The notes: generated by a model not told the origin, from the sequence alone. Positions 1 through 64,000 are shown, numbered from the stretch's first letter. The stretch: 64,000 nucleotides of DNA from Abditibacterium sp. (GCA_965199495.1 CBDASK010000003.1:2336001-2400000), one strand, 5' to 3'. Numbers and translations: made by a program.

Positions 1-42
1 AACGCGGCATCGGAAAGAGCGTTTAGTTTGACGTGAACCGCG

Positions 43-471
43 TCAATCTTCCATCTGTCCCACCGGAAAATTAATCGCCATTGCGCCTTTGAGCGGGCGA
101 AACCCAATTTTACGATAGAAGCCTTCGTTGTGCGGTTCGGTCGTCAAAAGCAAAGCGATGTGCGGATCGAATTCGGCGACGATGGATTTCATCAACGCGG
201 CGCCGATGCCGCGCTTTTGGAAATCGGGATGCGTGGCTAAACCGTGAATCGAGGCGTCCAACTCGCCATCGGAAAACGCGTAAACGCCGCCGACGATTTC
301 TCCGTCCCACAACGCGATGCGCGTGGCCCATGAACGCTCGAAGATCGTGCGAATCCGTTCCTCGCTAATGGTGCTGCCATAAGCCGCGCGATAAACCTCG
401 GCTAATTTTTCCCAATTGACGGCGTCGGTATCGGTTTGAATCGTTAAAGAGCAATGGATGGCAACCTTCAT
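43..471 (-). CDS. GNAT family N-acetyltransferase
   Basis: Acetyl-CoA motif A (LATHPDFQKRGIGAALM) and FYRKIGF. The ATG at 471 overlaps the TGA of the upstream gene (ATGA coupling). Confidence 0.85.
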   Translation of the reverse strand: MKVAIHCSLTIQTDTDAVNWEKLAEVYRAAYGSTISEERIRTIFERSWATRIALWDGEIVGGVYAFSDGELDASIHGLATHPDFQKRGIGAALMKSIVAEFDPHIALLLTTEPHNEGFYRKIGFRPLKGAMAINFPVGQMED

Positions 472-1412
472 TTGGCCGCGACTTTCAGCACATAAGGTGC
501 CGCGAAACTCTGCTCGCCGCGCGTGTAATTGAACCAGATTTTCCACTCGCCCGGCACGTCAAACGTCATTTCGGGAGCCGAACCGATGCCATGCACAAGC
601 GTAGAATTGTCGGGCGCAATCGCGACGATTTCGGGGTTTTCGATGGACGACTTGTCAGAAAGCCCCCATTGTAATTTCGTCTTTTGTCCCACTTTGGCTT
701 CTGGCCGCGACATTCCTTGGGTTTTTAAACCGCTAAAAAAGACGACTTGTAAAGTTGCTTGCCCCTTATTGTTGTTGGCCATAGCCATATCGCTTCCTTC
801 GGGCGGCGTTGGAAGCACAGATATATATTTGCTCATATCTGGAATTGGAGCAACTTTTCCAATCGCCGTGAAATTCCAGTAACCGACTTCGCGCGGCAAA
901 TTGTAACTCGCGCGGCGCGTCATCAATTCGCCCATTGACAAATCTTCGTTTTGCGCGACCGCCGGTTGATATTCCAGCCACAGCGTATAATCGCCCGGAC
1001 GCGGCAACGTCCAGTCGGTGTAAAACGAGCCGTATTGTTTATACGTTGGCTTCTGCGGCAGGAAAACCGTGCCGTCTTTGGAGATAATCCAACCGTTCAT
1101 CAAAACCTGCGTGTTATTGATTTTGGTGTCCGGTTGCTGCGGCAACTGCGCGTAGTGTTTCCATTCTTGGCGCAACCCATCGGGTTTGTCTTTGATGTCG
1201 AAAACTTTGATGTCCCAGAACGACTGTTCGCCCGCTTTGACGGGATAAGTGAACGGTTTCGCGCGCACTTTGGTTTTGACCGGCCCAATCAAAGTTTGTG
1301 CTTTGATGAGTTTGAGCGCGGCGGGCGATGGTGGGTTATGCGGCTCGCAACCAGCCACGGCGAGGAGCAATAGCGCGAATCCCATTTTATGAACTGTCTT
1401 AAAACGCCTCAC
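468..1412 (-). CDS. Lipoprotein of unknown function (start uncertain: 1385 ATG, 1412 GTG or 1604 ATG)
   Basis: Lipobox LLLLAVAG-C. The ORF stays open through the palindromic element at 1386-1586. Confidence 0.65.
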   Translation of the reverse strand: MRRFKTVHKMGFALLLLAVAGCEPHNPPSPAALKLIKAQTLIGPVKTKVRAKPFTYPVKAGEQSFWDIKVFDIKDKPDGLRQEWKHYAQLPQQPDTKINNTQVLMNGWIISKDGTVFLPQKPTYKQYGSFYTDWTLPRPGDYTLWLEYQPAVAQNEDLSMGELMTRRASYNLPREVGYWNFTAIGKVAPIPDMSKYISVLPTPPEGSDMAMANNNKGQATLQVVFFSGLKTQGMSRPEAKVGQKTKLQWGLSDKSSIENPEIVAIAPDNSTLVHGIGSAPEMTFDVPGEWKIWFNYTRGEQSFAAPYVLKVAAK

Positions 1413-1586
1413 ACCCCCTCTGTCCTTCGGACATCTCCCCCTCCGAAAGGGGGAGAACGCGCACTGACCGTTCATTGCTCGCGTTTGTTGTGGCGAAGTC
1501 GAGGGTTTGAGCGCCTCTCCCCCTTTCGGAGGGGGAGATGTCCGAAGGACAGAGGGGGTGTGAGGCGTTTTAAGACAGTTCATAAA
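1386..1586. repeat. Palindromic element with perfect 71-bp inverted arms (family A, CTCCCCCT...AGGGGGAG type)
   Basis: 1386-1456 is the exact reverse complement of 1516-1586. Each arm holds internal hairpins. Confidence 0.95.
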
Positions 1587-1606
1587 TGGATAAGACTGCA
1601 TCATTG

Positions 1607-2926
1607 CTAATTCTTCGCTTGCTCGATTTCATCGCGTTCGCGGCGCGCGATGGCGACGTTATGTTTGTGGCCCTCGAAATCGTTGGCGAAAATATGTTTT
1701 TTCAGTTTGGGCGAATACACATAAAACAGCGCCAGAGTTTTGGCCGGGCGCGCCGCCGCCATCAGCGCGTCTTCGCCGGGATTGCAAATCGGCGTCGGCG
1801 GCAAACCGTCGTGGAGATAGGTATTGAACGGCGACTCAAACTTGTAATCTTTGAAATACAAACGCGTTTTATGGTCTTTATCGGCCAGAATGCGCGCGTA
1901 TTGCACGCTGGCGTCAATTTGCAAACGCATGCCCTTTTCCAGTCGGTTCATCATCACGCCCGCAACGATGGGCATCTCGGTTTTAAGATTCGATTCGCGT
2001 TCGACTAAGGAAGCGATGGTAACGATTTCGCCTTTGGTGAGCGGCACGCCTTTGACCGAGGGCAACGGTTCGGGCAGTTTTTTCATCATTTCCGCGAACC
2101 CTTGCTGCATCTGCGCGATCAAGGTTTTGCCGTCGGCTTTGAGCGGCATCCAGTAGGTGCCGGGCGCCAATTGCCCTTCGTAGGGCGAAAAACCCTGATC
2201 GGGATAAATCAGTTTTTCCATTTCGTCGGCGCCCGCGAAACCCTCGCTTTTCAGGCGCGCCGCGATTTGCAAACCGGTGAAACCGGGCGGGAAAACGGCT
2301 TTTTCGTCGGTCGGCCCGGCCTTGAAAATCTGCGCCAGATCGCGCGGCCCGGCGCGGTCGGGCAGGGCATAGCCGCCGGGCGTGACGTTGGTCAAATTGA
2401 CTTCTTTGGCCGCCTGAATAAAAGCGTCGGCATCGCGCACTTTGTCGGATTTTTGGAGTTTTTGCGCCAATGTCGCGGCGCCCCAATCGGTCGGCACGAA
2501 CGCCATTTTGTCGGGCATCGCAATCGGCGCCCAACGCCGTGCTTCTTTGGCGTCGGCCTTCATTTTGAGATAAAGCCCGCCGCCGCCAACGCCCAGAATC
2601 AGAATCAAACCAACCAGGATCGCGGGCCAGCGCGAGCCGCGTGGCTCGACGTAACCCGCGACGATATGTTCGTCGGGCGCGTCTTTGCCGTCTGCGCTCT
2701 CGTCCGGCGTGGCTGTTAGCGGCGCGGGTTGGCTAAAATCGGCGGCGTCCGCGATTTTCTCGTCGAAAACCGTGGGTTCAGAGGTGCGATTGGTGAGCTG
2801 ACTTAAATCGGTGCTGGCCAAATCCCCATCGCTGGCGGGCGGCGAGTCGTCCGTTGTTGGCGCGCTGTTTTCGGGTGGCAACGGTTCGGGCGTGGCGTCG
2901 GGCGACGAATGGGACGGGGTGTTCAC
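1607..2926 (-). CDS. mltG: Endolytic transglycosylase MltG (YceG-like)
   Basis: Single TM anchor, ASLVERE catalytic Glu, NRLEKGMRLQIDASVQY and SPFNTYLHDGLPPTPICNPG. Adjacent to ruvX. Confidence 0.93.
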   Translation of the reverse strand: MNTPSHSSPDATPEPLPPENSAPTTDDSPPASDGDLASTDLSQLTNRTSEPTVFDEKIADAADFSQPAPLTATPDESADGKDAPDEHIVAGYVEPRGSRWPAILVGLILILGVGGGGLYLKMKADAKEARRWAPIAMPDKMAFVPTDWGAATLAQKLQKSDKVRDADAFIQAAKEVNLTNVTPGGYALPDRAGPRDLAQIFKAGPTDEKAVFPPGFTGLQIAARLKSEGFAGADEMEKLIYPDQGFSPYEGQLAPGTYWMPLKADGKTLIAQMQQGFAEMMKKLPEPLPSVKGVPLTKGEIVTIASLVERESNLKTEMPIVAGVMMNRLEKGMRLQIDASVQYARILADKDHKTRLYFKDYKFESPFNTYLHDGLPPTPICNPGEDALMAAARPAKTLALFYVYSPKLKKHIFANDFEGHKHNVAIARRERDEIEQAKN

Positions 2927-2957
2927 GGTGAGTCAAAAATTTGGGAGCGCGGCATTT

Positions 2958-3443
2958 TCAATGGCCCAACGCTTCGCGACTATTGGGTTCGTCGTGGGAA
3001 GACGCCTCAGTTTGGCGCGCATCGAGAAAAGTCTGCAATAGCGAAGCCGCCGCTCCCGCGTCAAGTAAGCCTTCTTCGCGCGCGCGCCGCGAAGAAACGC
3101 CCGTCGCGCGCAGGCCGCGCGCCGCTAACGCGCTCGAATAACGCTCGTCGGCGCGATGAAATTCCAAACTTAATCCGGTTTCAATCGCCGCGCTTTCCAA
3201 TTTCTCGGCGAAACGCCGCGCCGCGTCGGAAGTTTGCTGGCTCGAATCCGATCCGGCGGGCGCGCCCATCACGATGCCGCCGATTTCGCGGGCGCGCACC
3301 AAACTCAAAATCGCCGCGATGTCGCCGCGATTGTCATTGACGCGCCGCGTATGCGTGCCATGAGGCAACGCCAGCCTGTCGGCCTCGTCGGCGATGGCGA
3401 AACCAAGGCGGCGCGCGCCGTAATCAATGGCGAGAAATTTCAT
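2958..3443 (-). CDS. ruvX: YqgF/RuvX pre-16S rRNA nuclease / Holliday junction resolvase-like
   Basis: LAIDYGARRLGFAIAD, DERYSS and LDAGAAASLLQTFL motifs. Confidence 0.9.
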   Translation of the reverse strand: MKFLAIDYGARRLGFAIADEADRLALPHGTHTRRVNDNRGDIAAILSLVRAREIGGIVMGAPAGSDSSQQTSDAARRFAEKLESAAIETGLSLEFHRADERYSSALAARGLRATGVSSRRAREEGLLDAGAAASLLQTFLDARQTEASSHDEPNSREALGH

Positions 3444-3457
3444 TTTGGTCGTCAAAT

Positions 3458-3661
3458 GTCAGTTTTTCAGGATCAGGGGCGTTGCTTGCAGTTGTCATTT
3501 CGAGCGCAGCCGAGAAATCTGTCGCCCGTGCGGCAGCGCAAATGAAAGTGCTCGTGACGTTCCAGAAAGCCTATGACTTCCGCTGGCGCGGGGCCGCAAG
3601 ATTTCTCGGCTGCGCTCGAAATGACAACTGCAAGCAACGCCCTTGATCCTGAAAAACTGAC
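3458..3661. repeat. Palindromic element, 63-bp arms (family B, TGTCATTTCGAGCG...CGCTCGAAATGACA)
   Basis: 3458-3520 pairs with 3599-3661 with one mismatch. Confidence 0.93.
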
Positions 3662-3665
3662 GCCT

Positions 3666-4736
3666 TTAAGCATCTCCGACAGTTTCCAACTCCAACATTT
3701 CGGTGCGGCGCGTTTGCACGAGGGCATCAATCAACTCGCCGATTTCGCCGCCCATCAGACGGTCGAGCGAATTGCTTTTCCAGTTGATGCGATGGTCGGT
3801 TAGACGGTTTTCGGGAAAGTTATACGTGCGAATTTTGTCGCTGCGGTCGCCGCCCTTGACCTGCGCTTTGCGCGCCGAATCGCGCTCGTCAGCCAAGCGC
3901 TGGCGCTCGGCTTCGTATAATCTGGAGCGCAAAACCAGCATCGCTTTTTCTTTGTTCTGGCGCAAGCTGCGTTCGTCCTGACAAATAACGACCAAACCCG
4001 TCGGTTTATGCGTCAATCGGATGGCGGTTTCATTTTTCTGCACGCTCTGTCCGCCCGCGCCCGCCGCGCGCATCGTATCAATTTGAATATCGCTTTCGTC
4101 CAACTCGATGTCCACTTCTTCGGCTTCGGGTAGCACTGCCACCGACGCGGCGGATGTGTGAATGCGGCCTTTTTGTTCGGTCGCGGGCACGCGTTGCACG
4201 CGATGCACGCCGCTTTCGGTTTGCAACGCTTCCCACGCGCCCGCGCCGATAATCGAAAACACGACCTCTTTCAAACCGCCCATCTCGGCTTCGGATGTCG
4301 AAATGGATTCGACTTTCCAGCCGCGCACTTCGGCGAGTTTGAGATACATCCGATACAAATCGCCCGCCCACAGCGCGGCTTCTTCGCCGCCCGCGCCGCC
4401 GCGAATCTCGACGATGACGTTGCGGTCGGCGTCTTCGTCGCGCGGCAACAAAGCCTGTTCGAGTTCAACGATTTTCGCTTCGAGTTGCGGTTCCAGCTCG
4501 GCGATTTCTTCGTGCGCGAGTTCGCCCATTTCGGCGTCTTCGGCCATCAAACGCGCTTCATCCAGAGCGGTTTGAATCGCTTCGATTTGGCGAAAAATGC
4601 GCGCAATAGGTTCGATTTTGGCGCGCTCGCGACTGATGCGAGTGACGGCATCGCTATCGCCGAAAACTTCGGGCTGGGCGAGTTGATTGGTTAAATCGTC
4701 GAAATGTTCGGCGACAAGTTTGGCTTTTTCTAACAT
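3666..4736 (-). CDS. prfA: Peptide chain release factor 1
   Basis: [14 protein letters not shown] (PxT anticodon motif), GAGGQ, and [21 protein letters not shown]. Confidence 0.97.
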
Positions 4737-4742
4737 GATTTT

Positions 4743-4875
4743 TTAGCCACAGAGTTCACAGAGAAACACAGAGAGAGAATAAGAACAATAAAATAGTGTA
4801 GAAGTTACTTTTAATTTTCACTCACCTTAGTTTCTCTGTGTTTCTCTGTGCGTCCTCCGTGAACTCTGTGGCTAA
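4743..4875. repeat. Palindromic element with CACAGAG subrepeats (family C)
   Basis: TTAGCCACAGAGTTCACAGAGAAACACAGAGA is inverted against TCTCTGTGTTTCTCTGTG...GTGAACTCTGTGGCTAA around an AT-rich centre. Confidence 0.85.
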
Positions 4876-4882
4876 TGAGATT

Positions 4883-5965
4883 TTATTTTTTGGCTTCGAC
4901 TTCCTCTTCTTTGTTCAACAACACACGCATCGCTTCGCACGCGACTTCCAACTGGTCGTCGCTCGGCTCTTCGGTCGTCAATCGTTGCAACCACATTCCG
5001 GGTTTGACCACGATCATCGCCAAGCCCGACAAACGTGGGTTGACGGTTGATTTGATGATTTCATACGAAATGCCCGCGACAACAGGCAACAGCAACAAGC
5101 GCAGTCCGATGCGGGCGACGTGGCTGTCGCCCCACGGCAGAAACGCAAAGCAAATCACCGAAACGAAAACCGTAATTAAAGCGAACCCGGTTCCGCAACG
5201 CGGATGCGGTGTATCGAACGGGCGCGCGCCTGCGGGCGTGAGCGGGCGTCCGTTTTCGACGGCGTAAACGACTTTATGCTCGGCGCCGTGATACTCGAAA
5301 ACCCGCTTGATATTCTTGCGCCGCCCAATGATGAAAACGTAGCCGATGAAAATCGCCAGTTTGACCAAACCTTCGATTCCATTCAGCGCGAGCCGATTTT
5401 TGCCCAATAACGGCTCGAATATCCAATCAGTCAACAAATTTGGCAGCGCCACGAACAGAGCCACGCCGACGCCCAGCGAACCTAAAATCGTCAGCAGGAA
5501 TAACCAAATTGGCAACGCCTTTTTGTCGGGCGCGGTTTGCGTTTCGATTTCCTGCGACGGCGGATGCGTCGTCGTTACCGGCTCGGCAATCGCGACGTTA
5601 CCTCCGTCGCGTTCGGGTTGAACGGTATGCGTCTGTTCTTCCAAAACGACGGCGCCCGTCAACGGCTCGCGCACGGTAAGCGCGGCTTCGCCCGCTTTCT
5701 TTTTGCCTTCGTCTTGCAACGCCAACTCGCTCGACCAATTCAGGTAACCCATGCCCAGCGCGAGCATTTCAAACAACGCGATGATGCCGCGCACAAACGG
5801 AATGTTGAGAAACGGTTTGCGCTTGAGAATCGAATCGAACGGTTCGACACGCGACTGAATCTGGCCGTTAGAGCGCCGCACGGCGGCGCCGACGTGCGTC
5901 GGCCCGCGCATCATCACACCTTCGATGAGCGCTTGCCCGCCCAACTGAAATGGAGTTTTGGCCAT
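4883..5965 (-). CDS. DUF1385 family membrane protein
   Basis: GGQALIEGVMMRG, FEYHGAEHK, HPRCGT and LQRLTTEEP motifs. Typical position between rpmE and prfA. Confidence 0.92.
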   Translation of the reverse strand: MAKTPFQLGGQALIEGVMMRGPTHVGAAVRRSNGQIQSRVEPFDSILKRKPFLNIPFVRGIIALFEMLALGMGYLNWSSELALQDEGKKKAGEAALTVREPLTGAVVLEEQTHTVQPERDGGNVAIAEPVTTTHPPSQEIETQTAPDKKALPIWLFLLTILGSLGVGVALFVALPNLLTDWIFEPLLGKNRLALNGIEGLVKLAIFIGYVFIIGRRKNIKRVFEYHGAEHKVVYAVENGRPLTPAGARPFDTPHPRCGTGFALITVFVSVICFAFLPWGDSHVARIGLRLLLLPVVAGISYEIIKSTVNPRLSGLAMIVVKPGMWLQRLTTEEPSDDQLEVACEAMRVLLNKEEEVEAKK

Positions 5966-6038
5966 AGAATGCAAAAAAGAGCGGAATCCGAGCCGCAAAA
6001 TGAATTGCGACCCTAATTCCGCTCTTTGGGAGTTGTGG

Positions 6039-6275
6039 CTAACGGCGTCCGCTTTTGGGAGCGGGCTTGCCTTCGCCGTCGCCGCGACGCTGGTTGAAGC
6101 GATCAACGCGCCCGGCGGTGTCAACGATGCGCTTTTTGCCGGTGTAAAACGGATGGCAATTGGAGCACAAATCGAGACGCATTTGGGGCACGGTCGCGTG
6201 GGTGGTGACTTCGGTTCCGCAGGAGGTGCAAGCGATGTTGCTCTCCATGTAATCGGGGTGGATTTCTGGTTTCAT
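6039..6275 (-). CDS. rpmE: 50S ribosomal protein L31 (Zn-binding form)
   Basis: MKPEIHPDY, CTSC, CSNCHPFYTGK and DTAGRVDRF. Confidence 0.97.
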   Translation of the reverse strand: MKPEIHPDYMESNIACTSCGTEVTTHATVPQMRLDLCSNCHPFYTGKKRIVDTAGRVDRFNQRRGDGEGKPAPKSGRR

Positions 6276-6686
6276 GTTGTGTTTTTGGACGTTCAGGGCG
6301 GCGAGGGCTTTTGATGAGGCGGGCACCCCTGTGGTCTGACAGTTCCCTTATGGCGTCCTATTTAGTGGTTTTTTACGTTCAATTAACGTGTCAGCACGGA
6401 TTATACAGACGTCATTTTACCCTTTTACGTTCCGCATTGGCAAGGCGCTGAAATGATTACGACTGCGTTCTCTGCCAAGAAATCGCCTGACGTTCACGAA
6501 GCGCACTTAACCGCTCTTGAGAAAATTTGGGTCGGAGAAATTCCGCTGTTTTTGCGATTTTATTTCGCCAATTGCGCGAATTGCGTTAAAATACAATGAT
6601 GTTGTTTGGGGCGAAATTTGCTGCTTTCAACAGCTTATGAACTTTTATCAAAACGGGCTTTGCTTTCATTATTCGGCGGTGACGCG

Positions 6687-7349
6687 TTGACCGAAGTCAT
6701 TCCTCCCCTACCGCGCATTGGCGTTTTAGTTTCCGGTCAATCGGGCGGCACCAACTTTCAGGCGATTTTGAACGCCATTAAGCGCGACGAACTCCATGCG
6801 CGCGTGGCTCTGCTGGTAGCGACCAACGAATTGCACGGCGCTATTGCGCGCGCGCGCACGGCCAATATTCAAACTCTGGTTTTGCCAACGGCCAATCTCA
6901 GTCGCGAATCTTTCGACGAGAAAGTCGCCGATGCGTTTTATCAAGCGGGCGTTTCGGTCGTGGCATTAGCGGGCTATCTGCGTTTCGTGACGCCGGTTTT
7001 GCTCGAAGCGTTTCCCGGTCGCATTCTCAACGTGCATCCCTCGCTTTTGCCCGCTTTTGGCGGTCAGGGAATGTATGGCAATCGCGTGCATCGCGCGGTT
7101 TTGGAACACGGTTGCCGCGTTTCTGGCTGCACCGTCCATCTCGTTGATGAGCGTTACGACACCGGCCCCATTATAGATCAAGCGTGCGTCCACGTCGAAG
7201 ACGACGACACGCCCGATTCGCTCGCCAAACGCGTCCAGCACGAAGAGCATCGTTTGTATCCGCAATGTTTGGAATGGCTGTGCCACAACAAAGTCGTCGT
7301 CGAGGGTCGCCGCGTGCGCCGGGTTGCAGATGTTTCGGATGCCAGATAA
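6687..7349 (+). CDS. purN: Phosphoribosylglycinamide formyltransferase (start approximate)
   Basis: LVSGQSGGTNFQA, LAGYLR, ILNVHPSLLP, GCTVHLVD and DTGPII. Confidence 0.95.
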   Translation: MTEVIPPLPRIGVLVSGQSGGTNFQAILNAIKRDELHARVALLVATNELHGAIARARTANIQTLVLPTANLSRESFDEKVADAFYQAGVSVVALAGYLRFVTPVLLEAFPGRILNVHPSLLPAFGGQGMYGNRVHRAVLEHGCRVSGCTVHLVDERYDTGPIIDQACVHVEDDDTPDSLAKRVQHEEHRLYPQCLEWLCHNKVVVEGRRVRRVADVSDAR

Positions 7350-7591
7350 CAGATGTCAAATTTCGGATGGGTTTGAAGAGAGTTGTGTAGGACTTACGCA
7401 GTGAATTCTTCATTCGTAGCTTAAAAGCTACGGCAGATGGCTGCGCCGAACGTGCTTCGCACTTATTTTTAGTGCGAAGCACGTTCGGCGCAGCCATCTG
7501 CCGTAGGCTTCAGCCTACGAAGTGCGTAAGTCCTATTGTATTGCTTTGAACTCTTTTCAAACTTATTCGATTATCTGAAATCCGTTATCTG
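7343..7591. repeat. Nested three-layer inverted repeat between purN and purH
   Basis: Outer CAGATAAC...GTTATCTG, middle TAGGACTTACGCA...TGCGTAAGTCCTA, and an inner perfect stem of about 36 bp (7428-7463 / 7471-7506). Confidence 0.9.
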
Positions 7592-7616
7592 AAATCCAAT
7601 GTTATCCTTTAGAGCG

Positions 7617-9158
7617 ATGTCAAAGCGCGCTTTACTTTCCGTTTCCAACAAAAATCGTCTCGCCCCGTTCGCGGCGGGACTTGTCGAATTGGGTTTTCAA
7701 ATTCTCTCGACCGGCGGCACCGCCCGCTCTTTGCGCGAGGCCGGTTTGCCCGTCACCGATGTCGCCGAAATCACCGGTTTTCCCGAAATGATGAATGGCC
7801 GCGTCAAGACGCTGCATCCCGCCGTGCATGGCGGCATTCTGGCACGCCGCGATAAACCTGAACATTTGAGCGCCATCGAATCGCAAAATATCGGCGCGAT
7901 TGACTTGGTTTGCGTCAACCTCTATCCGTTCGAGCAGACCGTCGCCAAACCCGATGTGACTGACGAAGAGGCGATTGAAAACATTGACATCGGCGGCCCT
8001 TCGATGGTGCGCAGCGCGGCCAAAAACTTCGCCGCCGTGACGGTCGTGGTTGATCCGACCGATTACGACACCATTTTGGACGAACTCCAAAGCGGCGATA
8101 CCAAAATAGAAACGCGGCGTGCCCTCGCGACCAAAGCGTTCGCGCACACTTCGGCCTACGACGCGGCGATTACAACGTATTTGTCGGGTGAAACTCTGCC
8201 CGATTCGCTGCGCTTGGCGTTCGAGAAAGAGGACGATTTGCGTTACGGCGAAAACCCGCACCAAAAAGCCGCGTTCTATGCCGAACCCAATCCCGCGCAA
8301 GGTTCCCTCGCGGCGGCGCAACAATTGTCGGGCATCGCGTTGTCGTTCGTCAATTTGTTCGATTTGGACGGCGCGTGGAATTTGGTATGCGAATGGGACG
8401 AACCCGCCGCGTGCATCGTCAAGCATGCCAACCCGTGTGGCTGCGCCGTGGCTTCTACGCTCGCCGAGGCGTTTAGCAAAGCGCGCGACGCCGATCCTGT
8501 TTCGCGATTCGGCGGCATTATCGCGTGCAACCAAATCGTTGACGAGCAAACCGCGCAGGAAATCATCGTCAAAGGCTCGCTCTATCACGCGATTATAGCG
8601 CCCGGCTACGAACCGGCGGCGCTGGAATTACTCAAAAATCGCAGTGGCTGGGGCGCCGACTTGCGCATTTTGGATGCGGGCACGACTTTGCCGCGCGAAC
8701 CGGCGCTGGATTGGAAACGCGTTTCGGGCGGTTTGTTGGTGCAGGATTTAGATCGCGGCGAAGTTGCGGATGACGAATTAAAAACCGTGACGCAGACAGC
8801 AGCCACGCCGGAGCAAATGAATGATTTGAAGTTCGCTTGGAAGTGCGTCAAACATCTCAAATCGAACGCGATTGCCGTCGCCAAAAACGGTTCGCTCATT
8901 GGCGCGGGCGCCGGACAGATGAATCGCGTGAATAGCGTTGAACTCGCACTCAAGCAAGCGGGCGACAAAGCGCAGGGCGCGGTCTTGGCTTCGGACGCAT
9001 TTTTCCCGTTCGACGACGGCCCCGCCGCCGCCGCTAAAGCCGGAATTGTCGCGATTATTCAGCCGGGCGGCTCGAACAAAGACGCCGATTCAATCGCGTT
9101 ATGCGACCGCGAAAACGTGGCGATGGTGTTTACCGGAATGCGTCATTTTAAGCATTAA
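7617..9158 (+). CDS. purH: Bifunctional AICAR transformylase / IMP cyclohydrolase
   Basis: RALLSVSNK, STGGT, GRVKTLHP, IDIGGP, LRYGENPHQ, ASDAFFPF and FTGMRHFKH. Confidence 0.98.
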   Translation: MSKRALLSVSNKNRLAPFAAGLVELGFQILSTGGTARSLREAGLPVTDVAEITGFPEMMNGRVKTLHPAVHGGILARRDKPEHLSAIESQNIGAIDLVCVNLYPFEQTVAKPDVTDEEAIENIDIGGPSMVRSAAKNFAAVTVVVDPTDYDTILDELQSGDTKIETRRALATKAFAHTSAYDAAITTYLSGETLPDSLRLAFEKEDDLRYGENPHQKAAFYAEPNPAQGSLAAAQQLSGIALSFVNLFDLDGAWNLVCEWDEPAACIVKHANPCGCAVASTLAEAFSKARDADPVSRFGGIIACNQIVDEQTAQEIIVKGSLYHAIIAPGYEPAALELLKNRSGWGADLRILDAGTTLPREPALDWKRVSGGLLVQDLDRGEVADDELKTVTQTAATPEQMNDLKFAWKCVKHLKSNAIAVAKNGSLIGAGAGQMNRVNSVELALKQAGDKAQGAVLASDAFFPFDDGPAAAAKAGIVAIIQPGGSNKDADSIALCDRENVAMVFTGMRHFKH

Positions 9159-9176
9159 TTGTGGATTCGGCAAATC

Positions 9177-9271
9177 GTAGAGACACCGACTTGTCGTGTC
9201 TAAAAAGATTGAACTTACTTTGATGTCATGGAAAATCTGACATTTTAGACACGACAAGTCGGTGTCTCTAC
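9177..9271. repeat. GTAG-type REP doublet (REPIN-like), copy 1, 95 bp
   Basis: GTAGAGACACCGACTTGTCGTGTCTAAAA - 37 nt - TTTTAGACACGACAAGTCGGTGTCTCTAC. Confidence 0.93.
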
Positions 9272-9277
9272 AGGCAA

Positions 9278-9817
9278 TTACGCCCGAATCTCACGCGCCA
9301 AACCCGCCACACATTCGCGCAATAACGCGCTGATTTCCTCATCGGCGAGCAACGCAGCCACGTCCACCCGATTCGATCCCAATGGCACTTCCACCGACGC
9401 CGTTTCGCTGACGCGTGCCATCAACGTTTTCAAAATTTCGAGCAACGACGCGTTGGCAAACGAACCACGATTGGCGACGCTGATTATCGCGACCGGTTTG
9501 TCCCACAACTCGCCGCCGCTCACCAGCCAGTCGAGCAAATTCTTGAAACTGCCCGGCAAACCATGAACATATTCGGGCGTGCAAATGATTAAACCTTCGG
9601 CGGCAACCACGCGGGCGCGCAAATCGGCGACGCTCGTGGGCGCGTTTTCGCCATCGTCGTCGGGATTGAAATGCGGCAACGCGCCCATATTATCATAAAT
9701 TTCAATCGAAATATCGTCGGGCGTCAGCGCCGTGGCGGCTTGCAAGAGCGCCGAATTGGAACTGGCCACGCGCAGACTGCCCGAAATCGCCAGCAACTTA
9801 AAGGAAGAATCGTTCAT
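9278..9817 (-). CDS. NADPH-dependent FMN reductase (ChrR/SsuE-like)
   Basis: ISGSLRVASSN and TPEYVHGLPGSFKNLLDW. Confidence 0.92.
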   Translation of the reverse strand: MNDSSFKLLAISGSLRVASSNSALLQAATALTPDDISIEIYDNMGALPHFNPDDDGENAPTSVADLRARVVAAEGLIICTPEYVHGLPGSFKNLLDWLVSGGELWDKPVAIISVANRGSFANASLLEILKTLMARVSETASVEVPLGSNRVDVAALLADEEISALLRECVAGLAREIRA

Positions 9818-9860
9818 AAAACTTGTTCTACAAACGCGCTATGAACATTGACGTTGCAGC

Positions 9861-9892
9861 GTGAAACATTTGTGAACTTCATTGGCTAAATT
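9861..9892 (+). promoter_or_regulatory. Putative OmpR-family box promoter GTGA-N7-GTGA-N11-TAAATT
   Basis: Same spacing recurs at 14129, 15433 and, with one mismatch, at 56084 on the minus strand. Confidence 0.65.
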
Positions 9893-9944
9893 AAAACATC
9901 ACGCGCGGGAACTTTCGCGCGGTTTCGTGCTTTGAATTGCTGAT

Positions 9945-10703
9945 ATGAAACGCCTCGAACCCAAACATCCGCTCGCGATTCGCTGGTTTCACTGGATCAA
10001 CTTTCCGGTTTTGATGCTGATGATCTGGAGCGGTTTGCTCATCTACTGGGCCAACGATGCTTTTCGCGTCGGCATTGGCAACTGGACGCTGTTCCACTTT
10101 TTTCCGCAACCGTTTTACGACAAATTCAACATCCCGTTTCGACTGGCCGAAGGCATGGGATGGCACTTCACCTTCGCGTGGATTTTCGCGATTAATGGTT
10201 TGCTCTACGTGCTTTATCTGGCGTTTTCGGGCGAATGGCGCCAGTTAATTCCCGGTCGCAAAACGTTGGGCGAAGCGATTCAAGTCGTGTTGCACGATTT
10301 GCATATTCGCAAGCAGCCACTGCCGCGCCGCAAGTTCAACGGCGCGCAACGCATCGCTTATAGTGGCGTGATTGTGATGGGTTTGGGCATGGTTTTGACG
10401 GGACTGGCGATTTACAAACCTGTTCAACTCGCGCTAATTTCGGCGCCGCTTTCCGGTATCGGCGGCGCGACGGCTTACGAAGTCGCGCGCTTTCTGCACT
10501 TCTGGATTACGCTGGCGTTTTGCGGGTTTTTTCTGGTTCACGTCGCGCAAGTCGCGCGCGCTGGCTGGAACAATTTTCGCGCGATGGTGACGGGTTATGA
10601 AGTTGTAACTGTAACGCAAAATAATGATTCGCCGGTGCGCAGCGAAGATGAACCGGCGTCAACAATGAACGAAGCAACCCAAGCGGTGGGAGAAAAAGTA
10701 TGA
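9945..10703 (+). CDS. Di-heme cytochrome b membrane subunit (Ni/Fe-hydrogenase cytochrome b / thiosulfate reductase type)
   Basis: RWFHW, GWHF, KFNGAQR and RFLHF...LVHV His ligands. Overlaps the next gene (ATGA). Confidence 0.88.
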   Translation: MKRLEPKHPLAIRWFHWINFPVLMLMIWSGLLIYWANDAFRVGIGNWTLFHFFPQPFYDKFNIPFRLAEGMGWHFTFAWIFAINGLLYVLYLAFSGEWRQLIPGRKTLGEAIQVVLHDLHIRKQPLPRRKFNGAQRIAYSGVIVMGLGMVLTGLAIYKPVQLALISAPLSGIGGATAYEVARFLHFWITLAFCGFFLVHVAQVARAGWNNFRAMVTGYEVVTVTQNNDSPVRSEDEPASTMNEATQAVGEKV

Positions 10704-11551
10704 ACGAGAAAACCGAAATGGCCGAGGCGCCCGAAGAAATTGAGATCGAGCGCGCCAATCAAAAACTCATCGAAGCACGCGAACAACAGGCGTTCGTGCG
10801 CGGCGAAATGCCGCCCGAATTAGTCGAGGCGCGCATGAAGCAGATGTCGCGGCGCTCGTTTTTGTGGGGCGCTTTAGCCGTTGGCGCGACCGTGGGCGGC
10901 GTCAAGTGGATCGGCGCGCAACGCGCCGAAGACGGCGTGGCTTGGCCGTTGCGGCGCGGTTTGCAAACCAACGAAGAATTGTGGCGCAATTTCTTTCGCC
11001 CGTCGCAATTGGCGACGACTTATCCGGCCTCGCGCGCGCGCCCGATTCGCGTTAATGGAATGATTGGAATGGAAGATGAAATCGACCCAAAAACCTGGAA
11101 ATTGCGCGTTGAAGGTCTGGGCGATGACGCAGAGTTTTCGCTCGATCAACTCAAAAAATTGCCCAAAGTCGAGATGACGACCGAGCTGAAATGTATTGAA
11201 GGCTGGGCCACGGTTGTCAACTGGGGCGGCGTGCGGTTGGCCGATTTCATCCGTGCGCACTCGCCCAAAAGTAAAGATTTCGCGTTGCCGCAGTACGCCG
11301 CCCTCGCCACGCCCAACGGCGGCTATTATGTCGGACTCGAAATGGCGGCGGCGCTGCATCCGCAAACATTGCTCTGCTACGAAATGTATGGCAAACCGCT
11401 CACGAACGAACATGGCGCGCCGCTCCGATTGGTTTCGCCGCTCAAATACGGCATCAAAAACATCCGTCGCATTGGCCTGCTCAAATTCATGGATATGCGC
11501 CCCGACGATTACTGGGCCGAGCGCGGCTACGATTACTACGCGGGATTTTAA
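10700..11551 (+). CDS. MsrP/YedY-like molybdopterin oxidoreductase (sulfite oxidase family), Tat-exported
   Basis: SRRSFL Tat motif, CIEGW Moco Cys, HGAPLRL, KYGIKN and DYWAERGY. Confidence 0.88.
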   Translation: MNEKTEMAEAPEEIEIERANQKLIEAREQQAFVRGEMPPELVEARMKQMSRRSFLWGALAVGATVGGVKWIGAQRAEDGVAWPLRRGLQTNEELWRNFFRPSQLATTYPASRARPIRVNGMIGMEDEIDPKTWKLRVEGLGDDAEFSLDQLKKLPKVEMTTELKCIEGWATVVNWGGVRLADFIRAHSPKSKDFALPQYAALATPNGGYYVGLEMAAALHPQTLLCYEMYGKPLTNEHGAPLRLVSPLKYGIKNIRRIGLLKFMDMRPDDYWAERGYDYYAGF

Positions 11552-11554
11552 ATT

Positions 11555-12307
11555 ATGCCCCCTTCTTCGCTTCTCGCTCCTGCCGCACCGCGCCAAATTT
11601 TGGTGGTCGAGGATGACCGTGATTTGAGCCAACTGGTGCAGATGCACCTGCGCGACGCCGGTTACAGTTGCCAGATCAGCCACGACGGCGCCGCTGGTTT
11701 GACGCAAATGGAAACGCGCGATTACGATTTAATCGTGCTGGATTTGACTCTGCCGCGCACCGATGGCCTCGAAGTTTGCCGTCAGGTGCGCGCGCGCGAT
11801 CATTACACGCCGATTATCATGGTGACTTCGCGCGGCGACGAATTGGATCGCGTGCTGGGTCTGGAGTTGGGCGCCGACGATTATCTGGCCAAACCGTTTT
11901 CGATGCGCGAACTTTTGGCGCGCGTCAAAGCGGTTTTTCGGCGCGGCGAAGCGATGAATAAATCAGAAAACGCGCGCGATTCCGATTGTCCGGTGGCGAA
12001 AAACAGCGTTATTGAGAGCGGCCAGATGCGCATCGAACTCGACAAACGCGAAGTTATCATTGCCGGGCAAAGCGCGCAACTCACCGCCAAAGAATTCGAT
12101 TTGCTGCACTATTTCGCCTGTCATCCGGGCCGCGTTTACACGCGCTTGCAACTGCTCGATGCCGTTTGGGGTTTGGGTTATGAAGGCTACGAACATACGG
12201 TAAACAGTCACATCAATCGTCTGCGCGCCAAAATCGAACGCGACCCGACGCGTCCGCAATATTTGTTGACGGTTTGGGGCGTGGGATATAAATTCGCGGA
12301 GTTGTAG
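11555..12307 (+). CDS. OmpR-family response regulator
   Basis: REC domain (VVEDD, VLDL, KPF) plus winged helix (LTAKEFDLL, HINRLRAKIE, TVWGVGYKF). Confidence 0.95.
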   Translation: MPPSSLLAPAAPRQILVVEDDRDLSQLVQMHLRDAGYSCQISHDGAAGLTQMETRDYDLIVLDLTLPRTDGLEVCRQVRARDHYTPIIMVTSRGDELDRVLGLELGADDYLAKPFSMRELLARVKAVFRRGEAMNKSENARDSDCPVAKNSVIESGQMRIELDKREVIIAGQSAQLTAKEFDLLHYFACHPGRVYTRLQLLDAVWGLGYEGYEHTVNSHINRLRAKIERDPTRPQYLLTVWGVGYKFAEL

Positions 12308-12329
12308 GGAGTTTTGGGGTTTTTGTGTA

Positions 12330-12582
12330 TTGGGGTTTGTGGGGCGGAGATTTTCGCTCGACCGGCCTCCTCCCCAACCCTCCCCCGTGCCGGGAGAGGG
12401 AGCCACCTCTCGGTCGCCGCGACTTTATTGAACTGTCTTGAAAGTTTGAAGACGGCGCCCTTTTAAACGTTTAAAGAAAGCTCTATACCAATCGGCGGCT
12501 TCGACGTGGCTCCCTCTCCCGGCACGGAGGAGGGTTGGGGAGGGGGCCGGTCGAGCGAAAATCTCCGCCCCACAAACCCCAA
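12330..12582. repeat. Palindromic element, about 77-bp arms (family A) between regulator and kinase
   Basis: 12330-12406 pairs with 12506-12582 with few mismatches. The centre contains TTTATTGAACTGTCTT, similar to the terminus of the 1386 element. Confidence 0.92.
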
Positions 12583-12594
12583 CATCCGAAAACA

Positions 12595-14124
12595 ATGAAA
12601 TTTTTCCAAACACTCCACGGCAAACTTTCGGCGGCACTTTTGGCATTACTGATTTTGGTCGGAGTTCTTTTAATTCCGCTCACGCTGTTCGCGGTGCGCG
12701 GCTACACCGAAGAAGTCGCGCAGCAACTCAATCGTCCGCTCGCGGCGGATTTGGCGAAACATTTGGACACCAAAAATTTGTTGCGCGCCAATTTCGCGTC
12801 CGACCAAGCCTTGCAAGCCGCCGCCAAAAGCGAAATCAGCAAGTTGATGGTGCTCAATCCCGACATCGAAATTTATATTTTGGACACGCACGGCAAGGTG
12901 CTGGCCTATTCGGCTCACGTCGAGAAGTTGCCGATGAATCGCGTCGCCCTCAAGCCGTTACGCGAATTTTTCGCGGGCCAAACTCTGCCGATTCGCGGCG
13001 ACGACCCGCTGCATTTGGGCGGGCACAAAGTCTTCTCTGCCGCGCGCATCCCCGATGCGGATGGTAAACCTTCGGCGGACGATTTGAACGGTTTCGTTTA
13101 TATCGTTTTGGGCAGCGACGCCTATCAATCGGTCGCCGAACTGACGGGCCGTTCTTATGCGCTACGCGGGATTTTGTGGATTATGGCGGGCGCCCTCGCG
13201 CTCGTGTTTGGCGCGGGCGTGCTACTATTTCGCGTTTTGACGCGCCCGCTACGCCGCCTAAAAAACGAGATGTCGGCGTTTCAAACCCAATTTGCCGCGT
13301 CCCCGGCGGCCACAGCAGCCACGCCGCCCGCGCAGGGGGAAATCGAAGAGTTGCAACGCGGGTTCGGCGCGCTGGCGAATTGCATTTCGGCGCATGTGGC
13401 TGCACGCGAGCGCGCCGAGGTTTCGCGCCGCGAACGCATGGGCAATATCTCGCACGATCTGCGCACGCCGCTCGCCGCTTTGCAGGGCTATCTCGAAACG
13501 CTTCAGATGAAAGACGCCACGCTTTCGCCCGCGCAGCGCCAACAGTATCTGGCCACCGCGATGCGCCGCGCCGCGCGGCTCAACACGCTGATTAGCTCGC
13601 TTTTTGAACTCGCCAAACTCGATTCCAGCGAAGCCAAAGCGCAACTCGAACCGTTTTCGCTCGCCGAACTGGTGCAGGACGAAATGCAAGAGTTCGCCCG
13701 CGCCGCGCAAGCCAAAGGCGTGCGTTTGCACACGCGATTGCCCAAAGATTTGCCGATGGTGAACGGCGACATCGCGCTTATCGAACGCGCGTTGGAAAAC
13801 CTGTTGAGCAACGCGTTGCGCCATACGCCCCAAGGCGGCGAAGTTTCGGTTACGCTCTCGCCGTGCCACGAAAACGAGCGTCGTTGTGTTCAAGTCGAAG
13901 TGCGCGATAGCGGCGAAGGCATCGCCGCCGCCGATTTGCCGCGCATTTTCGACCGCAGTTTTCGCGCGGGCACCGAGGGCGAAGGCGCCGGTTTGGGGCT
14001 GGCGATTACCAAGCGCATTTTGGAATTGCACGGCGAAACGATTGAAGTCCGCAGCGAACCCAATCAGGGCGCGACTTTTTGGTTTCGGTTGTGGGCGCCC
14101 GTAGAAGTCAAGAAAATAGGATGA
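12595..14124 (+). CDS. Sensor histidine kinase (2 TM, HAMP, HisKA, HATPase)
   Basis: SHDLRTPL, ENLLSNALRH, DSGEGI and GAGLGLAI. Confidence 0.95.
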   Translation: MKFFQTLHGKLSAALLALLILVGVLLIPLTLFAVRGYTEEVAQQLNRPLAADLAKHLDTKNLLRANFASDQALQAAAKSEISKLMVLNPDIEIYILDTHGKVLAYSAHVEKLPMNRVALKPLREFFAGQTLPIRGDDPLHLGGHKVFSAARIPDADGKPSADDLNGFVYIVLGSDAYQSVAELTGRSYALRGILWIMAGALALVFGAGVLLFRVLTRPLRRLKNEMSAFQTQFAASPAATAATPPAQGEIEELQRGFGALANCISAHVAARERAEVSRRERMGNISHDLRTPLAALQGYLETLQMKDATLSPAQRQQYLATAMRRAARLNTLISSLFELAKLDSSEAKAQLEPFSLAELVQDEMQEFARAAQAKGVRLHTRLPKDLPMVNGDIALIERALENLLSNALRHTPQGGEVSVTLSPCHENERRCVQVEVRDSGEGIAAADLPRIFDRSFRAGTEGEGAGLGLAITKRILELHGETIEVRSEPNQGATFWFRLWAPVEVKKIG

Positions 14125-14128
14125 ATCT

Positions 14129-14160
14129 GTGAAATTCGCGTGAGAATTATGCGTTAATCT
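14129..14160 (+). promoter_or_regulatory. Putative OmpR-family box promoter GTGA-N7-GTGA-N11-TAATCT
   Basis: GTGA AATTCGC GTGA GAATTATGCGT TAATCT. Confidence 0.65.
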
Positions 14161-14206
14161 TCTTTTTATCCGCCCTAAAAAAGCGGAATTTCCAAGGAGA
14201 TTTCCC

Positions 14207-15394
14207 ATGAATTTACCGTCCCTTTTTCGCAACACTTTACCCGCCGCAGGTTTACTCGCTCTGACAGCCACGGCGCACGCCCAACCCGATCCGCTGCACA
14301 ATCCCGCCGAAGTCGGGCCGCCCTCGCCCGCCGTCGGCGCCAAAATTTCCGAAGGCTATTTCGGGCCGATGCCGTCCGAAAACAAGAAGGAATTGATCGG
14401 CCCTTACCTTTTGCTCAAGGCGGGCAAAGTTTCGGACGATGGCAAAAGCGTTCAATTGCAACTTTACAAAGGCAAGCTCGAAGATGGCCGCACCGTTTGG
14501 TATGTTTTGACCGACACCACCGACGAGAAAAACGCCGAAGCGTTGGGCCTGAATTTCTCGGCCAAACTCAACTACGCCGATGTCGGTCGCGCCTGCCGCA
14601 CCGCGCGCTTGGAAAAAGACGGGACTTTGACGTTTTCCAAAGGCGCGGTCAACTTCGCGCCGCAACGCAAGCTGGTGCCGGGCACTTTGCCGGGCGCGTT
14701 TCCGCCCAAATCGGCGCAGCCCGGCTCGGTCGGCGACGCCGATTATACGCCCTTCGTCAAAATCACCAACGCCGGTGGCCACATCTATAACGCGCCCACC
14801 ATCGCCTTTGGCGTCGAGGCCAATCAGATCAGTTACGCCAATGGCAACCCCGATTACAGCCGCGTCCACGATAAAGTTTTGAAACTCGATCCGATTAATA
14901 TGACGGTCACGCTCAAGCTCACGGTTGGTTACTCGTTCGCGCGCCCGGTTTCGTATTTGTCGTTCGAGTCCAACGATCCGGTCGCGGCGACTTTGGAAGA
15001 AGCGACGCTGGCGCCCGCTTTAAACGATATTCAAGTCGGCCATGACGACGGCGCTTTTAGCGCGGTCGAGCGATTATTCACCTTTACCAATGGGCCGCAG
15101 GGCCAAGGCAATCCGCAACGCCAAGGGTTGAGTAGCGCCATCGCCGATGGCGGCGGCCCGATCAATATCTTTGGCGGCGTCCCCACGATTGCGGGCGATT
15201 ACTCGCCGATCTGGGATTTGCAAATCGGCGAGTGGACAACAGACGCCGTCGCTAAAGGCTACCGTTCGCGCTTGATTGACGAATTCACCATTTTGCGTTT
15301 CGCCAAAGACGGCTTTCTCACCGGGCCGATGGGCAAACCTTACGGCTCGTCGGGCACCATCGTGACTTGCCCGGTCGTGATGCGCTCGTTGTAA
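14207..15394 (+). CDS. Secreted protein of unknown function
   Basis: AAGGAG RBS, signal peptide ending AHA-Q, and an internal repeat motif (DADYTPF / GDYSPIW). Confidence 0.8.
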   Translation: MNLPSLFRNTLPAAGLLALTATAHAQPDPLHNPAEVGPPSPAVGAKISEGYFGPMPSENKKELIGPYLLLKAGKVSDDGKSVQLQLYKGKLEDGRTVWYVLTDTTDEKNAEALGLNFSAKLNYADVGRACRTARLEKDGTLTFSKGAVNFAPQRKLVPGTLPGAFPPKSAQPGSVGDADYTPFVKITNAGGHIYNAPTIAFGVEANQISYANGNPDYSRVHDKVLKLDPINMTVTLKLTVGYSFARPVSYLSFESNDPVAATLEEATLAPALNDIQVGHDDGAFSAVERLFTFTNGPQGQGNPQRQGLSSAIADGGGPINIFGGVPTIAGDYSPIWDLQIGEWTTDAVAKGYRSRLIDEFTILRFAKDGFLTGPMGKPYGSSGTIVTCPVVMRSL

Positions 15395-15432
15395 ATTCCC
15401 AGCTTGGAGCGTGACTTAAAAAACGAGAACTC

Positions 15433-15464
15433 GTGACTCTTTAGTGAGATTTAGGTTTTAAAAT
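15433..15464 (+). promoter_or_regulatory. Putative OmpR-family box promoter GTGA-N7-GTGA-N11-TAAAAT
   Basis: GTGA CTCTTTA GTGA GATTTAGGTTT TAAAAT. Confidence 0.65.
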
Positions 15465-15585
15465 TCAATTCAGTTATCGTTGGTTGAACTTCAAAGTTCA
15501 ACCAACGGTGCGCTTCAATGCTTGGAAAAGCTCTCGCGGCGAGATGCGCCGCCAACTGGATTCAAGAATCCAAAGGAAAACACCC

Positions 15586-15966
15586 ATGAACAAACAATTG
15601 CTCAACCGACTCGCTCTCGTCGCCCTCGTCGCCCTCGTCGGCGTCACCGCCTTGCCCGTCATCGCTCAGGACAAAATGGACGGCAAGATGATGGACAACG
15701 GCAAAATGATGGACGGTAAAATGTCCGACGGCAAGATGATGGACGACAAGATGATGATGTCGAACATGGACAAAATGAAGATGTCCAAGTCCCAGAAGAT
15801 GATGATGAAAAAGGACATGATGGGCATGTCCATGATGCAAAAGAACGGCATGATGACCCACATGATGATGGGCAAAATGGCTTCGGGCCAAGAAATGCGC
15901 CGCATCGCTTGGTATAAAAAAACCTACGGCGGCAATTGGCGCGGCCACTATATGCCCGGTGTTTAA
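15586..15966 (+). CDS. Secreted methionine-rich protein (MXKDX pentapeptide-like / MrpX-like)
   Basis: AAGGA RBS, signal peptide, then KMDGKMMDNGKMMDGKMSDGKMMDDKMMM repeats. Confidence 0.85.
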   Translation: MNKQLLNRLALVALVALVGVTALPVIAQDKMDGKMMDNGKMMDGKMSDGKMMDDKMMMSNMDKMKMSKSQKMMMKKDMMGMSMMQKNGMMTHMMMGKMASGQEMRRIAWYKKTYGGNWRGHYMPGV

Positions 15967-15977
15967 GCCGCGCACTT

Positions 15978-16011
15978 CGCCCCGCCTGAACTCCAGACGG
16001 GGCGTTGTTTT
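15978..16011 (+). terminator. Intrinsic terminator
   Basis: CGCCCCGCCTG / CAGACGGGGCG stem followed by TTGTTTT. Confidence 0.6.
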
Positions 16012-16136
16012 GGGTGAGGACAATCTCAAAGAACAGACAAATGATGCGTTTGCCCGGCTTTCAACTTGCTTTTGTCCCGACGCAAGAGCGCGCAACTCGG
16101 TAAAAGTCAAATGGCGCGTGCTAACACCCTGATTCG

Positions 16137-16931
16137 ATGTTTGATCTCGTTGGCCGTCACTGGCGCCATTACCTCGCCGAAGCCGCCGGACTCGCATTTT
16201 TCATGTTAGGCGCCAGCATTATTACCACGCAACTGCGCTACCGCGAAGCGTGGCTTCACGGAATCATCACCACTCCGTTCGCGCAATTGGCGACGCTTGG
16301 TTTGCTGATGAGCTTTGTCGTGGCGGCGATTATTTACACGCCCTGGGGCAACAAATCGGGCGCGCATATCAACCCCGCCGTGACAATCGCGATGTGGCGA
16401 TTGGGCAAAATTGATACGCACGACGCACTGTTTTACATGGGGTCGCAGTTCGTCGGAGCAATAGGAGCAGTGCAAATCGCCGGACTATTGCTTGGACGTG
16501 GCTACACCAAAGCGGGCACGAATTACGTTGTAACGCAACCCGGCCCGGCAGGAGTTGCGGCGGCGTTTATCGCCGAATGGATCATCAGTTTTGTGCTGAT
16601 GATGACGTTAATGTGGGCGCTCAACAATGCGAAACGCGAGAAATTCGCTGGTTTAATGATCGCGATTTTGCTTGGCTTTTATTTGGTCGTCGAAGAACCG
16701 TTTTCGGGCATGAGTTTGAATCCGGCGCGCTCATTTGCCTCGGCATTTGCGGCGCGCGAGTGGAAAGATTTATGGATTTATTTCGTCGCGCCGATAACAG
16801 CCACGTTGACCGCCGCCGAATTATTCCGATTGATAACGGGCGGCGCACACGATTTGGCCGCGCATCCGCAAGATAACGAGCAGCAAAATCGTAATAACAC
16901 GCCAACAGAAGAGTTGGCCCAAAAGGTGTGA
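16137..16931 (+). CDS. MIP-family channel (aquaporin-like)
   Basis: SGAHINPAVT and GMSLNPARS NPA boxes, about six TM segments. Confidence 0.93.
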   Translation: MFDLVGRHWRHYLAEAAGLAFFMLGASIITTQLRYREAWLHGIITTPFAQLATLGLLMSFVVAAIIYTPWGNKSGAHINPAVTIAMWRLGKIDTHDALFYMGSQFVGAIGAVQIAGLLLGRGYTKAGTNYVVTQPGPAGVAAAFIAEWIISFVLMMTLMWALNNAKREKFAGLMIAILLGFYLVVEEPFSGMSLNPARSFASAFAAREWKDLWIYFVAPITATLTAAELFRLITGGAHDLAAHPQDNEQQNRNNTPTEELAQKV

Positions 16932-16970
16932 CAGTTTTGGTTTAATTCCTGCTAACAGTAATTCAACAAA

Positions 16971-18326
16971 ATGGCTAAATCCAAAAGTTTTCTCGATATT
17001 ATCCAAAAGCACGGCGCCGATGAATATGGCGGCGACCAGTTCGGCGGCGCTGGCGGCACCGACGGTTCGGGTTTGCCCGACGGCTACAAAGGCAATTTTC
17101 TGTTTGCGACCGGAATCGAGTGTTCCTATCCGACGATTGTAGCCAAAAATGGCGTGACGATTCGTCGCGATTTATTAGAAGAATGCGGGCATTATAAAAA
17201 TTATAAAACCGACTTTCAACTAACGGTTGATTTGGGTCTCAATGTATTGCGTTATGGCTTGCCTTACTATTCGATTCAAACCGGCGCTGATACTTATAAT
17301 TGGGAATTCGCCGATGCTGCGATGGCCGAAATGCGGCGCCTAAATATCACGCCTATTTTAGATTTGATGCACTTCGGCGTGCCGGATTTCATCGGCGATT
17401 ATCAAAATCCCGACTTGCCGATTCACTTCGCTAATTACTGCGAAGCCGTCGCCAAGCGTTATCCTTGGGTCAGATTTTACACGCCGGTCAACGAAATTTT
17501 CGTGACCGCCAAATTTAGCGCAATGGACGGCGTGTGGAACGAGCGCCAGAAATCGGACAAAGCGTTTGTGACGGCGCTCAAACATTGTGTGGCCGCCTCG
17601 ATTCTGGGCAATCACGCTATCGCGCGCCAACGGCCCGATTGCGTCATCGTGCAATCGGAAAGCGCCGAATACATTCACGAAGCCTCAGCCACGCCGTCGC
17701 CCGAAGTGACGCGGCTCAACAAATTGCGCTTTCTGTCTCTCGATTTGCTTTACGCCAATCCGCCCGATTCCGATGTTTGCCTGTTTATGATGGACAACGG
17801 TTTATCGCGCGACGAATATAACTGGTTTATGAAGGGCGAGCCGCCGGGTTATCAAATCATGGGCAACGATTATTATGGGCGCAACGAAAAAATCATTTTG
17901 CCCGATGGTTCGGAATTTACCGGGCAAGATGTTTTCGGTTGGTATTTGATTACCAAAGAATATTTCGAGCGTTATAAAAAACCCGTGATGCACACCGAAA
18001 CCAATACATTGGAAGATAAAAACGATGCCACTTGCAAGTGGTTATGGAAACAGTGGATGAACGTTTTGCGAATGCGCAAAGACGGCGTTCCCGTTTTAGG
18101 TTTTACGTGGTATTCGCTAATAGATCAGGTGGATTGGGACAAAGGTTTGGAGGAGAAAACCGGAACAATTAATCCCTGCGGTCTCTACGACATGAACCGC
18201 CAGCCACGCGCCGTGGCTGGTGCTTACCGGCAATTGTTGGAAGCGTTCGGGCAAATCACGATTGTGCCACACGGCGAGGTTTTCGAGATTACCGACCGCG
18301 AAGCGCGCTTGAAAGTCGAGGTTTGA
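16971..18326 (+). CDS. Glycoside hydrolase family 1-like (beta-glucosidase-like)
   Basis: FLFATGIECS, TPVNE acid/base, HTETN nucleophile and GFTWYSLIDQVDW. Confidence 0.85.
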   Translation: MAKSKSFLDIIQKHGADEYGGDQFGGAGGTDGSGLPDGYKGNFLFATGIECSYPTIVAKNGVTIRRDLLEECGHYKNYKTDFQLTVDLGLNVLRYGLPYYSIQTGADTYNWEFADAAMAEMRRLNITPILDLMHFGVPDFIGDYQNPDLPIHFANYCEAVAKRYPWVRFYTPVNEIFVTAKFSAMDGVWNERQKSDKAFVTALKHCVAASILGNHAIARQRPDCVIVQSESAEYIHEASATPSPEVTRLNKLRFLSLDLLYANPPDSDVCLFMMDNGLSRDEYNWFMKGEPPGYQIMGNDYYGRNEKIILPDGSEFTGQDVFGWYLITKEYFERYKKPVMHTETNTLEDKNDATCKWLWKQWMNVLRMRKDGVPVLGFTWYSLIDQVDWDKGLEEKTGTINPCGLYDMNRQPRAVAGAYRQLLEAFGQITIVPHGEVFEITDREARLKVEV

Positions 18327-18346
18327 AAGTTCTTGATGTGAAATTC

Positions 18347-18441
18347 GTAGAGACGCCGATTTATCGCGTCTAAAAACGTTGGAATTGCCATAAGATTGAA
18401 GCAAATCTGATGTTTTAGACACGACAAGTCGGTGTCTCTAC
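18347..18441. repeat. GTAG-type REP doublet, copy 2, 95 bp
   Basis: GTAGAGACGCCGATTTATCGCGTCTAAAA ... TTTTAGACACGACAAGTCGGTGTCTCTAC. Confidence 0.93.
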
Positions 18442-18447
18442 GAATCG

Positions 18448-20754
18448 CTAAACGAATTTATCCGGCGTTAGCGGCAGTTCGCGCAAGCGTTTGCCGGTGG
18501 CGTTAAAGACGGCGTTGGCGATGGCGGCGGGCACGCCGACGATGCCAATTTCGCCGATGCCGCGACAGCCCACGCTGTTGATGTGCGGATCGGGCACCTC
18601 GACAAATTCGACTTGAATGCGCGGCACGTCGCCATTGACCGAAACGTGGTAATCGGCCAGATTGCGGATGTAGGGTCGCGCCGTGTTCGGATCGTAAAGC
18701 GTCTCTTCGCTCAAAGCCATGCCGATGCCAAAGCCGACGCCGCCCAGAATTTGCGAGCGCGCGGTGCGATGATTGAGAATGCGTCCGGCGTCCATCACGG
18801 CAGCCCAATCCAACAGACGAATCGTGCCCATTTCTTCGTCCACGCGCAACTTGCAAAACTGCGCGCCGAACGAGTGAAACGAGTATTTCGCGTCGTCTTT
18901 ATCGGTTTCGGCGTCGGGGTCTATAATGGCACACGGCGCCTTGGTTTTCTGCTTCAAACCCTCGTTGTTTTTGGCGCTCATCATGGTTTCGGCGCGGCAG
19001 CACGCCTCGACGAACGGCTTGCCGGTACGCTTAACGATTTCGGACAACGCCTCGCCTTTGCCGCCGCTTTTGAGAATCGCCAGGCCGTTTTGGAATTTGA
19101 TTTCGTCCAGTTTGCGGCCATAAAGCGGCGACTTGCGATCTTTGATCGCCACAGCAGCCACGTCGCGCATCGCCATTTCGCACGCCTCGACAACGGCGGG
19201 CGCCACGCTCGCTGTTAGCCACGAGCCGCCCGCTTGCGGCGCGGTCGGCAGTTTCGAGTCGCCCAGTTCAAACACGACTTTATAAAGCGGAAATCCCAGC
19301 GTATCGGCGGCGACCTGACGAAACACCGTATAAGCGCCGGTGCCAATATCCACGCCATTACAGGCCGAAACGGCGCGGCCATCGCCATAAATGCGGCAAT
19401 TGGCCGAAGCCGGTTGGCGATTGGCCGGATAGGTCGCCGACGCCATGCCGTAACCGATGAGATAACGGCCCTCGCGGATCATGCGCGGCTGGCTTTTGCG
19501 CGCGTCCCAGCCGATGAGCGCGGCGCCGCGCTCGTAGCATTTTTTCAATTGCTTGCTCGAAAACGGCAATTTGGAATCGGGGTCAACTTCGGCGTAGTTG
19601 CGCAGCCGAAATTCCAGCGGATCCATGCCCAATTCGACAGCCATTTCGTCCATCGCGCACTCCAGACCGAACGCGCCGGGCGCTTCGCCGGGCGCGCGCA
19701 TATAGATCGGCGGCGAGATATTGTTGCGCGCCACGCGGTGCGCCATTTCGTAGTTTTGCGCCGGATACATCACGTTCGATATCAGGCCCGCCGACTCGAA
19801 AAACTGTGGCTGGTTTTGGTGGCCCTGCGTTAGCGTTTTCATCGCCAACATCTCCATTTTGCCCTCCGCGTCCGTGCCGACTTGCATTGCCATTTCGGTT
19901 TCGCCGCGATGCCCGACGCCCGCGAACATTTGCTGGCGCATCAAGGCCAACTTCACCGGACGCGCGACGGCGCGCGACGCGAGGGCGCACACGATGTCGT
20001 GGCCCCACGCGCCCGCGCCCTTGCAGCCGAATCCGCCGCCGGTGAAATAGTTAATCGTGCGCACCTTTTCGGGCGCGAGTTCAAACAGATACGCCATCGT
20101 CGCCTGCGACGGCGAGGTGCCCTGCGTGGACTGATAGACGGTTAATCCGCCGTCGTGAAAATGGGCGACGTTGGCGTGCGGTTCGAGCGGATTGTGATGC
20201 TCGTTGGTCGTGTGATACGTCGCCTCGATTTTGGAGTTCGCGCCCGCAAACGCCGCGTCGGGCGCGCCGCGCACGATCTGCGCCGGGCCGCCGTGCAGAC
20301 TTTTGGGCGTGTCAATGTTGGGCGTATCGCGCAGCGTCGTCGAAGGCGGCAAAGCCGCGATTTCGGCCTTAACCAGCGTGGCCGCATAACGCGCGCGTTC
20401 GTAAGTATCGGCCACGACAACGGCAATCGCCTGTCCGTTGTAAACGATGTCGGCGCTCTGAAACGGCAGCAAAGCCTCGCCCATTTGCGCTTGCGCCTTG
20501 GCCATCGCTTTCGGATCGAGCGGCGCAAGTTTCGGTTTGTCTTGATAGGAAATCACCGTCAAAACGCCGGTCGCCGCGCGCGCCTCCGATGTATCGAGAT
20601 TAGTAATTGTGCCGCGTCCCACGGGCGAAGTGACGAGGACAGCGTAAGCCATGTTGGGCAGGGCGAATTCGGCGGAGTATTTGGCGCCGCCGGTGACTTT
20701 GAGTTTCGCGTCCTGGCGCGTGACGGGCTGGCCGATGATGGATGGAGTTGTCAT
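18448..20754 (-). CDS. Xanthine dehydrogenase family molybdopterin subunit (PaoC/YagR-like)
   Basis: KVTGGAKYS, GGGFGCKG, MRAPGE, IGTGAYT and GIGEIG. Confidence 0.95.
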   Translation of the reverse strand: MTTPSIIGQPVTRQDAKLKVTGGAKYSAEFALPNMAYAVLVTSPVGRGTITNLDTSEARAATGVLTVISYQDKPKLAPLDPKAMAKAQAQMGEALLPFQSADIVYNGQAIAVVVADTYERARYAATLVKAEIAALPPSTTLRDTPNIDTPKSLHGGPAQIVRGAPDAAFAGANSKIEATYHTTNEHHNPLEPHANVAHFHDGGLTVYQSTQGTSPSQATMAYLFELAPEKVRTINYFTGGGFGCKGAGAWGHDIVCALASRAVARPVKLALMRQQMFAGVGHRGETEMAMQVGTDAEGKMEMLAMKTLTQGHQNQPQFFESAGLISNVMYPAQNYEMAHRVARNNISPPIYMRAPGEAPGAFGLECAMDEMAVELGMDPLEFRLRNYAEVDPDSKLPFSSKQLKKCYERGAALIGWDARKSQPRMIREGRYLIGYGMASATYPANRQPASANCRIYGDGRAVSACNGVDIGTGAYTVFRQVAADTLGFPLYKVVFELGDSKLPTAPQAGGSWLTASVAPAVVEACEMAMRDVAAVAIKDRKSPLYGRKLDEIKFQNGLAILKSGGKGEALSEIVKRTGKPFVEACCRAETMMSAKNNEGLKQKTKAPCAIIDPDAETDKDDAKYSFHSFGAQFCKLRVDEEMGTIRLLDWAAVMDAGRILNHRTARSQILGGVGFGIGMALSEETLYDPNTARPYIRNLADYHVSVNGDVPRIQVEFVEVPDPHINSVGCRGIGEIGIVGVPAAIANAVFNATGKRLRELPLTPDKFV

Positions 20755-20785
20755 AATTTGGGGGATTGTGCGTTGCGTTCAACTC

Positions 20786-20881
20786 GTAGAGACACCGATT
20801 TATCGTGTCTAAAACGTTCGGGTTTCCGCAAACAAATGCGGGTTCATTCACGTTTTAGACGCGATAAATCGGCGTCTCTAC
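20786..20881. repeat. GTAG-type REP doublet, copy 3, 96 bp (inside the pao-like operon)
   Basis: GTAGAGACACCGATTTATCGTGTCTAAAA ... TTTTAGACGCGATAAATCGGCGTCTCTAC. Confidence 0.93.
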
Positions 20882-20892
20882 GAACGGCAATT

Positions 20893-21957
20893 TTACGCGT
20901 CCGGCGTCATACCAGCCACGGCGCCCACGCTTGAGGCGAAAACGGTTCCGGGCGCGCCCTGCATCGGCATCAAACCGCTGATTTCCATCAGACAGCGCAC
21001 CATGACGTTTTGGCCCAACGGCACTTTGTAAGCGTTATATTGCAGCGGTTTGGAACCCGCAAAAGCGGCGCGCGCGGCCTCGCGGAACAGCGATTCCGAC
21101 GGCGCTTTTCCGGCCAACATTTGCTCGGCTTCGTCGGCGCGCCACGGTTTGGGCGCGACGCTGCCCAGCGCGATGCGCACGGTTTTCATTTTCTTGCCGT
21201 CCATTTCGAGCGCGACGGCGCACGAAGCGCGCGCGTAAGCGTAACTGGAACGGTCGCGGATTTTGAGATAATGTGATTTACCCGCGAAATTGGGTAAATC
21301 AATAAACGTGATGATTTCGCCCGGCAGCAAAACCGTATCATCCTGCGGCGTGTCGCCGGGCAGACGATGCAAATCGGCCATCGCAATTGAACGCGCGCCG
21401 CTCGGCCCGTTAGTTTGCACGACGGCATCGAGCGCCGTCAGAGGCACGGCCATATCGCCATGATACAAAGTGATGCACGCGGGCGAGCCGCCCAGAATCG
21501 CGTGATCGGCGTTAATTCCGGTCAAAGCCGAACAGCCCGTGCCCGGCTCGCGTTTGTTACACGGCATCGCGGTATCGCGATAATACGAGCAACGCGTTTT
21601 CTGTAAGAGATTGCCGCCCATCGAAGCCATGTTGCGGATTTGCGCCGACGCGCCCGCTAAAATCGCCTCGGAAACGCCGGGATAACGCCGCATGATTTCG
21701 GGATGATAAGCCGCGTTGGTATTGGAAACGCCCGCGCCGATTCGCAAACCGCCCGCGTGCGATTCAATTTTGTCGGACAAAATCGGGCTGAGATCGAGCA
21801 GAACGTCGGGACGCAAAACGTTCTCTTTCATCAGGTCAATTTGCGTGGTGCCGCCCGCGATAAATTGCGGCGCAACCTCGCTCGACGAAGAATGTGTGGC
21901 AGTGTTTTGAACGGGCGTCGCGGTCGCCGTGGCTGCTTGGTATTGGAAGGGTTTCAT
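20893..21957 (-). CDS. FAD-binding subunit (PaoB/YagS-like, with 4Fe-4S insertion)
   Basis: IAGGTTQIDLMK, QIRNMASMGGNLLQKTRCSYYRD...CNKR...C and KIRDRSSYAY. Confidence 0.93.
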   Translation of the reverse strand: MKPFQYQAATATATPVQNTATHSSSSEVAPQFIAGGTTQIDLMKENVLRPDVLLDLSPILSDKIESHAGGLRIGAGVSNTNAAYHPEIMRRYPGVSEAILAGASAQIRNMASMGGNLLQKTRCSYYRDTAMPCNKREPGTGCSALTGINADHAILGGSPACITLYHGDMAVPLTALDAVVQTNGPSGARSIAMADLHRLPGDTPQDDTVLLPGEIITFIDLPNFAGKSHYLKIRDRSSYAYARASCAVALEMDGKKMKTVRIALGSVAPKPWRADEAEQMLAGKAPSESLFREAARAAFAGSKPLQYNAYKVPLGQNVMVRCLMEISGLMPMQGAPGTVFASSVGAVAGMTPDA

Positions 21958-21971
21958 GGGATTGACCAATC

Positions 21972-22024
21972 GTAGGGGCTTGCCGCGCAAGCCCTAAATC
22001 AAGGCTTGCCGCGCAAGCCCCTAC
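21972..22024. repeat. Second GTAG REP type, short doublet
   Basis: GTAGGGGCTTGCCGCGCAAGCCCT - AAATCA - AGGCTTGCCGCGCAAGCCCCTAC. Confidence 0.85.
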
Positions 22025-22031
22025 AATTGGT

Positions 22032-23051
22032 TTACGCGTCGCGCGCGGCCTTGACCGCCGCCAGAATGTTGGGATACGCCGCGCAACGGCACAAGTTTCC
22101 GCTCATATGTTCGCGGATTTCGTCGTCGGAACCGGCGCGTTTGCTCTTGATCAAAGCCGTCGCCGACATGATCTGGCCGGACGTGCAATAGCCACATTGG
22201 AACGCATCGTTTTCGATGAACGCCAACTGCATTGGATGCAATTCGCCGTTTTGGGCCAAGCCTTCAATCGTAGTGATCTCACGATTTTGCGCGCGCACCG
22301 CCAGCGTCAAACACGACAAATGCGCCTCGCCATCCACATGAACGGTGCAGGCGCCGCATTGTCCGTGATCGCAGCCTTTTTTACTTCCCGTGAGGCCCAT
22401 ATATTCGCGCAAAGCATCCAACAGCGCCACGCGCGGTTCGAGTTGCAGAGTCTGCGCGCGGCCATTGACGCGCAAAGTCACGGGAATCGTATCGGTTTTA
22501 ACGTAGGAGTTGGCGGCGCTCAGGTTGGGCACGGCGCCAATCGGCGGCGTGTTGGCCGGGCCGGGCCGACCGTTGGCGGCGTGGCTGCTGTTGGCGGCGA
22601 GGGCCAAAACCGCGCTCGCTGCCAAAGTCGCGGCTAAAAACGAGCGGCGCGACAAGCCTTTTTTCTCGTCGTTACGCAACGCTTCCAAAGCCGCGATGAT
22701 TTCGCCGGGCGCGGCCTCTTCGCCGCTCGCTGATTTCCATTGCCAGGCGATGTTGCCGGTTTCGTCGAGGACGAAAACCGCGCGCTCGCCGCTCACGCCG
22801 AACTGTGCAGCCACGTCGCCCGCACTATCAAAGGCGTGCCATTCGTCGCCGCCCGCGTCCACGATTTGCGCGTCAAACTGCGCGGCCAAAGTCGCGTAAA
22901 GTTCGCTCGACGCGGCGCGCGCCGGATTCCATTCGTCGGGCGCGAACGCCACGATGAGCGGACGCCCGCGCTTTTGCGCGGCGCGCGTGCCGTCCGGCAA
23001 AGTGAAATCGGGTGCGGTTAGTTGCGATTCGAGGTTGTGAGGGGAAGACAT
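22032..23051 (-). CDS. 2x[2Fe-2S] subunit (PaoA/YagT-like) with N-terminal redoxin-like domain and internal Tat motif
   Basis: GCDHGQCGAC, QCGYC and NLCRC. SRRSFL lies at about residue 134. The N-terminus starts APDFTLPD. Confidence 0.9.
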   Translation of the reverse strand: MSSPHNLESQLTAPDFTLPDGTRAAQKRGRPLIVAFAPDEWNPARAASSELYATLAAQFDAQIVDAGGDEWHAFDSAGDVAAQFGVSGERAVFVLDETGNIAWQWKSASGEEAAPGEIIAALEALRNDEKKGLSRRSFLAATLAASAVLALAANSSHAANGRPGPANTPPIGAVPNLSAANSYVKTDTIPVTLRVNGRAQTLQLEPRVALLDALREYMGLTGSKKGCDHGQCGACTVHVDGEAHLSCLTLAVRAQNREITTIEGLAQNGELHPMQLAFIENDAFQCGYCTSGQIMSATALIKSKRAGSDDEIREHMSGNLCRCAAYPNILAAVKAARDA

Positions 23052-23282
23052 AAGAATTGGACTGTCGAAAAGTTACGAGGTCAGTTTGTAATTTTTAGTG
23101 TTACTCAATTTATGGACGACAAAAAGGCACGAGTTGAACGAAATTAAAAGTTGGGTTCTCGTCGCATTCTGTATTCTTTGGCTGTATTTGAAGCGCGCGT
23201 TTCAGCCCGCGCTCCAAACAAAAACTCCAACAACGTCCCAAAATATAAAGCGCCTTGCAGAGAGTTCTGCTGAGATAGGCAC

Positions 23283-24185
23283 TTAATTCTGCGCGTCCGC
23301 TCCGATTGCGTTCAATTTCGGCAGCATTTCACCGGGAATTTGCAAGTCCGCCGCCACGACGTTTTCGCGCAGATGCTCGACTGACGAAGTGCCGGGAATC
23401 AGCAAAATGTTGGGCGAGCGTTGCAGCAGCCACGCCAGCGCGACTTGCAGCGGCGAGGCTTGCAAAGCGTCGGCGACTTCTTGTAGCGCCGACGATTGCA
23501 ACGGCGAAAATCCGCCGAGGGGGAAGAACGGCACGTAAGCGAGGCCCGCACCAGCCAGTTCTTCAAGCAACGCGTCATCCTCGCGGTGCGCGAGGTTGTA
23601 TTGGTTTTGCACGCACACGATTTCGGCGTAATTGCGGGCCTGCGCGACCTGTTTCGAGGTGACGTTGCTCAGTCCGATGTGGCGAATCAAACCCTGCTTT
23701 TGCAACTCGACCAAAACGCCCAATGGTTCTTCGAGCGAGCCTTCGGTGGGGCCATGCCCGGCGCCGCCGCCCATCATGCGCAAATTGACGACATCGAGAG
23801 CCTCGACGCCCAAGTTGTTCAAGTTGCTGTGAATGGCACCAGTCAATTCATCGGGCGTCATCGCCGAATTCCACGAGCCGTCGTCGCCGCGCAACGCGCC
23901 GACTTTGGTGACGATTGTCAAATCATCGGGATACGGATGCAGCGCCTTTTTTATCAGTTGATTTGTAACGTATGGCCCGTAAAAATCGCTGGTATCAATG
24001 TGATTGATGCCGGTGGCTACAACTTCGCGCAACACGGCGAGCGCGGCGTCTTCATCGCGCGGTGGCCCCCACACACCTTTGCCCGCGAGTTGCATCGCGC
24101 CATAGCCCATGCGATTGAGCGTGATTTGCGTGTTCGGCAGCGTGAATTCGCCGCCCAGATTGTTCGAGTTAATGAAATTGTTCAT
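23283..24185 (-). CDS. Aldo/keto reductase (YdbC-like)
   Basis: MGYGAMQL, IDTSDFYG, GLIRHIGLSNV and IPGTSSVEHLREN. Confidence 0.93.
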   Translation of the reverse strand: MNNFINSNNLGGEFTLPNTQITLNRMGYGAMQLAGKGVWGPPRDEDAALAVLREVVATGINHIDTSDFYGPYVTNQLIKKALHPYPDDLTIVTKVGALRGDDGSWNSAMTPDELTGAIHSNLNNLGVEALDVVNLRMMGGGAGHGPTEGSLEEPLGVLVELQKQGLIRHIGLSNVTSKQVAQARNYAEIVCVQNQYNLAHREDDALLEELAGAGLAYVPFFPLGGFSPLQSSALQEVADALQASPLQVALAWLLQRSPNILLIPGTSSVEHLRENVVAADLQIPGEMLPKLNAIGADAQN

Positions 24186-24221
24186 TGGAAATTTTCTCTG
24201 TTTTTTAGTGAAACGCGAGCC

Positions 24222-25289
24222 TCAAAGCAAAAACTGACCGCCCGCGAATTCGGCGAGTTCCGGGCCAAACAGCGCGCCCGGCGTGAAAGCGCCCGGTTTG
24301 CCTTCGCCGCGCGACAAACGTAGCGCGACTTCGGCCAGCGCGCGATTGGTAAAGTCTCCGGCGTCGCCCAGTTGCAGCCAGCCTTCGCGCGTTTCGCCCC
24401 CTTCCCAACTGACGCGCGCGTGCGCCCACGAGAATTGCTGGCCTTTGCCCTCGAATTGTCCCGGCTTCATTTCGACGGCGGCCAGGCGGCGCGTGGCGAA
24501 ATCGCTGATGGCTTTGAAGCGCATCAGCGCCATAATCGCGGGCAAAACCGCGCCCATCACCGGCGAGTTGGGCACCATGCTCGACGCCGCCACGACGTTG
24601 CCCGCGCCACTGGCGCGGCGCGCGGCTTCGAGTTCGCCCGAACTCCAACCGGCGGTTGTGGCGCGCGATCCGTCGGGCACAGTCAGCGTTTTCACGCTGC
24701 TCACGGGACGCGTGCGCACCAATTGGCCGCGCGAATAACGCCGCCCGCCCTCGATAATGCCGCCGACAATTGTGCTTGCCAACGCTTGTCCCATCGCGCC
24801 CGCTTCGACATTGACAAACGGCAAAACATCAACGCGGACTTTACTCGCCGGAGGCTGGCCCTCGCACAGTTTCAGCACCAAACTCTCGGTCGCCAGCGCG
24901 CCAAATCCGGCGCCCGGAACCAGAGTTTGTCCCGCCGCAACCGCTTCGTCGTGCATCGAGAACAGTTTTAAAAACGACGCGAGTTCATTGGAAATATCCA
25001 AATAATGCGTGCCCGCCGGACACGCTTTGGCGATGGGAAACGCCGATTGAGTAAACGGCCCCACCGTATTAACGACGACAGCGGGCTTGCCGTCCGCAAT
25101 CGCGCGCGCCATCGCCTCGACCGAATCCGCAATAACAACGCGCGCCTCGCCGCCGCATTCGTCGGCGACTTTATCCAAACGCGCCGCGTCGCGCCCGACC
25201 AAAACGAGCGCGCATTGCGCCTGCGCCAGAAGTGCAGCCACGGCGCGCCCGCTCCGGCCCGTTGCGCCTAAAATCCAAATTTCGTTCAT
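24222..25289 (-). CDS. Saccharopine dehydrogenase-like NADP-binding oxidoreductase
   Basis: GATGRSG, NTVGPF, HYLDISNE and PGAGF. Confidence 0.85.
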   Translation of the reverse strand: MNEIWILGATGRSGRAVAALLAQAQCALVLVGRDAARLDKVADECGGEARVVIADSVEAMARAIADGKPAVVVNTVGPFTQSAFPIAKACPAGTHYLDISNELASFLKLFSMHDEAVAAGQTLVPGAGFGALATESLVLKLCEGQPPASKVRVDVLPFVNVEAGAMGQALASTIVGGIIEGGRRYSRGQLVRTRPVSSVKTLTVPDGSRATTAGWSSGELEAARRASGAGNVVAASSMVPNSPVMGAVLPAIMALMRFKAISDFATRRLAAVEMKPGQFEGKGQQFSWAHARVSWEGGETREGWLQLGDAGDFTNRALAEVALRLSRGEGKPGAFTPGALFGPELAEFAGGQFLL

Positions 25290-25334
25290 GTTGTTAAAAA
25301 GTCCGTAATGCAAGCGACTTCAGTCGCTTGGCGC

Positions 25335-26231
25335 TCAATTATCGAAGTAGAAACCCTGCTCCAGATCGGCGATTAAACCGGGATGAGTCGGGTTCCAACC
25401 CAACTTTTCGCGCGTGATGACGCTCGAAGCGGGCGCGTCCATCCCAAAGAAACCGACCATGCCGCCGAAATGCTGCGCGGCCTCGTCGGGCGATTTGGAA
25501 ACGACTGGCACATCCAAATGCCGTCCGATGACTTCGGCGATTTCCCGTAAAGTCACGCCCTCTTCCGCCGTGCCGTGATAAGCCGCGCCCGCTTCGCCTT
25601 TTTCTGCGGCCAGCCGAAACAGCGTGGCCGCATCCAAGTAATGCACGCCGGGCCAGCGATTCTGCCCCTCGCCAATGTAAGCCGAAACGCCCGTTTCGCG
25701 CGCGGTTTTGATTAGCATGGGCACGAAACCCTGAGTATCGGCGTCGCCATGAACCGACGGCGCCAGACGAACTGTCGAGGCGCGCACGCCGCGCGCGGCC
25801 AACGCCAGCGCCGCCGCTTCCGATTGGCGCGGATAATTTGGGCCGGGCGCGGGCGCCGCATCGTTTTCGGTCGCCACGTAGCCCGGCGCCAGAAATCCGA
25901 CGCCCGACGTGACGACAATCGAACGATTCGAACCTTCGAGCGCGTTGCCCATCGTCTCAATCGCGCGCCTATCCAACTCGCAACACGCCGCGAAATCAGA
26001 AAAATCGTGCTTAAACGCCGTGTGAATCACGCCATCGCTCGCCGCCGCGCCCGCGCGCAAACTCTCCAAATCATCCAACGAACCGCGCTGAACGGCGGCG
26101 CCCATTTCGGCCAGCTTTTGAGCTGACGCATCGGAACGCGCCAGCCCCAAAACCTCGTGGCCCGCGCCCAAAAGTTCGTTGACGACGGCGCTACCGACCA
26201 AGCCCGTGGCTCCAGTAACAAAAATTTTCAT
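25335..26231 (-). CDS. Atypical SDR / NAD-dependent epimerase-dehydratase
   Basis: FVTGATGLVG and GVIHTAFKHDF. Confidence 0.9.
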   Translation of the reverse strand: MKIFVTGATGLVGSAVVNELLGAGHEVLGLARSDASAQKLAEMGAAVQRGSLDDLESLRAGAAASDGVIHTAFKHDFSDFAACCELDRRAIETMGNALEGSNRSIVVTSGVGFLAPGYVATENDAAPAPGPNYPRQSEAAALALAARGVRASTVRLAPSVHGDADTQGFVPMLIKTARETGVSAYIGEGQNRWPGVHYLDAATLFRLAAEKGEAGAAYHGTAEEGVTLREIAEVIGRHLDVPVVSKSPDEAAQHFGGMVGFFGMDAPASSVITREKLGWNPTHPGLIADLEQGFYFDN

Positions 26232-26263
26232 GTTGATTTCTCCTTTGGCTTTAGTGAACCATT

Positions 26264-26286
26264 GTAAACTATACGGTATAGTTTAC
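26264..26286. promoter_or_regulatory. TetR operator (perfect palindrome)
   Basis: GTAAACTATAC-G-GTATAGTTTAC in the divergent intergenic region. Confidence 0.75.
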
Positions 26287-26325
26287 TAAGAAGTCAAGAG
26301 CAAATCGGTTAAAATAAAGGAGATT

Positions 26326-26970
26326 ATGAAAAAAAGTGAGCTGCCCGGCGAGCGCGTTGGCAAGCGCGGCGATGAACTGCGCGCGCATATTTTGTGGGCG
26401 GCCAAGGACGTATTTTTGGACGAGGGTTTCGAGCGCGCTTCGATGGACGCCATCGCCGCGCGCGCCGAGACTTCCAAACGCACGCTTTACGCGCACTTCG
26501 AGAACAAAGAGAATTTATATTTGGCGGTCGTCGAGTTGGTGCGCGCGCTTTTGATGCAACGCTTGCAACATCCCGGCGATTATTCGGATGATCCGGCGCA
26601 AGCGCTTGTGATGTTTTGCGGGCGCTTTCTGGAAATCATACTTTACGCGCCCAGCATTCGCATGAGCCGCATGAACATCGCGCAGGCCGAGCGTTTTCCT
26701 CAAGGCGCCGCGAGTTACCACGACGCCGGTTTTTCCGTCGCGCACGAACGCTTGAGCGATTATTTGGCGATGAAATTCGCTTTATCGGAACAGGCCAGCT
26801 TAGACGCGGCGCAAGAGCTGTTGGGCCGCGTATTGCATCCGCGTTTTGTGCGCGCACTGTTTGGCGTGGACGAACTCTCGTCGCAGTTGGGCGAAGATTC
26901 CATCCGCGACGACTTGGATTTGGAACCCATCCGCCGCGCCGTGGCTGATGTGTTGGCCTCGCTGAATTAG
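26326..26970 (+). CDS. TetR/AcrR family regulator
   Basis: HTH motif ASMDAIAARAETSKRTLYAHFENKENL. Confidence 0.93.
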   Translation: MKKSELPGERVGKRGDELRAHILWAAKDVFLDEGFERASMDAIAARAETSKRTLYAHFENKENLYLAVVELVRALLMQRLQHPGDYSDDPAQALVMFCGRFLEIILYAPSIRMSRMNIAQAERFPQGAASYHDAGFSVAHERLSDYLAMKFALSEQASLDAAQELLGRVLHPRFVRALFGVDELSSQLGEDSIRDDLDLEPIRRAVADVLASLN

Positions 26971-26971
26971 A

Positions 26972-27796
26972 TTAGCCCTGCGCGGCGTTGGAAACGTCGG
27001 CCCACGCTTCCCATGTCGCGATGCGCCCGGCGTAGGCGGCGCGCGCGGCGGGCAAGTTCTGGTCGCCGAGCATCATGCGCAGCGGCGGTTTTTCGGCATC
27101 CACGATCTGCAAAATAGCGTCGGGCGTCGCCTGCGGGTTGCCGCGTTTCTGGTTTTTCAAGCCCGCCATCAGGTTCTGGCGCAACTCGGCGTAGACTTCC
27201 ATCCCCTCGGATTGCTTGAGCGACGCGTCGCTGCCAAACTCGGTGGCGTAGGCGCCGGGTTCGATGATCGTGACGTGAATGCCGAACGGTTCGACTTCCT
27301 GAGCCAAGCTCTCGTGGAGCGCCTCAATCGCCCATTTGGAAGCGCAGTAAAGCCCAATGAGCGGCACCGCGATGATGCCCAGAGTGCTGGAAACGCCCAG
27401 AATATGGCCGCTGCCCTGCGCGCGTAAGATGGGCAAAACCGCCTGAATCACGCGTAACGTGCCGAAAAAATTGGCGTCGAACTCGGCTTGCACGTCGCTT
27501 CCCTTGACTTCCTCGACCGTGCCGACCAACGAGTAACCTGCGTTGTTAATCACGACATCCAATCTGCCGAAATGTTCGTGCGCCTGGGCGACGGCGCTTT
27601 GGACTTGCTCGGCATTGGTCACATCGAGCGCGAGCGGCAAAGCGGCGTCGCCAAACTGTGCGGCGAAGTCAGCCACGTCGGCGACATTGCGCGCGGTCAC
27701 CGCGACTTTATCGCCGCGCTTCAGTGCGGCCTGCGCCCAGATGCGGCCCATGCCACGCGAGGCGCCAGTAATAAACCAGATTTTTGGGTTGTTCAT
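26972..27796 (-). CDS. Classical short-chain dehydrogenase/reductase
   Basis: TGASRGMG, NNAG and YCASK. Confidence 0.93.
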   Translation of the reverse strand: MNNPKIWFITGASRGMGRIWAQAALKRGDKVAVTARNVADVADFAAQFGDAALPLALDVTNAEQVQSAVAQAHEHFGRLDVVINNAGYSLVGTVEEVKGSDVQAEFDANFFGTLRVIQAVLPILRAQGSGHILGVSSTLGIIAVPLIGLYCASKWAIEALHESLAQEVEPFGIHVTIIEPGAYATEFGSDASLKQSEGMEVYAELRQNLMAGLKNQKRGNPQATPDAILQIVDAEKPPLRMMLGDQNLPAARAAYAGRIATWEAWADVSNAAQG

Positions 27797-27862
27797 AATG
27801 TTATCCTTTGATGCGTGATCTCCAGTGATTTCAATGACACGCGCCGCTCAGTGTAAGCGTCC

Positions 27863-27903
27863 ATCTAAACGCTGTCAAGATTAAATTTGAACACTGTTAA
27901 GAT
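27863..27903. promoter_or_regulatory. Two tandem imperfect palindromes, likely TetR operators
   Basis: ATCTAAACGCTGTCAAGAT and ATTTGAACACTGTTAAGAT. Confidence 0.65.
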
Positions 27904-27912
27904 TTGACTAAA

Positions 27913-28554
27913 ATGGCTGTAAAAAAAGAGAATTATCATCACGGCGATTTGCGCGCGGCGCTTATTCGCGCGGCGGACGAGATTATCAGCGAGAGCGGCA
28001 TTGAGGGTTTTTCGCTGCGCGCGGCGGCGGCGCGGGCGGGCGTCTCACCGGGCGCTCCGGCGCATCATTTCGGGAGCGCCAAAGGTTTGCTCACCGAAGT
28101 CGCGCTTTTGGGGTTCGAGCGCGTGGACGGTTACCTCGAAAAAGTCGAACCCTGCGGCGACGTGGCTGCCGATATGCGCGCGGTCAGTCTGGCGTTCGTG
28201 CGTTTCGCCCTCGATAATCCCGGCCATTTTCGGCTGATGTTTCGCAACGATTTAATCAATCGCGACGACCCGCGTTACGCCGAAATTAGCCACAAACCGG
28301 GCGCGCGTTTGAGCGCGGCAGTGGCCGCTTACCACGGCAAAACTGAGTTAGATTTAGAGCGATTCGAGGACGCCGCCGATCTTTTCGGCGCGCTTTCCAC
28401 GATTCACGGATTGGCGCACATGGTTTTGGCGGAAAAGGCGACAGCTTTTTTCGCGCACGCCGACGCGCACGAATTCGCCCAGCGCGAACTGCCGCGTGTG
28501 CTGGAACGAATGTATCCCGCCGCGCCCGGTAAAAATAAAGATGGATTCTCTTAA
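27913..28554 (+). CDS. TetR family regulator (WHG-like C-terminus)
   Basis: YHHGDLRAALI, SLRAAAARAGVSPGAPAHHF and IHGLA. Confidence 0.92.
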   Translation: MAVKKENYHHGDLRAALIRAADEIISESGIEGFSLRAAAARAGVSPGAPAHHFGSAKGLLTEVALLGFERVDGYLEKVEPCGDVAADMRAVSLAFVRFALDNPGHFRLMFRNDLINRDDPRYAEISHKPGARLSAAVAAYHGKTELDLERFEDAADLFGALSTIHGLAHMVLAEKATAFFAHADAHEFAQRELPRVLERMYPAAPGKNKDGFS

Positions 28555-31500
28555 AACTGCTCCAATCGTTTACCCCGCACCGATGCCAACGATTCGACCA
28601 AAACTTCGATTGTGCGCAGCAATTGCGCGTCGTTCATCGCGCGCGTGTTGATCGCCAAACCTTCGAGTTTGCGCAGCGCCAACGTCTGCAAAGCGCGCTT
28701 GTCTTTTTCGCCCAGAATTTTATAAGCATATTTTAAATCGCTATCTTCAAACGTATCGCCGGGCTTGAGTTTAATCAATACTTCTTCGGGGCTTTTAGTG
28801 ATACTTCGCAGATAGGCTTTCAACATCCAAACGCGCACTTTTAACACGCGAATCAGATTAAACGCGGGCGCCGGAAGCGCGCCGAAACGGTCGCGCAGTT
28901 CCTCGCGGATTGATTCGACATCTTCGAGTTCGCGCACCATCGTCATTTCGCGATAAAGGCCCAAACGCTCGACGGCATCGGCAACGTAATCTTCGGGCAA
29001 ATACGCCGGAATCGGCAAGTCCACTTCGGGCAACTCCTCGACACGAGCCACGCGCTTGGTTTGGCCGCGCGTTTTGGCGACGGCTTCGGCCAAAAACTGC
29101 GAATACAAATCCATGCCGACCGCCGCAATCGAGCCGCTCTGTTTGATGCCCAGCACATCGCCCGCGCCGCGAATTTCGAGGTCGCGCATCGCGATGCGAA
29201 AACCGGCGCCCAAATCGGTGTTTTCCTGCAAAGCCGCCAAACGTTCTTCGGCGTCTTTGGGCATTTTGCCGCGATTGGAATGCAAGAAATACGCATACGC
29301 CTGACGCGGACTGCGCCCTACTCTTCCGCGCAATTGATACATTTGCGACAACCCCAAACGGTCGGCGTGATCGCAGATAATCGTGTTGGCGTTGGGCAGG
29401 TCAATGCCATTTTCGATAATCGTCGTCGCCAACAAAATATCGGTGCGATGCTGCATAAAGTCGAGCATCACTTGTTCTAATGCTTCGTCGCCCATCTGTC
29501 CGTGGCCCATGCCGATGCGCGCGTGCGGCACCAGTTTTTGCAACTGATCGGCGACGTGGCTGATGCTGTCCACGCGATTGTGGATGTAATAAATCTGGCC
29601 TTCGCGCTCCAGTTCGCGCTCGATGGCCGCGCGCACAACCGCGTCTTTTTGCGGCATCACATACGTGCGAATCGGCAAACGGCCACGCGGCGGATCGGTA
29701 ATCAGCGAAATTCCGCGTAATCCGCCCAATGCCATTTGCAGCGTGCGCGGAATCGGCGTCGCGCTCATCGTCAGAATATCGACTTCGGCGCGCAATTCTT
29801 TCAAACGTTCTTTTTGCATCACGCCGAAACGTTGTTCTTCGTCCACGATAACTAATCCCAAATCTTTGAACTCGACATCTTTTTGAATCAACCGATGTGT
29901 TCCGATAACGATGTCAACGCCACCACTTTTTAAGTTCTCCAAAGTTCGTTTAATTTCGGTCGCGGTCTTAAATCTGGAAACGACTTCGATACGCGTGGGA
30001 TACGCGTTCATGCGTTCGCTAAAAGTCTGAAAATGTTGTTGCGCCAAAACGGTCGTAGGAACTAAAACCGCGACCTGTTTACCTTCCTGCACCGCTTTGA
30101 AAGCGGCGCGCACGGCGATTTCGGTCTTGCCGAAACCGACATCGCCGCAGACCAATCTGTCCATCGGCTTGCCAGTTTCCATGTCCGATTTGGTGTCTTT
30201 AATCGCCTGCAATTGCGAGGGCGTTTCCTCGAATGGAAACGCCGATTCCATTTCGCGTTGCCACATCGTGTCCGGCCCCAGCGGCGCTTTTTCGGCTTTC
30301 TCGCGGCGCGCATACAAAACCGCCAAATCCTGCGCGGCCTGCATCGCTTCCTCGCGGGCGCGGGTTTTGGCTTTCTCCCAACTGCCGCCTTTGAGCGGCG
30401 TTAGCGAAGGCACCGACGCATCCGAACCCATATATTTCTGCACGCGATCTAACTGGCCAACCGGCACATACAAACGGTCTTGACCGTCGTATTCCAATGC
30501 CAGATATTCGTTGACCGCGCCACCGATTTCGCGTTGCACGACGCCGCCATATTGCGCGATGCCGTGATTGACGTGAACGACATAATCGCCTTCGCGCAGG
30601 TCGGCGATTTTGGACAATGGCGAAGTTTCGCTGCCGAATTTCTCCGCGCCGCCCTTCTTTTTGCGACGGCTCCGTTTGGTCGCGCGCGGCTGAAACGTCT
30701 GCCAACCGAACATTTCGCTGTCGCACAAAACGCACAATTCGCCCCAGTTAAAACCATTTGTCAATCGCTGCGGCATCACCAAAATTTGGCCGTTTTCGGC
30801 TTTGTTAATCTCGTCAATTAAGTGGACGTGGCTGATGTTTTGGTCGGCCAAAATCTCGCGCACGCGGCGCGCGTGCGAAGTCGCGCACACGATGATTTTG
30901 CCCTCGTGCTGACGAACTTTAATCCAATCGCAAAGCGGCGCGATTTGCCCGTTGAACGCGGGCGGCGCGCCGATTTCGAGCGAAACATCGGCGCCGTCGT
31001 CGCTGCCCGCGCGCGCCTCGAAACGCGTAAATTTGGCGCTGGCCGTTTGCAATTCGTCCCAACTGGCGACCGACGGCGGCACTTCCAAAATATCATCTTG
31101 ATGTAACGCCGTGTTTTCATCGGCCAAGCGCGAAACCTGCGACAGAGCGCGCTCCGGCTCGGCCCAAATTATCAAGGCATCTGGGGGCAAATGATCGAAG
31201 AGCGTCGAATGTTGCGGCTCGATCAAGCCGCGGTAACGCTCGACGCCGGGGAAATATCTGCCGCTATCTAATAATTCGATTTCGCGGTCGAAGCGGCGCT
31301 TCAAAACGCGAATATCTTCGGGAAACGCTTTCAATCGCTCGATTTCTTCGTCCAAACGAATCAACAATTGCGCGGCGATTTCGCGTCCTTTGGCTGCCGA
31401 TAAATATAATTCGCGCGGCGGAGTTAAGCGAATCGATTTCAATTTCTCGGTCGAGCGCTGCGTTTCGACATCGAAAGCGCGCAGTTCGTCAATTTCGTCG

Positions 31501-32096
31501 CCCCACAATTCGAGGCGCATCGGCGTGCCTCCGGCGGGCGGATAGAAATCTATAATGCCGCCACGCACCGCGAACTGGCCCGATTCCTCAACTTCTTCGA
31601 CGCGCTCGTAACCTGCTTCCGATAAGTGCGCGATGAAATCGTCGCGCGTCAATTTCTGGCCGACGTTCAATTCGTCGTAGCCCTGAATTAACTGTTTGAC
31701 CGGCAGCGTCGGATGAGCCACGGCGACGGCAGTCGTGACGATGAGCGGCTTTTCGCGGTGAATCGCATCCAAAACCGCGAGGCGTTCTTGCGTGGCGTTG
31801 CGGTCGTCGGTGTCGTCCAAAACCGCGCGGTCGGGCGCCGGAAAATAGAGCGCCTCGCGCGATTCGTCGGGCGCAATCGCGGCCAAATCGCGCAACGCAT
31901 TTTCGCCGCTTTCGGCGGTTGGGCACACCAAAACAACGGTTTTTTCGCTGACCTGCGACAGATATTCCGCCAGAGGCGCCCAACTCGCGGGCGGCGCTCC
32001 TTCGAGTTTCGTCGCGCTACTTTGCGCTTTGGCTTGCGCTTTAAATTTTAATTTTTGGAGTTGCGGATGGGATTGAAGTAAGTCGAGAAATTGCAT
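28551..32096 (-). CDS. mfd: Transcription-repair coupling factor
   Basis: CarD/TRCF domain (VVHVNHGI), [26 protein letters not shown] and QLRGRVGRS. Confidence 0.98.
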
Positions 32097-32234
32097 GGAA
32101 TACGCGAACGGGCACACGACAAAACGCCCGGTCAACGCGACGGCGCGACGGGCGAAATGCGACTTTTGAATAACTCAAGTTTACCTTTCTTACGAGCTTT
32201 ATCCAAATATCATCGTCGGTACTTCACCCAAACA

Positions 32235-32264
32235 TTGACAGACTTATTTGTTTTAAGATATAGT
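32235..32264 (+). promoter_or_regulatory. Sigma70-like promoter
   Basis: TTGACA-18 nt-TATAGT upstream of the NarL-type regulator. Confidence 0.55.
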
Positions 32265-32332
32265 AGGGCCAAATGGTTGAGTTGTCAGGCGTTAAATTTG
32301 CAACATTATTATTACTTTTACTCTTCTCTATT

Positions 32333-33028
32333 ATGCAAACTCACACTCTAACGGAAGCGCCGATTTCGGAGGTTCCAATACGGGGAAAGGTCATCAGGGT
32401 TTTCATCGCAGATGATCATGTTTTGGTGCGCGAGGGATTGCGGCTTATCATTGAGGCACAGTCCGATATGGAAGTTGTGGGCGAGGCCAGCGACGGGCAG
32501 GAGGCTTGGACGCGCATTCGAGAATTGCGCCCCGATGTGGCGATGATTGACGTTTCGATGCCCTATCTCAACGGTGCCCAGACGACCGAGCGCGTGCGTT
32601 TCAATTGCCCCGAAGTCAAAGTTTTAGCGGTTTCGGCCTATGGTGACGAAGCCCATATTCGCCAATTACTGGCGTCGGGCGCGGCGGGTTACGTGCTCAA
32701 AAAAGCGGCTTCGCAAGAACTCGCCAACGCGATTCGCGTGGTCGCGGGCGGCGGCGTGCATCTCGATCCGCAAATCGCCGGGCAAGTCGTGGGCGGCTTC
32801 GTCAATCAATGCGGAACTGAAAGCGACGGCGGCCTGACCGTGCGCGAAGTCGAAGTCGTGATGCTCGTCGCTTATGGTCACACCAACAAGGAAATCGCCG
32901 CCAAGCTGCATTTATCGGTAAAAACGGTCGAGGGCCACAAAACGCGCACCAACGAGAAATTGGGCATCAAAACCCGCGCCGATGTCGTGCGCTACGCCCT
33001 GCGCCGTGGCTGGTTGCGCGATGAGTAA
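32333..33028 (+). CDS. NarL/LuxR family response regulator (no adjacent kinase)
   Basis: IADDH, IDVSMP and LTVREVEV...TNKEIAAKLHLSVKTVEGH. Confidence 0.93.
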   Translation: MQTHTLTEAPISEVPIRGKVIRVFIADDHVLVREGLRLIIEAQSDMEVVGEASDGQEAWTRIRELRPDVAMIDVSMPYLNGAQTTERVRFNCPEVKVLAVSAYGDEAHIRQLLASGAAGYVLKKAASQELANAIRVVAGGGVHLDPQIAGQVVGGFVNQCGTESDGGLTVREVEVVMLVAYGHTNKEIAAKLHLSVKTVEGHKTRTNEKLGIKTRADVVRYALRRGWLRDE

Positions 33029-33058
33029 AAGTTCGTGTCCCTACGGGAAAACGAAAAT

Positions 33059-33442
33059 TTAATTATTCAACGGATTACTCGCGAAAGCCCATTCATCGGC
33101 CATTTCGCCTTCGCGCAGATGCGTTTCGACGATTGCCTCGCACGCTTGCGGCGTGACGCGGCCATACCAAACGCCTTCGGGGTAAACGATCATCAGTGGC
33201 CCGTTCTGACAAAATCTCAAGCATTCGACTTCGGTGACGTAAACGTTGATGCTATCGTCTTTGAGCTTTTTGCACGCTTTGTTCAGCGTTTTCATCGTGG
33301 CTTTGGCCTCATCTTTGTCTTTGCAACAGCCCGCTTGCGTGCAAATCAAAACGTGGCGCGCGTAACCGCCAGTTTTGCTTTCAGCGCCGATGCCGCGCGA
33401 AATGGCTTTCTTTTCCAGTTTTACACGTTGTTCCGAATTCAT
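33059..33442 (-). CDS. Thioredoxin-like [2Fe-2S] ferredoxin
   Basis: HVLICTQAGCC and CLRFCQNGPLMIVYPEGVWY. ATGA-coupled to the ROK gene. Confidence 0.88.
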   Translation of the reverse strand: MNSEQRVKLEKKAISRGIGAESKTGGYARHVLICTQAGCCKDKDEAKATMKTLNKACKKLKDDSINVYVTEVECLRFCQNGPLMIVYPEGVWYGRVTPQACEAIVETHLREGEMADEWAFASNPLNN

Positions 33443-34386
33443 TTGGTGTGCCGTTCGCGCGCCCATTGCGCGGCGCCGATAGTTCCAGCGTCGTTGCCCA
33501 ACGCGGCGGGTTTAATCTGATTCACGTCGAAGGTAAAACGCGACGTACGCGATGCTACGGCGTTGCGAAGCGGCTCGAATAACGGTTCGCCGACTTGAGC
33601 CACGCCGCCTGCGATGACAACGCGCGAAACGTCGGCGGTGAACACGACATTCACGATGCCGACGGCTAAATAACTCGCGGTTTCCATCCACACTTTGCGC
33701 GCCAAATTGTCGCCGCGCGCGGCGGCGCGGGCGATATGAAGCGGCGCGAGTTGCGCCAAATCGGGGCAAATCTCCCAAATCAGCGAGGCTTGCCCGGTCG
33801 TCAAAGCGCGCATCGCGCGCCACACGATGGCGTCGCGTCCACACACGCTTTCGAGCGTGCCGACGTTGCCGCCGCTACCGCGCTTGTCGTCAATATCAAC
33901 CGTGATGTGCCCGACTTCGGCGCCGCGCTCGCTGGCGCCTAATCGCAGTTCGCCGTCGAGAATTAAACCCGATCCGATGCCGGTGCCCAACGTTAAAACT
34001 AAAATGTCGGCGGCGCCCCGACCGGCGCCAAATCGCGCTTCGCCCAACGCGGCGGCGTTGGCGTCGTTGAGCGCATGAACCGGCAAACCAATTTTTTCGC
34101 TCAGAATCGGCCCGACCGGCAAATCGCTCCAGCCGCTCAAATTGGGCGCATAAACGCAAATTCCGTCGGCGTGCCGAATGTGTCCGGGCACGCCAATGCC
34201 GACTGCCTCAACTTTCGCGGCAAATTCTTCGATAACCGCGCGTGCCGTGGCTGCAATGCGGCCCAGTAAAATTTCGGGCGCATCGCTCTGGCGCGTCTCG
34301 ATTTGCATTGCGTGCGATAACGCGCCGTTTTCGTTTAGTAAGCCGAACGCGCAGGTCGTGCCGCCGAGGTCAATTCCCAGAAACAT
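33439..34386 (-). CDS. ROK family sugar kinase (glucokinase-like)
   Basis: GIDLGGT, NDANAAALGE, LGTGIGSG and EVGH. Confidence 0.92.
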   Translation of the reverse strand: MFLGIDLGGTTCAFGLLNENGALSHAMQIETRQSDAPEILLGRIAATARAVIEEFAAKVEAVGIGVPGHIRHADGICVYAPNLSGWSDLPVGPILSEKIGLPVHALNDANAAALGEARFGAGRGAADILVLTLGTGIGSGLILDGELRLGASERGAEVGHITVDIDDKRGSGGNVGTLESVCGRDAIVWRAMRALTTGQASLIWEICPDLAQLAPLHIARAAARGDNLARKVWMETASYLAVGIVNVVFTADVSRVVIAGGVAQVGEPLFEPLRNAVASRTSRFTFDVNQIKPAALGNDAGTIGAAQWARERHTK

Positions 34387-34422
34387 AGGTTTAGAAGTAA
34401 AACCGAATTTGATAGCAAACGC

Positions 34423-34583
34423 GTTAGTTCTTCCGCCTGTCATTTTGAGCGAAGTGAGGCACGAACGAAGTCGAAGAATCCATGACTTTGGCCGAAGCCG
34501 AGGCGAAATCAACAAGCAACTGATGGATTCTTCGACTTCGTTCGTGCCTCACTTCGCTCAGAATAACAGGCGGAAGAACTAAC
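34423..34583. repeat. Palindromic element (family B)
   Basis: GTTAGTTCTTCCGCCTGTCATTTTGAGCGAAGTGAGGCACGAACGAAGTCGAAGAATCCAT and its near-perfect inverted copy. Confidence 0.92.
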
Positions 34584-34628
34584 AACGCGATGTTTATTTC
34601 GCTCGAAAGTGCAGCCGAGACGAAACAA

Positions 34629-34663
34629 AAATAACCGAAAAGCGCGGGGCTTTTCGGTTATTT
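34629..34663 (-). terminator. Intrinsic terminator after rpsR
   Basis: AAATAACCGAAAAGC / GCTTTTCGGTTATTT stem with a T-tract on the minus strand. Confidence 0.7.
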
Positions 34664-34675
34664 CAGGTTGCGGAA

Positions 34676-34951
34676 TTAGCCGCCCTGCGATTGGCGCAGG
34701 TGATCGGCGGTGTAATGCAACAACGCCATGTGGCGCGCGATTTTGACTTGTTCGGCGATGTGGCGTTGTTGAATCGCCGACAGGCCCGAATTGCGGCGCG
34801 ACAAAATTTTGCCACGGTCGGTCACGAAACGCTTGAGTTGCGAGGCGCTTTTATAGTTGAGCCCGAACACGAATTCATCGGTGTATTGGGGCCGCTTGCC
34901 TTTGAGGGGCTTCAACGGTTTGCGCGTGCGCTGGGATTGAGCTTTTGCCAT
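34676..34951 (-). CDS. rpsR: 30S ribosomal protein S18 (no Zn-binding Cys)
   Basis: NYKSASQLKRFVTDRGKILSRRNSG...KIARHMALL. Follows ssb. Confidence 0.95.
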   Translation of the reverse strand: MAKAQSQRTRKPLKPLKGKRPQYTDEFVFGLNYKSASQLKRFVTDRGKILSRRNSGLSAIQQRHIAEQVKIARHMALLHYTADHLRQSQGG

Positions 34952-35031
34952 GTGGTTTTCCTCCTTTTAGATTTTTGTTAAAAACGTCAATTTGCGTTGA
35001 CGTGTTGGATTTTTTGTCTGGGTTTGCCATT

Positions 35032-35126
35032 GTAGAGACACCGATTTATCGTGTCTAAAAGGTTCAAGCTCCTGCAAATCTTGCGGGTTCATTTATCTTT
35101 TAGACACGATAAATCGGTGTCTCTAC
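35032..35126. repeat. GTAG-type REP doublet, copy 4, 95 bp (between ssb and rpsR)
   Basis: GTAGAGACACCGATTTATCGTGTCTAAAA ... TTTTAGACACGATAAATCGGTGTCTCTAC. Confidence 0.93.
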
Positions 35127-35145
35127 AATGGCATCGCGCTATTTT

Positions 35146-35757
35146 TTACTCGTCGGCGAACGGGTCGCTGTCGTCGTAATCGTCATCGGGGTAGGTCTCG
35201 CGAGCCGCAGGTTTTGCTGCGGGCCGTTGAGCCGGAGCCGCCGGACGTTGCGCCGGAGCTTCGCTGCGAGGAGCGGCTGGTCGCGCTGCGGGACGCGGCG
35301 CGGGAGCTGGTTCCTCGTCGTCGAAGTAGTTGTCGTCCTGCGAACTGCGTCCGCCGCCGCCGCCATTACGCGAAGCGGGCGCCGCATTGTAGCCACCGCC
35401 GCCCGAATCGCCGCCGCCACTATCGTCGCCGCGACCTTGCAGAGATTCCACGCGGTCGCAAACGATGTTGGTGAAGTAGCGAGCGTTGCCGTCTTGGCCC
35501 TGCACTTTGTTGATTTCGACGCGCCCTTCCACCGCGACCAGTTGGCCTTTGGTGATGTATTGGCTCACGAAATCGGCGGTCTGGCGAAACGCGCGACAAT
35601 CGAAAAAGTCGGTTTTGCGCTCGCCGGTCTGCGTGTCTTTGTATTGCCGGTCAACCGCAATGGAAAACTTGGCAATCGAAAGATTGCTGGCCGTATAGCT
35701 CTGTTCGGGGTCGCGCGTCAGGCGACCGACAAGGATGACTTTGTTCAGTGAAGGCAT
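35146..35757 (-). CDS. ssb: Single-stranded DNA-binding protein
   Basis: LNKVILVGRLTRDPE OB fold, Gly/Pro linker, and acidic tail DDSDPFADE. Confidence 0.96.
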   Translation of the reverse strand: MPSLNKVILVGRLTRDPEQSYTASNLSIAKFSIAVDRQYKDTQTGERKTDFFDCRAFRQTADFVSQYITKGQLVAVEGRVEINKVQGQDGNARYFTNIVCDRVESLQGRGDDSGGGDSGGGGYNAAPASRNGGGGGRSSQDDNYFDDEEPAPAPRPAARPAAPRSEAPAQRPAAPAQRPAAKPAARETYPDDDYDDSDPFADE

Positions 35758-35955
35758 GCTATTTTCTCCTCTTGGCGTTGCAGGAAAATTTATCGGCGAA
35801 ATTTGATTTCGCCGACGGTGCAACGGGCAAGGCTTACGAGAAAAAGGATAACAAATTTTGTTTTCACTTACAACAGAAAAAACAAAATTTATTTTCCTTT
35901 TCTCGAATTTATTTTTTGCGAGTTCCATTCATCCCGGCGACGTGGCTGCTAATGG

Positions 35956-36552
35956 TTAGCGACCTTCGCGCAAAATGATGTGACGCAAGACGTTATCTTC
36001 GAGTTTGAAGAAGCGATCCATTTCGGGGATCAGCGACTGCGAGAAACGCGCGTTGACCACGACATAAACGCCTTCGCTTTGCGTGACCGATTGTTTTTTG
36101 ATCGGAAACGCCAGACGACGCGATTCGGTCACACGCACGTTATCAACGGCGCCTTTGCCTTCCTCGATCATCGTTTTGAGACGCTCTTGAGTTGCGGTTT
36201 GGGCTTCTTCGTTGTTCGCGAGAACGATGTAAGCGACTTCGTAGGCGCGCGTGTTGGGAAGCTCCTCGCGTTCAGCTTCGGTTTGCGAAGCATCGAGTTC
36301 GGGCATCAAGTCGGTCGGGCCTTGCAGGCGCCCGGCTTCGGGGCGGTCGTCGCGATTGCGGTCGCGGCGGCGGTATTCGCGCTCGTCGCCATCGCTATTT
36401 TCATCGCGATCACGCTCGCTGTTGCCACGATGCTCGCTGTTTTGCTGAACTTCCTTAGACGAAGTTTCGGTCGGTGCGGAGTCGGTTGCGGGCGTTTCGC
36501 CCACGGCCTCGACGGCCTCCGGCTCGGCTACGGATGTGTTATTTTCTGCCAA
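35956..36552 (-). CDS. rpsF: 30S ribosomal protein S6 with about 100-aa N-terminal extension
   Basis: RAYEVAYIV, RRLAFPIKK and VLRHIILRE. Strong GGGGAGGTGA RBS before the TTG. rpsF-ssb-rpsR order. Confidence 0.9.
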   Translation of the reverse strand: MAENNTSVAEPEAVEAVGETPATDSAPTETSSKEVQQNSEHRGNSERDRDENSDGDEREYRRRDRNRDDRPEAGRLQGPTDLMPELDASQTEAEREELPNTRAYEVAYIVLANNEEAQTATQERLKTMIEEGKGAVDNVRVTESRRLAFPIKKQSVTQSEGVYVVVNARFSQSLIPEMDRFFKLEDNVLRHIILREGR

Positions 36553-36737
36553 TATATATTCACCTCCCCTTTGGATGTTCTGCGGATAATATCCGCGAAG
36601 TAACCGTTAGTCCGCGACGCGTTAGGAGCGCATCGTCGTCTAACAGCAGGAGAATTTGCGAATCATCAGTTCACCAGTTCACGCGGATGAGCGCTTGAGG
36701 CAAACTAAGAAACGGGAAACCGGGGAAATTATACCAT

Positions 36738-36840
36738 AAGGAACAAGGGACAGGGAACAAGGCACAAGAATTCTTTGCGAGTGAGTTCCAACTGAAGTCC
36801 CAAAAACGTCCCTTGCTCCTTGCTCCCTGTCCCTTGTTGC
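36738..36840. repeat. Inverted arrays of 7-bp units (GAACAAG/GGACAGG versus CTTGCTC/CCTGTCC)
   Basis: Four heptamers per arm facing each other across a spacer of about 40 nt. Confidence 0.8.
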
Positions 36841-36849
36841 TAAAGAAAT

Positions 36850-37884
36850 ATGTCCACCACTTTTAATCTGGCCATCATCGGCGTTGGCATCGGGCGCCAA
36901 CATTTGCGCGGCGCGCTGGGCGTGCCGGGCGTGCATATCGCGGCGCTGTGCGATTTGGATGTCGCGCGCGCGGGCGCGATGGCCGAAGAGTTCGAGTTGC
37001 AGGGCACGCGCGTCGTCGCCGATTATCGCGAGCTGCTCGAAATGCCCGATTTGGACGCGGTTTCGGTGTGCGTGCCCAATTCGCTGCACGCTTCGATTAC
37101 GGTCGCATGTTTGAGCGCCGGATTGCACGTCTTGTGCGAAAAACCGTTGGCGACTAATGCCGCCGACGCGCAACAAATCGTGGACGCCGCGCGCGACAAC
37201 AATCGCGCGTGTATGGTCGGCCAACTTTTGCGCTTTCGCGACGATGTGCGCGAACTCAAAAAGCGCGCCGGAGAAATCGGCCAACCGTATTACGCGCGCG
37301 CCGTGGCTCGTCGCGCGCACGGCATTCCCAAATGGGGCAGTTGGTTCACCCAAAAAGAGATGTCGGGCGGCGGGCCTCTGATTGACACCGGCGTTCACAT
37401 CATTGATTTGGCGTGGTGGCTCGCCAGAAGTCCGCGCCCAGTGAGTGCATCAGCCACGGCGTATGGCGAGTTGGGCGCGCGCAAAATCGGTCTGGGCATG
37501 GGCGGCATCGGCGACGCTAACGGGCGCTTCGATGTCGAAGATTTGGCGGCGGGCCACATCCGTTTCGAGAATAATTTTTCGATTCACTTCGAGTCGTCGT
37601 GGGCACTTTACGCCGACAAAGACGCGCGTTCGTGCCACGTTCACGGCACCGAAGGCGCGCTGCTGTGGGACGACGACGCCCGCGTTATCACGTCCGATGG
37701 TTCGGTTGAAGCGATTCACGTCGAGCCGGGCGACGCGTGGCAAAGGGAAATCGCGTATTTCGTGAGTTGTATTCAAAAAGGCATCGCGCCCCAACCGGAC
37801 GCAACGGCGGGCCTGACGATGATGAAAATGTTGGACGCGTTGTATCAGAGCGCGCGCGAAGGGCGCGAAGTGGAAATTGGTTGA
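36850..37884 (+). CDS. Gfo/Idh/MocA family oxidoreductase
   Basis: IIGVGIG, HVLCEKPL and GGGPLIDTGVHIIDL. Confidence 0.93.
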   Translation: MSTTFNLAIIGVGIGRQHLRGALGVPGVHIAALCDLDVARAGAMAEEFELQGTRVVADYRELLEMPDLDAVSVCVPNSLHASITVACLSAGLHVLCEKPLATNAADAQQIVDAARDNNRACMVGQLLRFRDDVRELKKRAGEIGQPYYARAVARRAHGIPKWGSWFTQKEMSGGGPLIDTGVHIIDLAWWLARSPRPVSASATAYGELGARKIGLGMGGIGDANGRFDVEDLAAGHIRFENNFSIHFESSWALYADKDARSCHVHGTEGALLWDDDARVITSDGSVEAIHVEPGDAWQREIAYFVSCIQKGIAPQPDATAGLTMMKMLDALYQSAREGREVEIG

Positions 37885-38073
37885 AGAAAGCGCGGACGTT
37901 TTTCCCTCACCCGGCTTCGTGCCTCAGCCACCCTCTCCCGGAGGGAGAAGGAAGTTCGCCACTTTGACGTAAAGAGCTTTCTTCAAACCTTCTGCGGAAA
38001 AATCCTTCTCCCTCCGGGAGAGGGTGGCTGAGGCATGAAGCCGGGTGAGGGAAAAACGTCCGCGCTTTCTTCA
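37882..38073. repeat. Palindromic element, about 70-bp arms (family A)
   Basis: 37882-37952 pairs with 38002-38073 with one mismatch. It begins at the upstream TGA stop. Confidence 0.92.
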
Positions 38074-38094
38074 GACTCCCAATTATCCGAACCC

Positions 38095-38880
38095 ATGTTT
38101 TTCGACTCCCATTGCCATCTCACCGACGACCGATTATTCCCGCAACTCGCCGATGTTTTATCACGCGCCCACAGTAGCCACGTCGAGGCGATGCTAAGTA
38201 TTAGCTCCGATTTAGATGACACCGCGCGCATTTTAGAACTCTGCCAACCCAATCGAATCTGGGCCAGCGCGGGCGTTCATCCGGCGTCGGCGTTGCAATG
38301 GAACGATGACGATTCAACCCAAAAACTCACGCAATTCGCGCGCGACGAACGCGTATTGGCGATTGGCGAAATTGGTTTGGATTATCTTTACGACGACGCG
38401 CATCCCGACTATCCGGGCGCCACGCGCGCGCGTCAATCCGAAGTTTTTGAGGCGCAATTGCAAATCGCGTCCGACAACAATTTGCCGATTATCATTCACA
38501 ATCGCGAGGCCGACGAAGATTTGCTGGCGATTGTCGGCGCGTGGAAAGACCATTTAAACGGCGGCGTTTTTCATTGTTTCGGCAGCTCGCCCGAAGTCGC
38601 GCGGCGCGTTTTAGATTTGGGGTTTCATCTGGGTTTCACCGGCATCGTTTCGTTCAAAAACGCGCGCCAAACCCACGACGTGGCTGCTCTGTGCCCATTG
38701 GACAAAATGCTCATCGAAACCGATGCGCCTTATCTCGCGCCCGTCCCGATGCGCGGCAAAACCAATGAGCCATCGTTCGTGCCGTTCGTCGCGGCGAAAA
38801 TCGCCGAGATCAAAGGTTTGTCGGTCGAAGAAATCGGCGCGATGACTACAGCGAACGCGCGACGATTGTTTGGAATTTAG
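38095..38880 (+). CDS. tatD: TatD family nuclease
   Basis: FDSHCHL, GVHP, IGEIGLDY, IHNRE, HCF and ETDAPYL. Confidence 0.93.
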   Translation: MFFDSHCHLTDDRLFPQLADVLSRAHSSHVEAMLSISSDLDDTARILELCQPNRIWASAGVHPASALQWNDDDSTQKLTQFARDERVLAIGEIGLDYLYDDAHPDYPGATRARQSEVFEAQLQIASDNNLPIIIHNREADEDLLAIVGAWKDHLNGGVFHCFGSSPEVARRVLDLGFHLGFTGIVSFKNARQTHDVAALCPLDKMLIETDAPYLAPVPMRGKTNEPSFVPFVAAKIAEIKGLSVEEIGAMTTANARRLFGI

Positions 38881-38909
38881 CCACAAAGAACATGGGGCAA
38901 TTATTTTTC

Positions 38910-39004
38910 GTAGAGACACCGACTTGTCGTGTCTAAAACGTCGGAATTGCCAAGACGTTAAAGCCAGTTCAACCTTTTTAGACACGACAAGTCGGTGTCT
39001 CTAC
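38910..39004. repeat. GTAG-type REP doublet, copy 5, 95 bp
   Basis: Arms identical to copy 1. Confidence 0.93.
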
Positions 39005-39029
39005 GAACGACAATTTTCCATCAAACCTC

Positions 39030-39080
39030 TTGACGACAAATGTCGGCTGACTTAAAATAATTAGACGACATTTGTCGTCT
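39030..39080 (+). promoter_or_regulatory. Sigma70 promoter overlapped by two BlaI-type operators
   Basis: TTGACG-17 nt-TAAAAT. Palindromes GACGACA-AA-TGTCGGC (39032-39047) and AGACGACA-TT-TGTCGTCT (39063-39080). Confidence 0.75.
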
Positions 39081-39083
39081 CAC

Positions 39084-39476
39084 ATGAAAAACATTAAATT
39101 GGGCGAAAAAGAGAGCGCGCTTTTGGCGTGGGTGGCGCGCCATGCTCCGGCGAGCGCGGCGGAAATCGTGGCCGGTTGGGGCGCCGAGCAGAATGTGGCG
39201 CGCACAACCGTGACGACGATGCTGGAACGTTTGCGCGCCAAAGGTTATCTCAAGCGCGAGAAAATCGGCGCGACGTTTTCTTATGCGCCCCGTGACGCGC
39301 ACGAAACGCAGTTGCGCGGCATCGTTGGACGCTTCGTCGAAAAGACGTTGGGCGGTTCGGTCGAGCCGTTCGTGGCTTATCTCAACGAAGCCGATTTGAG
39401 CGATGCCGACATCGCGCAATTGCGCGAAATCGTTGGACGATTGGACGCGCAAAAATCTGAAGGAGACGCGCAATGA
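39084..39476 (+). CDS. BlaI/MecI/CopY family repressor
   Basis: ARTTVTTMLERLRAKGYLKR and FVEKTLGGS. ATGA-coupled to the M56 gene. Confidence 0.92.
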   Translation: MKNIKLGEKESALLAWVARHAPASAAEIVAGWGAEQNVARTTVTTMLERLRAKGYLKREKIGATFSYAPRDAHETQLRGIVGRFVEKTLGGSVEPFVAYLNEADLSDADIAQLREIVGRLDAQKSEGDAQ

Positions 39477-42400
39477 ACACGCTTTTCGAGGCGCTCACTC
39501 GCGCCAGCGCGTTCGGTTTGGCGGCGCTTTTCGTCGCGTTAATCGCGCAATTTACGCTCAGCAAGCGCGCTCCGGCAGCGTGGCGCGCGTGGATTTGGCG
39601 CATAGCGTTAGTGCAAAGCGCGTTCGCGTTGTTGCCGCTCGCGCCGATTCGCTGGGAAATCTTGGCGCCGCCGACCATCGCGCCAATAGCAGCCACGCCG
39701 AGCGCGCGGGCAAAGCCGAACGAGATTTTCGACACAGATAATTTGAATTCGTCGCCGCTCGAAATGCCCGACGCGCCGCCACTCGAAAACGCGTTATCAC
39801 TCGAAAACGCGTTATCACTCGAAAACGCGTCATCACTCGAAAACGCGTCACCCGTTCCAATCGCGAAAGCTCCGCAAAAGCCGTTCGATTGGCGCGCGTT
39901 GTTGCTGGCGATTTACGCGTTTGGCGTCGCGTTTCAATGCGCGCAATTAGCGCGCGGCAAACGCCAACTGCGCCGCACATTGCGCGATTGCAAACTCAAC
40001 GAAAACGCGGATTTAATAGCGCGTTTAAACGAACTGACGGCGCGAAGCCATTTAAAAATCGCGCCGCAACTGTTAATCAGCGAAGGCGGTTCGCCATTTT
40101 TAACCGGCGTTTTTCGCCCGCGAATCATATTGCCTCTCGCTTTATGCGAAGCCGAAAACGCACAACTCGACGCGGTTTTGGCGCACGAACTGGCGCACTG
40201 TAAACGGCGCGATTTAATCTGGCTCGGCGCGACGTGGCTGCTACAAACGCTGCTGTGGTTTCATCCGCTTTCGTGGGCCGCGCGCCGCTTTCACGGCCTC
40301 GAAACCGAATGCGCGTGCGACGAACTGGCGCTGCAACTCGCGCCCATCGCGCCCCAATCTTATGGCGCGCTACTTTTAAATTCCATGAACAATTCCAAAT
40401 TTTCTTCCCCGCTCGCGGCGGGCACCTGCGATACCTTATTCGCGCTCAAAACGCGCTTGCTGCGTTTGAACAACGCGCCCAAATCGCCGCGTAAAATGGA
40501 GAAATTCGCGTTTGTCATTGCGCTTGTGCTTTCGTGCGGCGCGGTTGTGCCGCTCAAGTTGGTGGCGCGCGCCCAAAATGTGCCGCGCGTGACGCCGCCG
40601 AAGCCGAAAGTTGCGGGTAACGTAATTGTGCAAGGCGTAATTAAATCGAATCAAACGGGCAAACCGCTCGCGGGCGTGCCGGTTATTTTGATTCCCATGT
40701 CGCCGAGCAATTTTGCTCCCAAAAAGGTATTTGCCTTTGATGAAAAGGGGAAACCTCGCCTCGTTGCAGTTCTGGACGTATTTCCCGGTTTGCGAAATAA
40801 GCAGGAAATCATAACCGACTTGCGCGGTTACTTCCGCTTCAATGCAGTTGGTCGCGATTACCTGATTCTCATCGACGGTAAAATTTCGGTGTTGCCATCA
40901 AAACACACGGAATTTTGGGCGCGACAGGCGGTGATAACAGAGATGAAAACAGTGCTAAGATGGAACACCGAATTTAAATTGGACGAAGCGTCACAAAGAT
41001 CCAAACAGTTTGAATTGGACGAAGCGTCACAGAGCTTCAAACAATACGTGTTAAAGACGCTCGCGGGCAATGCGGTTGTTCAGGGCGTCATCGTATCGAA
41101 GCAGACCAAGAAACCGCTCGCGGGCGCACCTGTGGCCTTACTTACGAGAAGCGTAGATCCAATTCCGGAAAGTAGCAAAGGGTTGAAGGTAGCGACTTAT
41201 CAAAAGACGCAAACTGACGCGCGCGGCTACTTTCGCTTCAATGCTTTGGGCGGCGAACAAATGTTGTTGGCTGGAGACTCGGTTGAGGTTGATTTAAACC
41301 AACCTCAACCGACGATCAAAGCTCAGACTGCCAGTAGCTTCAAATTGAAAGACAGACAGATGAAGTATTTCAATCTCGCGTTAGACGCACTCCCCAAACG
41401 CGGCGTGGCCGATGTCGCAGTTCCGCCGTCTGCCATCAAAAAACCGGGCAGCGCGGTTGTGCAAGGCGTGGTGACATCGAAGCAAACCCGGAAACCGTTG
41501 GCGGGAGTGAGTGTGACTTTAACTACGACAAAGTTGGAGACAAATCGCAATGGTCAAACGCGCTCGGAAACACTGAACACTCAGAAAACCCGAACCGACG
41601 CACGCGGTTATTTTCGCTTCAACGCGGCGGAAGGTCTCTATCGCTTGCTCGTCAACGGTAGGATTACTATTGTGATTTTTCGCGACGCAAAGGGGCACCC
41701 CCGAAAATCTAACCGTCCTCTTCAAATTGAATTGGACGAAGATCGCTCCGATGCAGCCACGCCGCCGAAGACCACAGGCACTGGCAACGCGGTTGTGCAG
41801 GGCATCGTTTTGGCGCCGCGAACGAAGCAGCCGTTGGCGGGCGCGCCCATGATTTTGAAAAACGGCGGAAAATCGCAAAATTCTGTGACCGATGCGCGCG
41901 GTTACTTTCGTTTTAACACCGGCGGCGGTAAACAGGTTTTGAGTGTTTCGACGAGAGAACCGAACGCTCCCGCAGACAGCAAACTCTTTATCACGTTCGA
42001 GTTGGAAAACGGCCAAAAGCGAAATCTTAGACTTGATTGGGACGAAATTAGTGATCTCAGCAAAGCCGTCATCCCAACAAACTTGCCGAGGGACAAAGGA
42101 ACGGGCAACGCGGTTATTCAAGGCATTATTACCTCGAAGCAGAGCAAAAAACCGCTTGTGGGCGTGACGATGATTTTGGTTGTGGGGCAGGTCAAGTTGT
42201 GGAGTAAAGACGAGTTATTGCCCGCAAAGGCGAAATACCAAGTAACCGCAACCGACGCGCTCGGTTATTTTCGTTTCAACTCGTCAGTTGGCGAGAAAAA
42301 TTTGCTCATTAATGGCAAAATTTCGCCTGACGCTAACAAAGTTGATAGATTTTTGGCGCCGCAAATCGCTGGTTTTTCATTGAAAAGCGCGGAACGACGC

Positions 42401-42976
42401 AATTTTCAATTTGAACTGGACGAAAACCGCGCTCAAACGAGATTAGACGCGAAACCAGCCACGCCGACATCACTTGATGCGAGGGCATCTACGCCAACGT
42501 ACACCATGAAAAATGCGTATGGTCGAGCCATAGACGAAAATGGGCGCACTTTGATCGGAGCAGTCGCGCCCGAAATTCAGGCGTTTCGTTGGGCCAATGG
42601 AAAAGCAACGGCATTGGCGTCGTTGCGCAGCAAAGTCGTTTTGCTCGCTTTTCAAGATTTCACTTCCGGCGACAAAAAGGCTTTGAGCGATTTCGCGCGC
42701 TCATTCGCAACTACTGCGCGCGTCATCGGCGTTCAAATCAACACGCGCGGCTTCATCGGTTTTCAGCCGCGCATAGATACGGTTTCAACGCGGCTTGCCT
42801 TTCCCATCGCGATTGATGCTCCGCTTGGCGATAGCAATAGGATTGGCGGCTTCACTCTGCGCGCTTACGGTTTTGGTATTACGAGTATTTACGGTTACGC
42901 CGTTATCGAACGCGACGGCAAAGTCATTTACGCGGGCGACGAACTCAGTCGCGCCATTCGATTCGCCAGTCGTTAA
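39473..42976 (+). CDS. BlaR1-like M56 metallopeptidase signal transducer with five beta-sandwich repeats and a C-terminal thioredoxin-like domain
   Basis: AHELAH, WFHPL and ECACDE. Five GNAVVQG...KPLAG...TDARGYFRFN repeats. Confidence 0.9.
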   Translation: MNTLFEALTRASAFGLAALFVALIAQFTLSKRAPAAWRAWIWRIALVQSAFALLPLAPIRWEILAPPTIAPIAATPSARAKPNEIFDTDNLNSSPLEMPDAPPLENALSLENALSLENASSLENASPVPIAKAPQKPFDWRALLLAIYAFGVAFQCAQLARGKRQLRRTLRDCKLNENADLIARLNELTARSHLKIAPQLLISEGGSPFLTGVFRPRIILPLALCEAENAQLDAVLAHELAHCKRRDLIWLGATWLLQTLLWFHPLSWAARRFHGLETECACDELALQLAPIAPQSYGALLLNSMNNSKFSSPLAAGTCDTLFALKTRLLRLNNAPKSPRKMEKFAFVIALVLSCGAVVPLKLVARAQNVPRVTPPKPKVAGNVIVQGVIKSNQTGKPLAGVPVILIPMSPSNFAPKKVFAFDEKGKPRLVAVLDVFPGLRNKQEIITDLRGYFRFNAVGRDYLILIDGKISVLPSKHTEFWARQAVITEMKTVLRWNTEFKLDEASQRSKQFELDEASQSFKQYVLKTLAGNAVVQGVIVSKQTKKPLAGAPVALLTRSVDPIPESSKGLKVATYQKTQTDARGYFRFNALGGEQMLLAGDSVEVDLNQPQPTIKAQTASSFKLKDRQMKYFNLALDALPKRGVADVAVPPSAIKKPGSAVVQGVVTSKQTRKPLAGVSVTLTTTKLETNRNGQTRSETLNTQKTRTDARGYFRFNAAEGLYRLLVNGRITIVIFRDAKGHPRKSNRPLQIELDEDRSDAATPPKTTGTGNAVVQGIVLAPRTKQPLAGAPMILKNGGKSQNSVTDARGYFRFNTGGGKQVLSVSTREPNAPADSKLFITFELENGQKRNLRLDWDEISDLSKAVIPTNLPRDKGTGNAVIQGIITSKQSKKPLVGVTMILVVGQVKLWSKDELLPAKAKYQVTATDALGYFRFNSSVGEKNLLINGKISPDANKVDRFLAPQIAGFSLKSAERRNFQFELDENRAQTRLDAKPATPTSLDARASTPTYTMKNAYGRAIDENGRTLIGAVAPEIQAFRWANGKATALASLRSKVVLLAFQDFTSGDKKALSDFARSFATTARVIGVQINTRGFIGFQPRIDTVSTRLAFPIAIDAPLGDSNRIGGFTLRAYGFGITSIYGYAVIERDGKVIYAGDELSRAIRFASR
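39781..39851 (+). repeat. In-frame 18-bp tandem repeat x4 (LENALS)
   Basis: ACTCGAAAACGCGTTATC units. Confidence 0.9.
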
Positions 42977-42980
42977 TGCA

Positions 42981-43018
42981 AAAAGCCGCTTTTCTCGCGA
43001 AGAGAAAAGCGGCTCTTT
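42981..43018. terminator. Bidirectional terminator between convergent genes
   Basis: AGCCGCTTTTCT-CGCGA-AGAGAAAAGCGGCT region forms a GC stem flanked by A and T runs. Confidence 0.7.
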
Positions 43019-43029
43019 CGCGCCAAAAC

Positions 43030-43758
43030 CTAATTCCCACTCAACGGTTCGGTAATCACGATGCCGTTTTCGTGTTGAATTTCATACACGTACTCGCGCA
43101 GTTGAACCGGCGTTGCGCGCATTTTGCGCACGAACATCGCGCGTTTGTAGCGGCCCTCTTCGGCCTCGACCAATCTCAATCGAATGACGCCCGACACCAG
43201 AAATTCTTCGACTGAATGTTCGGCCTGGCCCATCGCGCCCGGCCAGATGTGCGAGGTCATAATCGTGGTGCAACCCAAATTATCGTCGATCGAGAAGATC
43301 AGTTCGCGGATGAATTCCTGCACGTCGTGAACGCGTTCGCGGTGCAAAACCAAAGGCACAATCGAATCGAAAATTAAGCGTTTGGCGTTGATGCGACGAA
43401 TTTGTTTGGCCAAATCCTGGATGACTTCGGTGGTGTCAATCGTGTTATTTTTGCCCTGACGCACCCAGTTGAAATAGGGCGAGACATCGAGCAAAGTGAG
43501 GCGACCGGCTTCGACGGGCGTGCGCAAGTCCCAGCCCAGACTTTCGGCGTCTTCGACAACGTGCGCCGGTTTTTCGTCCACCGAAATATAGATGCCGTTT
43601 TCGCCGCGCCGCAAACCTTCGAGGATGAACTGCGCGCAAAACGTGGTCTTGCCCGTGCCCGGCTCGCCCGTCAAAAGATAGCTTTTGCCCTGGGGCAAAC
43701 CGCCCTGTAAAATGTCGTCCAGTCCGGCGATTCCGGTGGGAACTCTTGCTCGTGCCAT
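43030..43758 (-). CDS. Single-domain KaiC/RAD55-like ATPase (RecA superfamily)
   Basis: TGIAGLDDILQGGLP, GEPGTGKT, FDS and VRKMRAT. Confidence 0.9.
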   Translation of the reverse strand: MARARVPTGIAGLDDILQGGLPQGKSYLLTGEPGTGKTTFCAQFILEGLRRGENGIYISVDEKPAHVVEDAESLGWDLRTPVEAGRLTLLDVSPYFNWVRQGKNNTIDTTEVIQDLAKQIRRINAKRLIFDSIVPLVLHRERVHDVQEFIRELIFSIDDNLGCTTIMTSHIWPGAMGQAEHSVEEFLVSGVIRLRLVEAEEGRYKRAMFVRKMRATPVQLREYVYEIQHENGIVITEPLSGN

Positions 43759-43881
43759 AATTTTAATTTCCTAAGTTTGAGCGCCGCCATCTTTTTGGCG
43801 CGCCGCCAAGTGTAACAAGGCAATCGCCACGCCAACAGGATGAACCGCAAATCGCGTTCTCATTTGCGTGGAGAAAGCGCG

Positions 43882-44664
43882 CTAATCGGTTTGTCCATCG
43901 TCTTGCCCGACATCCGTTTGCAACTGCGCCGCCTCGCGCGAGTTTTCGACTTTCTGAGACAACTTGACCGCGAGCGGCGTAATCGCGAAGAACACCACAA
44001 CTGCTGCCGCCGTGGCTGCCCAGCGCGCGGGCGTGGCTCTAAATTCGGGCAGGCTGTTGGGCATGATATTACCCAGAATAAAGCCGCCGAGCAAACCGCC
44101 CATGTGACCGAAATTATCAATGTTGCCAAACGTGCCGCTAAAACCAATGGCGATGTTGATGCCGATGAACATCAGCATCTGCGAACCGAAGGTATCCCAG
44201 TAAGAGCGGCGACGCAGCGAAATCGCCAGAAACGCGCCCGCCAACCCGAAAATCGCGCCGCTCGCGCCGACCGAATTGCCGCCGCTCCACACCAAACTCA
44301 TCAGGCTCGAAGTCCAGCCCGTCGCCAGATAAAGCAGCAGAAATTTGGGCGCGCCATAAATGCGCTCGATGGCGGGGCCGATTTGATACAGCACATACAT
44401 ATTGAACGCGATATGAATGAAGCCGCCGTGCAAAAACGTGCAACTGATGAGGCGCCACCATTCGCCCTGCCGCACCAAATCGGAATACATCGAGCCGAAC
44501 TTAATCAGCACATCGCTATCGGTATCGCCAAAGCCACCGCGTCCACCGGTGATGGTATACATCAGCAGACAAATCGCCATCATCGCGTAAGTCGCGTAGG
44601 GAATATATTCGCTTTGCTCGCGATATTGCCGCCCGACGTTGACGGGTTGGGGAGATTGATTCAT
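43882..44664 (-). CDS. Rhomboid intramembrane serine protease
   Basis: WWRL, FLHGGFIHIAFN, GASG and GHMGG. Confidence 0.93.
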   Translation of the reverse strand: MNQSPQPVNVGRQYREQSEYIPYATYAMMAICLLMYTITGGRGGFGDTDSDVLIKFGSMYSDLVRQGEWWRLISCTFLHGGFIHIAFNMYVLYQIGPAIERIYGAPKFLLLYLATGWTSSLMSLVWSGGNSVGASGAIFGLAGAFLAISLRRRSYWDTFGSQMLMFIGINIAIGFSGTFGNIDNFGHMGGLLGGFILGNIMPNSLPEFRATPARWAATAAAVVVFFAITPLAVKLSQKVENSREAAQLQTDVGQDDGQTD

Positions 44665-44669
44665 AAGCG

Positions 44670-46190
44670 TTAAACCAACGCGCCAATGTGCCTAAACGTT
44701 GCCTTGAGAGCGGGATATAATTCGCCGTAAATCCGATAATACTCGTCGTAAACGCGCGCATTGGCTTCGATGACGCTCGCGCCGCGCGAAACTTTAACTA
44801 CGGCATGACACGCTTCCTCGACATCGGCGTAAATATCGGTTCCCACGCCCGCCAGCAGCGCCGCGCCCAACGCCGGGCCTTCGTCAATGGCGATGTTGGA
44901 AAGCGGATAACCGAAGACATCGGCCTGAATTTGGCGCCATACGCTCGATTTGGCGCCGCCGCCCGAACAACGCACGTTGCCAATCGAAACGCCCATTGAC
45001 TTCATAATTTCCAGACTATCGCGCAACCCAAACGAGACGCCTTCCAAAACCGCGCGCGCCATGTGCGCTTTGGTGTGGCGCACCGTCAATCCGACGAACG
45101 CGCCGCGCGCCAACGGGTCGGGATGCGGCGTGCGTTCGCCGCTCAGATAGGGCAAAAACAGCAAGCCTTCGGCGCCCGGCGCGACCGTATCGGCTTCGCG
45201 CGCGATCAAATCGTAGGCGTCAATGTTCATATGTTGAGCGACCGATTTTTCCGACCGCGCCAGAGTATCGCGATACCAGCGCAGACTGCCGCCCGCGCTT
45301 AACATCACGCCCATGACGTGCCATTTGTTCGGCACAGCATGACAAAACGTGTGCATACGCAATTGCGGGTCAACTGTCGGCGTGTCGGCGAAAGCGAAAA
45401 CGACGCCGCTCGTGCCGGTCGCGACCGAAATGATGCCGCTTTGCACGATGCCGTTGCCGACCGCGCCCGCCGCCTGATCGCCGCCGCCGCCCACAACCGG
45501 CGTGCCCGGCTTGAGGCCGGTGAGTTGCGCCGCGCGCGCCGAAATATGGCCCGAAATCTCGTGACTTTCGTAGACGCGCGGCAAGTGCGAAAGCGGAATA
45601 TCGAGCTTGTCGCACACGACGTGGCTCCATCGGCGTTGGGGCACATTCAACAGCAATGTGCCCGACGCATCGGAAACTTCGGTCGCGAATTCGCCGGTCA
45701 GTTCGTAGCGCACGTAATCTTTGGGCAGCAAAATCATGCGCGCGCGCTCGTAAATCGCGGGTTCGTTTTCGCGCACCCACAGAATTTTGGGCGCGGTAAA
45801 ACCCGTGAGCGCCGGATTGGCGGTTTCGCTCACCAAGGTTTCCAATCCGACAATTTGCGTGATTTCATCGCACTGTTTTTGGGTGCGCCCATCGTTCCAC
45901 AAAATCGCCGGACGCAACACCGCGCCGTTTTCGTCCAGCAAAACCAAACCGTGCATCTGGCCGCTCAATCCGATGCCCGCGATAGCGTCGTTGCCGATTT
46001 GCGCGACGATCTGGCGGCAACATACAGCCACGGCGTCCCACCACAGCGCGGGGTCTTGCTCGGCCCACAACGGTTTGGGAGACGAATAATCGTATTCGAC
46101 GTGCGCGGTCGCGACGAGAACGCCGCCTTCGTCAATCGCGATGACTTTAGTGCCGGACGTGCCGATGTCGATGCCGAGTAAATAAGACAT
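44670..46190 (-). CDS. xylB: Xylulokinase
   Basis: GIDIGTSGTK, SGQMHG, TGFTAPKILW, GGGDQAA and PYLSGERTP. Confidence 0.93.
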   Translation of the reverse strand: MSYLLGIDIGTSGTKVIAIDEGGVLVATAHVEYDYSSPKPLWAEQDPALWWDAVAVCCRQIVAQIGNDAIAGIGLSGQMHGLVLLDENGAVLRPAILWNDGRTQKQCDEITQIVGLETLVSETANPALTGFTAPKILWVRENEPAIYERARMILLPKDYVRYELTGEFATEVSDASGTLLLNVPQRRWSHVVCDKLDIPLSHLPRVYESHEISGHISARAAQLTGLKPGTPVVGGGGDQAAGAVGNGIVQSGIISVATGTSGVVFAFADTPTVDPQLRMHTFCHAVPNKWHVMGVMLSAGGSLRWYRDTLARSEKSVAQHMNIDAYDLIAREADTVAPGAEGLLFLPYLSGERTPHPDPLARGAFVGLTVRHTKAHMARAVLEGVSFGLRDSLEIMKSMGVSIGNVRCSGGGAKSSVWRQIQADVFGYPLSNIAIDEGPALGAALLAGVGTDIYADVEEACHAVVKVSRGASVIEANARVYDEYYRIYGELYPALKATFRHIGALV

Positions 46191-46226
46191 AAATTGGATT
46201 GAAGCCTCTATTTTACCAACTCGCGC

Positions 46227-46425
46227 GTAAAAGTTACGCAATTGGTCTGCGCCTGTCATTTCGAGTGAGGCACGAACCGAGAATAGGACGGCCCCGCGCC
46301 AGCGGAGACAATACGAAAGCCCAAACGTAAAAGTCGCTCCAACCTGCGCTGCCGCGCGGGCGAAAGATTTCTCGGTTCGTGCCTCACTCGAAATGACAGG
46401 CGCAGACCAATTGCGTAACTTTTAC
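46227..46425. repeat. Palindromic element (family B)
   Basis: GTAAAAGTTACGCAATTGGTCTGCGCCTGTCATTTCGAGTGAGGCACGAACCGAGAA and its inverted copy. Confidence 0.92.
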
Positions 46426-46489
46426 CTATGATTTGATTTTCGCGCGATACCGAATAAACTCTACGCGCTCATTTATTGGTGTAATACCG

Positions 46490-48529
46490 ATGCAACTCAA
46501 TCCGATTCTCGCTCTGGAACTGCGCGCGCGCTGGCGTATGAACCGTTCGCATTTGCTGCTGTTGGGCGTGGTGCTGGCGCTCAGTTTTTTGGCGGCGTTT
46601 GTCTACCAAAGCGCGGGGCTTCGCAACGACAACGACGCGGCGCTGGCGAGCGCGAGCGCGCTCAATCCGAGCGCGGCGCTGCAAAGTTTTAATGGCGGCG
46701 CGTCGGCGATTGGGCGCCAACTGTTTATGGCCATCGCGCACGCCAATATTTTGAGCTGGCTTTTGCTGTCGGTGGCCTCGGCAGCCACCGGCATCGCGCG
46801 CGAACGCGAGCGCGGCTTGCTCGAATCGTTGCAACTGTCGCACATGAGCGCGCCCGACCAGATTCGCGCGCGCTTTTTCGCCAACGTTTTGCTGCTCAGC
46901 CTGCTGCAACTGGTGCTGTTGCCGGTCTACTGCGTGGCGATGATGATGGGCGGCGTTTCGGTCTCCGAAGTCGCTGGAGCGATTTATCTGGCGACCTGCG
47001 CGGCGATTCTGGGCACCGCCATCGGGTTATGGTTTTCGGCGCGCTCGCACCGGCCAACCAACGCGCTGTTTGGCTCGCTGAGCACCATCCTTTTGTTATC
47101 GGTCGGGCTTTTCTACTGGATTCAAGATACCAGTATGTGGGCCAGCCGGTTTGGGCGTTCCATTCACTGGGAAACTTTGTGGCCGATGCTGTTGCATCCG
47201 AGCGGCCTGTTTTGGGCGCTGACCGATCCGATGCCCAAATGGACTTGGTCGCCGCTTGAAATGGTCGTCGGCGCTGGCGCGTTGTGGACGCTGTCGAGTC
47301 TGCTTTTGCTTTCGATGGCCGCGCGCAACGTCAACCGCTCGTTGCCGGTGGCTGCATGGCGCACCGGTTCGGTCTGGGTCGAGAAACTCAAGCAAAAACA
47401 GGTGGCGGCCCCGCCCAAATCGGTGCGCGCGCAACGCACCAACGACGCTCTGCTCGCCGACATTCCGCTCGACCGTTTCGTCAAGTTCGCCGATCCGTTG
47501 TTGTCGCGTGAAGTCAAGTCGCGCTTTCGCTTGCGCCGCGCCGGGTTCTGGCTGAGTGTCGTGCGCGGCGCCCTATTTTTAGGTGCGGCGGCGGCGTGGT
47601 TGTTTGAAGTGTTCTGGCTCTTCGATCCGCCCTCGCGCAATCAAATGGCGCCTTATGGTTTGCGCGTGCTGCTTTATGGCGGCACGCTTTGTCTGGCGGT
47701 TTTGGCGGCGACTTCGTGGACGCGCGAGCGCGAAAGCGGGACATGGGAATCGCTCAAACTTTCGCTCTTGACGCCGCGCCAAATTCTGCGCGCCAAATGG
47801 CTTTCGCCGCTCATTTCGTTCGCTTACTATTCGGCGCCCCTGTGGGTTTTGCTGCCGATTGGCGCGCTGTTTATTAACTTCAACTCGTTCGCGGCGGGCG
47901 TCGTCGTGGTGGCGGCGTGGCTGGGTTTGGCGGTCGCACTGGGGCTTTGGATGTCGTGGCGCGTGCGCAACGGCACCGCCGCCATCGCGTGGACGGTCGG
48001 CGTTTTGGCGCTGCTTTTGATTGCCGTGCCGTGGCTCAACGCTCTGGCAGGCGTGGACGACACGCTGGCGAGCTGGAAATATGGCGTTGGCAACCCCGTA
48101 GAGATCTACAACGCGATTTATATGGGGCCTCCCAACAGCGCGGCCCTGCCTCGTTTCGCCAAAATTTACGAGCAGCAAAGCGGCGCTAAAGCGACGGAGA
48201 TTTTTACCAATAACTTCGGCATGGCGATGGGTTCTTATTACACTCCGGGCCTACAAAGTTGGGTGCGCGACAAAATCGGAGAAACCGACAAATTCAAACG
48301 CGGGTTACGCGTCTGGCATCCCGGCGAGGCTCTGGAACGATTGTTTAGAGACGCGTCGTCACGAGACAATTTGTCTTATCCCTATTACGGGAACAATGAG
48401 ACGAACCTCGACTTGGCCGCCGAAACCAAAAGCGCGGTTTTGTGGAGCGTCCTCAGTCCATTTTTCCTCACGATGATTTTGTTATTATTGCTGCGTCGCG
48501 ACGTGAAAAGGGAACAGTTGAACGCGTGA
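46490..48529 (+). CDS. Duplicated ABC-2-type permease-like membrane protein
   Basis: Two homologous halves (NPILALELR / DPLLSREVK and ARERERGLLESL / TRERESGTWESL). No ATPase gene adjacent. Confidence 0.8.
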   Translation: MQLNPILALELRARWRMNRSHLLLLGVVLALSFLAAFVYQSAGLRNDNDAALASASALNPSAALQSFNGGASAIGRQLFMAIAHANILSWLLLSVASAATGIARERERGLLESLQLSHMSAPDQIRARFFANVLLLSLLQLVLLPVYCVAMMMGGVSVSEVAGAIYLATCAAILGTAIGLWFSARSHRPTNALFGSLSTILLLSVGLFYWIQDTSMWASRFGRSIHWETLWPMLLHPSGLFWALTDPMPKWTWSPLEMVVGAGALWTLSSLLLLSMAARNVNRSLPVAAWRTGSVWVEKLKQKQVAAPPKSVRAQRTNDALLADIPLDRFVKFADPLLSREVKSRFRLRRAGFWLSVVRGALFLGAAAAWLFEVFWLFDPPSRNQMAPYGLRVLLYGGTLCLAVLAATSWTRERESGTWESLKLSLLTPRQILRAKWLSPLISFAYYSAPLWVLLPIGALFINFNSFAAGVVVVAAWLGLAVALGLWMSWRVRNGTAAIAWTVGVLALLLIAVPWLNALAGVDDTLASWKYGVGNPVEIYNAIYMGPPNSAALPRFAKIYEQQSGAKATEIFTNNFGMAMGSYYTPGLQSWVRDKIGETDKFKRGLRVWHPGEALERLFRDASSRDNLSYPYYGNNETNLDLAAETKSAVLWSVLSPFFLTMILLLLLRRDVKREQLNA

Positions 48530-48585
48530 GATTAAGTTCAGGCCGGGTAGTGCGTCAGCCCCGCCAAATTTCATCCGTTAATTTT

Positions 48586-49518
48586 ATGAAACAGACCGAA
48601 ATTATCCGCCAACTGCGCCCGGTTATCGAAAGCGCGCTCGTCCAAGCCGAGCCACACTGCGGGTTGGGAACCGGTAGCGGCCTAATTTTCACCGGCAACT
48701 ACGATTGGCATTCGAGCGTTCACGCGCACTGGGCGCTGCTTTCAATGGCGCGCGCGGGCGCAGACAACGAATTGCGCGACACAATTTTAGCGCGTTTATC
48801 GCCGCATAATTTGGCGGCGGAACACGAGTTTTTGGCGCGTGATACACAATTTGAATTGCCCTATGGTCGCGCGTGGCTGGCGTTGTTGTTAAGCGAATTA
48901 GAAAAGCATCCGCACAATTACGCCGAGTTGCCGCAATTGCGCGCGCTCATCGAAACGCAAGTCATCGAATGGCTCGAACAAACGCCGTTTGAAGCGAACG
49001 CGCCCCGCGCGACGGGCGCGAATATAGCGTGCGGTAGCCATCAATCGTGGCTGTTCGCCTATTTGTTGTTGCAACTCAGCGCGCCCTTAACGCCGATTCA
49101 AGCGCGTTTGAACGATTTGTTCCCGCGCATCGAAGCCGCGCGTTTGCGCATCGCGCGAACGCGCCCAAGCGACTACGATTTCCTGTATTTGCCCGCCGTT
49201 TTACAAGCAATCGAAGCCACGCGCTCGATAGCAGCCACGGCGGCGCCGTATCGTCATTCGACGCGACCGAAATGGCAAACGCTCGACCGCGCCAACTGTC
49301 ACACGGCGGGCGCCAACGTCACGCGTTTGTGGCCGCGCGCGTTCGAGGGCCAATTTAGCCGCGCTTTAAACGACGTATTCAAACGGCGCGAACAGTGGGC
49401 GGGCGATTTTTTGTATGTTTCGCATTGGGTGCCGCAGTTCATCTGGCTGGGCGCGCTGCTCGAACGCGGCGAATTTGCGGCGCGTTCGCCAGAAAGAGAA
49501 AAGACGATTTTAGCTTGA
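48586..49518 (+). CDS. DUF2891 family protein
   Basis: FTGNYDWHSSVHAHW, FELPYGRAW and SHWVPQF. Confidence 0.75.
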   Translation: MKQTEIIRQLRPVIESALVQAEPHCGLGTGSGLIFTGNYDWHSSVHAHWALLSMARAGADNELRDTILARLSPHNLAAEHEFLARDTQFELPYGRAWLALLLSELEKHPHNYAELPQLRALIETQVIEWLEQTPFEANAPRATGANIACGSHQSWLFAYLLLQLSAPLTPIQARLNDLFPRIEAARLRIARTRPSDYDFLYLPAVLQAIEATRSIAATAAPYRHSTRPKWQTLDRANCHTAGANVTRLWPRAFEGQFSRALNDVFKRREQWAGDFLYVSHWVPQFIWLGALLERGEFAARSPEREKTILA

Positions 49519-49543
49519 GAATCATGGCCCAGACGGGGAAAAG

Positions 49544-51052
49544 TTACGACTTCGCCCTGTCCAGCAAATGCGATAGGCGATTCGCTCTGGCTGCGCGCGC
49601 GATTTGGGCGGCGGTGCGCCCCGCATTATCGCGTGTGTCGAGGCGGGCGCCGCGGCCCAGCAGCATTCGGGCGAACTCGACGCGCGTTTCGGGCCTGTAA
49701 TACTCGGCATCCGATGTGGCCTCGCCAAACGGGGTCGCCAGCAACATCAGCGCGGTGCGGCCTTTGCGGTCGCGCCGGTTGGGGTCGGCGCCGTGACGCA
49801 AAAGCACGCGCGCCCAAGCGGGATCGCTCGTCACGCCGCCTTCGCCATAGCCCTGTTGCGCGGCCCGCATCAACGCTGTTGTGCCCCGGCTATCGACGGC
49901 GTTGATGTCGGCGCCGTAGGCCAATAGCGTTTTAAGCGCGGCTTTGTTCTGGCAGTTGATAATCGCGCTATTTCCTTCATCGTCACGCGCGTTCACGCGC
50001 GCGCCCCACGCCACCAACAAACGGATTTTGGCCGCGCTATCCGCCGCGTTCATCAACGCGGTTTCGCCGTCGTTATCGCGGGCGCGCACGTTGGCACGCG
50101 CCGCCAAAAGCAGTCGCGAAACTTCGAGCGAAGCGTTCATCAACGGCGTTTGGCCCCGGTCATCGGGGATATTGGGATCGGCGCCTCGCTTTAACAGCAG
50201 ACGCGCGATATCCGGCTTATCGGCGGCGCGCAACAAAGGCGTTTGCAAACTGAGGATTTCGTCGGGCGGTTCGTCGGGCGGGTAATCGCTCAAAACACTG
50301 TTTGGGTCGGCGCCCAACTTTAACAGAACTTCAACCTTGGACTTGTCAGCTTTTTCTCCAGGGTAGGCGATGGCATCGTGCAACCGCTCGTCCAACGATT
50401 TTTGCTCCTTTGAAGGCAGAGGATGCCCCTGGCCGACGCGCGCACCGTGCCCGCGCAACAGGTCGGCGACGGGTTTGTGAGCGAAGTAAACCGCCCATTC
50501 GAGCGGCGTTTTGCCGAAGCGGTCGCGCACGTTGGGGTTGGCGCCCGCGTTCAGCAAAATTTTGGTTTGTTCGGCGCGCCCCAGATAAGCAGCCACGCCG
50601 AGCGGCGAAAGTCCGGTTTTACTGCTCGTGTTGGGGTTGGCGCCATGAGCCAGCAGATCGCGCAATATCGCGACGTAAGTCGCCTTCCACGCGGCTCGCT
50701 GAGCGGGTGTCGGTGGCGCAGTCGCATCGTTGTCGTTGTATCCGCTCAGGGGCGCCTGCGCCGCGCTCCAAACCGGCGTTTCGCCGTTGGAGTTGGCCTT
50801 ATCAACGTCGGCGCCGCGCGTCAGTAACAGATGCACGACTTCGGGATAACCAAAGCTCACGGCATCGATCAGCAAGGTATCGCTATCGGCGTTCTCCGTC
50901 GGCTGATTGATCGGACGACCTTTGTCGAGCAACTTGCGCACGCGAATCAACTCGGCGGCGCGCTCGGATTGCGATTGTTGCGCGACGCAGTGTCGCGCCG
51001 TAAAAGGACAAATCAGCGCCAGCCCCAACGCGAAAACAGAACAATAACGCAT
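49544..51052 (-). CDS. Secreted ankyrin-repeat protein
   Basis: Signal peptide followed by many G-x-TPL/TAL...LL-x-x-GAD/NxN repeats. Confidence 0.92.
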   Translation of the reverse strand: MRYCSVFALGLALICPFTARHCVAQQSQSERAAELIRVRKLLDKGRPINQPTENADSDTLLIDAVSFGYPEVVHLLLTRGADVDKANSNGETPVWSAAQAPLSGYNDNDATAPPTPAQRAAWKATYVAILRDLLAHGANPNTSSKTGLSPLGVAAYLGRAEQTKILLNAGANPNVRDRFGKTPLEWAVYFAHKPVADLLRGHGARVGQGHPLPSKEQKSLDERLHDAIAYPGEKADKSKVEVLLKLGADPNSVLSDYPPDEPPDEILSLQTPLLRAADKPDIARLLLKRGADPNIPDDRGQTPLMNASLEVSRLLLAARANVRARDNDGETALMNAADSAAKIRLLVAWGARVNARDDEGNSAIINCQNKAALKTLLAYGADINAVDSRGTTALMRAAQQGYGEGGVTSDPAWARVLLRHGADPNRRDRKGRTALMLLATPFGEATSDAEYYRPETRVEFARMLLGRGARLDTRDNAGRTAAQIARAARANRLSHLLDRAKS

Positions 51053-51404
51053 AAATAAATGTCTCCCTCGCCTCAGCTTACTAAAAAAGCGGTAGAACAC
51101 CAAACCCGGAGCGCCTGAATAAAAGAGCGTTTCGTCACAACAGCGCGCGAGAATTGCCGCTCGACTAAAACCGGTGTCCGCCCGCAAGCGGGCACCCGGT
51201 ATGTGGCGCCGATATTGTCCCTGCGGGCAAAAGCGAATTTCGGGTTTTCGGCGCAGACCGAAAGTCAGCGGCAATGCCGCTCAGAGCGCCAATTTCAAAC
51301 TCCCAATAGCTTATTTCTCTTGAACGCCATCGTCCTATTGTTCGATGAAACTCGAACAATGATTAAAGCGTCGAGATAGACTGAACACGCGAGGACAACA
51401 AACT

Positions 51405-52661
51405 ATGAGCGAAATACGTAACGTCATTATCATCGGCAGCGGGCCTGCCGGTTACACCGCCGCGCTTTATACGGCGCGCGCCAACCTGAAACCTCTGCTC
51501 ATCGCGGGCAGCGCCGACAAGAAAACTTCGCGCATCAAGGGCGGGCAACTGATGGCGACATCGGACATCGAGAACTTTCCCGGCGCGATTGTGACCGGCG
51601 TTGATTTGGATACTTATTCTTATCTCGAAGGCGACGAGAAAGCCGCCGCGCTGCAAGATGTGAAAGGTTTGAGCGGCCCGCATTTGATGACGCGCATGGA
51701 AATGCAGGCATTGCATTTCGGCGCCGAAATGATCGAAGAGTTCGTGACCGATGTGGACATCTGCTCCAAGCCGGGCGAACTTTATACGGTCACGACCGAA
51801 ACCGGCAAAGTTTTCCAGTCGCGCGCTTTGATTATCGCGTCGGGTGCTGCCGCCAAGACGATGGGCATCGAGGCCGAAGACAAATTTTTTGGTCAGGGCG
51901 GCGGCGTTTCGACGTGCGCGACCTGCGACGGGCATTCGTATCGCGGCAAAACCGTGGCGGTTGTCGGCGGCGGCGATTCGGCGATGGAAGAAGCGTCGTA
52001 TCTGGCCAATCTGGGTATTGACGTGCATCTGATTCACCGCCGCGACGAGTTCCGCTCGTCGCGCATTATGCTCGAACGCGTGCGCAAAAACCCGAAAATT
52101 ACGATTCACGAGTTTCGTCAAATCGTGGATTTGTTGGGCAAACCGCATCCTCTGGCAGAGACCTCGAAGTTTTTCGCCGACAAAGAAGTGCTGCGCGCCG
52201 CCGTGTTGGAAGACCCGCGCGACGGTTCGCGCGAAGAACTCGAATTGGACGGCGTTTTCGTGGCGATTGGACACACGCCCAACACGCAGGTTTTCGCCGA
52301 CCAACTGAAAATGGACGAAGCGAAGTATCTCGAACGCGACAAGCATATGCGCGCGATTCCTTCGATAAACGCGTGCAACCACAAAATGCACGGCATGGAT
52401 TATGTGCCCGGCATTTTCGTGGCGGGTGACGTTTCCGATCACATGTATCGTCAGGCGATAACGGCGGCGGGCATGGGCTGCATGGCGGCGATTGAAGCCG
52501 AGCGTTACCTCGCCGAGAAACTGGCCGAATGGGAAGGTCTGGACGGCAACGATGTGGATATGTCGCTCGAAAGCATCGGCGTCTCGCATTGGAGCAACAA
52601 CCGCGACGTGGCTGGCGAAGAGCCAGTCGTCGAGAAAGTGAAAGAAGCGGCGCAGATGTAA
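51405..52661 (+). CDS. trxB: Thioredoxin reductase with insertions and C-terminal extension
   Basis: IIGSGPAGYTAA, CATCD, GGGDSAMEE, HRRDEFR and YRQAITAAG. Confidence 0.93.
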   Translation: MSEIRNVIIIGSGPAGYTAALYTARANLKPLLIAGSADKKTSRIKGGQLMATSDIENFPGAIVTGVDLDTYSYLEGDEKAAALQDVKGLSGPHLMTRMEMQALHFGAEMIEEFVTDVDICSKPGELYTVTTETGKVFQSRALIIASGAAAKTMGIEAEDKFFGQGGGVSTCATCDGHSYRGKTVAVVGGGDSAMEEASYLANLGIDVHLIHRRDEFRSSRIMLERVRKNPKITIHEFRQIVDLLGKPHPLAETSKFFADKEVLRAAVLEDPRDGSREELELDGVFVAIGHTPNTQVFADQLKMDEAKYLERDKHMRAIPSINACNHKMHGMDYVPGIFVAGDVSDHMYRQAITAAGMGCMAAIEAERYLAEKLAEWEGLDGNDVDMSLESIGVSHWSNNRDVAGEEPVVEKVKEAAQM

Positions 52662-52677
52662 GATTTGTGGTCGCGTG

Positions 52678-52714
52678 AAAAGAGCGGATGCCAAATTGGT
52701 GTCCGCTCTTTTTT
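52678..52714 (+). terminator. Intrinsic terminator
   Basis: AAAAGAGCGGATGCC / GGTGTCCGCTCTTTTTT. Confidence 0.75.
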
Positions 52715-52784
52715 GTAATTCGCATCCAATGATAAGCATTTGTGCCTGACTTGAGAACGCGAAAAACGTTATATTAAAAAACAT

Positions 52785-53924
52785 ATGAGCACTTCTGGCC
52801 CTTACAATCTGAAGAACCCTTTTCCCGCGCGTCTGGCGCGCACCGTCGTTTTGACCGGCGCAGGTTCGAGCAAAGATACCCGTCATTTTGAAATTGACCT
52901 CACCGGTTCGGGCATCGAATATCTGCCCGGCGATTCCCTCGCGGTGCAACCGCAAAACGATCCCAAAGTCGTGGACGACATCATTGATGCGCTCAATCTC
53001 AGCCCCGACGAAATGGTCGGCGAAGGCGAGGGCGCCAAAACTCTGCGCGAAGCTCTCATTTCCGATTACGCCGTCACCACGCCGTCGCCGCAGTTGCTCA
53101 AAGCCATCGCCGCGATTGCGCCGCATTCGTCGTTCGCGCACTTGCTCGATCCCGACAAAAAAGTCGAATTGGCGCAATATCTGTGGGGCCGCGAAATCAT
53201 TGATTTGTTGGTTGAACACGCCGAAATCAATTTCACCGCCGCCGAGTTCGTCAAACTGCTGCGCAAGTTGCAGGTGCGCTTGTATTCGATTTCGTCGAGT
53301 CTGGCGGCGTGTCCCAACTCCGTCCATTTGACCGTTGCGACCGTGCAATACGAGAGCTTTGGCCGCATGCGTCAGGGCGTGGCTTCGAGTTGGATGGCGC
53401 ATCGCATTGACGAAAGCACGCCGATCCCCTGCTACATCACGCCCAACAAACGCTTCCGTCTGCCCGAACCCGATAACGACGTGCCAATTATCATGGTCGG
53501 TCCCGGAACCGGAGTCGCGCCGTTTCGCGCGTTCGTGCAGGAGCGCCGCGCGACGAACGCCAAAGGCAAAGCGTGGCTGTTCTTTGGCGAGCAACATCAA
53601 AGCAGCGAATTCTTCTACGAAGACGAGTGGAATGAAGCGATGAAAGACGGTTCGCTCACAAAATTAACCACAGCGTTTTCGCGCGACCAAACGCACAAAA
53701 TTTACGTGCAACACCGTATGATCGAAGAGGGCGCGCAATTGTGGGAATGGCTGAACGAAGGCGGCATTTTCTACGTCTGCGGCGACAAAACGCGCATGGC
53801 CGCCGACGTTGACGCGGCGCTGCACGCCGTCATTCACCAGCACGGCGGCAAAACCGAGGAAGAGGCGGCGGAATACGTCGAACAGATGAAGAAAGAACAT
53901 CGTTACCATCGCGACGTTTATTAA
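52785..53924 (+). CDS. CysJ-like FAD/NADPH reductase module lacking the flavodoxin domain
   Basis: RLYSISSS, GVASSW, GPGTGVAPFR, AFSRDQ, FYVCGD and RYHRDVY. Confidence 0.88.
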   Translation: MSTSGPYNLKNPFPARLARTVVLTGAGSSKDTRHFEIDLTGSGIEYLPGDSLAVQPQNDPKVVDDIIDALNLSPDEMVGEGEGAKTLREALISDYAVTTPSPQLLKAIAAIAPHSSFAHLLDPDKKVELAQYLWGREIIDLLVEHAEINFTAAEFVKLLRKLQVRLYSISSSLAACPNSVHLTVATVQYESFGRMRQGVASSWMAHRIDESTPIPCYITPNKRFRLPEPDNDVPIIMVGPGTGVAPFRAFVQERRATNAKGKAWLFFGEQHQSSEFFYEDEWNEAMKDGSLTKLTTAFSRDQTHKIYVQHRMIEEGAQLWEWLNEGGIFYVCGDKTRMAADVDAALHAVIHQHGGKTEEEAAEYVEQMKKEHRYHRDVY

Positions 53925-53941
53925 GCAGTCGGGCGAAAAAC

Positions 53942-53975
53942 AAAGCGGGACGCGAAATATTTCGCGTCCCGTTTT
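53942..53975. terminator. Intrinsic terminator
   Basis: AAAGCGGGACGCGAAAT / ATTTCGCGTCCCGTTTT. Confidence 0.7.
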
Positions 53976-54075
53976 ACGTTATGGAATCTTTGACTCAGTG
54001 GCGCGGACACGCCCGAATGCTCGATTTATGGACGCGCCCCCATAATTTTCGGAGTTTCGTAGCGAAATAAAGCCG

Positions 54076-54579
54076 TTAAGTCGCGATGGCTTCGCGCTGT
54101 TGCGCGGTTTGCAACAACCTCGGTTCGCTGCTTTCGAGCTGCTGCGCGGTCTCTTCTTCCTGCTGCAAGTTCTGTTGCAACAACTGCGCGACTTCGCTTT
54201 GTCCCATCAGCTCGGCTTCGTTGATCAACCCGCGATAAACGCCGATCTCGTAATGTTCCACCATCGTGGCCGCGCCGCCGATGAAGCAGTCGCGCAATGC
54301 CGCGTCCTCGACTTCCAAACCCGATTGCGCGTTAGCAATCAGTCCGCTACAAATGCCGCATTCGACGCGGTCGGGCTTCTCGCCAAGCAGGTCGTAGACC
54401 TTGTGGAGGTTCTCGATCTGCCCTTGTGTCTGTGCGATGTGTTTTTCCAATCCGGCCTTGAGCGCCGGGTCGGTGGTTTTGGTGTGCATTCCCTGTTGTA
54501 ACGCGAGGAAGCGGTGTTCCGAGTCGTGAATGTGCGCCAGTTCGGTGAAATACTTCTCTTTCAATGTGTTGATAGCCAT
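54076..54579 (-). CDS. YciE/YciF ferritin-like protein (DUF892)
   Basis: ELAHIHDSE, HIAQTQGQI and VEHYEIGVY...QQEEET. Confidence 0.88.
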   Translation of the reverse strand: MAINTLKEKYFTELAHIHDSEHRFLALQQGMHTKTTDPALKAGLEKHIAQTQGQIENLHKVYDLLGEKPDRVECGICSGLIANAQSGLEVEDAALRDCFIGGAATMVEHYEIGVYRGLINEAELMGQSEVAQLLQQNLQQEEETAQQLESSEPRLLQTAQQREAIAT

Positions 54580-54667
54580 AGGTAAAATTCTCCTTTTGAG
54601 CAACGAAAGCAATGGATGAAAATGCTTTCGTCGCTTGTTAGTCGCTGACTTTGGTTTCCGGGGAAAT

Positions 54668-55987
54668 TTAGAAGCCCGCCAAGCCCTGCGGGCTGGTGTA
54701 AGGAATGGCGTCTTCATCGATTTTCTTCAGGGCGCCATCGGCTCCCAGTTCGTAGGAGATCAGTTTGGAAGCGTTGGCGTAGATTTGGTAGAAATACTTG
54801 CCGTCGGGACTGAGCAAGTTATCGCTGGGGCCGCTGGAAACTATACCATCGAGAGCTTTGAAACTGCCGTCGCCGGGCACGGCGGGCGCAGCCGGGTCTT
54901 TGGCGATTTGCAGCGCGCCGTTGACGATTTTGTAGCTCGAAACCGAGCTATAACCAAACGCCGTCGCCAAAACTTGCTTGTTGTCGGGCGTAATAGCGAG
55001 CCAGCATTGTTCGGAAGGCATGCCTTTGCTGGTGTCAATGGCGACAATCGGCGAGTGCGTGACGGTGCCCCCAGCACTAATTTTGCCCATCGCCAGACCA
55101 TTTCCGCCCGCATAGGTGGTGACGAAAGTATCGTTGCTGCCATATAAAAACTGCGCTGAAAAGCCCGCCGCGCCGCCCGCATCCATGATCTGAGCCGCAC
55201 CCAAATCGCCATTATCTTTGACCGGAAAAACCACCAGTCCATCTTTGTCTTTGGCGTTCGATACAGCCACGTCGGCAGCCACGGGATCGCCACCGTGATT
55301 GATTTTGGGTTCGTGATCGAACAAAAGCAGGCCCATCAAAAACTTGCCATCGGGCGACAGCACAATTTGCGTCATCACGCGGTCAGTTTTGGACGGCGTG
55401 TTGACCGAAGCACTGCCCTGACGCAACGTCAGCTTGCCGTCTTTGACCGAATACATATGAATATGATCGGGGCCAAACGCGTGACCGACATAGAGCGTTT
55501 TGGTGCGCGGCGAGTAGGCGAGCGTTTTGGCCGTGCCGCTTTTGGTGCGTTCCTTCGGCTTGCCGGTCGCTTGAACATCAATCAAAGTCGGTGTGCCGCC
55601 GTCGCCGATTGAAAAACTCGACACGGTGTTATTGCCGCCGTTGGTGGTGAAGAGATATTTGTGATCGGGCGTAAGGATCACCGAGCCGACACCTTCAAAC
55701 GGGTTGGGTTCGCTGGGTTTGTCGTAGATGGGCTTGTAGGTACCGGAACCTTTGCCGCCGGTTGAGATGCGCTCCAATTCGGAGAGGCCGCCGTTGCGCA
55801 GGCGAGCGTAATGGACGATCTCGTTGTCGAGGCCATTGGTCTGCATATAAACGTTACCGCCGCCACTGCCGCCGCCGCCAGTAAGTCCATTCCCACCGCC
55901 ACAACCCGTCGTTAGCGCAACCGCACCAACGCACGTCAAGATTCCCAGAGGAACGATGTTGGCCAACTTCATCTTGTGTTGCTTCAT
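54668..55987 (-). CDS. Lactonase-like beta-propeller lipoprotein
   Basis: Lipobox LTTG-C, Gly linker, VYMQTN, and repeated blades (LTPDHKYLFTTN, LSPDGKF, ITPDNKQ, LSPDGKYFY). Confidence 0.85.
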   Translation of the reverse strand: MKQHKMKLANIVPLGILTCVGAVALTTGCGGGNGLTGGGGSGGGNVYMQTNGLDNEIVHYARLRNGGLSELERISTGGKGSGTYKPIYDKPSEPNPFEGVGSVILTPDHKYLFTTNGGNNTVSSFSIGDGGTPTLIDVQATGKPKERTKSGTAKTLAYSPRTKTLYVGHAFGPDHIHMYSVKDGKLTLRQGSASVNTPSKTDRVMTQIVLSPDGKFLMGLLLFDHEPKINHGGDPVAADVAVSNAKDKDGLVVFPVKDNGDLGAAQIMDAGGAAGFSAQFLYGSNDTFVTTYAGGNGLAMGKISAGGTVTHSPIVAIDTSKGMPSEQCWLAITPDNKQVLATAFGYSSVSSYKIVNGALQIAKDPAAPAVPGDGSFKALDGIVSSGPSDNLLSPDGKYFYQIYANASKLISYELGADGALKKIDEDAIPYTSPQGLAGF

Positions 55988-56052
55988 TGGTATCTTCTCC
56001 CTAAATTTGGATTTAGCTCACTATCAGAACAGAGACGTGAACTTTCTCAGAT

Positions 56053-56084
56053 AATATAAAATTTAAATATCACGAAACATTCTC
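56053..56084 (-). promoter_or_regulatory. Putative distant OmpR-family box promoter GAGA-N7-GTGA-N11-TATATT
   Basis: Same spacing as the three sites at 9.9-15.5 kb, with one mismatch. Confidence 0.5.
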
Positions 56085-56220
56085 GAAACGTTGGAGAAAT
56101 CCTCCCGAAACAGTGCGAATTTGCCACTCCGGTGAGATTTGAAGGCAATTTCGGTGAATAAGAAGTTTTCCCAATTCGCAACTGTTTTAGCTGCGATTAA
56201 TTTCGTTTGTTGTCTTTCGT

Positions 56221-58032
56221 ATGTCTTCGCCTCGCCGCTATGAACTTTCGCACGATGTCGCATTTTCGCGTGCGCAAGTCTGGGAGTTGTTGGCTCAGAC
56301 CGACCGTTTGAACCGGCATATCGGTTTGACGCCGGTTTTCTACAAAGAGCCGACGACCGATGAGTTCGGCATCTACCGACCGGCTTCGGCCAAATTTTCC
56401 GGCGTGTTGATGCAGTGGCGCGAATATCTGTTCCGCTGGGAGCAACACCAAAATTATACCGTCGTGCGGCGCTATGCCAGAGGGCCGATTGCTTCATTTG
56501 AGGGCGGATTGGAATTGGAAGAGTTGGGCGAAAATCGCACGCGCCTGACGCTGTGGAGTCGCATGAGCGCACGCGGCCACGCCGGGCGGTTGATCGTGCC
56601 ATTTATCGCGCGGCGGTTCTTGCGACGCTCGATTCGTTATTGCCAGAGCGTATTCATTGAAGGCGAACCGGCGCCGATGCCGCACGCGCCGCCGCCAAAA
56701 TCACGCGAGTGGAATCGGAGCGCGCTCGATAGTGGTATTGCGCGTTTGCGCGAGGCGCCGATTCGCGACGATTATGCGCTCGCACTGCGCGATTTCATCC
56801 GCACGGCGGGCGAAGACGAAGCGGCGGCGCTGCGTCCATTCGAGTGGGCCGATCAAAGCGGATTCGACCGTCACGAAGCGCTGCGGCTCTGTCTTTACGC
56901 GGTGCGCGTGGGGCTGCTCAACTTGCGTTGGGCGATGATGTGTCCCAATTGCCGCGTTTCCAAAAGCGAAGTTTCAAGTTTGGCGCAGGTCGGCGAAACC
57001 GTGCATTGCGATTTGTGCGGCGTCAATTACGACCTCAATTTCGACCGTTATGTCGAACTGCGCTTTTGCGTGCATCCCAATGTGCGAGTGGCTTCGAGCG
57101 CTGTTTATTGCGTGGGTGGGCCGTTTCGCTCGCCGCATGTTTTGGAACAACGCACGCTCGAAATGGGGCAATGTCATCATTTTGGGTTGCCGACAAGTGT
57201 GCCGTTGCGACTGCGCGTTATCGGTCTTAATCACGCGATAGATGTTGACGAAACCGATGCCGGTGGCTGCTTCGTGTTGTCCGATGACGGTTGGATAAAA
57301 CAAGATTTTTTGATGGACGAAATTTCGTCTCATCAAAGCGCGCAATTGTGCGCGGCCAACAAAACGGCGCGTCCGTTCGCGATTGTTTTGGAAAAACGCG
57401 AGTGGGACGACAGCGCCGTGACGGCGGCGCGCGTGACGGCATTGCAGGAGTTTCGCGATCTGTTTTCCAGCGAAGTTCTGGCGCCGGGGCGTCAGGTCGC
57501 CGTCGAAAGCGTGACGCTATTTTTCTCGGATTTGAGCAACTCGACTTCGCTCTATGAAAAAATCGGCGATGCTCCGGCGTTTAGCCGCGTGGGCAGCCAT
57601 TTCGAGTTTCTGTTCAAGAATATCGAAGAGGGCGACGGCGCCGTCGTCAAGACAATGGGCGACGCGGTGATGGCGGTTTTTAATCGGCCCGCCGACGCCG
57701 TTGCGACCGCGATTCGCGTGCAGCAACAGTTCCGCTATTTCGCCGAAACCTTGAGCGACCGCGACGATATTACGCTTAAAATCGGGCTGCACTGCGGCCC
57801 GGCGCTGGCGGTCAATTCCAACGACCGGTTGGATTATTTTGGGCGCACCGTGAATTTGGCGGCGCGCGCGGTCGGCGTTTCGAGCGGCGGCGACATCGTT
57901 TTGAGCGATGATGTTTGGCAAGCCGATGGAGTTAAAGAAGTGGTCGAAGCACAGGGTTTATGTCCGCACCATTTTCAGACGCTGCTGCGCGGCGTCGAAG
58001 CCTCGCGCGAAATGGTGCGTTTGGAGCCGTAA
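56221..58032 (+). CDS. Class III adenylate cyclase with SRPBCC-like and Zn-ribbon (DUF5939-like) domains
   Basis: FSDLSNST, VKTMGDAVMA, DYFGRTVNLAAR and CPNC...CDLC. Confidence 0.9.
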   Translation: MSSPRRYELSHDVAFSRAQVWELLAQTDRLNRHIGLTPVFYKEPTTDEFGIYRPASAKFSGVLMQWREYLFRWEQHQNYTVVRRYARGPIASFEGGLELEELGENRTRLTLWSRMSARGHAGRLIVPFIARRFLRRSIRYCQSVFIEGEPAPMPHAPPPKSREWNRSALDSGIARLREAPIRDDYALALRDFIRTAGEDEAAALRPFEWADQSGFDRHEALRLCLYAVRVGLLNLRWAMMCPNCRVSKSEVSSLAQVGETVHCDLCGVNYDLNFDRYVELRFCVHPNVRVASSAVYCVGGPFRSPHVLEQRTLEMGQCHHFGLPTSVPLRLRVIGLNHAIDVDETDAGGCFVLSDDGWIKQDFLMDEISSHQSAQLCAANKTARPFAIVLEKREWDDSAVTAARVTALQEFRDLFSSEVLAPGRQVAVESVTLFFSDLSNSTSLYEKIGDAPAFSRVGSHFEFLFKNIEEGDGAVVKTMGDAVMAVFNRPADAVATAIRVQQQFRYFAETLSDRDDITLKIGLHCGPALAVNSNDRLDYFGRTVNLAARAVGVSSGGDIVLSDDVWQADGVKEVVEAQGLCPHHFQTLLRGVEASREMVRLEP

Positions 58033-58115
58033 ACTGAGCGACTCGGCAACTTTGGGCCGTAACGCTCTCCGCATTTGACGAATACCAAAATCGAATCGTT
58101 ACACTATCGGCGCCG

Positions 58116-59255
58116 ATGTCCGCGCCCTCCTTTCCCTTCGCCGCCGCGCCACCATTGCCTTCTCCTATTCCAATCGAACGCGCCGAAATCGTGAGTTTCG
58201 ATGGCCATTTTTTCGCCCGCGTTTACAGCGGCGAATTTTGTGGTGTTGTCGCGCTGAATGATTGGACTCCCCCATTAATTTCGCTGTGGCAAAACTTAAT
58301 TTTGCCGTTTTGGATGGGCCGCGACGCGCGCGACGTGGCTGCTGCTGTCGAAGAGATTGGCCGAACGAATCTCAATTACAAACTCGCGGGCGCGCCGTTT
58401 TGGATGGCGGTCGCGGGCGTCGAACTGGCGATCTGGGATTTGCTGGGGCACGCGCACGGAAAAAGCGTCGCCGCTTTGCTGTGCGAAAAACCGCGCCGCA
58501 AAATCCCGGTTTATCTGTCGAGTTTGCGCCGCGATAACCAAGCGCAAGCCGAAATCGAACGCTTGGACGAGGCCATCGCGCAAACGGGCGCCAAAGCGGT
58601 GAAAATCAAAATTGGCGGGCGCGGTTTTTGGGACGCACAGACCGAGGCGCGTGACCGTGAACTGTTGAAGTTGGCGCGCGAAAAATGGGGCGAAAAGTTC
58701 ACAATTTACGCCGATGCCAATGGTTCGTTTGAGGCCGAAAAAGCCAGAGAAGTCGGCGAAATGTTGCACGAATACCAAATCGCGTGGTTCGAGGAGCCGT
58801 GCGATTGGGAAGATTTCGAGGCGACGCGCGCGGTCGCGGCCCATGTGCAGTTGCCGGTCTCTGGTGGTGCGCAGGACAGCTCGTGGCCCAAATGGAAATG
58901 GCTCTTGGAAAATTGCGCGCTCGACATCGCGCAACCCGATCTGAGCGCCAATGGCGGACTGTTGCGCTCGCTACGCGTGGCGCAGTTCGCGGCGAATTTG
59001 GGCGTTTCGACGGCGCCGCACGCGTCCGGTTGGGCAATGTGCGCTTTGCCCGCGCTCCATTTCGCGGCGGCGCTTGAAAAATCGGCGCCGTTTCTGGAAT
59101 GGGACGCCGACTTGATCAAAGCGCCGTCGTGGTTTGCAAGCGCGCTTGAAATCCAAAAAGGCGCGGTGACTTTGCCCAAAGGCGCCGGATGGGGCGCCGT
59201 TTATGACGAAGAAATTTGGAAAAACGCGCAAACTCTGGCGCGCTCAAGCGTCTAA
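58116..59255 (+). CDS. Mandelate racemase / muconate lactonizing enzyme family protein
   Basis: ELAIWDLLG, KIKIG, DANG, WFEEP and QPD. Confidence 0.88.
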   Translation: MSAPSFPFAAAPPLPSPIPIERAEIVSFDGHFFARVYSGEFCGVVALNDWTPPLISLWQNLILPFWMGRDARDVAAAVEEIGRTNLNYKLAGAPFWMAVAGVELAIWDLLGHAHGKSVAALLCEKPRRKIPVYLSSLRRDNQAQAEIERLDEAIAQTGAKAVKIKIGGRGFWDAQTEARDRELLKLAREKWGEKFTIYADANGSFEAEKAREVGEMLHEYQIAWFEEPCDWEDFEATRAVAAHVQLPVSGGAQDSSWPKWKWLLENCALDIAQPDLSANGGLLRSLRVAQFAANLGVSTAPHASGWAMCALPALHFAAALEKSAPFLEWDADLIKAPSWFASALEIQKGAVTLPKGAGWGAVYDEEIWKNAQTLARSSV

Positions 59256-59261
59256 AGCGCC

Positions 59262-59843
59262 ATGAAATTTCAATTTCTGGCGCCAGCACTTGTTTTGAGT
59301 TGCGGCATTTTGAGTTATAGTTTGGCGCGCGCCGCCGACACAGCCACGGCGGCGCAACAAGCGCAATTAGAGCCGATTAAGACGGGCGAACCGCACGCGA
59401 CGAAGTTCGCGCCGTTGGCGTATTTCAGCGCAAACTGCGCGCGTTGCCACGGCGAAAACGGTTCATTTTATGGCGAAGATTTCGCCAAAGGTCTGGACGA
59501 TGCGGCGCTTCACAACGTCGTCAAAGAGATGGCCGAAGGCCCGGCGCAAGCCCCGCTTTCGCCCGCCGATTTGGACGCCGTGACCAGTTGGCACCGTTCG
59601 ATGCGCGATAAAAAGCCGTTCGTCGTCATCGTCAAATCCGAAAAAACCGACGCCGGTTGGCAACTGGAAGGCGAGATTTCGCCGGACGCGACGCTGCAAA
59701 TTAATGGCAAAGATGTCGAAGTCAAAGGCTCTAATTGGACGACTCGTCTCGCGCCCGACGCCGCGAAAACCGTGAAGTTGCGCGCGCAAAAGGGTGACGC
59801 GCTGACTGAATTAGACGCGAGCGTTGGCGCATTCGCGCCGTGA
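59262..59843 (+). CDS. Secreted monoheme cytochrome c with C-terminal beta domain
   Basis: Signal peptide, CARCH and a distal Met. Confidence 0.8.
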   Translation: MKFQFLAPALVLSCGILSYSLARAADTATAAQQAQLEPIKTGEPHATKFAPLAYFSANCARCHGENGSFYGEDFAKGLDDAALHNVVKEMAEGPAQAPLSPADLDAVTSWHRSMRDKKPFVVIVKSEKTDAGWQLEGEISPDATLQINGKDVEVKGSNWTTRLAPDAAKTVKLRAQKGDALTELDASVGAFAP

Positions 59844-59863
59844 GCGAAAGGCGTCGAAACGAT

Positions 59864-60625
59864 TCAGCGTTCCAACAATGCGCGCAGTTGCGCGGCGACG
59901 TGGCTGTCTTGCGCGGCGCAGAGCGGTTGGCCCGTGGCGTCGGTCACGAAGAATGTATCAGCGACGGCATTCTCGAAGGTGTTGATTTGCGCGTGCGCGA
60001 TGTTCAAATTCAGTTGCGCGAGCGCCTGAGAAACCGTGAATAAAACGCGGCTTTCGTTGGGCGCCGAAAGTTTTATCAGCGTGTAAAGTCCCGCCGTTGT
60101 CACCGAAATTTCATCCACTTGCAAGGTCGAAACCGGCGGTTTGGCGGGCGGATTTTGTTCTTTGATGACCGCGCGCAACGCCTTTTTGAGAGCCGCACAG
60201 TTTTTGTTCGCCAAGGGACGCGTGCGCCGAAAACTGTTCTCGCTGATGATGAACGTGTCCAGCACAATTGGCGTTGCGGGAAACTGCGGATCGGAAAGCG
60301 TGTGAATCCATGCGGTATGCACGTTGATACCCTGCGCGGCCAAAACGCCCGCGATGCGGGCGAGCAAACCGGGCCGACTGGGTTCGTAACCGCACAACGT
60401 CAGTTCGGTGAATTGCGCGCCGGGCGGACAGAGCAGCTCGATTTGCAATGGTTTCGCGGGCAGATCGCGCAGCAGTTGCAGATGGCGGCGCATGCGAGAA
60501 AGCGGCGTGTTGACGAAATAAAAGTCGGGCAACAGCCGCCGCAAAAAGGCGCTCACCTGCTCGTCCGGCGCATCGGCGTCGGGCATGGCCGCTTGTTGCA
60601 CCCTAATCGCATCAAAACTCGTCAT
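59864..60625 (-). CDS. Stand-alone tandem ACT protein resembling the GlnD C-terminus
   Basis: RPGLLARIAGVL...INVHTAWIHT...LDTF and LNIAHAQINTF...DTFFVTDATGQPL. Confidence 0.8.
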   Translation of the reverse strand: MTSFDAIRVQQAAMPDADAPDEQVSAFLRRLLPDFYFVNTPLSRMRRHLQLLRDLPAKPLQIELLCPPGAQFTELTLCGYEPSRPGLLARIAGVLAAQGINVHTAWIHTLSDPQFPATPIVLDTFIISENSFRRTRPLANKNCAALKKALRAVIKEQNPPAKPPVSTLQVDEISVTTAGLYTLIKLSAPNESRVLFTVSQALAQLNLNIAHAQINTFENAVADTFFVTDATGQPLCAAQDSHVAAQLRALLER

Positions 60626-60737
60626 AATAGAAGAAAACGCGCCAGACAAAAGTGTATTTTGTGGTTTTAGTTTAAAGATTCGCGCGTTTGCGGGTGTTAC
60701 GTTCAGGTTTCGCCCGCGCAATTTTTGCATAAAACTC

Positions 60738-61349
60738 ATGGGGATTTCCACTTTCGATATTTTGGGATGGTTGCCCGCTATTTTGCTCGGATTGGGTTTG
60801 GCGGCATCGAGCGGCTTGCGCGCGTTTTTGCCGTTGTTGCTGCTTTCGATGGCGGCGCACTGGAACATTTTTAACATCGAACTGACCGGCCCGTTCGCGT
60901 GGCTGGGTTCGCCGCTCGCGTTGGGCGCCCTCGCGATTGCGACGATTATCGAAGTCGCGGGCGATAAAATTCCGGTCGTTGACCACGCGCTCGATGCCAT
61001 TGGCACTTTTATTCGTCCGCTCGCGGGCACTTTGGCGGCGGCGGCGGTCATCAACAACCACGATCCAGCCACGGCGGCAATATTGGGCTTGGTTTTGGGC
61101 GCGCCGCTCGCGTTGGGCGTTCACGGCATCAAAGCGGGCACGCGCGGCGTTTCGACGGTTTCAACGATGGGCGTCGCCAACCCGGTCGTCTCGGTTTTCG
61201 AGGACATCGCGGCGTTTTCTATCGGATTTTTGTCGTTACTCGCGCCGCTTTTGGTGCCACTGATACTGGTCTGTGTGGGCATCATCGGCTGGAAAATGTT
61301 GATGTTGGTCAAGAGCATCAAGGCGCGCCGCGATCAAGGCATTTCATAA
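60738..61349 (+). CDS. DUF4126 family membrane protein
   Basis: GLAASSGLRAFLPL, EVAGDKIPVVDHALD and NPVVSVFED. Confidence 0.88.
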   Translation: MGISTFDILGWLPAILLGLGLAASSGLRAFLPLLLLSMAAHWNIFNIELTGPFAWLGSPLALGALAIATIIEVAGDKIPVVDHALDAIGTFIRPLAGTLAAAAVINNHDPATAAILGLVLGAPLALGVHGIKAGTRGVSTVSTMGVANPVVSVFEDIAAFSIGFLSLLAPLLVPLILVCVGIIGWKMLMLVKSIKARRDQGIS

Positions 61350-61397
61350 TTCGTTTGCTCGCACTCTAATTCGCGCGATTTTCAATTTTGCGCGCGT

Positions 61398-61922
61398 TCA
61401 TGTCCATTCGGCGGTCGTCGTCACAGTCGCTTGACGTGGAAAGATTTTCTCGCATAAAAACGCGTGCGTTTCGTCGTCCATATCGGCACAAACATCGGAT
61501 AAAACCGTGATTTCAAAGTCTTTGTCCGCCGCTTCGCGCACCGTGGATAAAACGACGCCGCTCGTGGCGATGCCCGCCAAAACCAGATGGCGGATGTTAC
61601 CCGCGCGCAGCACAATTTCCAAATCGCTGCCGCTAAACGCGCTGACGCGGCGCTTGGTTACCACAATATCATCACCAACGGGCGCGATTGTCGGCTGCGG
61701 ATTGGTCAATTGTGGCGCCCGTTGCTTTTGCGATTCGCTGGCTTCGGGCGCGCCTTCGCGGAAACCGACAACGACATAAATCACGCGCATTTGCTTTTGG
61801 CGCGCCACAGCCACAGCGGCTTTGACTTTTGCCAGATAGGCGTCTTTATCGAGCAACATTGCCAAGATGGCGTCTTGCACATCCATAATCAGGAGCGCGG
61901 AATTGGAAGTTTCGTTTGACAT
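61398..61922 (-). CDS. Isochorismatase family hydrolase
   Basis: ALLIMDVQ, KRRVSAF and GIATSGVVLST. Confidence 0.9.
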   Translation of the reverse strand: MSNETSNSALLIMDVQDAILAMLLDKDAYLAKVKAAVAVARQKQMRVIYVVVGFREGAPEASESQKQRAPQLTNPQPTIAPVGDDIVVTKRRVSAFSGSDLEIVLRAGNIRHLVLAGIATSGVVLSTVREAADKDFEITVLSDVCADMDDETHAFLCEKIFPRQATVTTTAEWT

Positions 61923-61985
61923 ATTCTCACTGGCGAGTGCGAAACTGACGCCAGAGATTTCGTCTCTTCACCCTAATTTTCACCG

Positions 61986-63218
61986 ATGCCAAACGAGACG
62001 CGAAACCCAATCAACACACTGATAAGTCAGACGTTTCTTTCATTGCGCAGCCGCAATTACAGGCTGTTTTTCATCGGCCAGACGATTTCCAATACCGGCA
62101 ATTGGCTCACGCGCGTCGCGCTAATCCTGTTAATTCTCAAACTCACCCGCAGCGGATTTTCGGTCGGTTTAATTACGGCCTGCGAGTTTGGGCCGGTGCT
62201 ATTTCTCTCGGCGTGGGCGGGCGCGCTGGCCGACCGTTATGACAAACGCCGTTGCCTTCTGTGGACGCAAAGTCTGGAAATGGCGCAGTCGTTTGGGCTG
62301 GCGGCGCTGGCGTTTCTGCCGCATCCGCCGCTCGCGGGATTATATGGATTGGCGCTGGTCGGCGGCATATTTCTGGCGTTCGACAATCCGTTTCGGCGCT
62401 CGCTCGTGCCCGAATTGGTGCCCGACGAAGACCTGCCCAACGCGGTCGTGCTTTACAGCACAATCGTCAACGTTTCGCGGATGTTTGGGCCAGCCTTAGC
62501 CGGTTTTTTAGTCGTAAAATGGGGTTACGGATGGGCTTTCACGCTCGATGCGATCTCTTATCTGGCGGTTTTGGTTTGCCTGCTTTTGATGCGTCCCGCC
62601 GAAATCCGGCGCCAGAAACCCAAGCCGAAACAGCGCGGCGAAATCCTCGAAGGCGTGCGCTACGTGGCGAACAGGCCGACGCTGTGGATTAGCTTCGCCA
62701 TGTTCGGCGCCGTCGGAATGTTGGCGACCAACTTCAGCACAACGTTACCGCTTTTTGTAACCGATTCGTTGCATCGCAGCGACCGCGAATTCACCCTTTT
62801 GTATTCGGTTTTCAGCGCGGGCGCCGTCGTGAGCGCATTAATTGTAGCGCACCGAGGCTTGGTGCGATTGCGAAACATCATCGCCGGCGCGGCACTTTTG
62901 GGTGTAGCGATGTTGATTTTGGCGCTGATGCCGAACGTCGCCACGGCGACCGTCGCGGTATTTTTGGTTGGCATGGCGAGCATTTTGTATTTGACTGCGA
63001 CGACTGCCTTGGTGCAGGTCGAGGCCGCGCGCGCGATGCGCGGGCGCGTGCTGTCATTTCAGGCGGTTTTGATGGGCGGCACGCGCTTATTGGGCGGCCC
63101 GCTTCTGGGCTGGCTCGCCGACAAAAGCGGCGGACGCGTGCCGCTTATCGTAGGCGCGCTCGCGTGTCTGGCGGCGGCGGCGCTGGGACATTTGGCGACG
63201 CGGCGCTACGAAATTTAG
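61986..63218 (+). CDS. MFS transporter
   Basis: About 12 TM segments, GALADRYDKRR and MRGRV. Confidence 0.92.
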   Translation: MPNETRNPINTLISQTFLSLRSRNYRLFFIGQTISNTGNWLTRVALILLILKLTRSGFSVGLITACEFGPVLFLSAWAGALADRYDKRRCLLWTQSLEMAQSFGLAALAFLPHPPLAGLYGLALVGGIFLAFDNPFRRSLVPELVPDEDLPNAVVLYSTIVNVSRMFGPALAGFLVVKWGYGWAFTLDAISYLAVLVCLLLMRPAEIRRQKPKPKQRGEILEGVRYVANRPTLWISFAMFGAVGMLATNFSTTLPLFVTDSLHRSDREFTLLYSVFSAGAVVSALIVAHRGLVRLRNIIAGAALLGVAMLILALMPNVATATVAVFLVGMASILYLTATTALVQVEAARAMRGRVLSFQAVLMGGTRLLGGPLLGWLADKSGGRVPLIVGALACLAAAALGHLATRRYEI

Positions 63219-63234
63219 GAATTGCATATCGGGA

Positions 63235-63573
63235 GCGGGGAGCGGGGCTTGCGCACAATGGCATTAAGTTAAGGAGATATTGAACATAAAATCGCTTTGT
63301 CATTCCGAGCGCCGGGGCGACGCCAGTCGCGCCGGAGCCGAGGAATCTTTTGACCCCGCGTCAGCGGAAATAACGGAGCCTTCAACGTGCGCTGCCGCGC
63401 GGGCGTAAGATTCCTCGACTTCGGCGCGACTGCGTCGCTCCTGCGCTCGGAATGACAAAGCAGGCGAAAGATTTCGCTTAACTTAATGCCATTGGGCTTG
63501 CGCACCCTTCCAATCGGCAGATTTTCCTCGAACTGTTGCAAGATTGGAAGGGTGCGCAAGCCCCGCTCCCCGC
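63235..63573. repeat. Host palindromic element (GCGGGGAGCGGGGCTTGCGCAC ... GTGCGCAAGCCCCGCTCCCCGC) interrupted by a MITE
   Basis: The left arm is split by the 63257-63493 insertion. The remainder CCTTCCAATC pairs with GATTGGAAGG. Confidence 0.8.
63257..63493. mobile_element. 237-bp MITE with IS4-like ends and target-site duplication, carrying an internal family B palindrome (63294-63461)
   Basis: Perfect 17-bp TIR AATGGCATTAAGTTAAG, flanked by direct repeat GGGCTTGCGCAC (63245-63256 and 63494-63505). Confidence 0.8.
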
Positions 63574-63662
63574 ACTTGCGCGCCTCTGTGCGACGATTCA
63601 GTTAGACCACTCAATCCGTAGCCCGGCGCGCAACCAAAACGTTTAAACTGGCGCTCGCAATC

Positions 63663-64000
63663 ATGAGTTCTTCCCCCAAGCCGCTGTGGAGCGGACGTTT
63701 CGAGAGCGCGCCCGACGCAGCGATGCTCCAATTTTCGACTTCGCTGCCCTTCGATTGTCGTTTGTGGCGCTACGATATTCGCGGCTCGCAAGCCCACGTT
63801 TCGATGTTGGGCGCGCAAAACATTATTCCCGCCGATGAAGCGCATCAAATTCGCGACGAACTGGGCCGACTCGCCGACGATTTGGAAAGCGGCGCGCTTG
63901 ATTTTGCTGATGCGCCCGACGAAGATATTCATTCGTGGGTCGAGCGCCATTTGACGCAGCGATTGGGGCCAATCGCGGGCAAACTGCACACGGCGCGCTC
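63663..64000 (+). CDS. argH: Argininosuccinate lyase (5' part, runs off window)
   Basis: Manual translation: MSSSPKPLWSGRF...SLPFDCRLWRYDIRGSQAHVSML...EDIHSWVERHL...GKLHTAR. Confidence 0.93.
   Translation, partial: MSSSPKPLWSGRFESAPDAAMLQFSTSLPFDCRLWRYDIRGSQAHVSMLGAQNIIPADEAHQIRDELGRLADDLESGALDFADAPDEDIHSWVERHLTQRLGPIAGKLHTAR

Follow-up and report, generated by a model that had tools for sequence, protein, structure and literature searches.

The window, a 64-kb stretch of DNA that was analysed as a whole, carries 49 exact copies of the 8-mer CAGCCACG, 26 of them on the plus strand and 23 reading CGTGGCTG. By ORF-based gene calls, 44 of the 49 fall within CDSs, which lie on either strand and are read in various frames across the word. 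Each line below is one copy of CAGCCACG, with its coordinates, strand, sequence context and location.

1352..1359, +, context caacCAGCCACGgcga, CDS 468-1604(-)
2708..2715, -, context ctaaCAGCCACGccgg, CDS 1607-2926(-), YceG family
5119..5126, -, context gcgaCAGCCACGtcgc, CDS 4883-6124(-)
8800..8807, +, context acagCAGCCACGccgg, CDS 7599-9158(+), purH-type
9355..9362, +, context aacgCAGCCACGtcca, CDS 9278-9817(-)
11677..11684, +, context agatCAGCCACGacgg, CDS 11555-12307(+)
13316..13323, +, context acagCAGCCACGccgc, CDS 12535-14124(+), histidine kinase
14265..14272, +, context ctgaCAGCCACGgcgc, CDS 14207-15394(+)
16798..16805, +, context ataaCAGCCACGttga, CDS 16137-16931(+)
17686..17693, +, context gcctCAGCCACGccgt, CDS 16971-18326(+)
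18201..18208, +, left arm of inverted pair (CAGCCACG cgc CGTGGCTG) with 18212-18219, CDS 16971-18326(+)
18212..18219, -, right arm of inverted pair with 18201..18208
19155..19162, +, context acagCAGCCACGtcgc, CDS 18448-20754(-), molybdopterin dehydrogenase
20913..20920, +, context atacCAGCCACGgcgc, CDS 20893-21990(-)
21928..21935, -, context caagCAGCCACGgcga, CDS 20893-21990(-)
22580..22587, -, context acagCAGCCACGccgc, CDS 22032-23051(-)
22808..22815, +, context tgtgCAGCCACGtcgc, CDS 22032-23051(-)
23427..23434, +, context gcagCAGCCACGccag, CDS 23283-24185(-)
25235..25242, +, context agtgCAGCCACGgcgc, CDS 24222-25313(-)
26940..26947, -, context acatCAGCCACGgcgc, CDS 26326-26970(+)
27670..27677, +, context aagtCAGCCACGtcgg, CDS 26972-27796(-)
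28161..28168, -, context tcggCAGCCACGtcgc, CDS 27904-28554(+)
29555..29562, -, mfd (28551-32135, -); conserved in G004 and G011 but not in motif-poor G006 and G003
30827..30834, -, mfd; in G000 only, the same place being AAGCCACG in G011 and CAATCACG in G004
33005..33012, -, context caacCAGCCACGgcgc, CDS 32273-33028(+)
34246..34253, -, context attgCAGCCACGgcac, CDS 33439-34515(-), ROK family
35941..35948, -, context ttagCAGCCACGtcgc, intergenic
37451..37458, +, context gcatCAGCCACGgcgt, CDS 36850-37884(+)
38679..38686, -, context agagCAGCCACGtcgt, CDS 38035-38880(+)
39690..39697, +, context atagCAGCCACGccga, CDS 39473-42976(+), BlaR1-M56 protein
40233..40240, -, context gtagCAGCCACGtcgc, CDS 39473-42976(+)
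41754..41761, +, context gatgCAGCCACGccgc, CDS 39473-42976(+)
42456..42463, +, context aaacCAGCCACGccga, CDS 39473-42976(+)
44011..44018, -, context tgggCAGCCACGgcgg, called CDS 43882-44664(-)
46025..46032, +, context cataCAGCCACGgcgt, CDS 44670-46259(-), FGGY kinase
47916..47923, -, context aaccCAGCCACGccgc, CDS 46433-48529(+)
48872..48879, -, context acgcCAGCCACGcgcg, outside gene calls
49046..49053, -, context cgaaCAGCCACGattg, outside gene calls
49232..49239, +, context atagCAGCCACGgcgg, outside gene calls
50590..50597, +, context taagCAGCCACGccga, CDS 49544-51274(-), ankyrin repeats
52607..52614, -, context tcgcCAGCCACGtcgc, called CDS 51405-52661(+)
53572..53579, -, context agaaCAGCCACGcttt, called CDS 52785-53924(+)
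55264..55271, +, first of direct pair 12 bp apart, CDS 54668-55987(-)
55276..55283, +, second of direct pair with 55264..55271
58334..58341, -, context gcagCAGCCACGtcgc, CDS 58116-59255(+)
59341..59348, +, context gacaCAGCCACGgcgg, CDS 59262-59843(+)
59899..59906, -, context aagaCAGCCACGtcgc, CDS 59864-61072(-)
60898..60905, -, context aaccCAGCCACGcgaa, CDS 59864-61072(-)
61066..61073, +, context gatcCAGCCACGgcgg, edge of CDS 59864-61072

The original prediction had counted 48 copies (25 and 23), all of its listed coordinates being among ours, and had placed almost all of them in CDSs, in both orientations and different frames, as we also find. The longer form CAGCCACGNC is present at 42 of the 49 copies (41 of 48 in the earlier count) and an NCG extension at 38, while AGCCACG lacking the leading C occurs at 23 further sites (earlier, about 22). 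Roughly three copies had been expected by chance; 100 dinucleotide-preserving shuffles of the window gave a mean of 2.08 (sd 1.52, maximum 7), and none attained 49.

The enrichment extends beyond the window. The 4.72-Mb chromosome of G000, the genome from which the window comes, holds 3083 copies (1558 on the plus and 1525 on the minus strand; 0.65 per kb, about one per 1,500 bases), with copies on both strands of every 100-kb bin. The excess also persists under 20 synonymous-codon shuffles within each gene, which preserve protein and codon usage: CDSs contain 2821 copies against about 265 expected (sd about 15, highest shuffle total 281), a 10.5-fold excess that ranks CAGCCACG first among all 65,536 8-mers (z = 156), and the 11-mer CAGCCACGNCG, with 2179-2180 copies, reaches 34 times expectation. 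Genes contain 91.5% of the copies, at about 0.70 per kb versus 0.34-0.39 per kb in intergenic DNA, and the two commonest frames encode the Ala-rich peptides A-A-T-A and A-V-A-A.

The word is written against the codon habits of its host. Ala-Ala-Thr is spelled GCA-GCC-ACG in 561 of 1421 tripeptides (39.5%, against 0.9% expected), GCA being the least used Ala codon (6.3%), and GTG-GCT accounts for 28% of Val-Ala pairs (expected, 3.7%). The full signal, a-G-CAGCCACG-b-C-G, spans about 11-13 bp, and its flanks (A at -2, G at -1, not-A at +9, C at +10 and G at +11) recur in all six frame classes and at 257 intergenic copies; the word is a frame-independent, DNA-level signal. Variants with a single interior mismatch mostly occur less often than expected (O/E 0.16-1.28, in most cases 0.5-0.8), and at positions 2-7 every substitution type is depleted, transitions and others alike.

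Strand skew relative to the replichores, proposed earlier as a check, revealed no polarity: with origin and terminus placed solely by a cumulative GC skew that is weak, 1483 of 3083 copies (48.1%) fall on the inferred leading strand and 51.9% on the other, which argues against Chi or KOPS. Copies are spaced more evenly than random, with 635 gaps of 500 bp or less (859 ± 21 for random placement) and a median of 1198 (random, 1062), and 86 of the 90 close pairs (<41 bp) are inverted.

Depletion in prophage and acquired DNA had likewise been suggested as a check, and the word is indeed scarce there. The small contigs C1 and C2 hold two and six copies (0.08-0.09 per kb), and three mobile or defence segments, 150 kb in all, hold 0.14-0.20 per kb, both near background; these word-poor segments encode serine recombinases, a relaxase, a coupling protein, restriction-modification and DISARM-like genes, and prophage capsid and portal proteins. 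By deciles of codon usage, O/E is 5.9 in the most atypical and 8.9-13.4 in the remaining nine.

The word is specific to a young clade of three species, with species dialects of the flanks. In a sample of 401 genomes from the phylum, three alone stand out for CAGCCACGNCG (G000, 2180 copies; G011, 1838; G004, 739), and only these three of 13 congeners stand out for the 8-mer, the other ten being at background. At orthologous positions G000 sites are kept above background in both motif-bearing relatives, 66% being intact in G011 (36% for background 8-mers) and 33% in G004 (26%). Overall, conservation is about twice that of background. G000 copies differ from orthologous sequence by point substitutions, often synonymous, and at 12 sites G004 has CCGCCACG where G000 has CAGCCACG. 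The G004 dialect is ACAC-CAGCCACG-TCC: at 40 shared orthologous sites, a 3' TCC occurs 13 times in G004 versus 2 in G000, and NCG 13 versus 24. In G004, moreover, 145 of 280 sampled copies lie in intergenic hairpin units of about 60 bp whose inner part is most often 25 nt long, with an internal CTAC/GTAG; the 18-nt arms are conserved and the inner sequences distinct in 52 of 53. The hairpins occur in all intergenic classes (convergent, 3.5 per kb; divergent, 2.6 per kb), and since divergent regions have them too, they are not simply terminators.

Competence genes, whose presence was another proposed check, are encoded: a pilus operon (PilB, PilT, PilC and prepilin peptidase) with three adjoining pilin-like genes, a ComEA-like protein (SLBB+HHH_3), a full-length ComEC and DprA. 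However, 20 of 21 genomes carry comEC and five of five carry dprA and HHH_3, motif-poor congeners included, so these genes do not explain the restriction of the word to three species. We found no clade-specific receptor; the three pilin-like genes beside the pilus operon are syntenic across most of the genus, matching 13, 11 and 13 of 13 genomes, respectively.

We tentatively read CAGCCACG as a candidate self tag resembling a DNA uptake sequence, and give this nearly an even chance. A surface DNA receptor of a type IV pilus/ComEA/ComEC route would bind the word, and fragments bearing it would be taken up preferentially and recombined via DprA/RecA, so that alleles gaining a perfect copy would spread and those losing one would be overwritten. 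Such molecular drive, whether or not conspecific DNA is also selected for, could write the word into permissive places of the core chromosome and keep it out of newly arrived DNA, and a change of receptor would let the flanks drift into dialects. On this reading an uptake receptor would be the reader of the word, and these bacteria would be transformable. The original prediction had offered a self-DNA uptake signal or a binding site of a recombination or nucleoid protein; it is partly supported, by survival of the codon shuffle, genome-wide and unpolarised distribution, conservation and depletion in mobile DNA, while the competence genes are equally present in motif-poor congeners.

The likeness to the DUS of Neisseriaceae and USS of Pasteurellaceae extends to core-genome bias, conservation, spacing, inverted pairs, dialects and frame bias. 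According to the available parts of the respective papers, DUS/USS are biased to the core genome, absent from recently acquired genes and highly conserved, with spacing linked to recombination tracts and with inverted pairs (PMC2397512); they form dialects (PMC3630211) and show frame bias and terminator location (10.1101/2025.10.24.684340). Two differences count against the self-tag reading. Singly mismatched forms are over-represented in H. influenzae and N. gonorrhoeae (PMC1939737, in the part available), whereas interior variants of CAGCCACG are under-represented; and, unlike in Neisseria, the word in G000 is denser in genes, with few copies in hairpins. A literature search found no description of CAGCCACG in print, and none of the matches listed dealt with natural transformation in this group of bacteria.

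It is unlikely, though worth weighing, that the word is instead driven inside the cell in the manner of HIP1, a methyltransferase and/or very-short-patch-type repair converting near-matches, or the methylated word serving repair or recombination. Conversion would be expected to deplete interior one-mismatch forms, and C5 methyltransferase genes were found in each of the three motif-rich genomes, the two motif-poor ones tested having none. However, we found no C5 methyltransferase ortholog common to the three motif-rich species: the G000 enzyme is non-orthologous to that of G004 and G011 (29-33% identical to them, while they share 80% with each other). Vsr is above the cut-off of 27 bits in G004 only, G000 scoring 24.5 bits and G011 (a genome 87% complete) giving no match, and deamination repair predicts loss of transitions only, not of all substitution types. 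Methyltransferase sites, moreover, are usually shorter than a contiguous asymmetric 11-13 bp. In the available text of PMC4390886, PMC5861425 and PMC13756078, HIP1 is, like CAGCCACG, hyper-abundant in coding DNA, conserved and quasi-periodic, and it is tied to orphan methyltransferases. HIP1 also enhances natural transformation, as far as the available part of 10.1101/2024.09.10.611283 goes, so this explanation may merge with the self-tag reading.

About equally improbable is a binding site, unrelated to uptake, for a chromosome-organising or other protein (nucleoid-associated, condensin loader or defence self marker). A frame-independent, even, conserved and strand-symmetric word would suit any sequence-specific reader that profits from regular coverage of the chromosome. 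Yet none of the nucleoid or segregation proteins known to us has some 3000 specific sites of 11-13 bp; parS, matS, NBS and SBS sites number tens. Per-site selection over thousands of copies would be implausibly strong, whereas uptake plus recombination supplies drive for free, and a housekeeping organiser would not be expected in only three of 13 congeners with flanks changing between sister species.

Less probable still is a Chi-like signal, in which a helicase-nuclease would read the word or its complement CGTGGCTG during double-strand-break repair and shield self DNA from degradation. The word is short and asymmetric, with a G/T-rich complement, clade-specific, core-enriched and foreign-depleted, and a 1433-aa ORF in G000 has a C-terminal PD-(D/E)XK nuclease domain; for RecC, G000 gave no match. 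Known Chi sites show a strong orientation bias along the direction of replication (about 75% in E. coli), unlike the unbiased orientation seen here relative to the direction inferred from weak GC skew, and fall below both 0.65 per kb and a 34-fold 11-mer excess. Nor are flanks that differ by species, or hairpin arms that are conserved, traits of Chi. In the available part of 10.1101/2024.09.10.611283, HIP1 is itself proposed to act partly Chi-like, which favours this alternative.

That a RAYT-type (Y1) transposase spread the copies, as REP/REPIN-like units of which some may now be remnants, is highly improbable. The G004 hairpin units, with their modal inner length and presence in all intergenic classes, fit such a product, as does the hairpin downstream of mfd, which G004 has as an insertion when compared with G000 and G011; each of the five genomes tested has Y1_Tnp genes. 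These genomes, however, include motif-poor ones, and copies of the word do not clearly border the genes; G000 has a single occurrence of the G004 hairpin 18-mer, and distinct interiors between conserved arms are the opposite of a recently copied master. For the copies of G000 and G011 a mobile-element origin is refuted. Those of G000 are overwhelmingly genic, conserve only 11-13 bases and differ from orthologs by point changes, as at the CCGCCACG sites. An artefact of amino-acid, codon or dicodon usage or base composition has next to no chance of being correct and is refuted, for although Ala-rich peptides are common in a 56% GC genome, the excess survives the codon shuffle, rare codons spell the word, its flanks are the same in all frames and intergenic DNA, and ten congeners are at background.

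If the self-tag reading is true, CAGCCACG would resemble the tags that let Neisseria and Haemophilus tell DNA of their own kind from other DNA during uptake.

The asymmetric 8-mer CAGCCACG (hereafter the word) contains the 7-nt sequence AGCCACG and has longer forms that include AGCAGCCACGGCG. The window holds 49 exact copies, 26 on the plus strand and 23 on the minus strand, against 2.08 (sd 1.52, largest value 7) in 100 dinucleotide-preserving shuffles of the same DNA. The original prediction, a hand count of 48, was essentially right, and so were its finer figures: 42 of the 49 copies continue with NC (41 had been counted) and 38 with NCG, 23 further sites keep only the AGCCACG core (about 22 had been estimated), and 44 copies fall in coding sequences, on both gene strands. 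For this we used our own ORF-based gene calls, trained on codon usage (3619 genes, 85% coding), which are approximate and not curated annotation. The genome (G000) comprises a chromosome contig (C3) of 4,719,681 bp with 55.7% GC, on which the window spans positions 2336001-2400000, and small contigs of 24,667 and 64,557 bp. The chromosome carries 3083 copies, 1558 on the plus and 1525 on the minus strand (0.65 per kb), and the enrichment reaches well past the window: both strands are occupied in every 100-kb bin of the chromosome, at 0.33–0.84 copies per kb. The 11-mer CAGCCACGNCG occurs 2179 times.

Our main null model shuffles synonymous codons within each gene (20 runs), keeping both the proteins and the per-gene codon usage. 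This protein-preserving control, which the original prediction had called for, leaves the enrichment standing: 106 ± 11 sense and 159 ± 10 antisense copies are expected, with a largest total of 281, and 1251 and 1570 are observed, that is 2821 copies or a 10.5-fold excess. Among all 65,536 8-mers the word ranks first under this null (z = 156), and the next-ranked words overlap it. Longer forms are more extreme, with the 11-mer at 34 times and the 13-mer AGCAGCCACGNCG at 115 times the codon-shuffle expectation. Order-3 and order-4 Markov models give 5.7–7.0-fold (7-mers, and the 8-mer in a 212-kb sample); their training data are the DNA under test, and some of the signal is taken up by the models themselves. 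A maximal-order Markov ranking is uninformative, since overlapping sub-words absorb the signal. In proteins the word is spelled with rare codons: Ala-Ala-Thr is encoded as GCA-GCC-ACG in 561 of 1421 tripeptides (39.5%, 0.9% expected), GCA making up only 6.3% of Ala codons, and Val-Ala preceding A, G, V, D or E is encoded as GTG-GCT in 28% of cases (3.7% expected). The six frame classes are unevenly filled, with 1201, 837, 326, 302, 88 and 67 copies, and a frame bias of a similar sort has been reported for the DNA uptake sequences (DUS) of Neisseriaceae and the uptake signal sequences (USS) of Pasteurellaceae (10.1101/2025.10.24.684340). Apart from the word, the coding sequences deviate most from the codon-shuffle null in CpG-rich words that span codon boundaries (e.g. 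CGCTCGAA at 4.7-fold and GCGCGCGC at 2.2-fold), and the commonest raw 8-mers consist nearly all of C and G despite 56% GC; together these indicate a marked CpG-favouring codon-pair bias.

Aligned contexts of the chromosomal copies extend the signal to 11–13 conserved nucleotides. On the 5′ side A is found at −2 in 49% and G at −1 in 58% of copies; on the 3′ side A is avoided at +9 (4%), followed by C at +10 (82%) and G at +11 (75%). Identical flanks are found separately in each of the six frame/orientation classes and in 257 intergenic copies, 91.5% of all copies being intragenic. The same flanks in every frame and between genes argue that the signal is read on DNA and not via protein. Single changes at positions 2–7 of the word have observed/expected ratios of 0.16–1.28 under the codon-shuffle null (15 of 18 variants below 1), and changes at positions 1 and 8 have ratios of 1.08–3.29, a pattern that points to AGCCAC as the strict core, with C and G strongly favoured on its two sides. 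The scarcity of interior near-matches suggests their conversion into perfect copies. For Haemophilus influenzae as well as Neisseria gonorrhoeae singly mismatched forms are reported to be over-represented, as judged by a null model that differs from ours (PMC1939737).

Spacing of the copies is more even than chance would give: the median gap is 1198 bp (1062 bp random), gaps of 500 bp or less number 635 (859 ± 21 random), and the coefficient of variation of the gaps is 0.93 overall and 0.77 within 40–7000 bp. Very close pairs are in excess, with 63 against 40 at 20 bp or less; 86 of the 90 pairs within 40 bp are inverted, many of them perfect palindromes such as ATGCAGCCACGGCGCCGTGGCTGCAT. Close pairs hold less than 6% of the copies in this genome.

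Acquired DNA, which the original prediction had wanted checked for depletion, is poor in the word: this is seen in the small contigs, in genes of atypical codon usage and in three mobile, defence or prophage segments of the chromosome. The small contigs carry 2 and 6 copies (0.08–0.09 per kb), with 2 genic copies against 0.6 expected and 5 against 2.6. The most atypical decile of codon usage has an observed/expected ratio of 5.9, against 8.9–13.4 in the other nine. The three segments, 150 kb together, hold 0.14–0.20 copies per kb; their contents are taken from Pfam scans of 104 called genes.

G000:C3:415000-450000, motif-poor segment: three large serine recombinases, TrwB-like coupling protein, Replic_Relax relaxase; further, GAP1/double-GTPase genes, a fused E2-ThiF(E1)-JAB protein and an Mrr-type nuclease
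G000:C3, 1135-1225 kb, motif-poor segment: type I R-M, TIR protein, transposase, two serine recombinases, DISARM-like helicase/methylase/SNF2 cluster
G000:C3:1177810-1191175, the DISARM-like cluster within the motif-poor 1135-1225 kb island
G000:C3:4230000-4260000, motif-poor prophage-like segment: capsid, portal, ParB-like protein, VRR-NUC nuclease

By its predicted gene content the 415–450 kb segment is an integrated mobilisable element or a defence island. The DISARM-like cluster encodes a 1981-aa DEAD helicase with MZB (DUF1998-type) and PLD-like MIT_C domains, a 1433-aa Eco57I/MmeI-type N6 methyltransferase and a 1034-aa SNF2 helicase. QueC–QueF, GTP cyclohydrolase I and radical-SAM genes also lie in the 4230–4260 kb segment and suggest 7-deazaguanine modification of the phage DNA; an IS605 OrfB/Cas12f-like TnpB is found at the edge of this segment. 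Depletion in acquired DNA makes the word a mark of the resident core chromosome, and DUS likewise mark the core genome (PMC2397512). Two palindromic MITE-like repeats within the window (34420–34590 and 35010–35150, intergenic after a ROK gene) both lack the word. With blastn they have 147 and 161 matches on the chromosome and none on the small contigs; among relatives, the first is abundant in G011 and the second in G004, two congeners described below.

We counted the 8-mer in 41 genomes, of which 13 belong to the genus, 12 more to the family and 16 are others. It is enriched only in the present genome (3091 copies) and in the congeners G004 (3503) and G011 (2676); the ten other congeners hold 133–348 copies, like the reversed-word control. 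The picture is the same for CAGCCACGNCG among 401 genomes of the phylum: only G000 (2180), G011 (1838) and G004 (739) stand out, and no other genome exceeds about 170, values that match their controls. For mfd, identity to G000 is 88.5% in G011 and 87.8% in G004, and about 70–71% in the motif-poor congeners G006 and G003. An identity of about 88% among the three, against about 70% to the nearest motif-free congeners, argues for a young clade and a young system. A codon or composition artefact was considered for the enrichment and is ruled out by the codon shuffle, by the use of rare codons to spell the word, by flanks that do not depend on frame and by the background-level counts of the other congeners.

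Conservation at orthologous positions, another of the checks proposed at the outset, was measured in best-hit alignments and exceeds background in both motif-rich relatives. In G011, 66% of the G000 sites are intact against 36% of background 8-mers (203 kb aligned), and in G004 33% against 26% (233 kb); in motif-poor G006, 4 of 46 sites (9%) are intact against 14% of background. Species-specific sites are often one substitution apart, frequently a synonymous one, and at 12 places where G000 has the word G004 has CCGCCACG. The excess conservation together with these one-substitution differences indicates a word that is conserved above background and still gained by point substitution. In 212 kb of G006 (4% of that genome) we found no alternative hyper-abundant asymmetric word, none reaching 0.3 per kb; homopolymer runs and one low-copy repeat rank highest there. 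Runs of C or G of at least 10 nt are very frequent in this sample, with 90 windows of CCCCCCCCCC, and may reflect either true homopolymer tracts or an artefact of assembly or of contig ends.

The flanks of the word differ between lineages. Those of G011 equal those of G000, and the form with flanks in G004 is ACACCAGCCACGTCC: among 280 sampled G004 copies, the 5′ flank has A at −4 (74%), C at −3 (69%), A at −2 (87%) and C at −1 (70%), and the 3′ flank reads T (80%), C (79%), C (75%). In 400 kb of G004 there are 165 copies of CAGCCACGTCC, against 64 in the whole G000 chromosome, and CAGCCACG followed by G, C or T and then CG occurs 43 times in the G004 sample against 2112 times in the G000 chromosome. 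The difference is seen at the same sites: at 40 orthologous positions kept in both, TCC follows the word 13 times in G004 and 2 times in G000, and NCG 13 and 24 times, respectively. At 104 sites common to G011 and G000 the two are alike, with NCG at 78 and 81. The flanks have therefore been remodelled in place, lineage by lineage, around a common core. The dialects of DUS follow Neisseriaceae phylogeny around a shared core (PMC3630211).

In G004 the word has also settled on hairpins. Of the 280 sampled copies 130 lie singly in genes and show the G004 flanks less strongly, 145 sit in units with the nearly invariant 18-mer GACACCAGCCACGTCCTA, which occurs once in G000, and 5 lie at gene edges. 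The 145 unit copies comprise 98 that are intergenic and paired, 32 paired within our coding-sequence calls and 15 intergenic singles. There are 53 convergent pairs in the 400-kb sample, with a modal inner length of 25 nt and 52 of the 53 inner sequences distinct: the arms are maintained while the interior drifts. Hairpins are found in all intergenic classes (3.5 per kb between convergent, 1.9 between tandem and 2.6 between divergent genes) and are thus not simply terminators. G000 and G011 lack the sequence of the hairpin that G004 carries downstream of mfd.

The competence genes sought as a check on the original prediction (comEC, comEA and pilins) are present in this genome. By Pfam, ComEC is full-length (DUF4131, Competence and Lactamase_B domains) and a ComEA-type protein combines SLBB and HHH_3; the DprA gene adjoins topA. 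A pilus operon encodes a PilB-like ATPase with MshEN, a PilT-like ATPase, PilC, a prepilin peptidase and three pilin-like proteins with an N-terminal methylation motif, whose genes lie at G000:C3:867620-871395. ComEC, ComEA, DprA and the pilus genes are equally found in the motif-poor congeners, which makes them necessary and not discriminating. The genome also has seven T2SSE-ATPase loci, 6–8 secretin matches and 28 matches to the H-X9-DG prepilin-type family, which has zero matches in 14 control genomes. This family is typical of the Planctomycetes–Verrucomicrobia–Lentisphaerae (PVC) group, and the organism would be called PVC-type on the sole basis of these 28 matches and that distribution.

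A clade-specific receptor was sought by presence/absence among the three pilin-like genes, which gave no such signal: of the 13 genus genomes 13, 11 and 13 have a match, the 618-aa query giving none in the congeners G001 and G007. The identities of the three proteins are 78, 57 and 82% to G011, 63, 47 and 64% to G004, and 32–58% to the best orthologous matches of other congeners. These fast-evolving proteins are candidate readers of the word and do not count as evidence. The 618-aa prepilin-motif protein (G000:C3:868592-870445) evolves very fast, being 57% identical to its G011 and 47% to its G004 counterpart, with mfd DNA at 88%. It may be a minor pilin or belong to the pilus tip, and is among the candidate readers of the word.

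How does the word compare with known systems? DUS are 10–12 nt long, come in eight or more dialects and are read by the minor pilin ComP. USS have a 9-nt core plus flanks that are A/T tracts, and we know of no receptor for them. With DUS the word shares a short asymmetric form at about 1 per kb on both strands, in the core and missing from acquired DNA, as well as conservation above background, non-random spacing and close inverted pairs or hairpins, here especially in G004 (PMC2397512); it further shares species-level dialects around a shared core (PMC3630211). Word and bacterial group differ from those of DUS, no ComP-like receptor was identified here, copies in G000 and G011 are mostly intragenic with few in hairpins, and interior one-mismatch forms are depleted, not enriched. 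With USS it shares mostly coding copies, a strong reading-frame bias and a core with weaker flanking positions; its flanks differ in being G+C-rich (sCG). Accumulation by point substitution at permissive sites, reported for USS (PMC1939737), is a further likeness. The testable genomic properties of DUS and USS are all found here except two: interior one-mismatch forms are depleted, and in G000 and G011 the word lies mainly in genes.

Taken together, the genomic pattern makes a DNA-uptake-sequence-like tag a reading to which we give slightly under an even chance. Such a tag would work by biased uptake followed by homologous recombination. The remaining probability is shared by three alternatives: a HIP1-like internal drive, a non-polar Chi-like signal and a genome-wide DNA-binding protein.

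Under the HIP1-like alternative, methylation and repair would drive the word from within. HIP1 (GCGATCGC), the cyanobacterial word, is likewise a hyper-abundant 8-mer in genes beyond codon usage, conserved and quasi-periodic; it is a palindrome with cognate methyltransferases found across most of a phylum, whereas CAGCCACG differs from its reverse complement and is confined to three species of one genus. All three motif-rich genomes have C5 methyltransferases and the two motif-poor ones examined have none, but the enzymes share no common ortholog: the G000 enzyme is 29–33% identical to any in the other genomes, G004 and G011 sharing theirs at 80%. Vsr scores above the cut-off in G004 only. The shared G004/G011 enzyme (G004:C8:768489-769388 and G011:C237:3371-4270, 80%) has a conserved 344-aa neighbour (79%), and the two are possibly an R-M pair; G000 lacks this enzyme and has an unrelated 398-aa C5 methyltransferase (C3:1917555-1918637). 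HIP1 itself has a recently reported link with natural transformation, and a role as uptake-recognition sequence has been proposed for it (PMC13756078; 10.1101/2024.09.10.611283), which raises the prior for hyper-abundant words as transformation tags.

Chi and KOPS/SRS motifs are polarised with replication. They resemble the word in being short, asymmetric, over-represented and marks of the resident chromosome; the word differs in being unpolarised, far more enriched, and provided with flank dialects and hairpin carriers. With the origin (~1.85 Mb) and terminus (~4.0 Mb) placed by weak cumulative GC skew only, 48.1% of copies lie on the leading strand and 51.9% on the other, so the Chi/KOPS type of co-orientation with replication, the strand skew that the original prediction had wanted examined, is absent; 52.0% of genes are co-oriented. 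A Chi-like signal would have to be a non-polar one. A search of G000 for a RecBCD/AddAB reader gave no RecC; a PD-(D/E)XK domain occurs in one ORF of 1433 aa. The tested gene content supports neither the methylation/VSP nor the Chi reading. The third alternative is that the word is read by some DNA-binding protein acting genome-wide.

REP/REPIN elements are intergenic palindromic units of 20–40 nt that flank or co-occur with a gene for a RAYT transposase; the G000 and G011 copies are 11–13-bp intragenic words arisen by substitution. Only the G004 hairpins look REPIN-like: at ~60 bp and intergenic they match REPIN doublets in size and placement, though their interiors are unconserved. Y1_Tnp genes occur in all five genomes tested, and a RAYT link was rejected: at eight G004 and six G000 Y1 loci, copies of the word do not regularly flank the gene in excess of the usual density.

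To our knowledge, sequence-specific DNA uptake has been demonstrated in two proteobacterial families only. Our literature search found no description of CAGCCACG; among the matches listed, its occurrences in text belong to unrelated eukaryote and virus work. For uptake sequences or natural transformation in Verrucomicrobia and Planctomycetes, nothing on topic stood among the matches listed, as judged by title for the uptake terms. How uptake tags arise, and whether they persist through selfish drive or through selection, has long been asked (PMC2397512, PMC1939737).

By analogy, the word may be a genomic self tag of the DUS/USS/HIP1 type, found in a new lineage at an early stage, its flanks split into dialects and some copies carried on hairpins. 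The fuller reading, for which the comparative pattern makes a somewhat weaker case than for the tag itself, is that of a young working uptake-specificity system in a PVC-type bacterium, absent from ten congeners and with two sister dialects, one of them on proliferating intergenic hairpins, or else a wholly new genome-wide reader of DNA words. The genus offers a young tag in three species, motif-free outgroups, a dialect split at orthologous sites and hairpin colonisation in one lineage, and a comparison of the three tagged with the ten untagged congener genomes could reveal the reader; if that is no uptake receptor, it would be a new type of sequence reader acting across the genome. If the uptake reading is true, this would be the first uptake-specificity system outside Neisseriaceae and Pasteurellaceae, the emerging case of HIP1 apart, and the birth of an uptake sequence, along with the co-evolution of tag and receptor, would be open to study within one genus.
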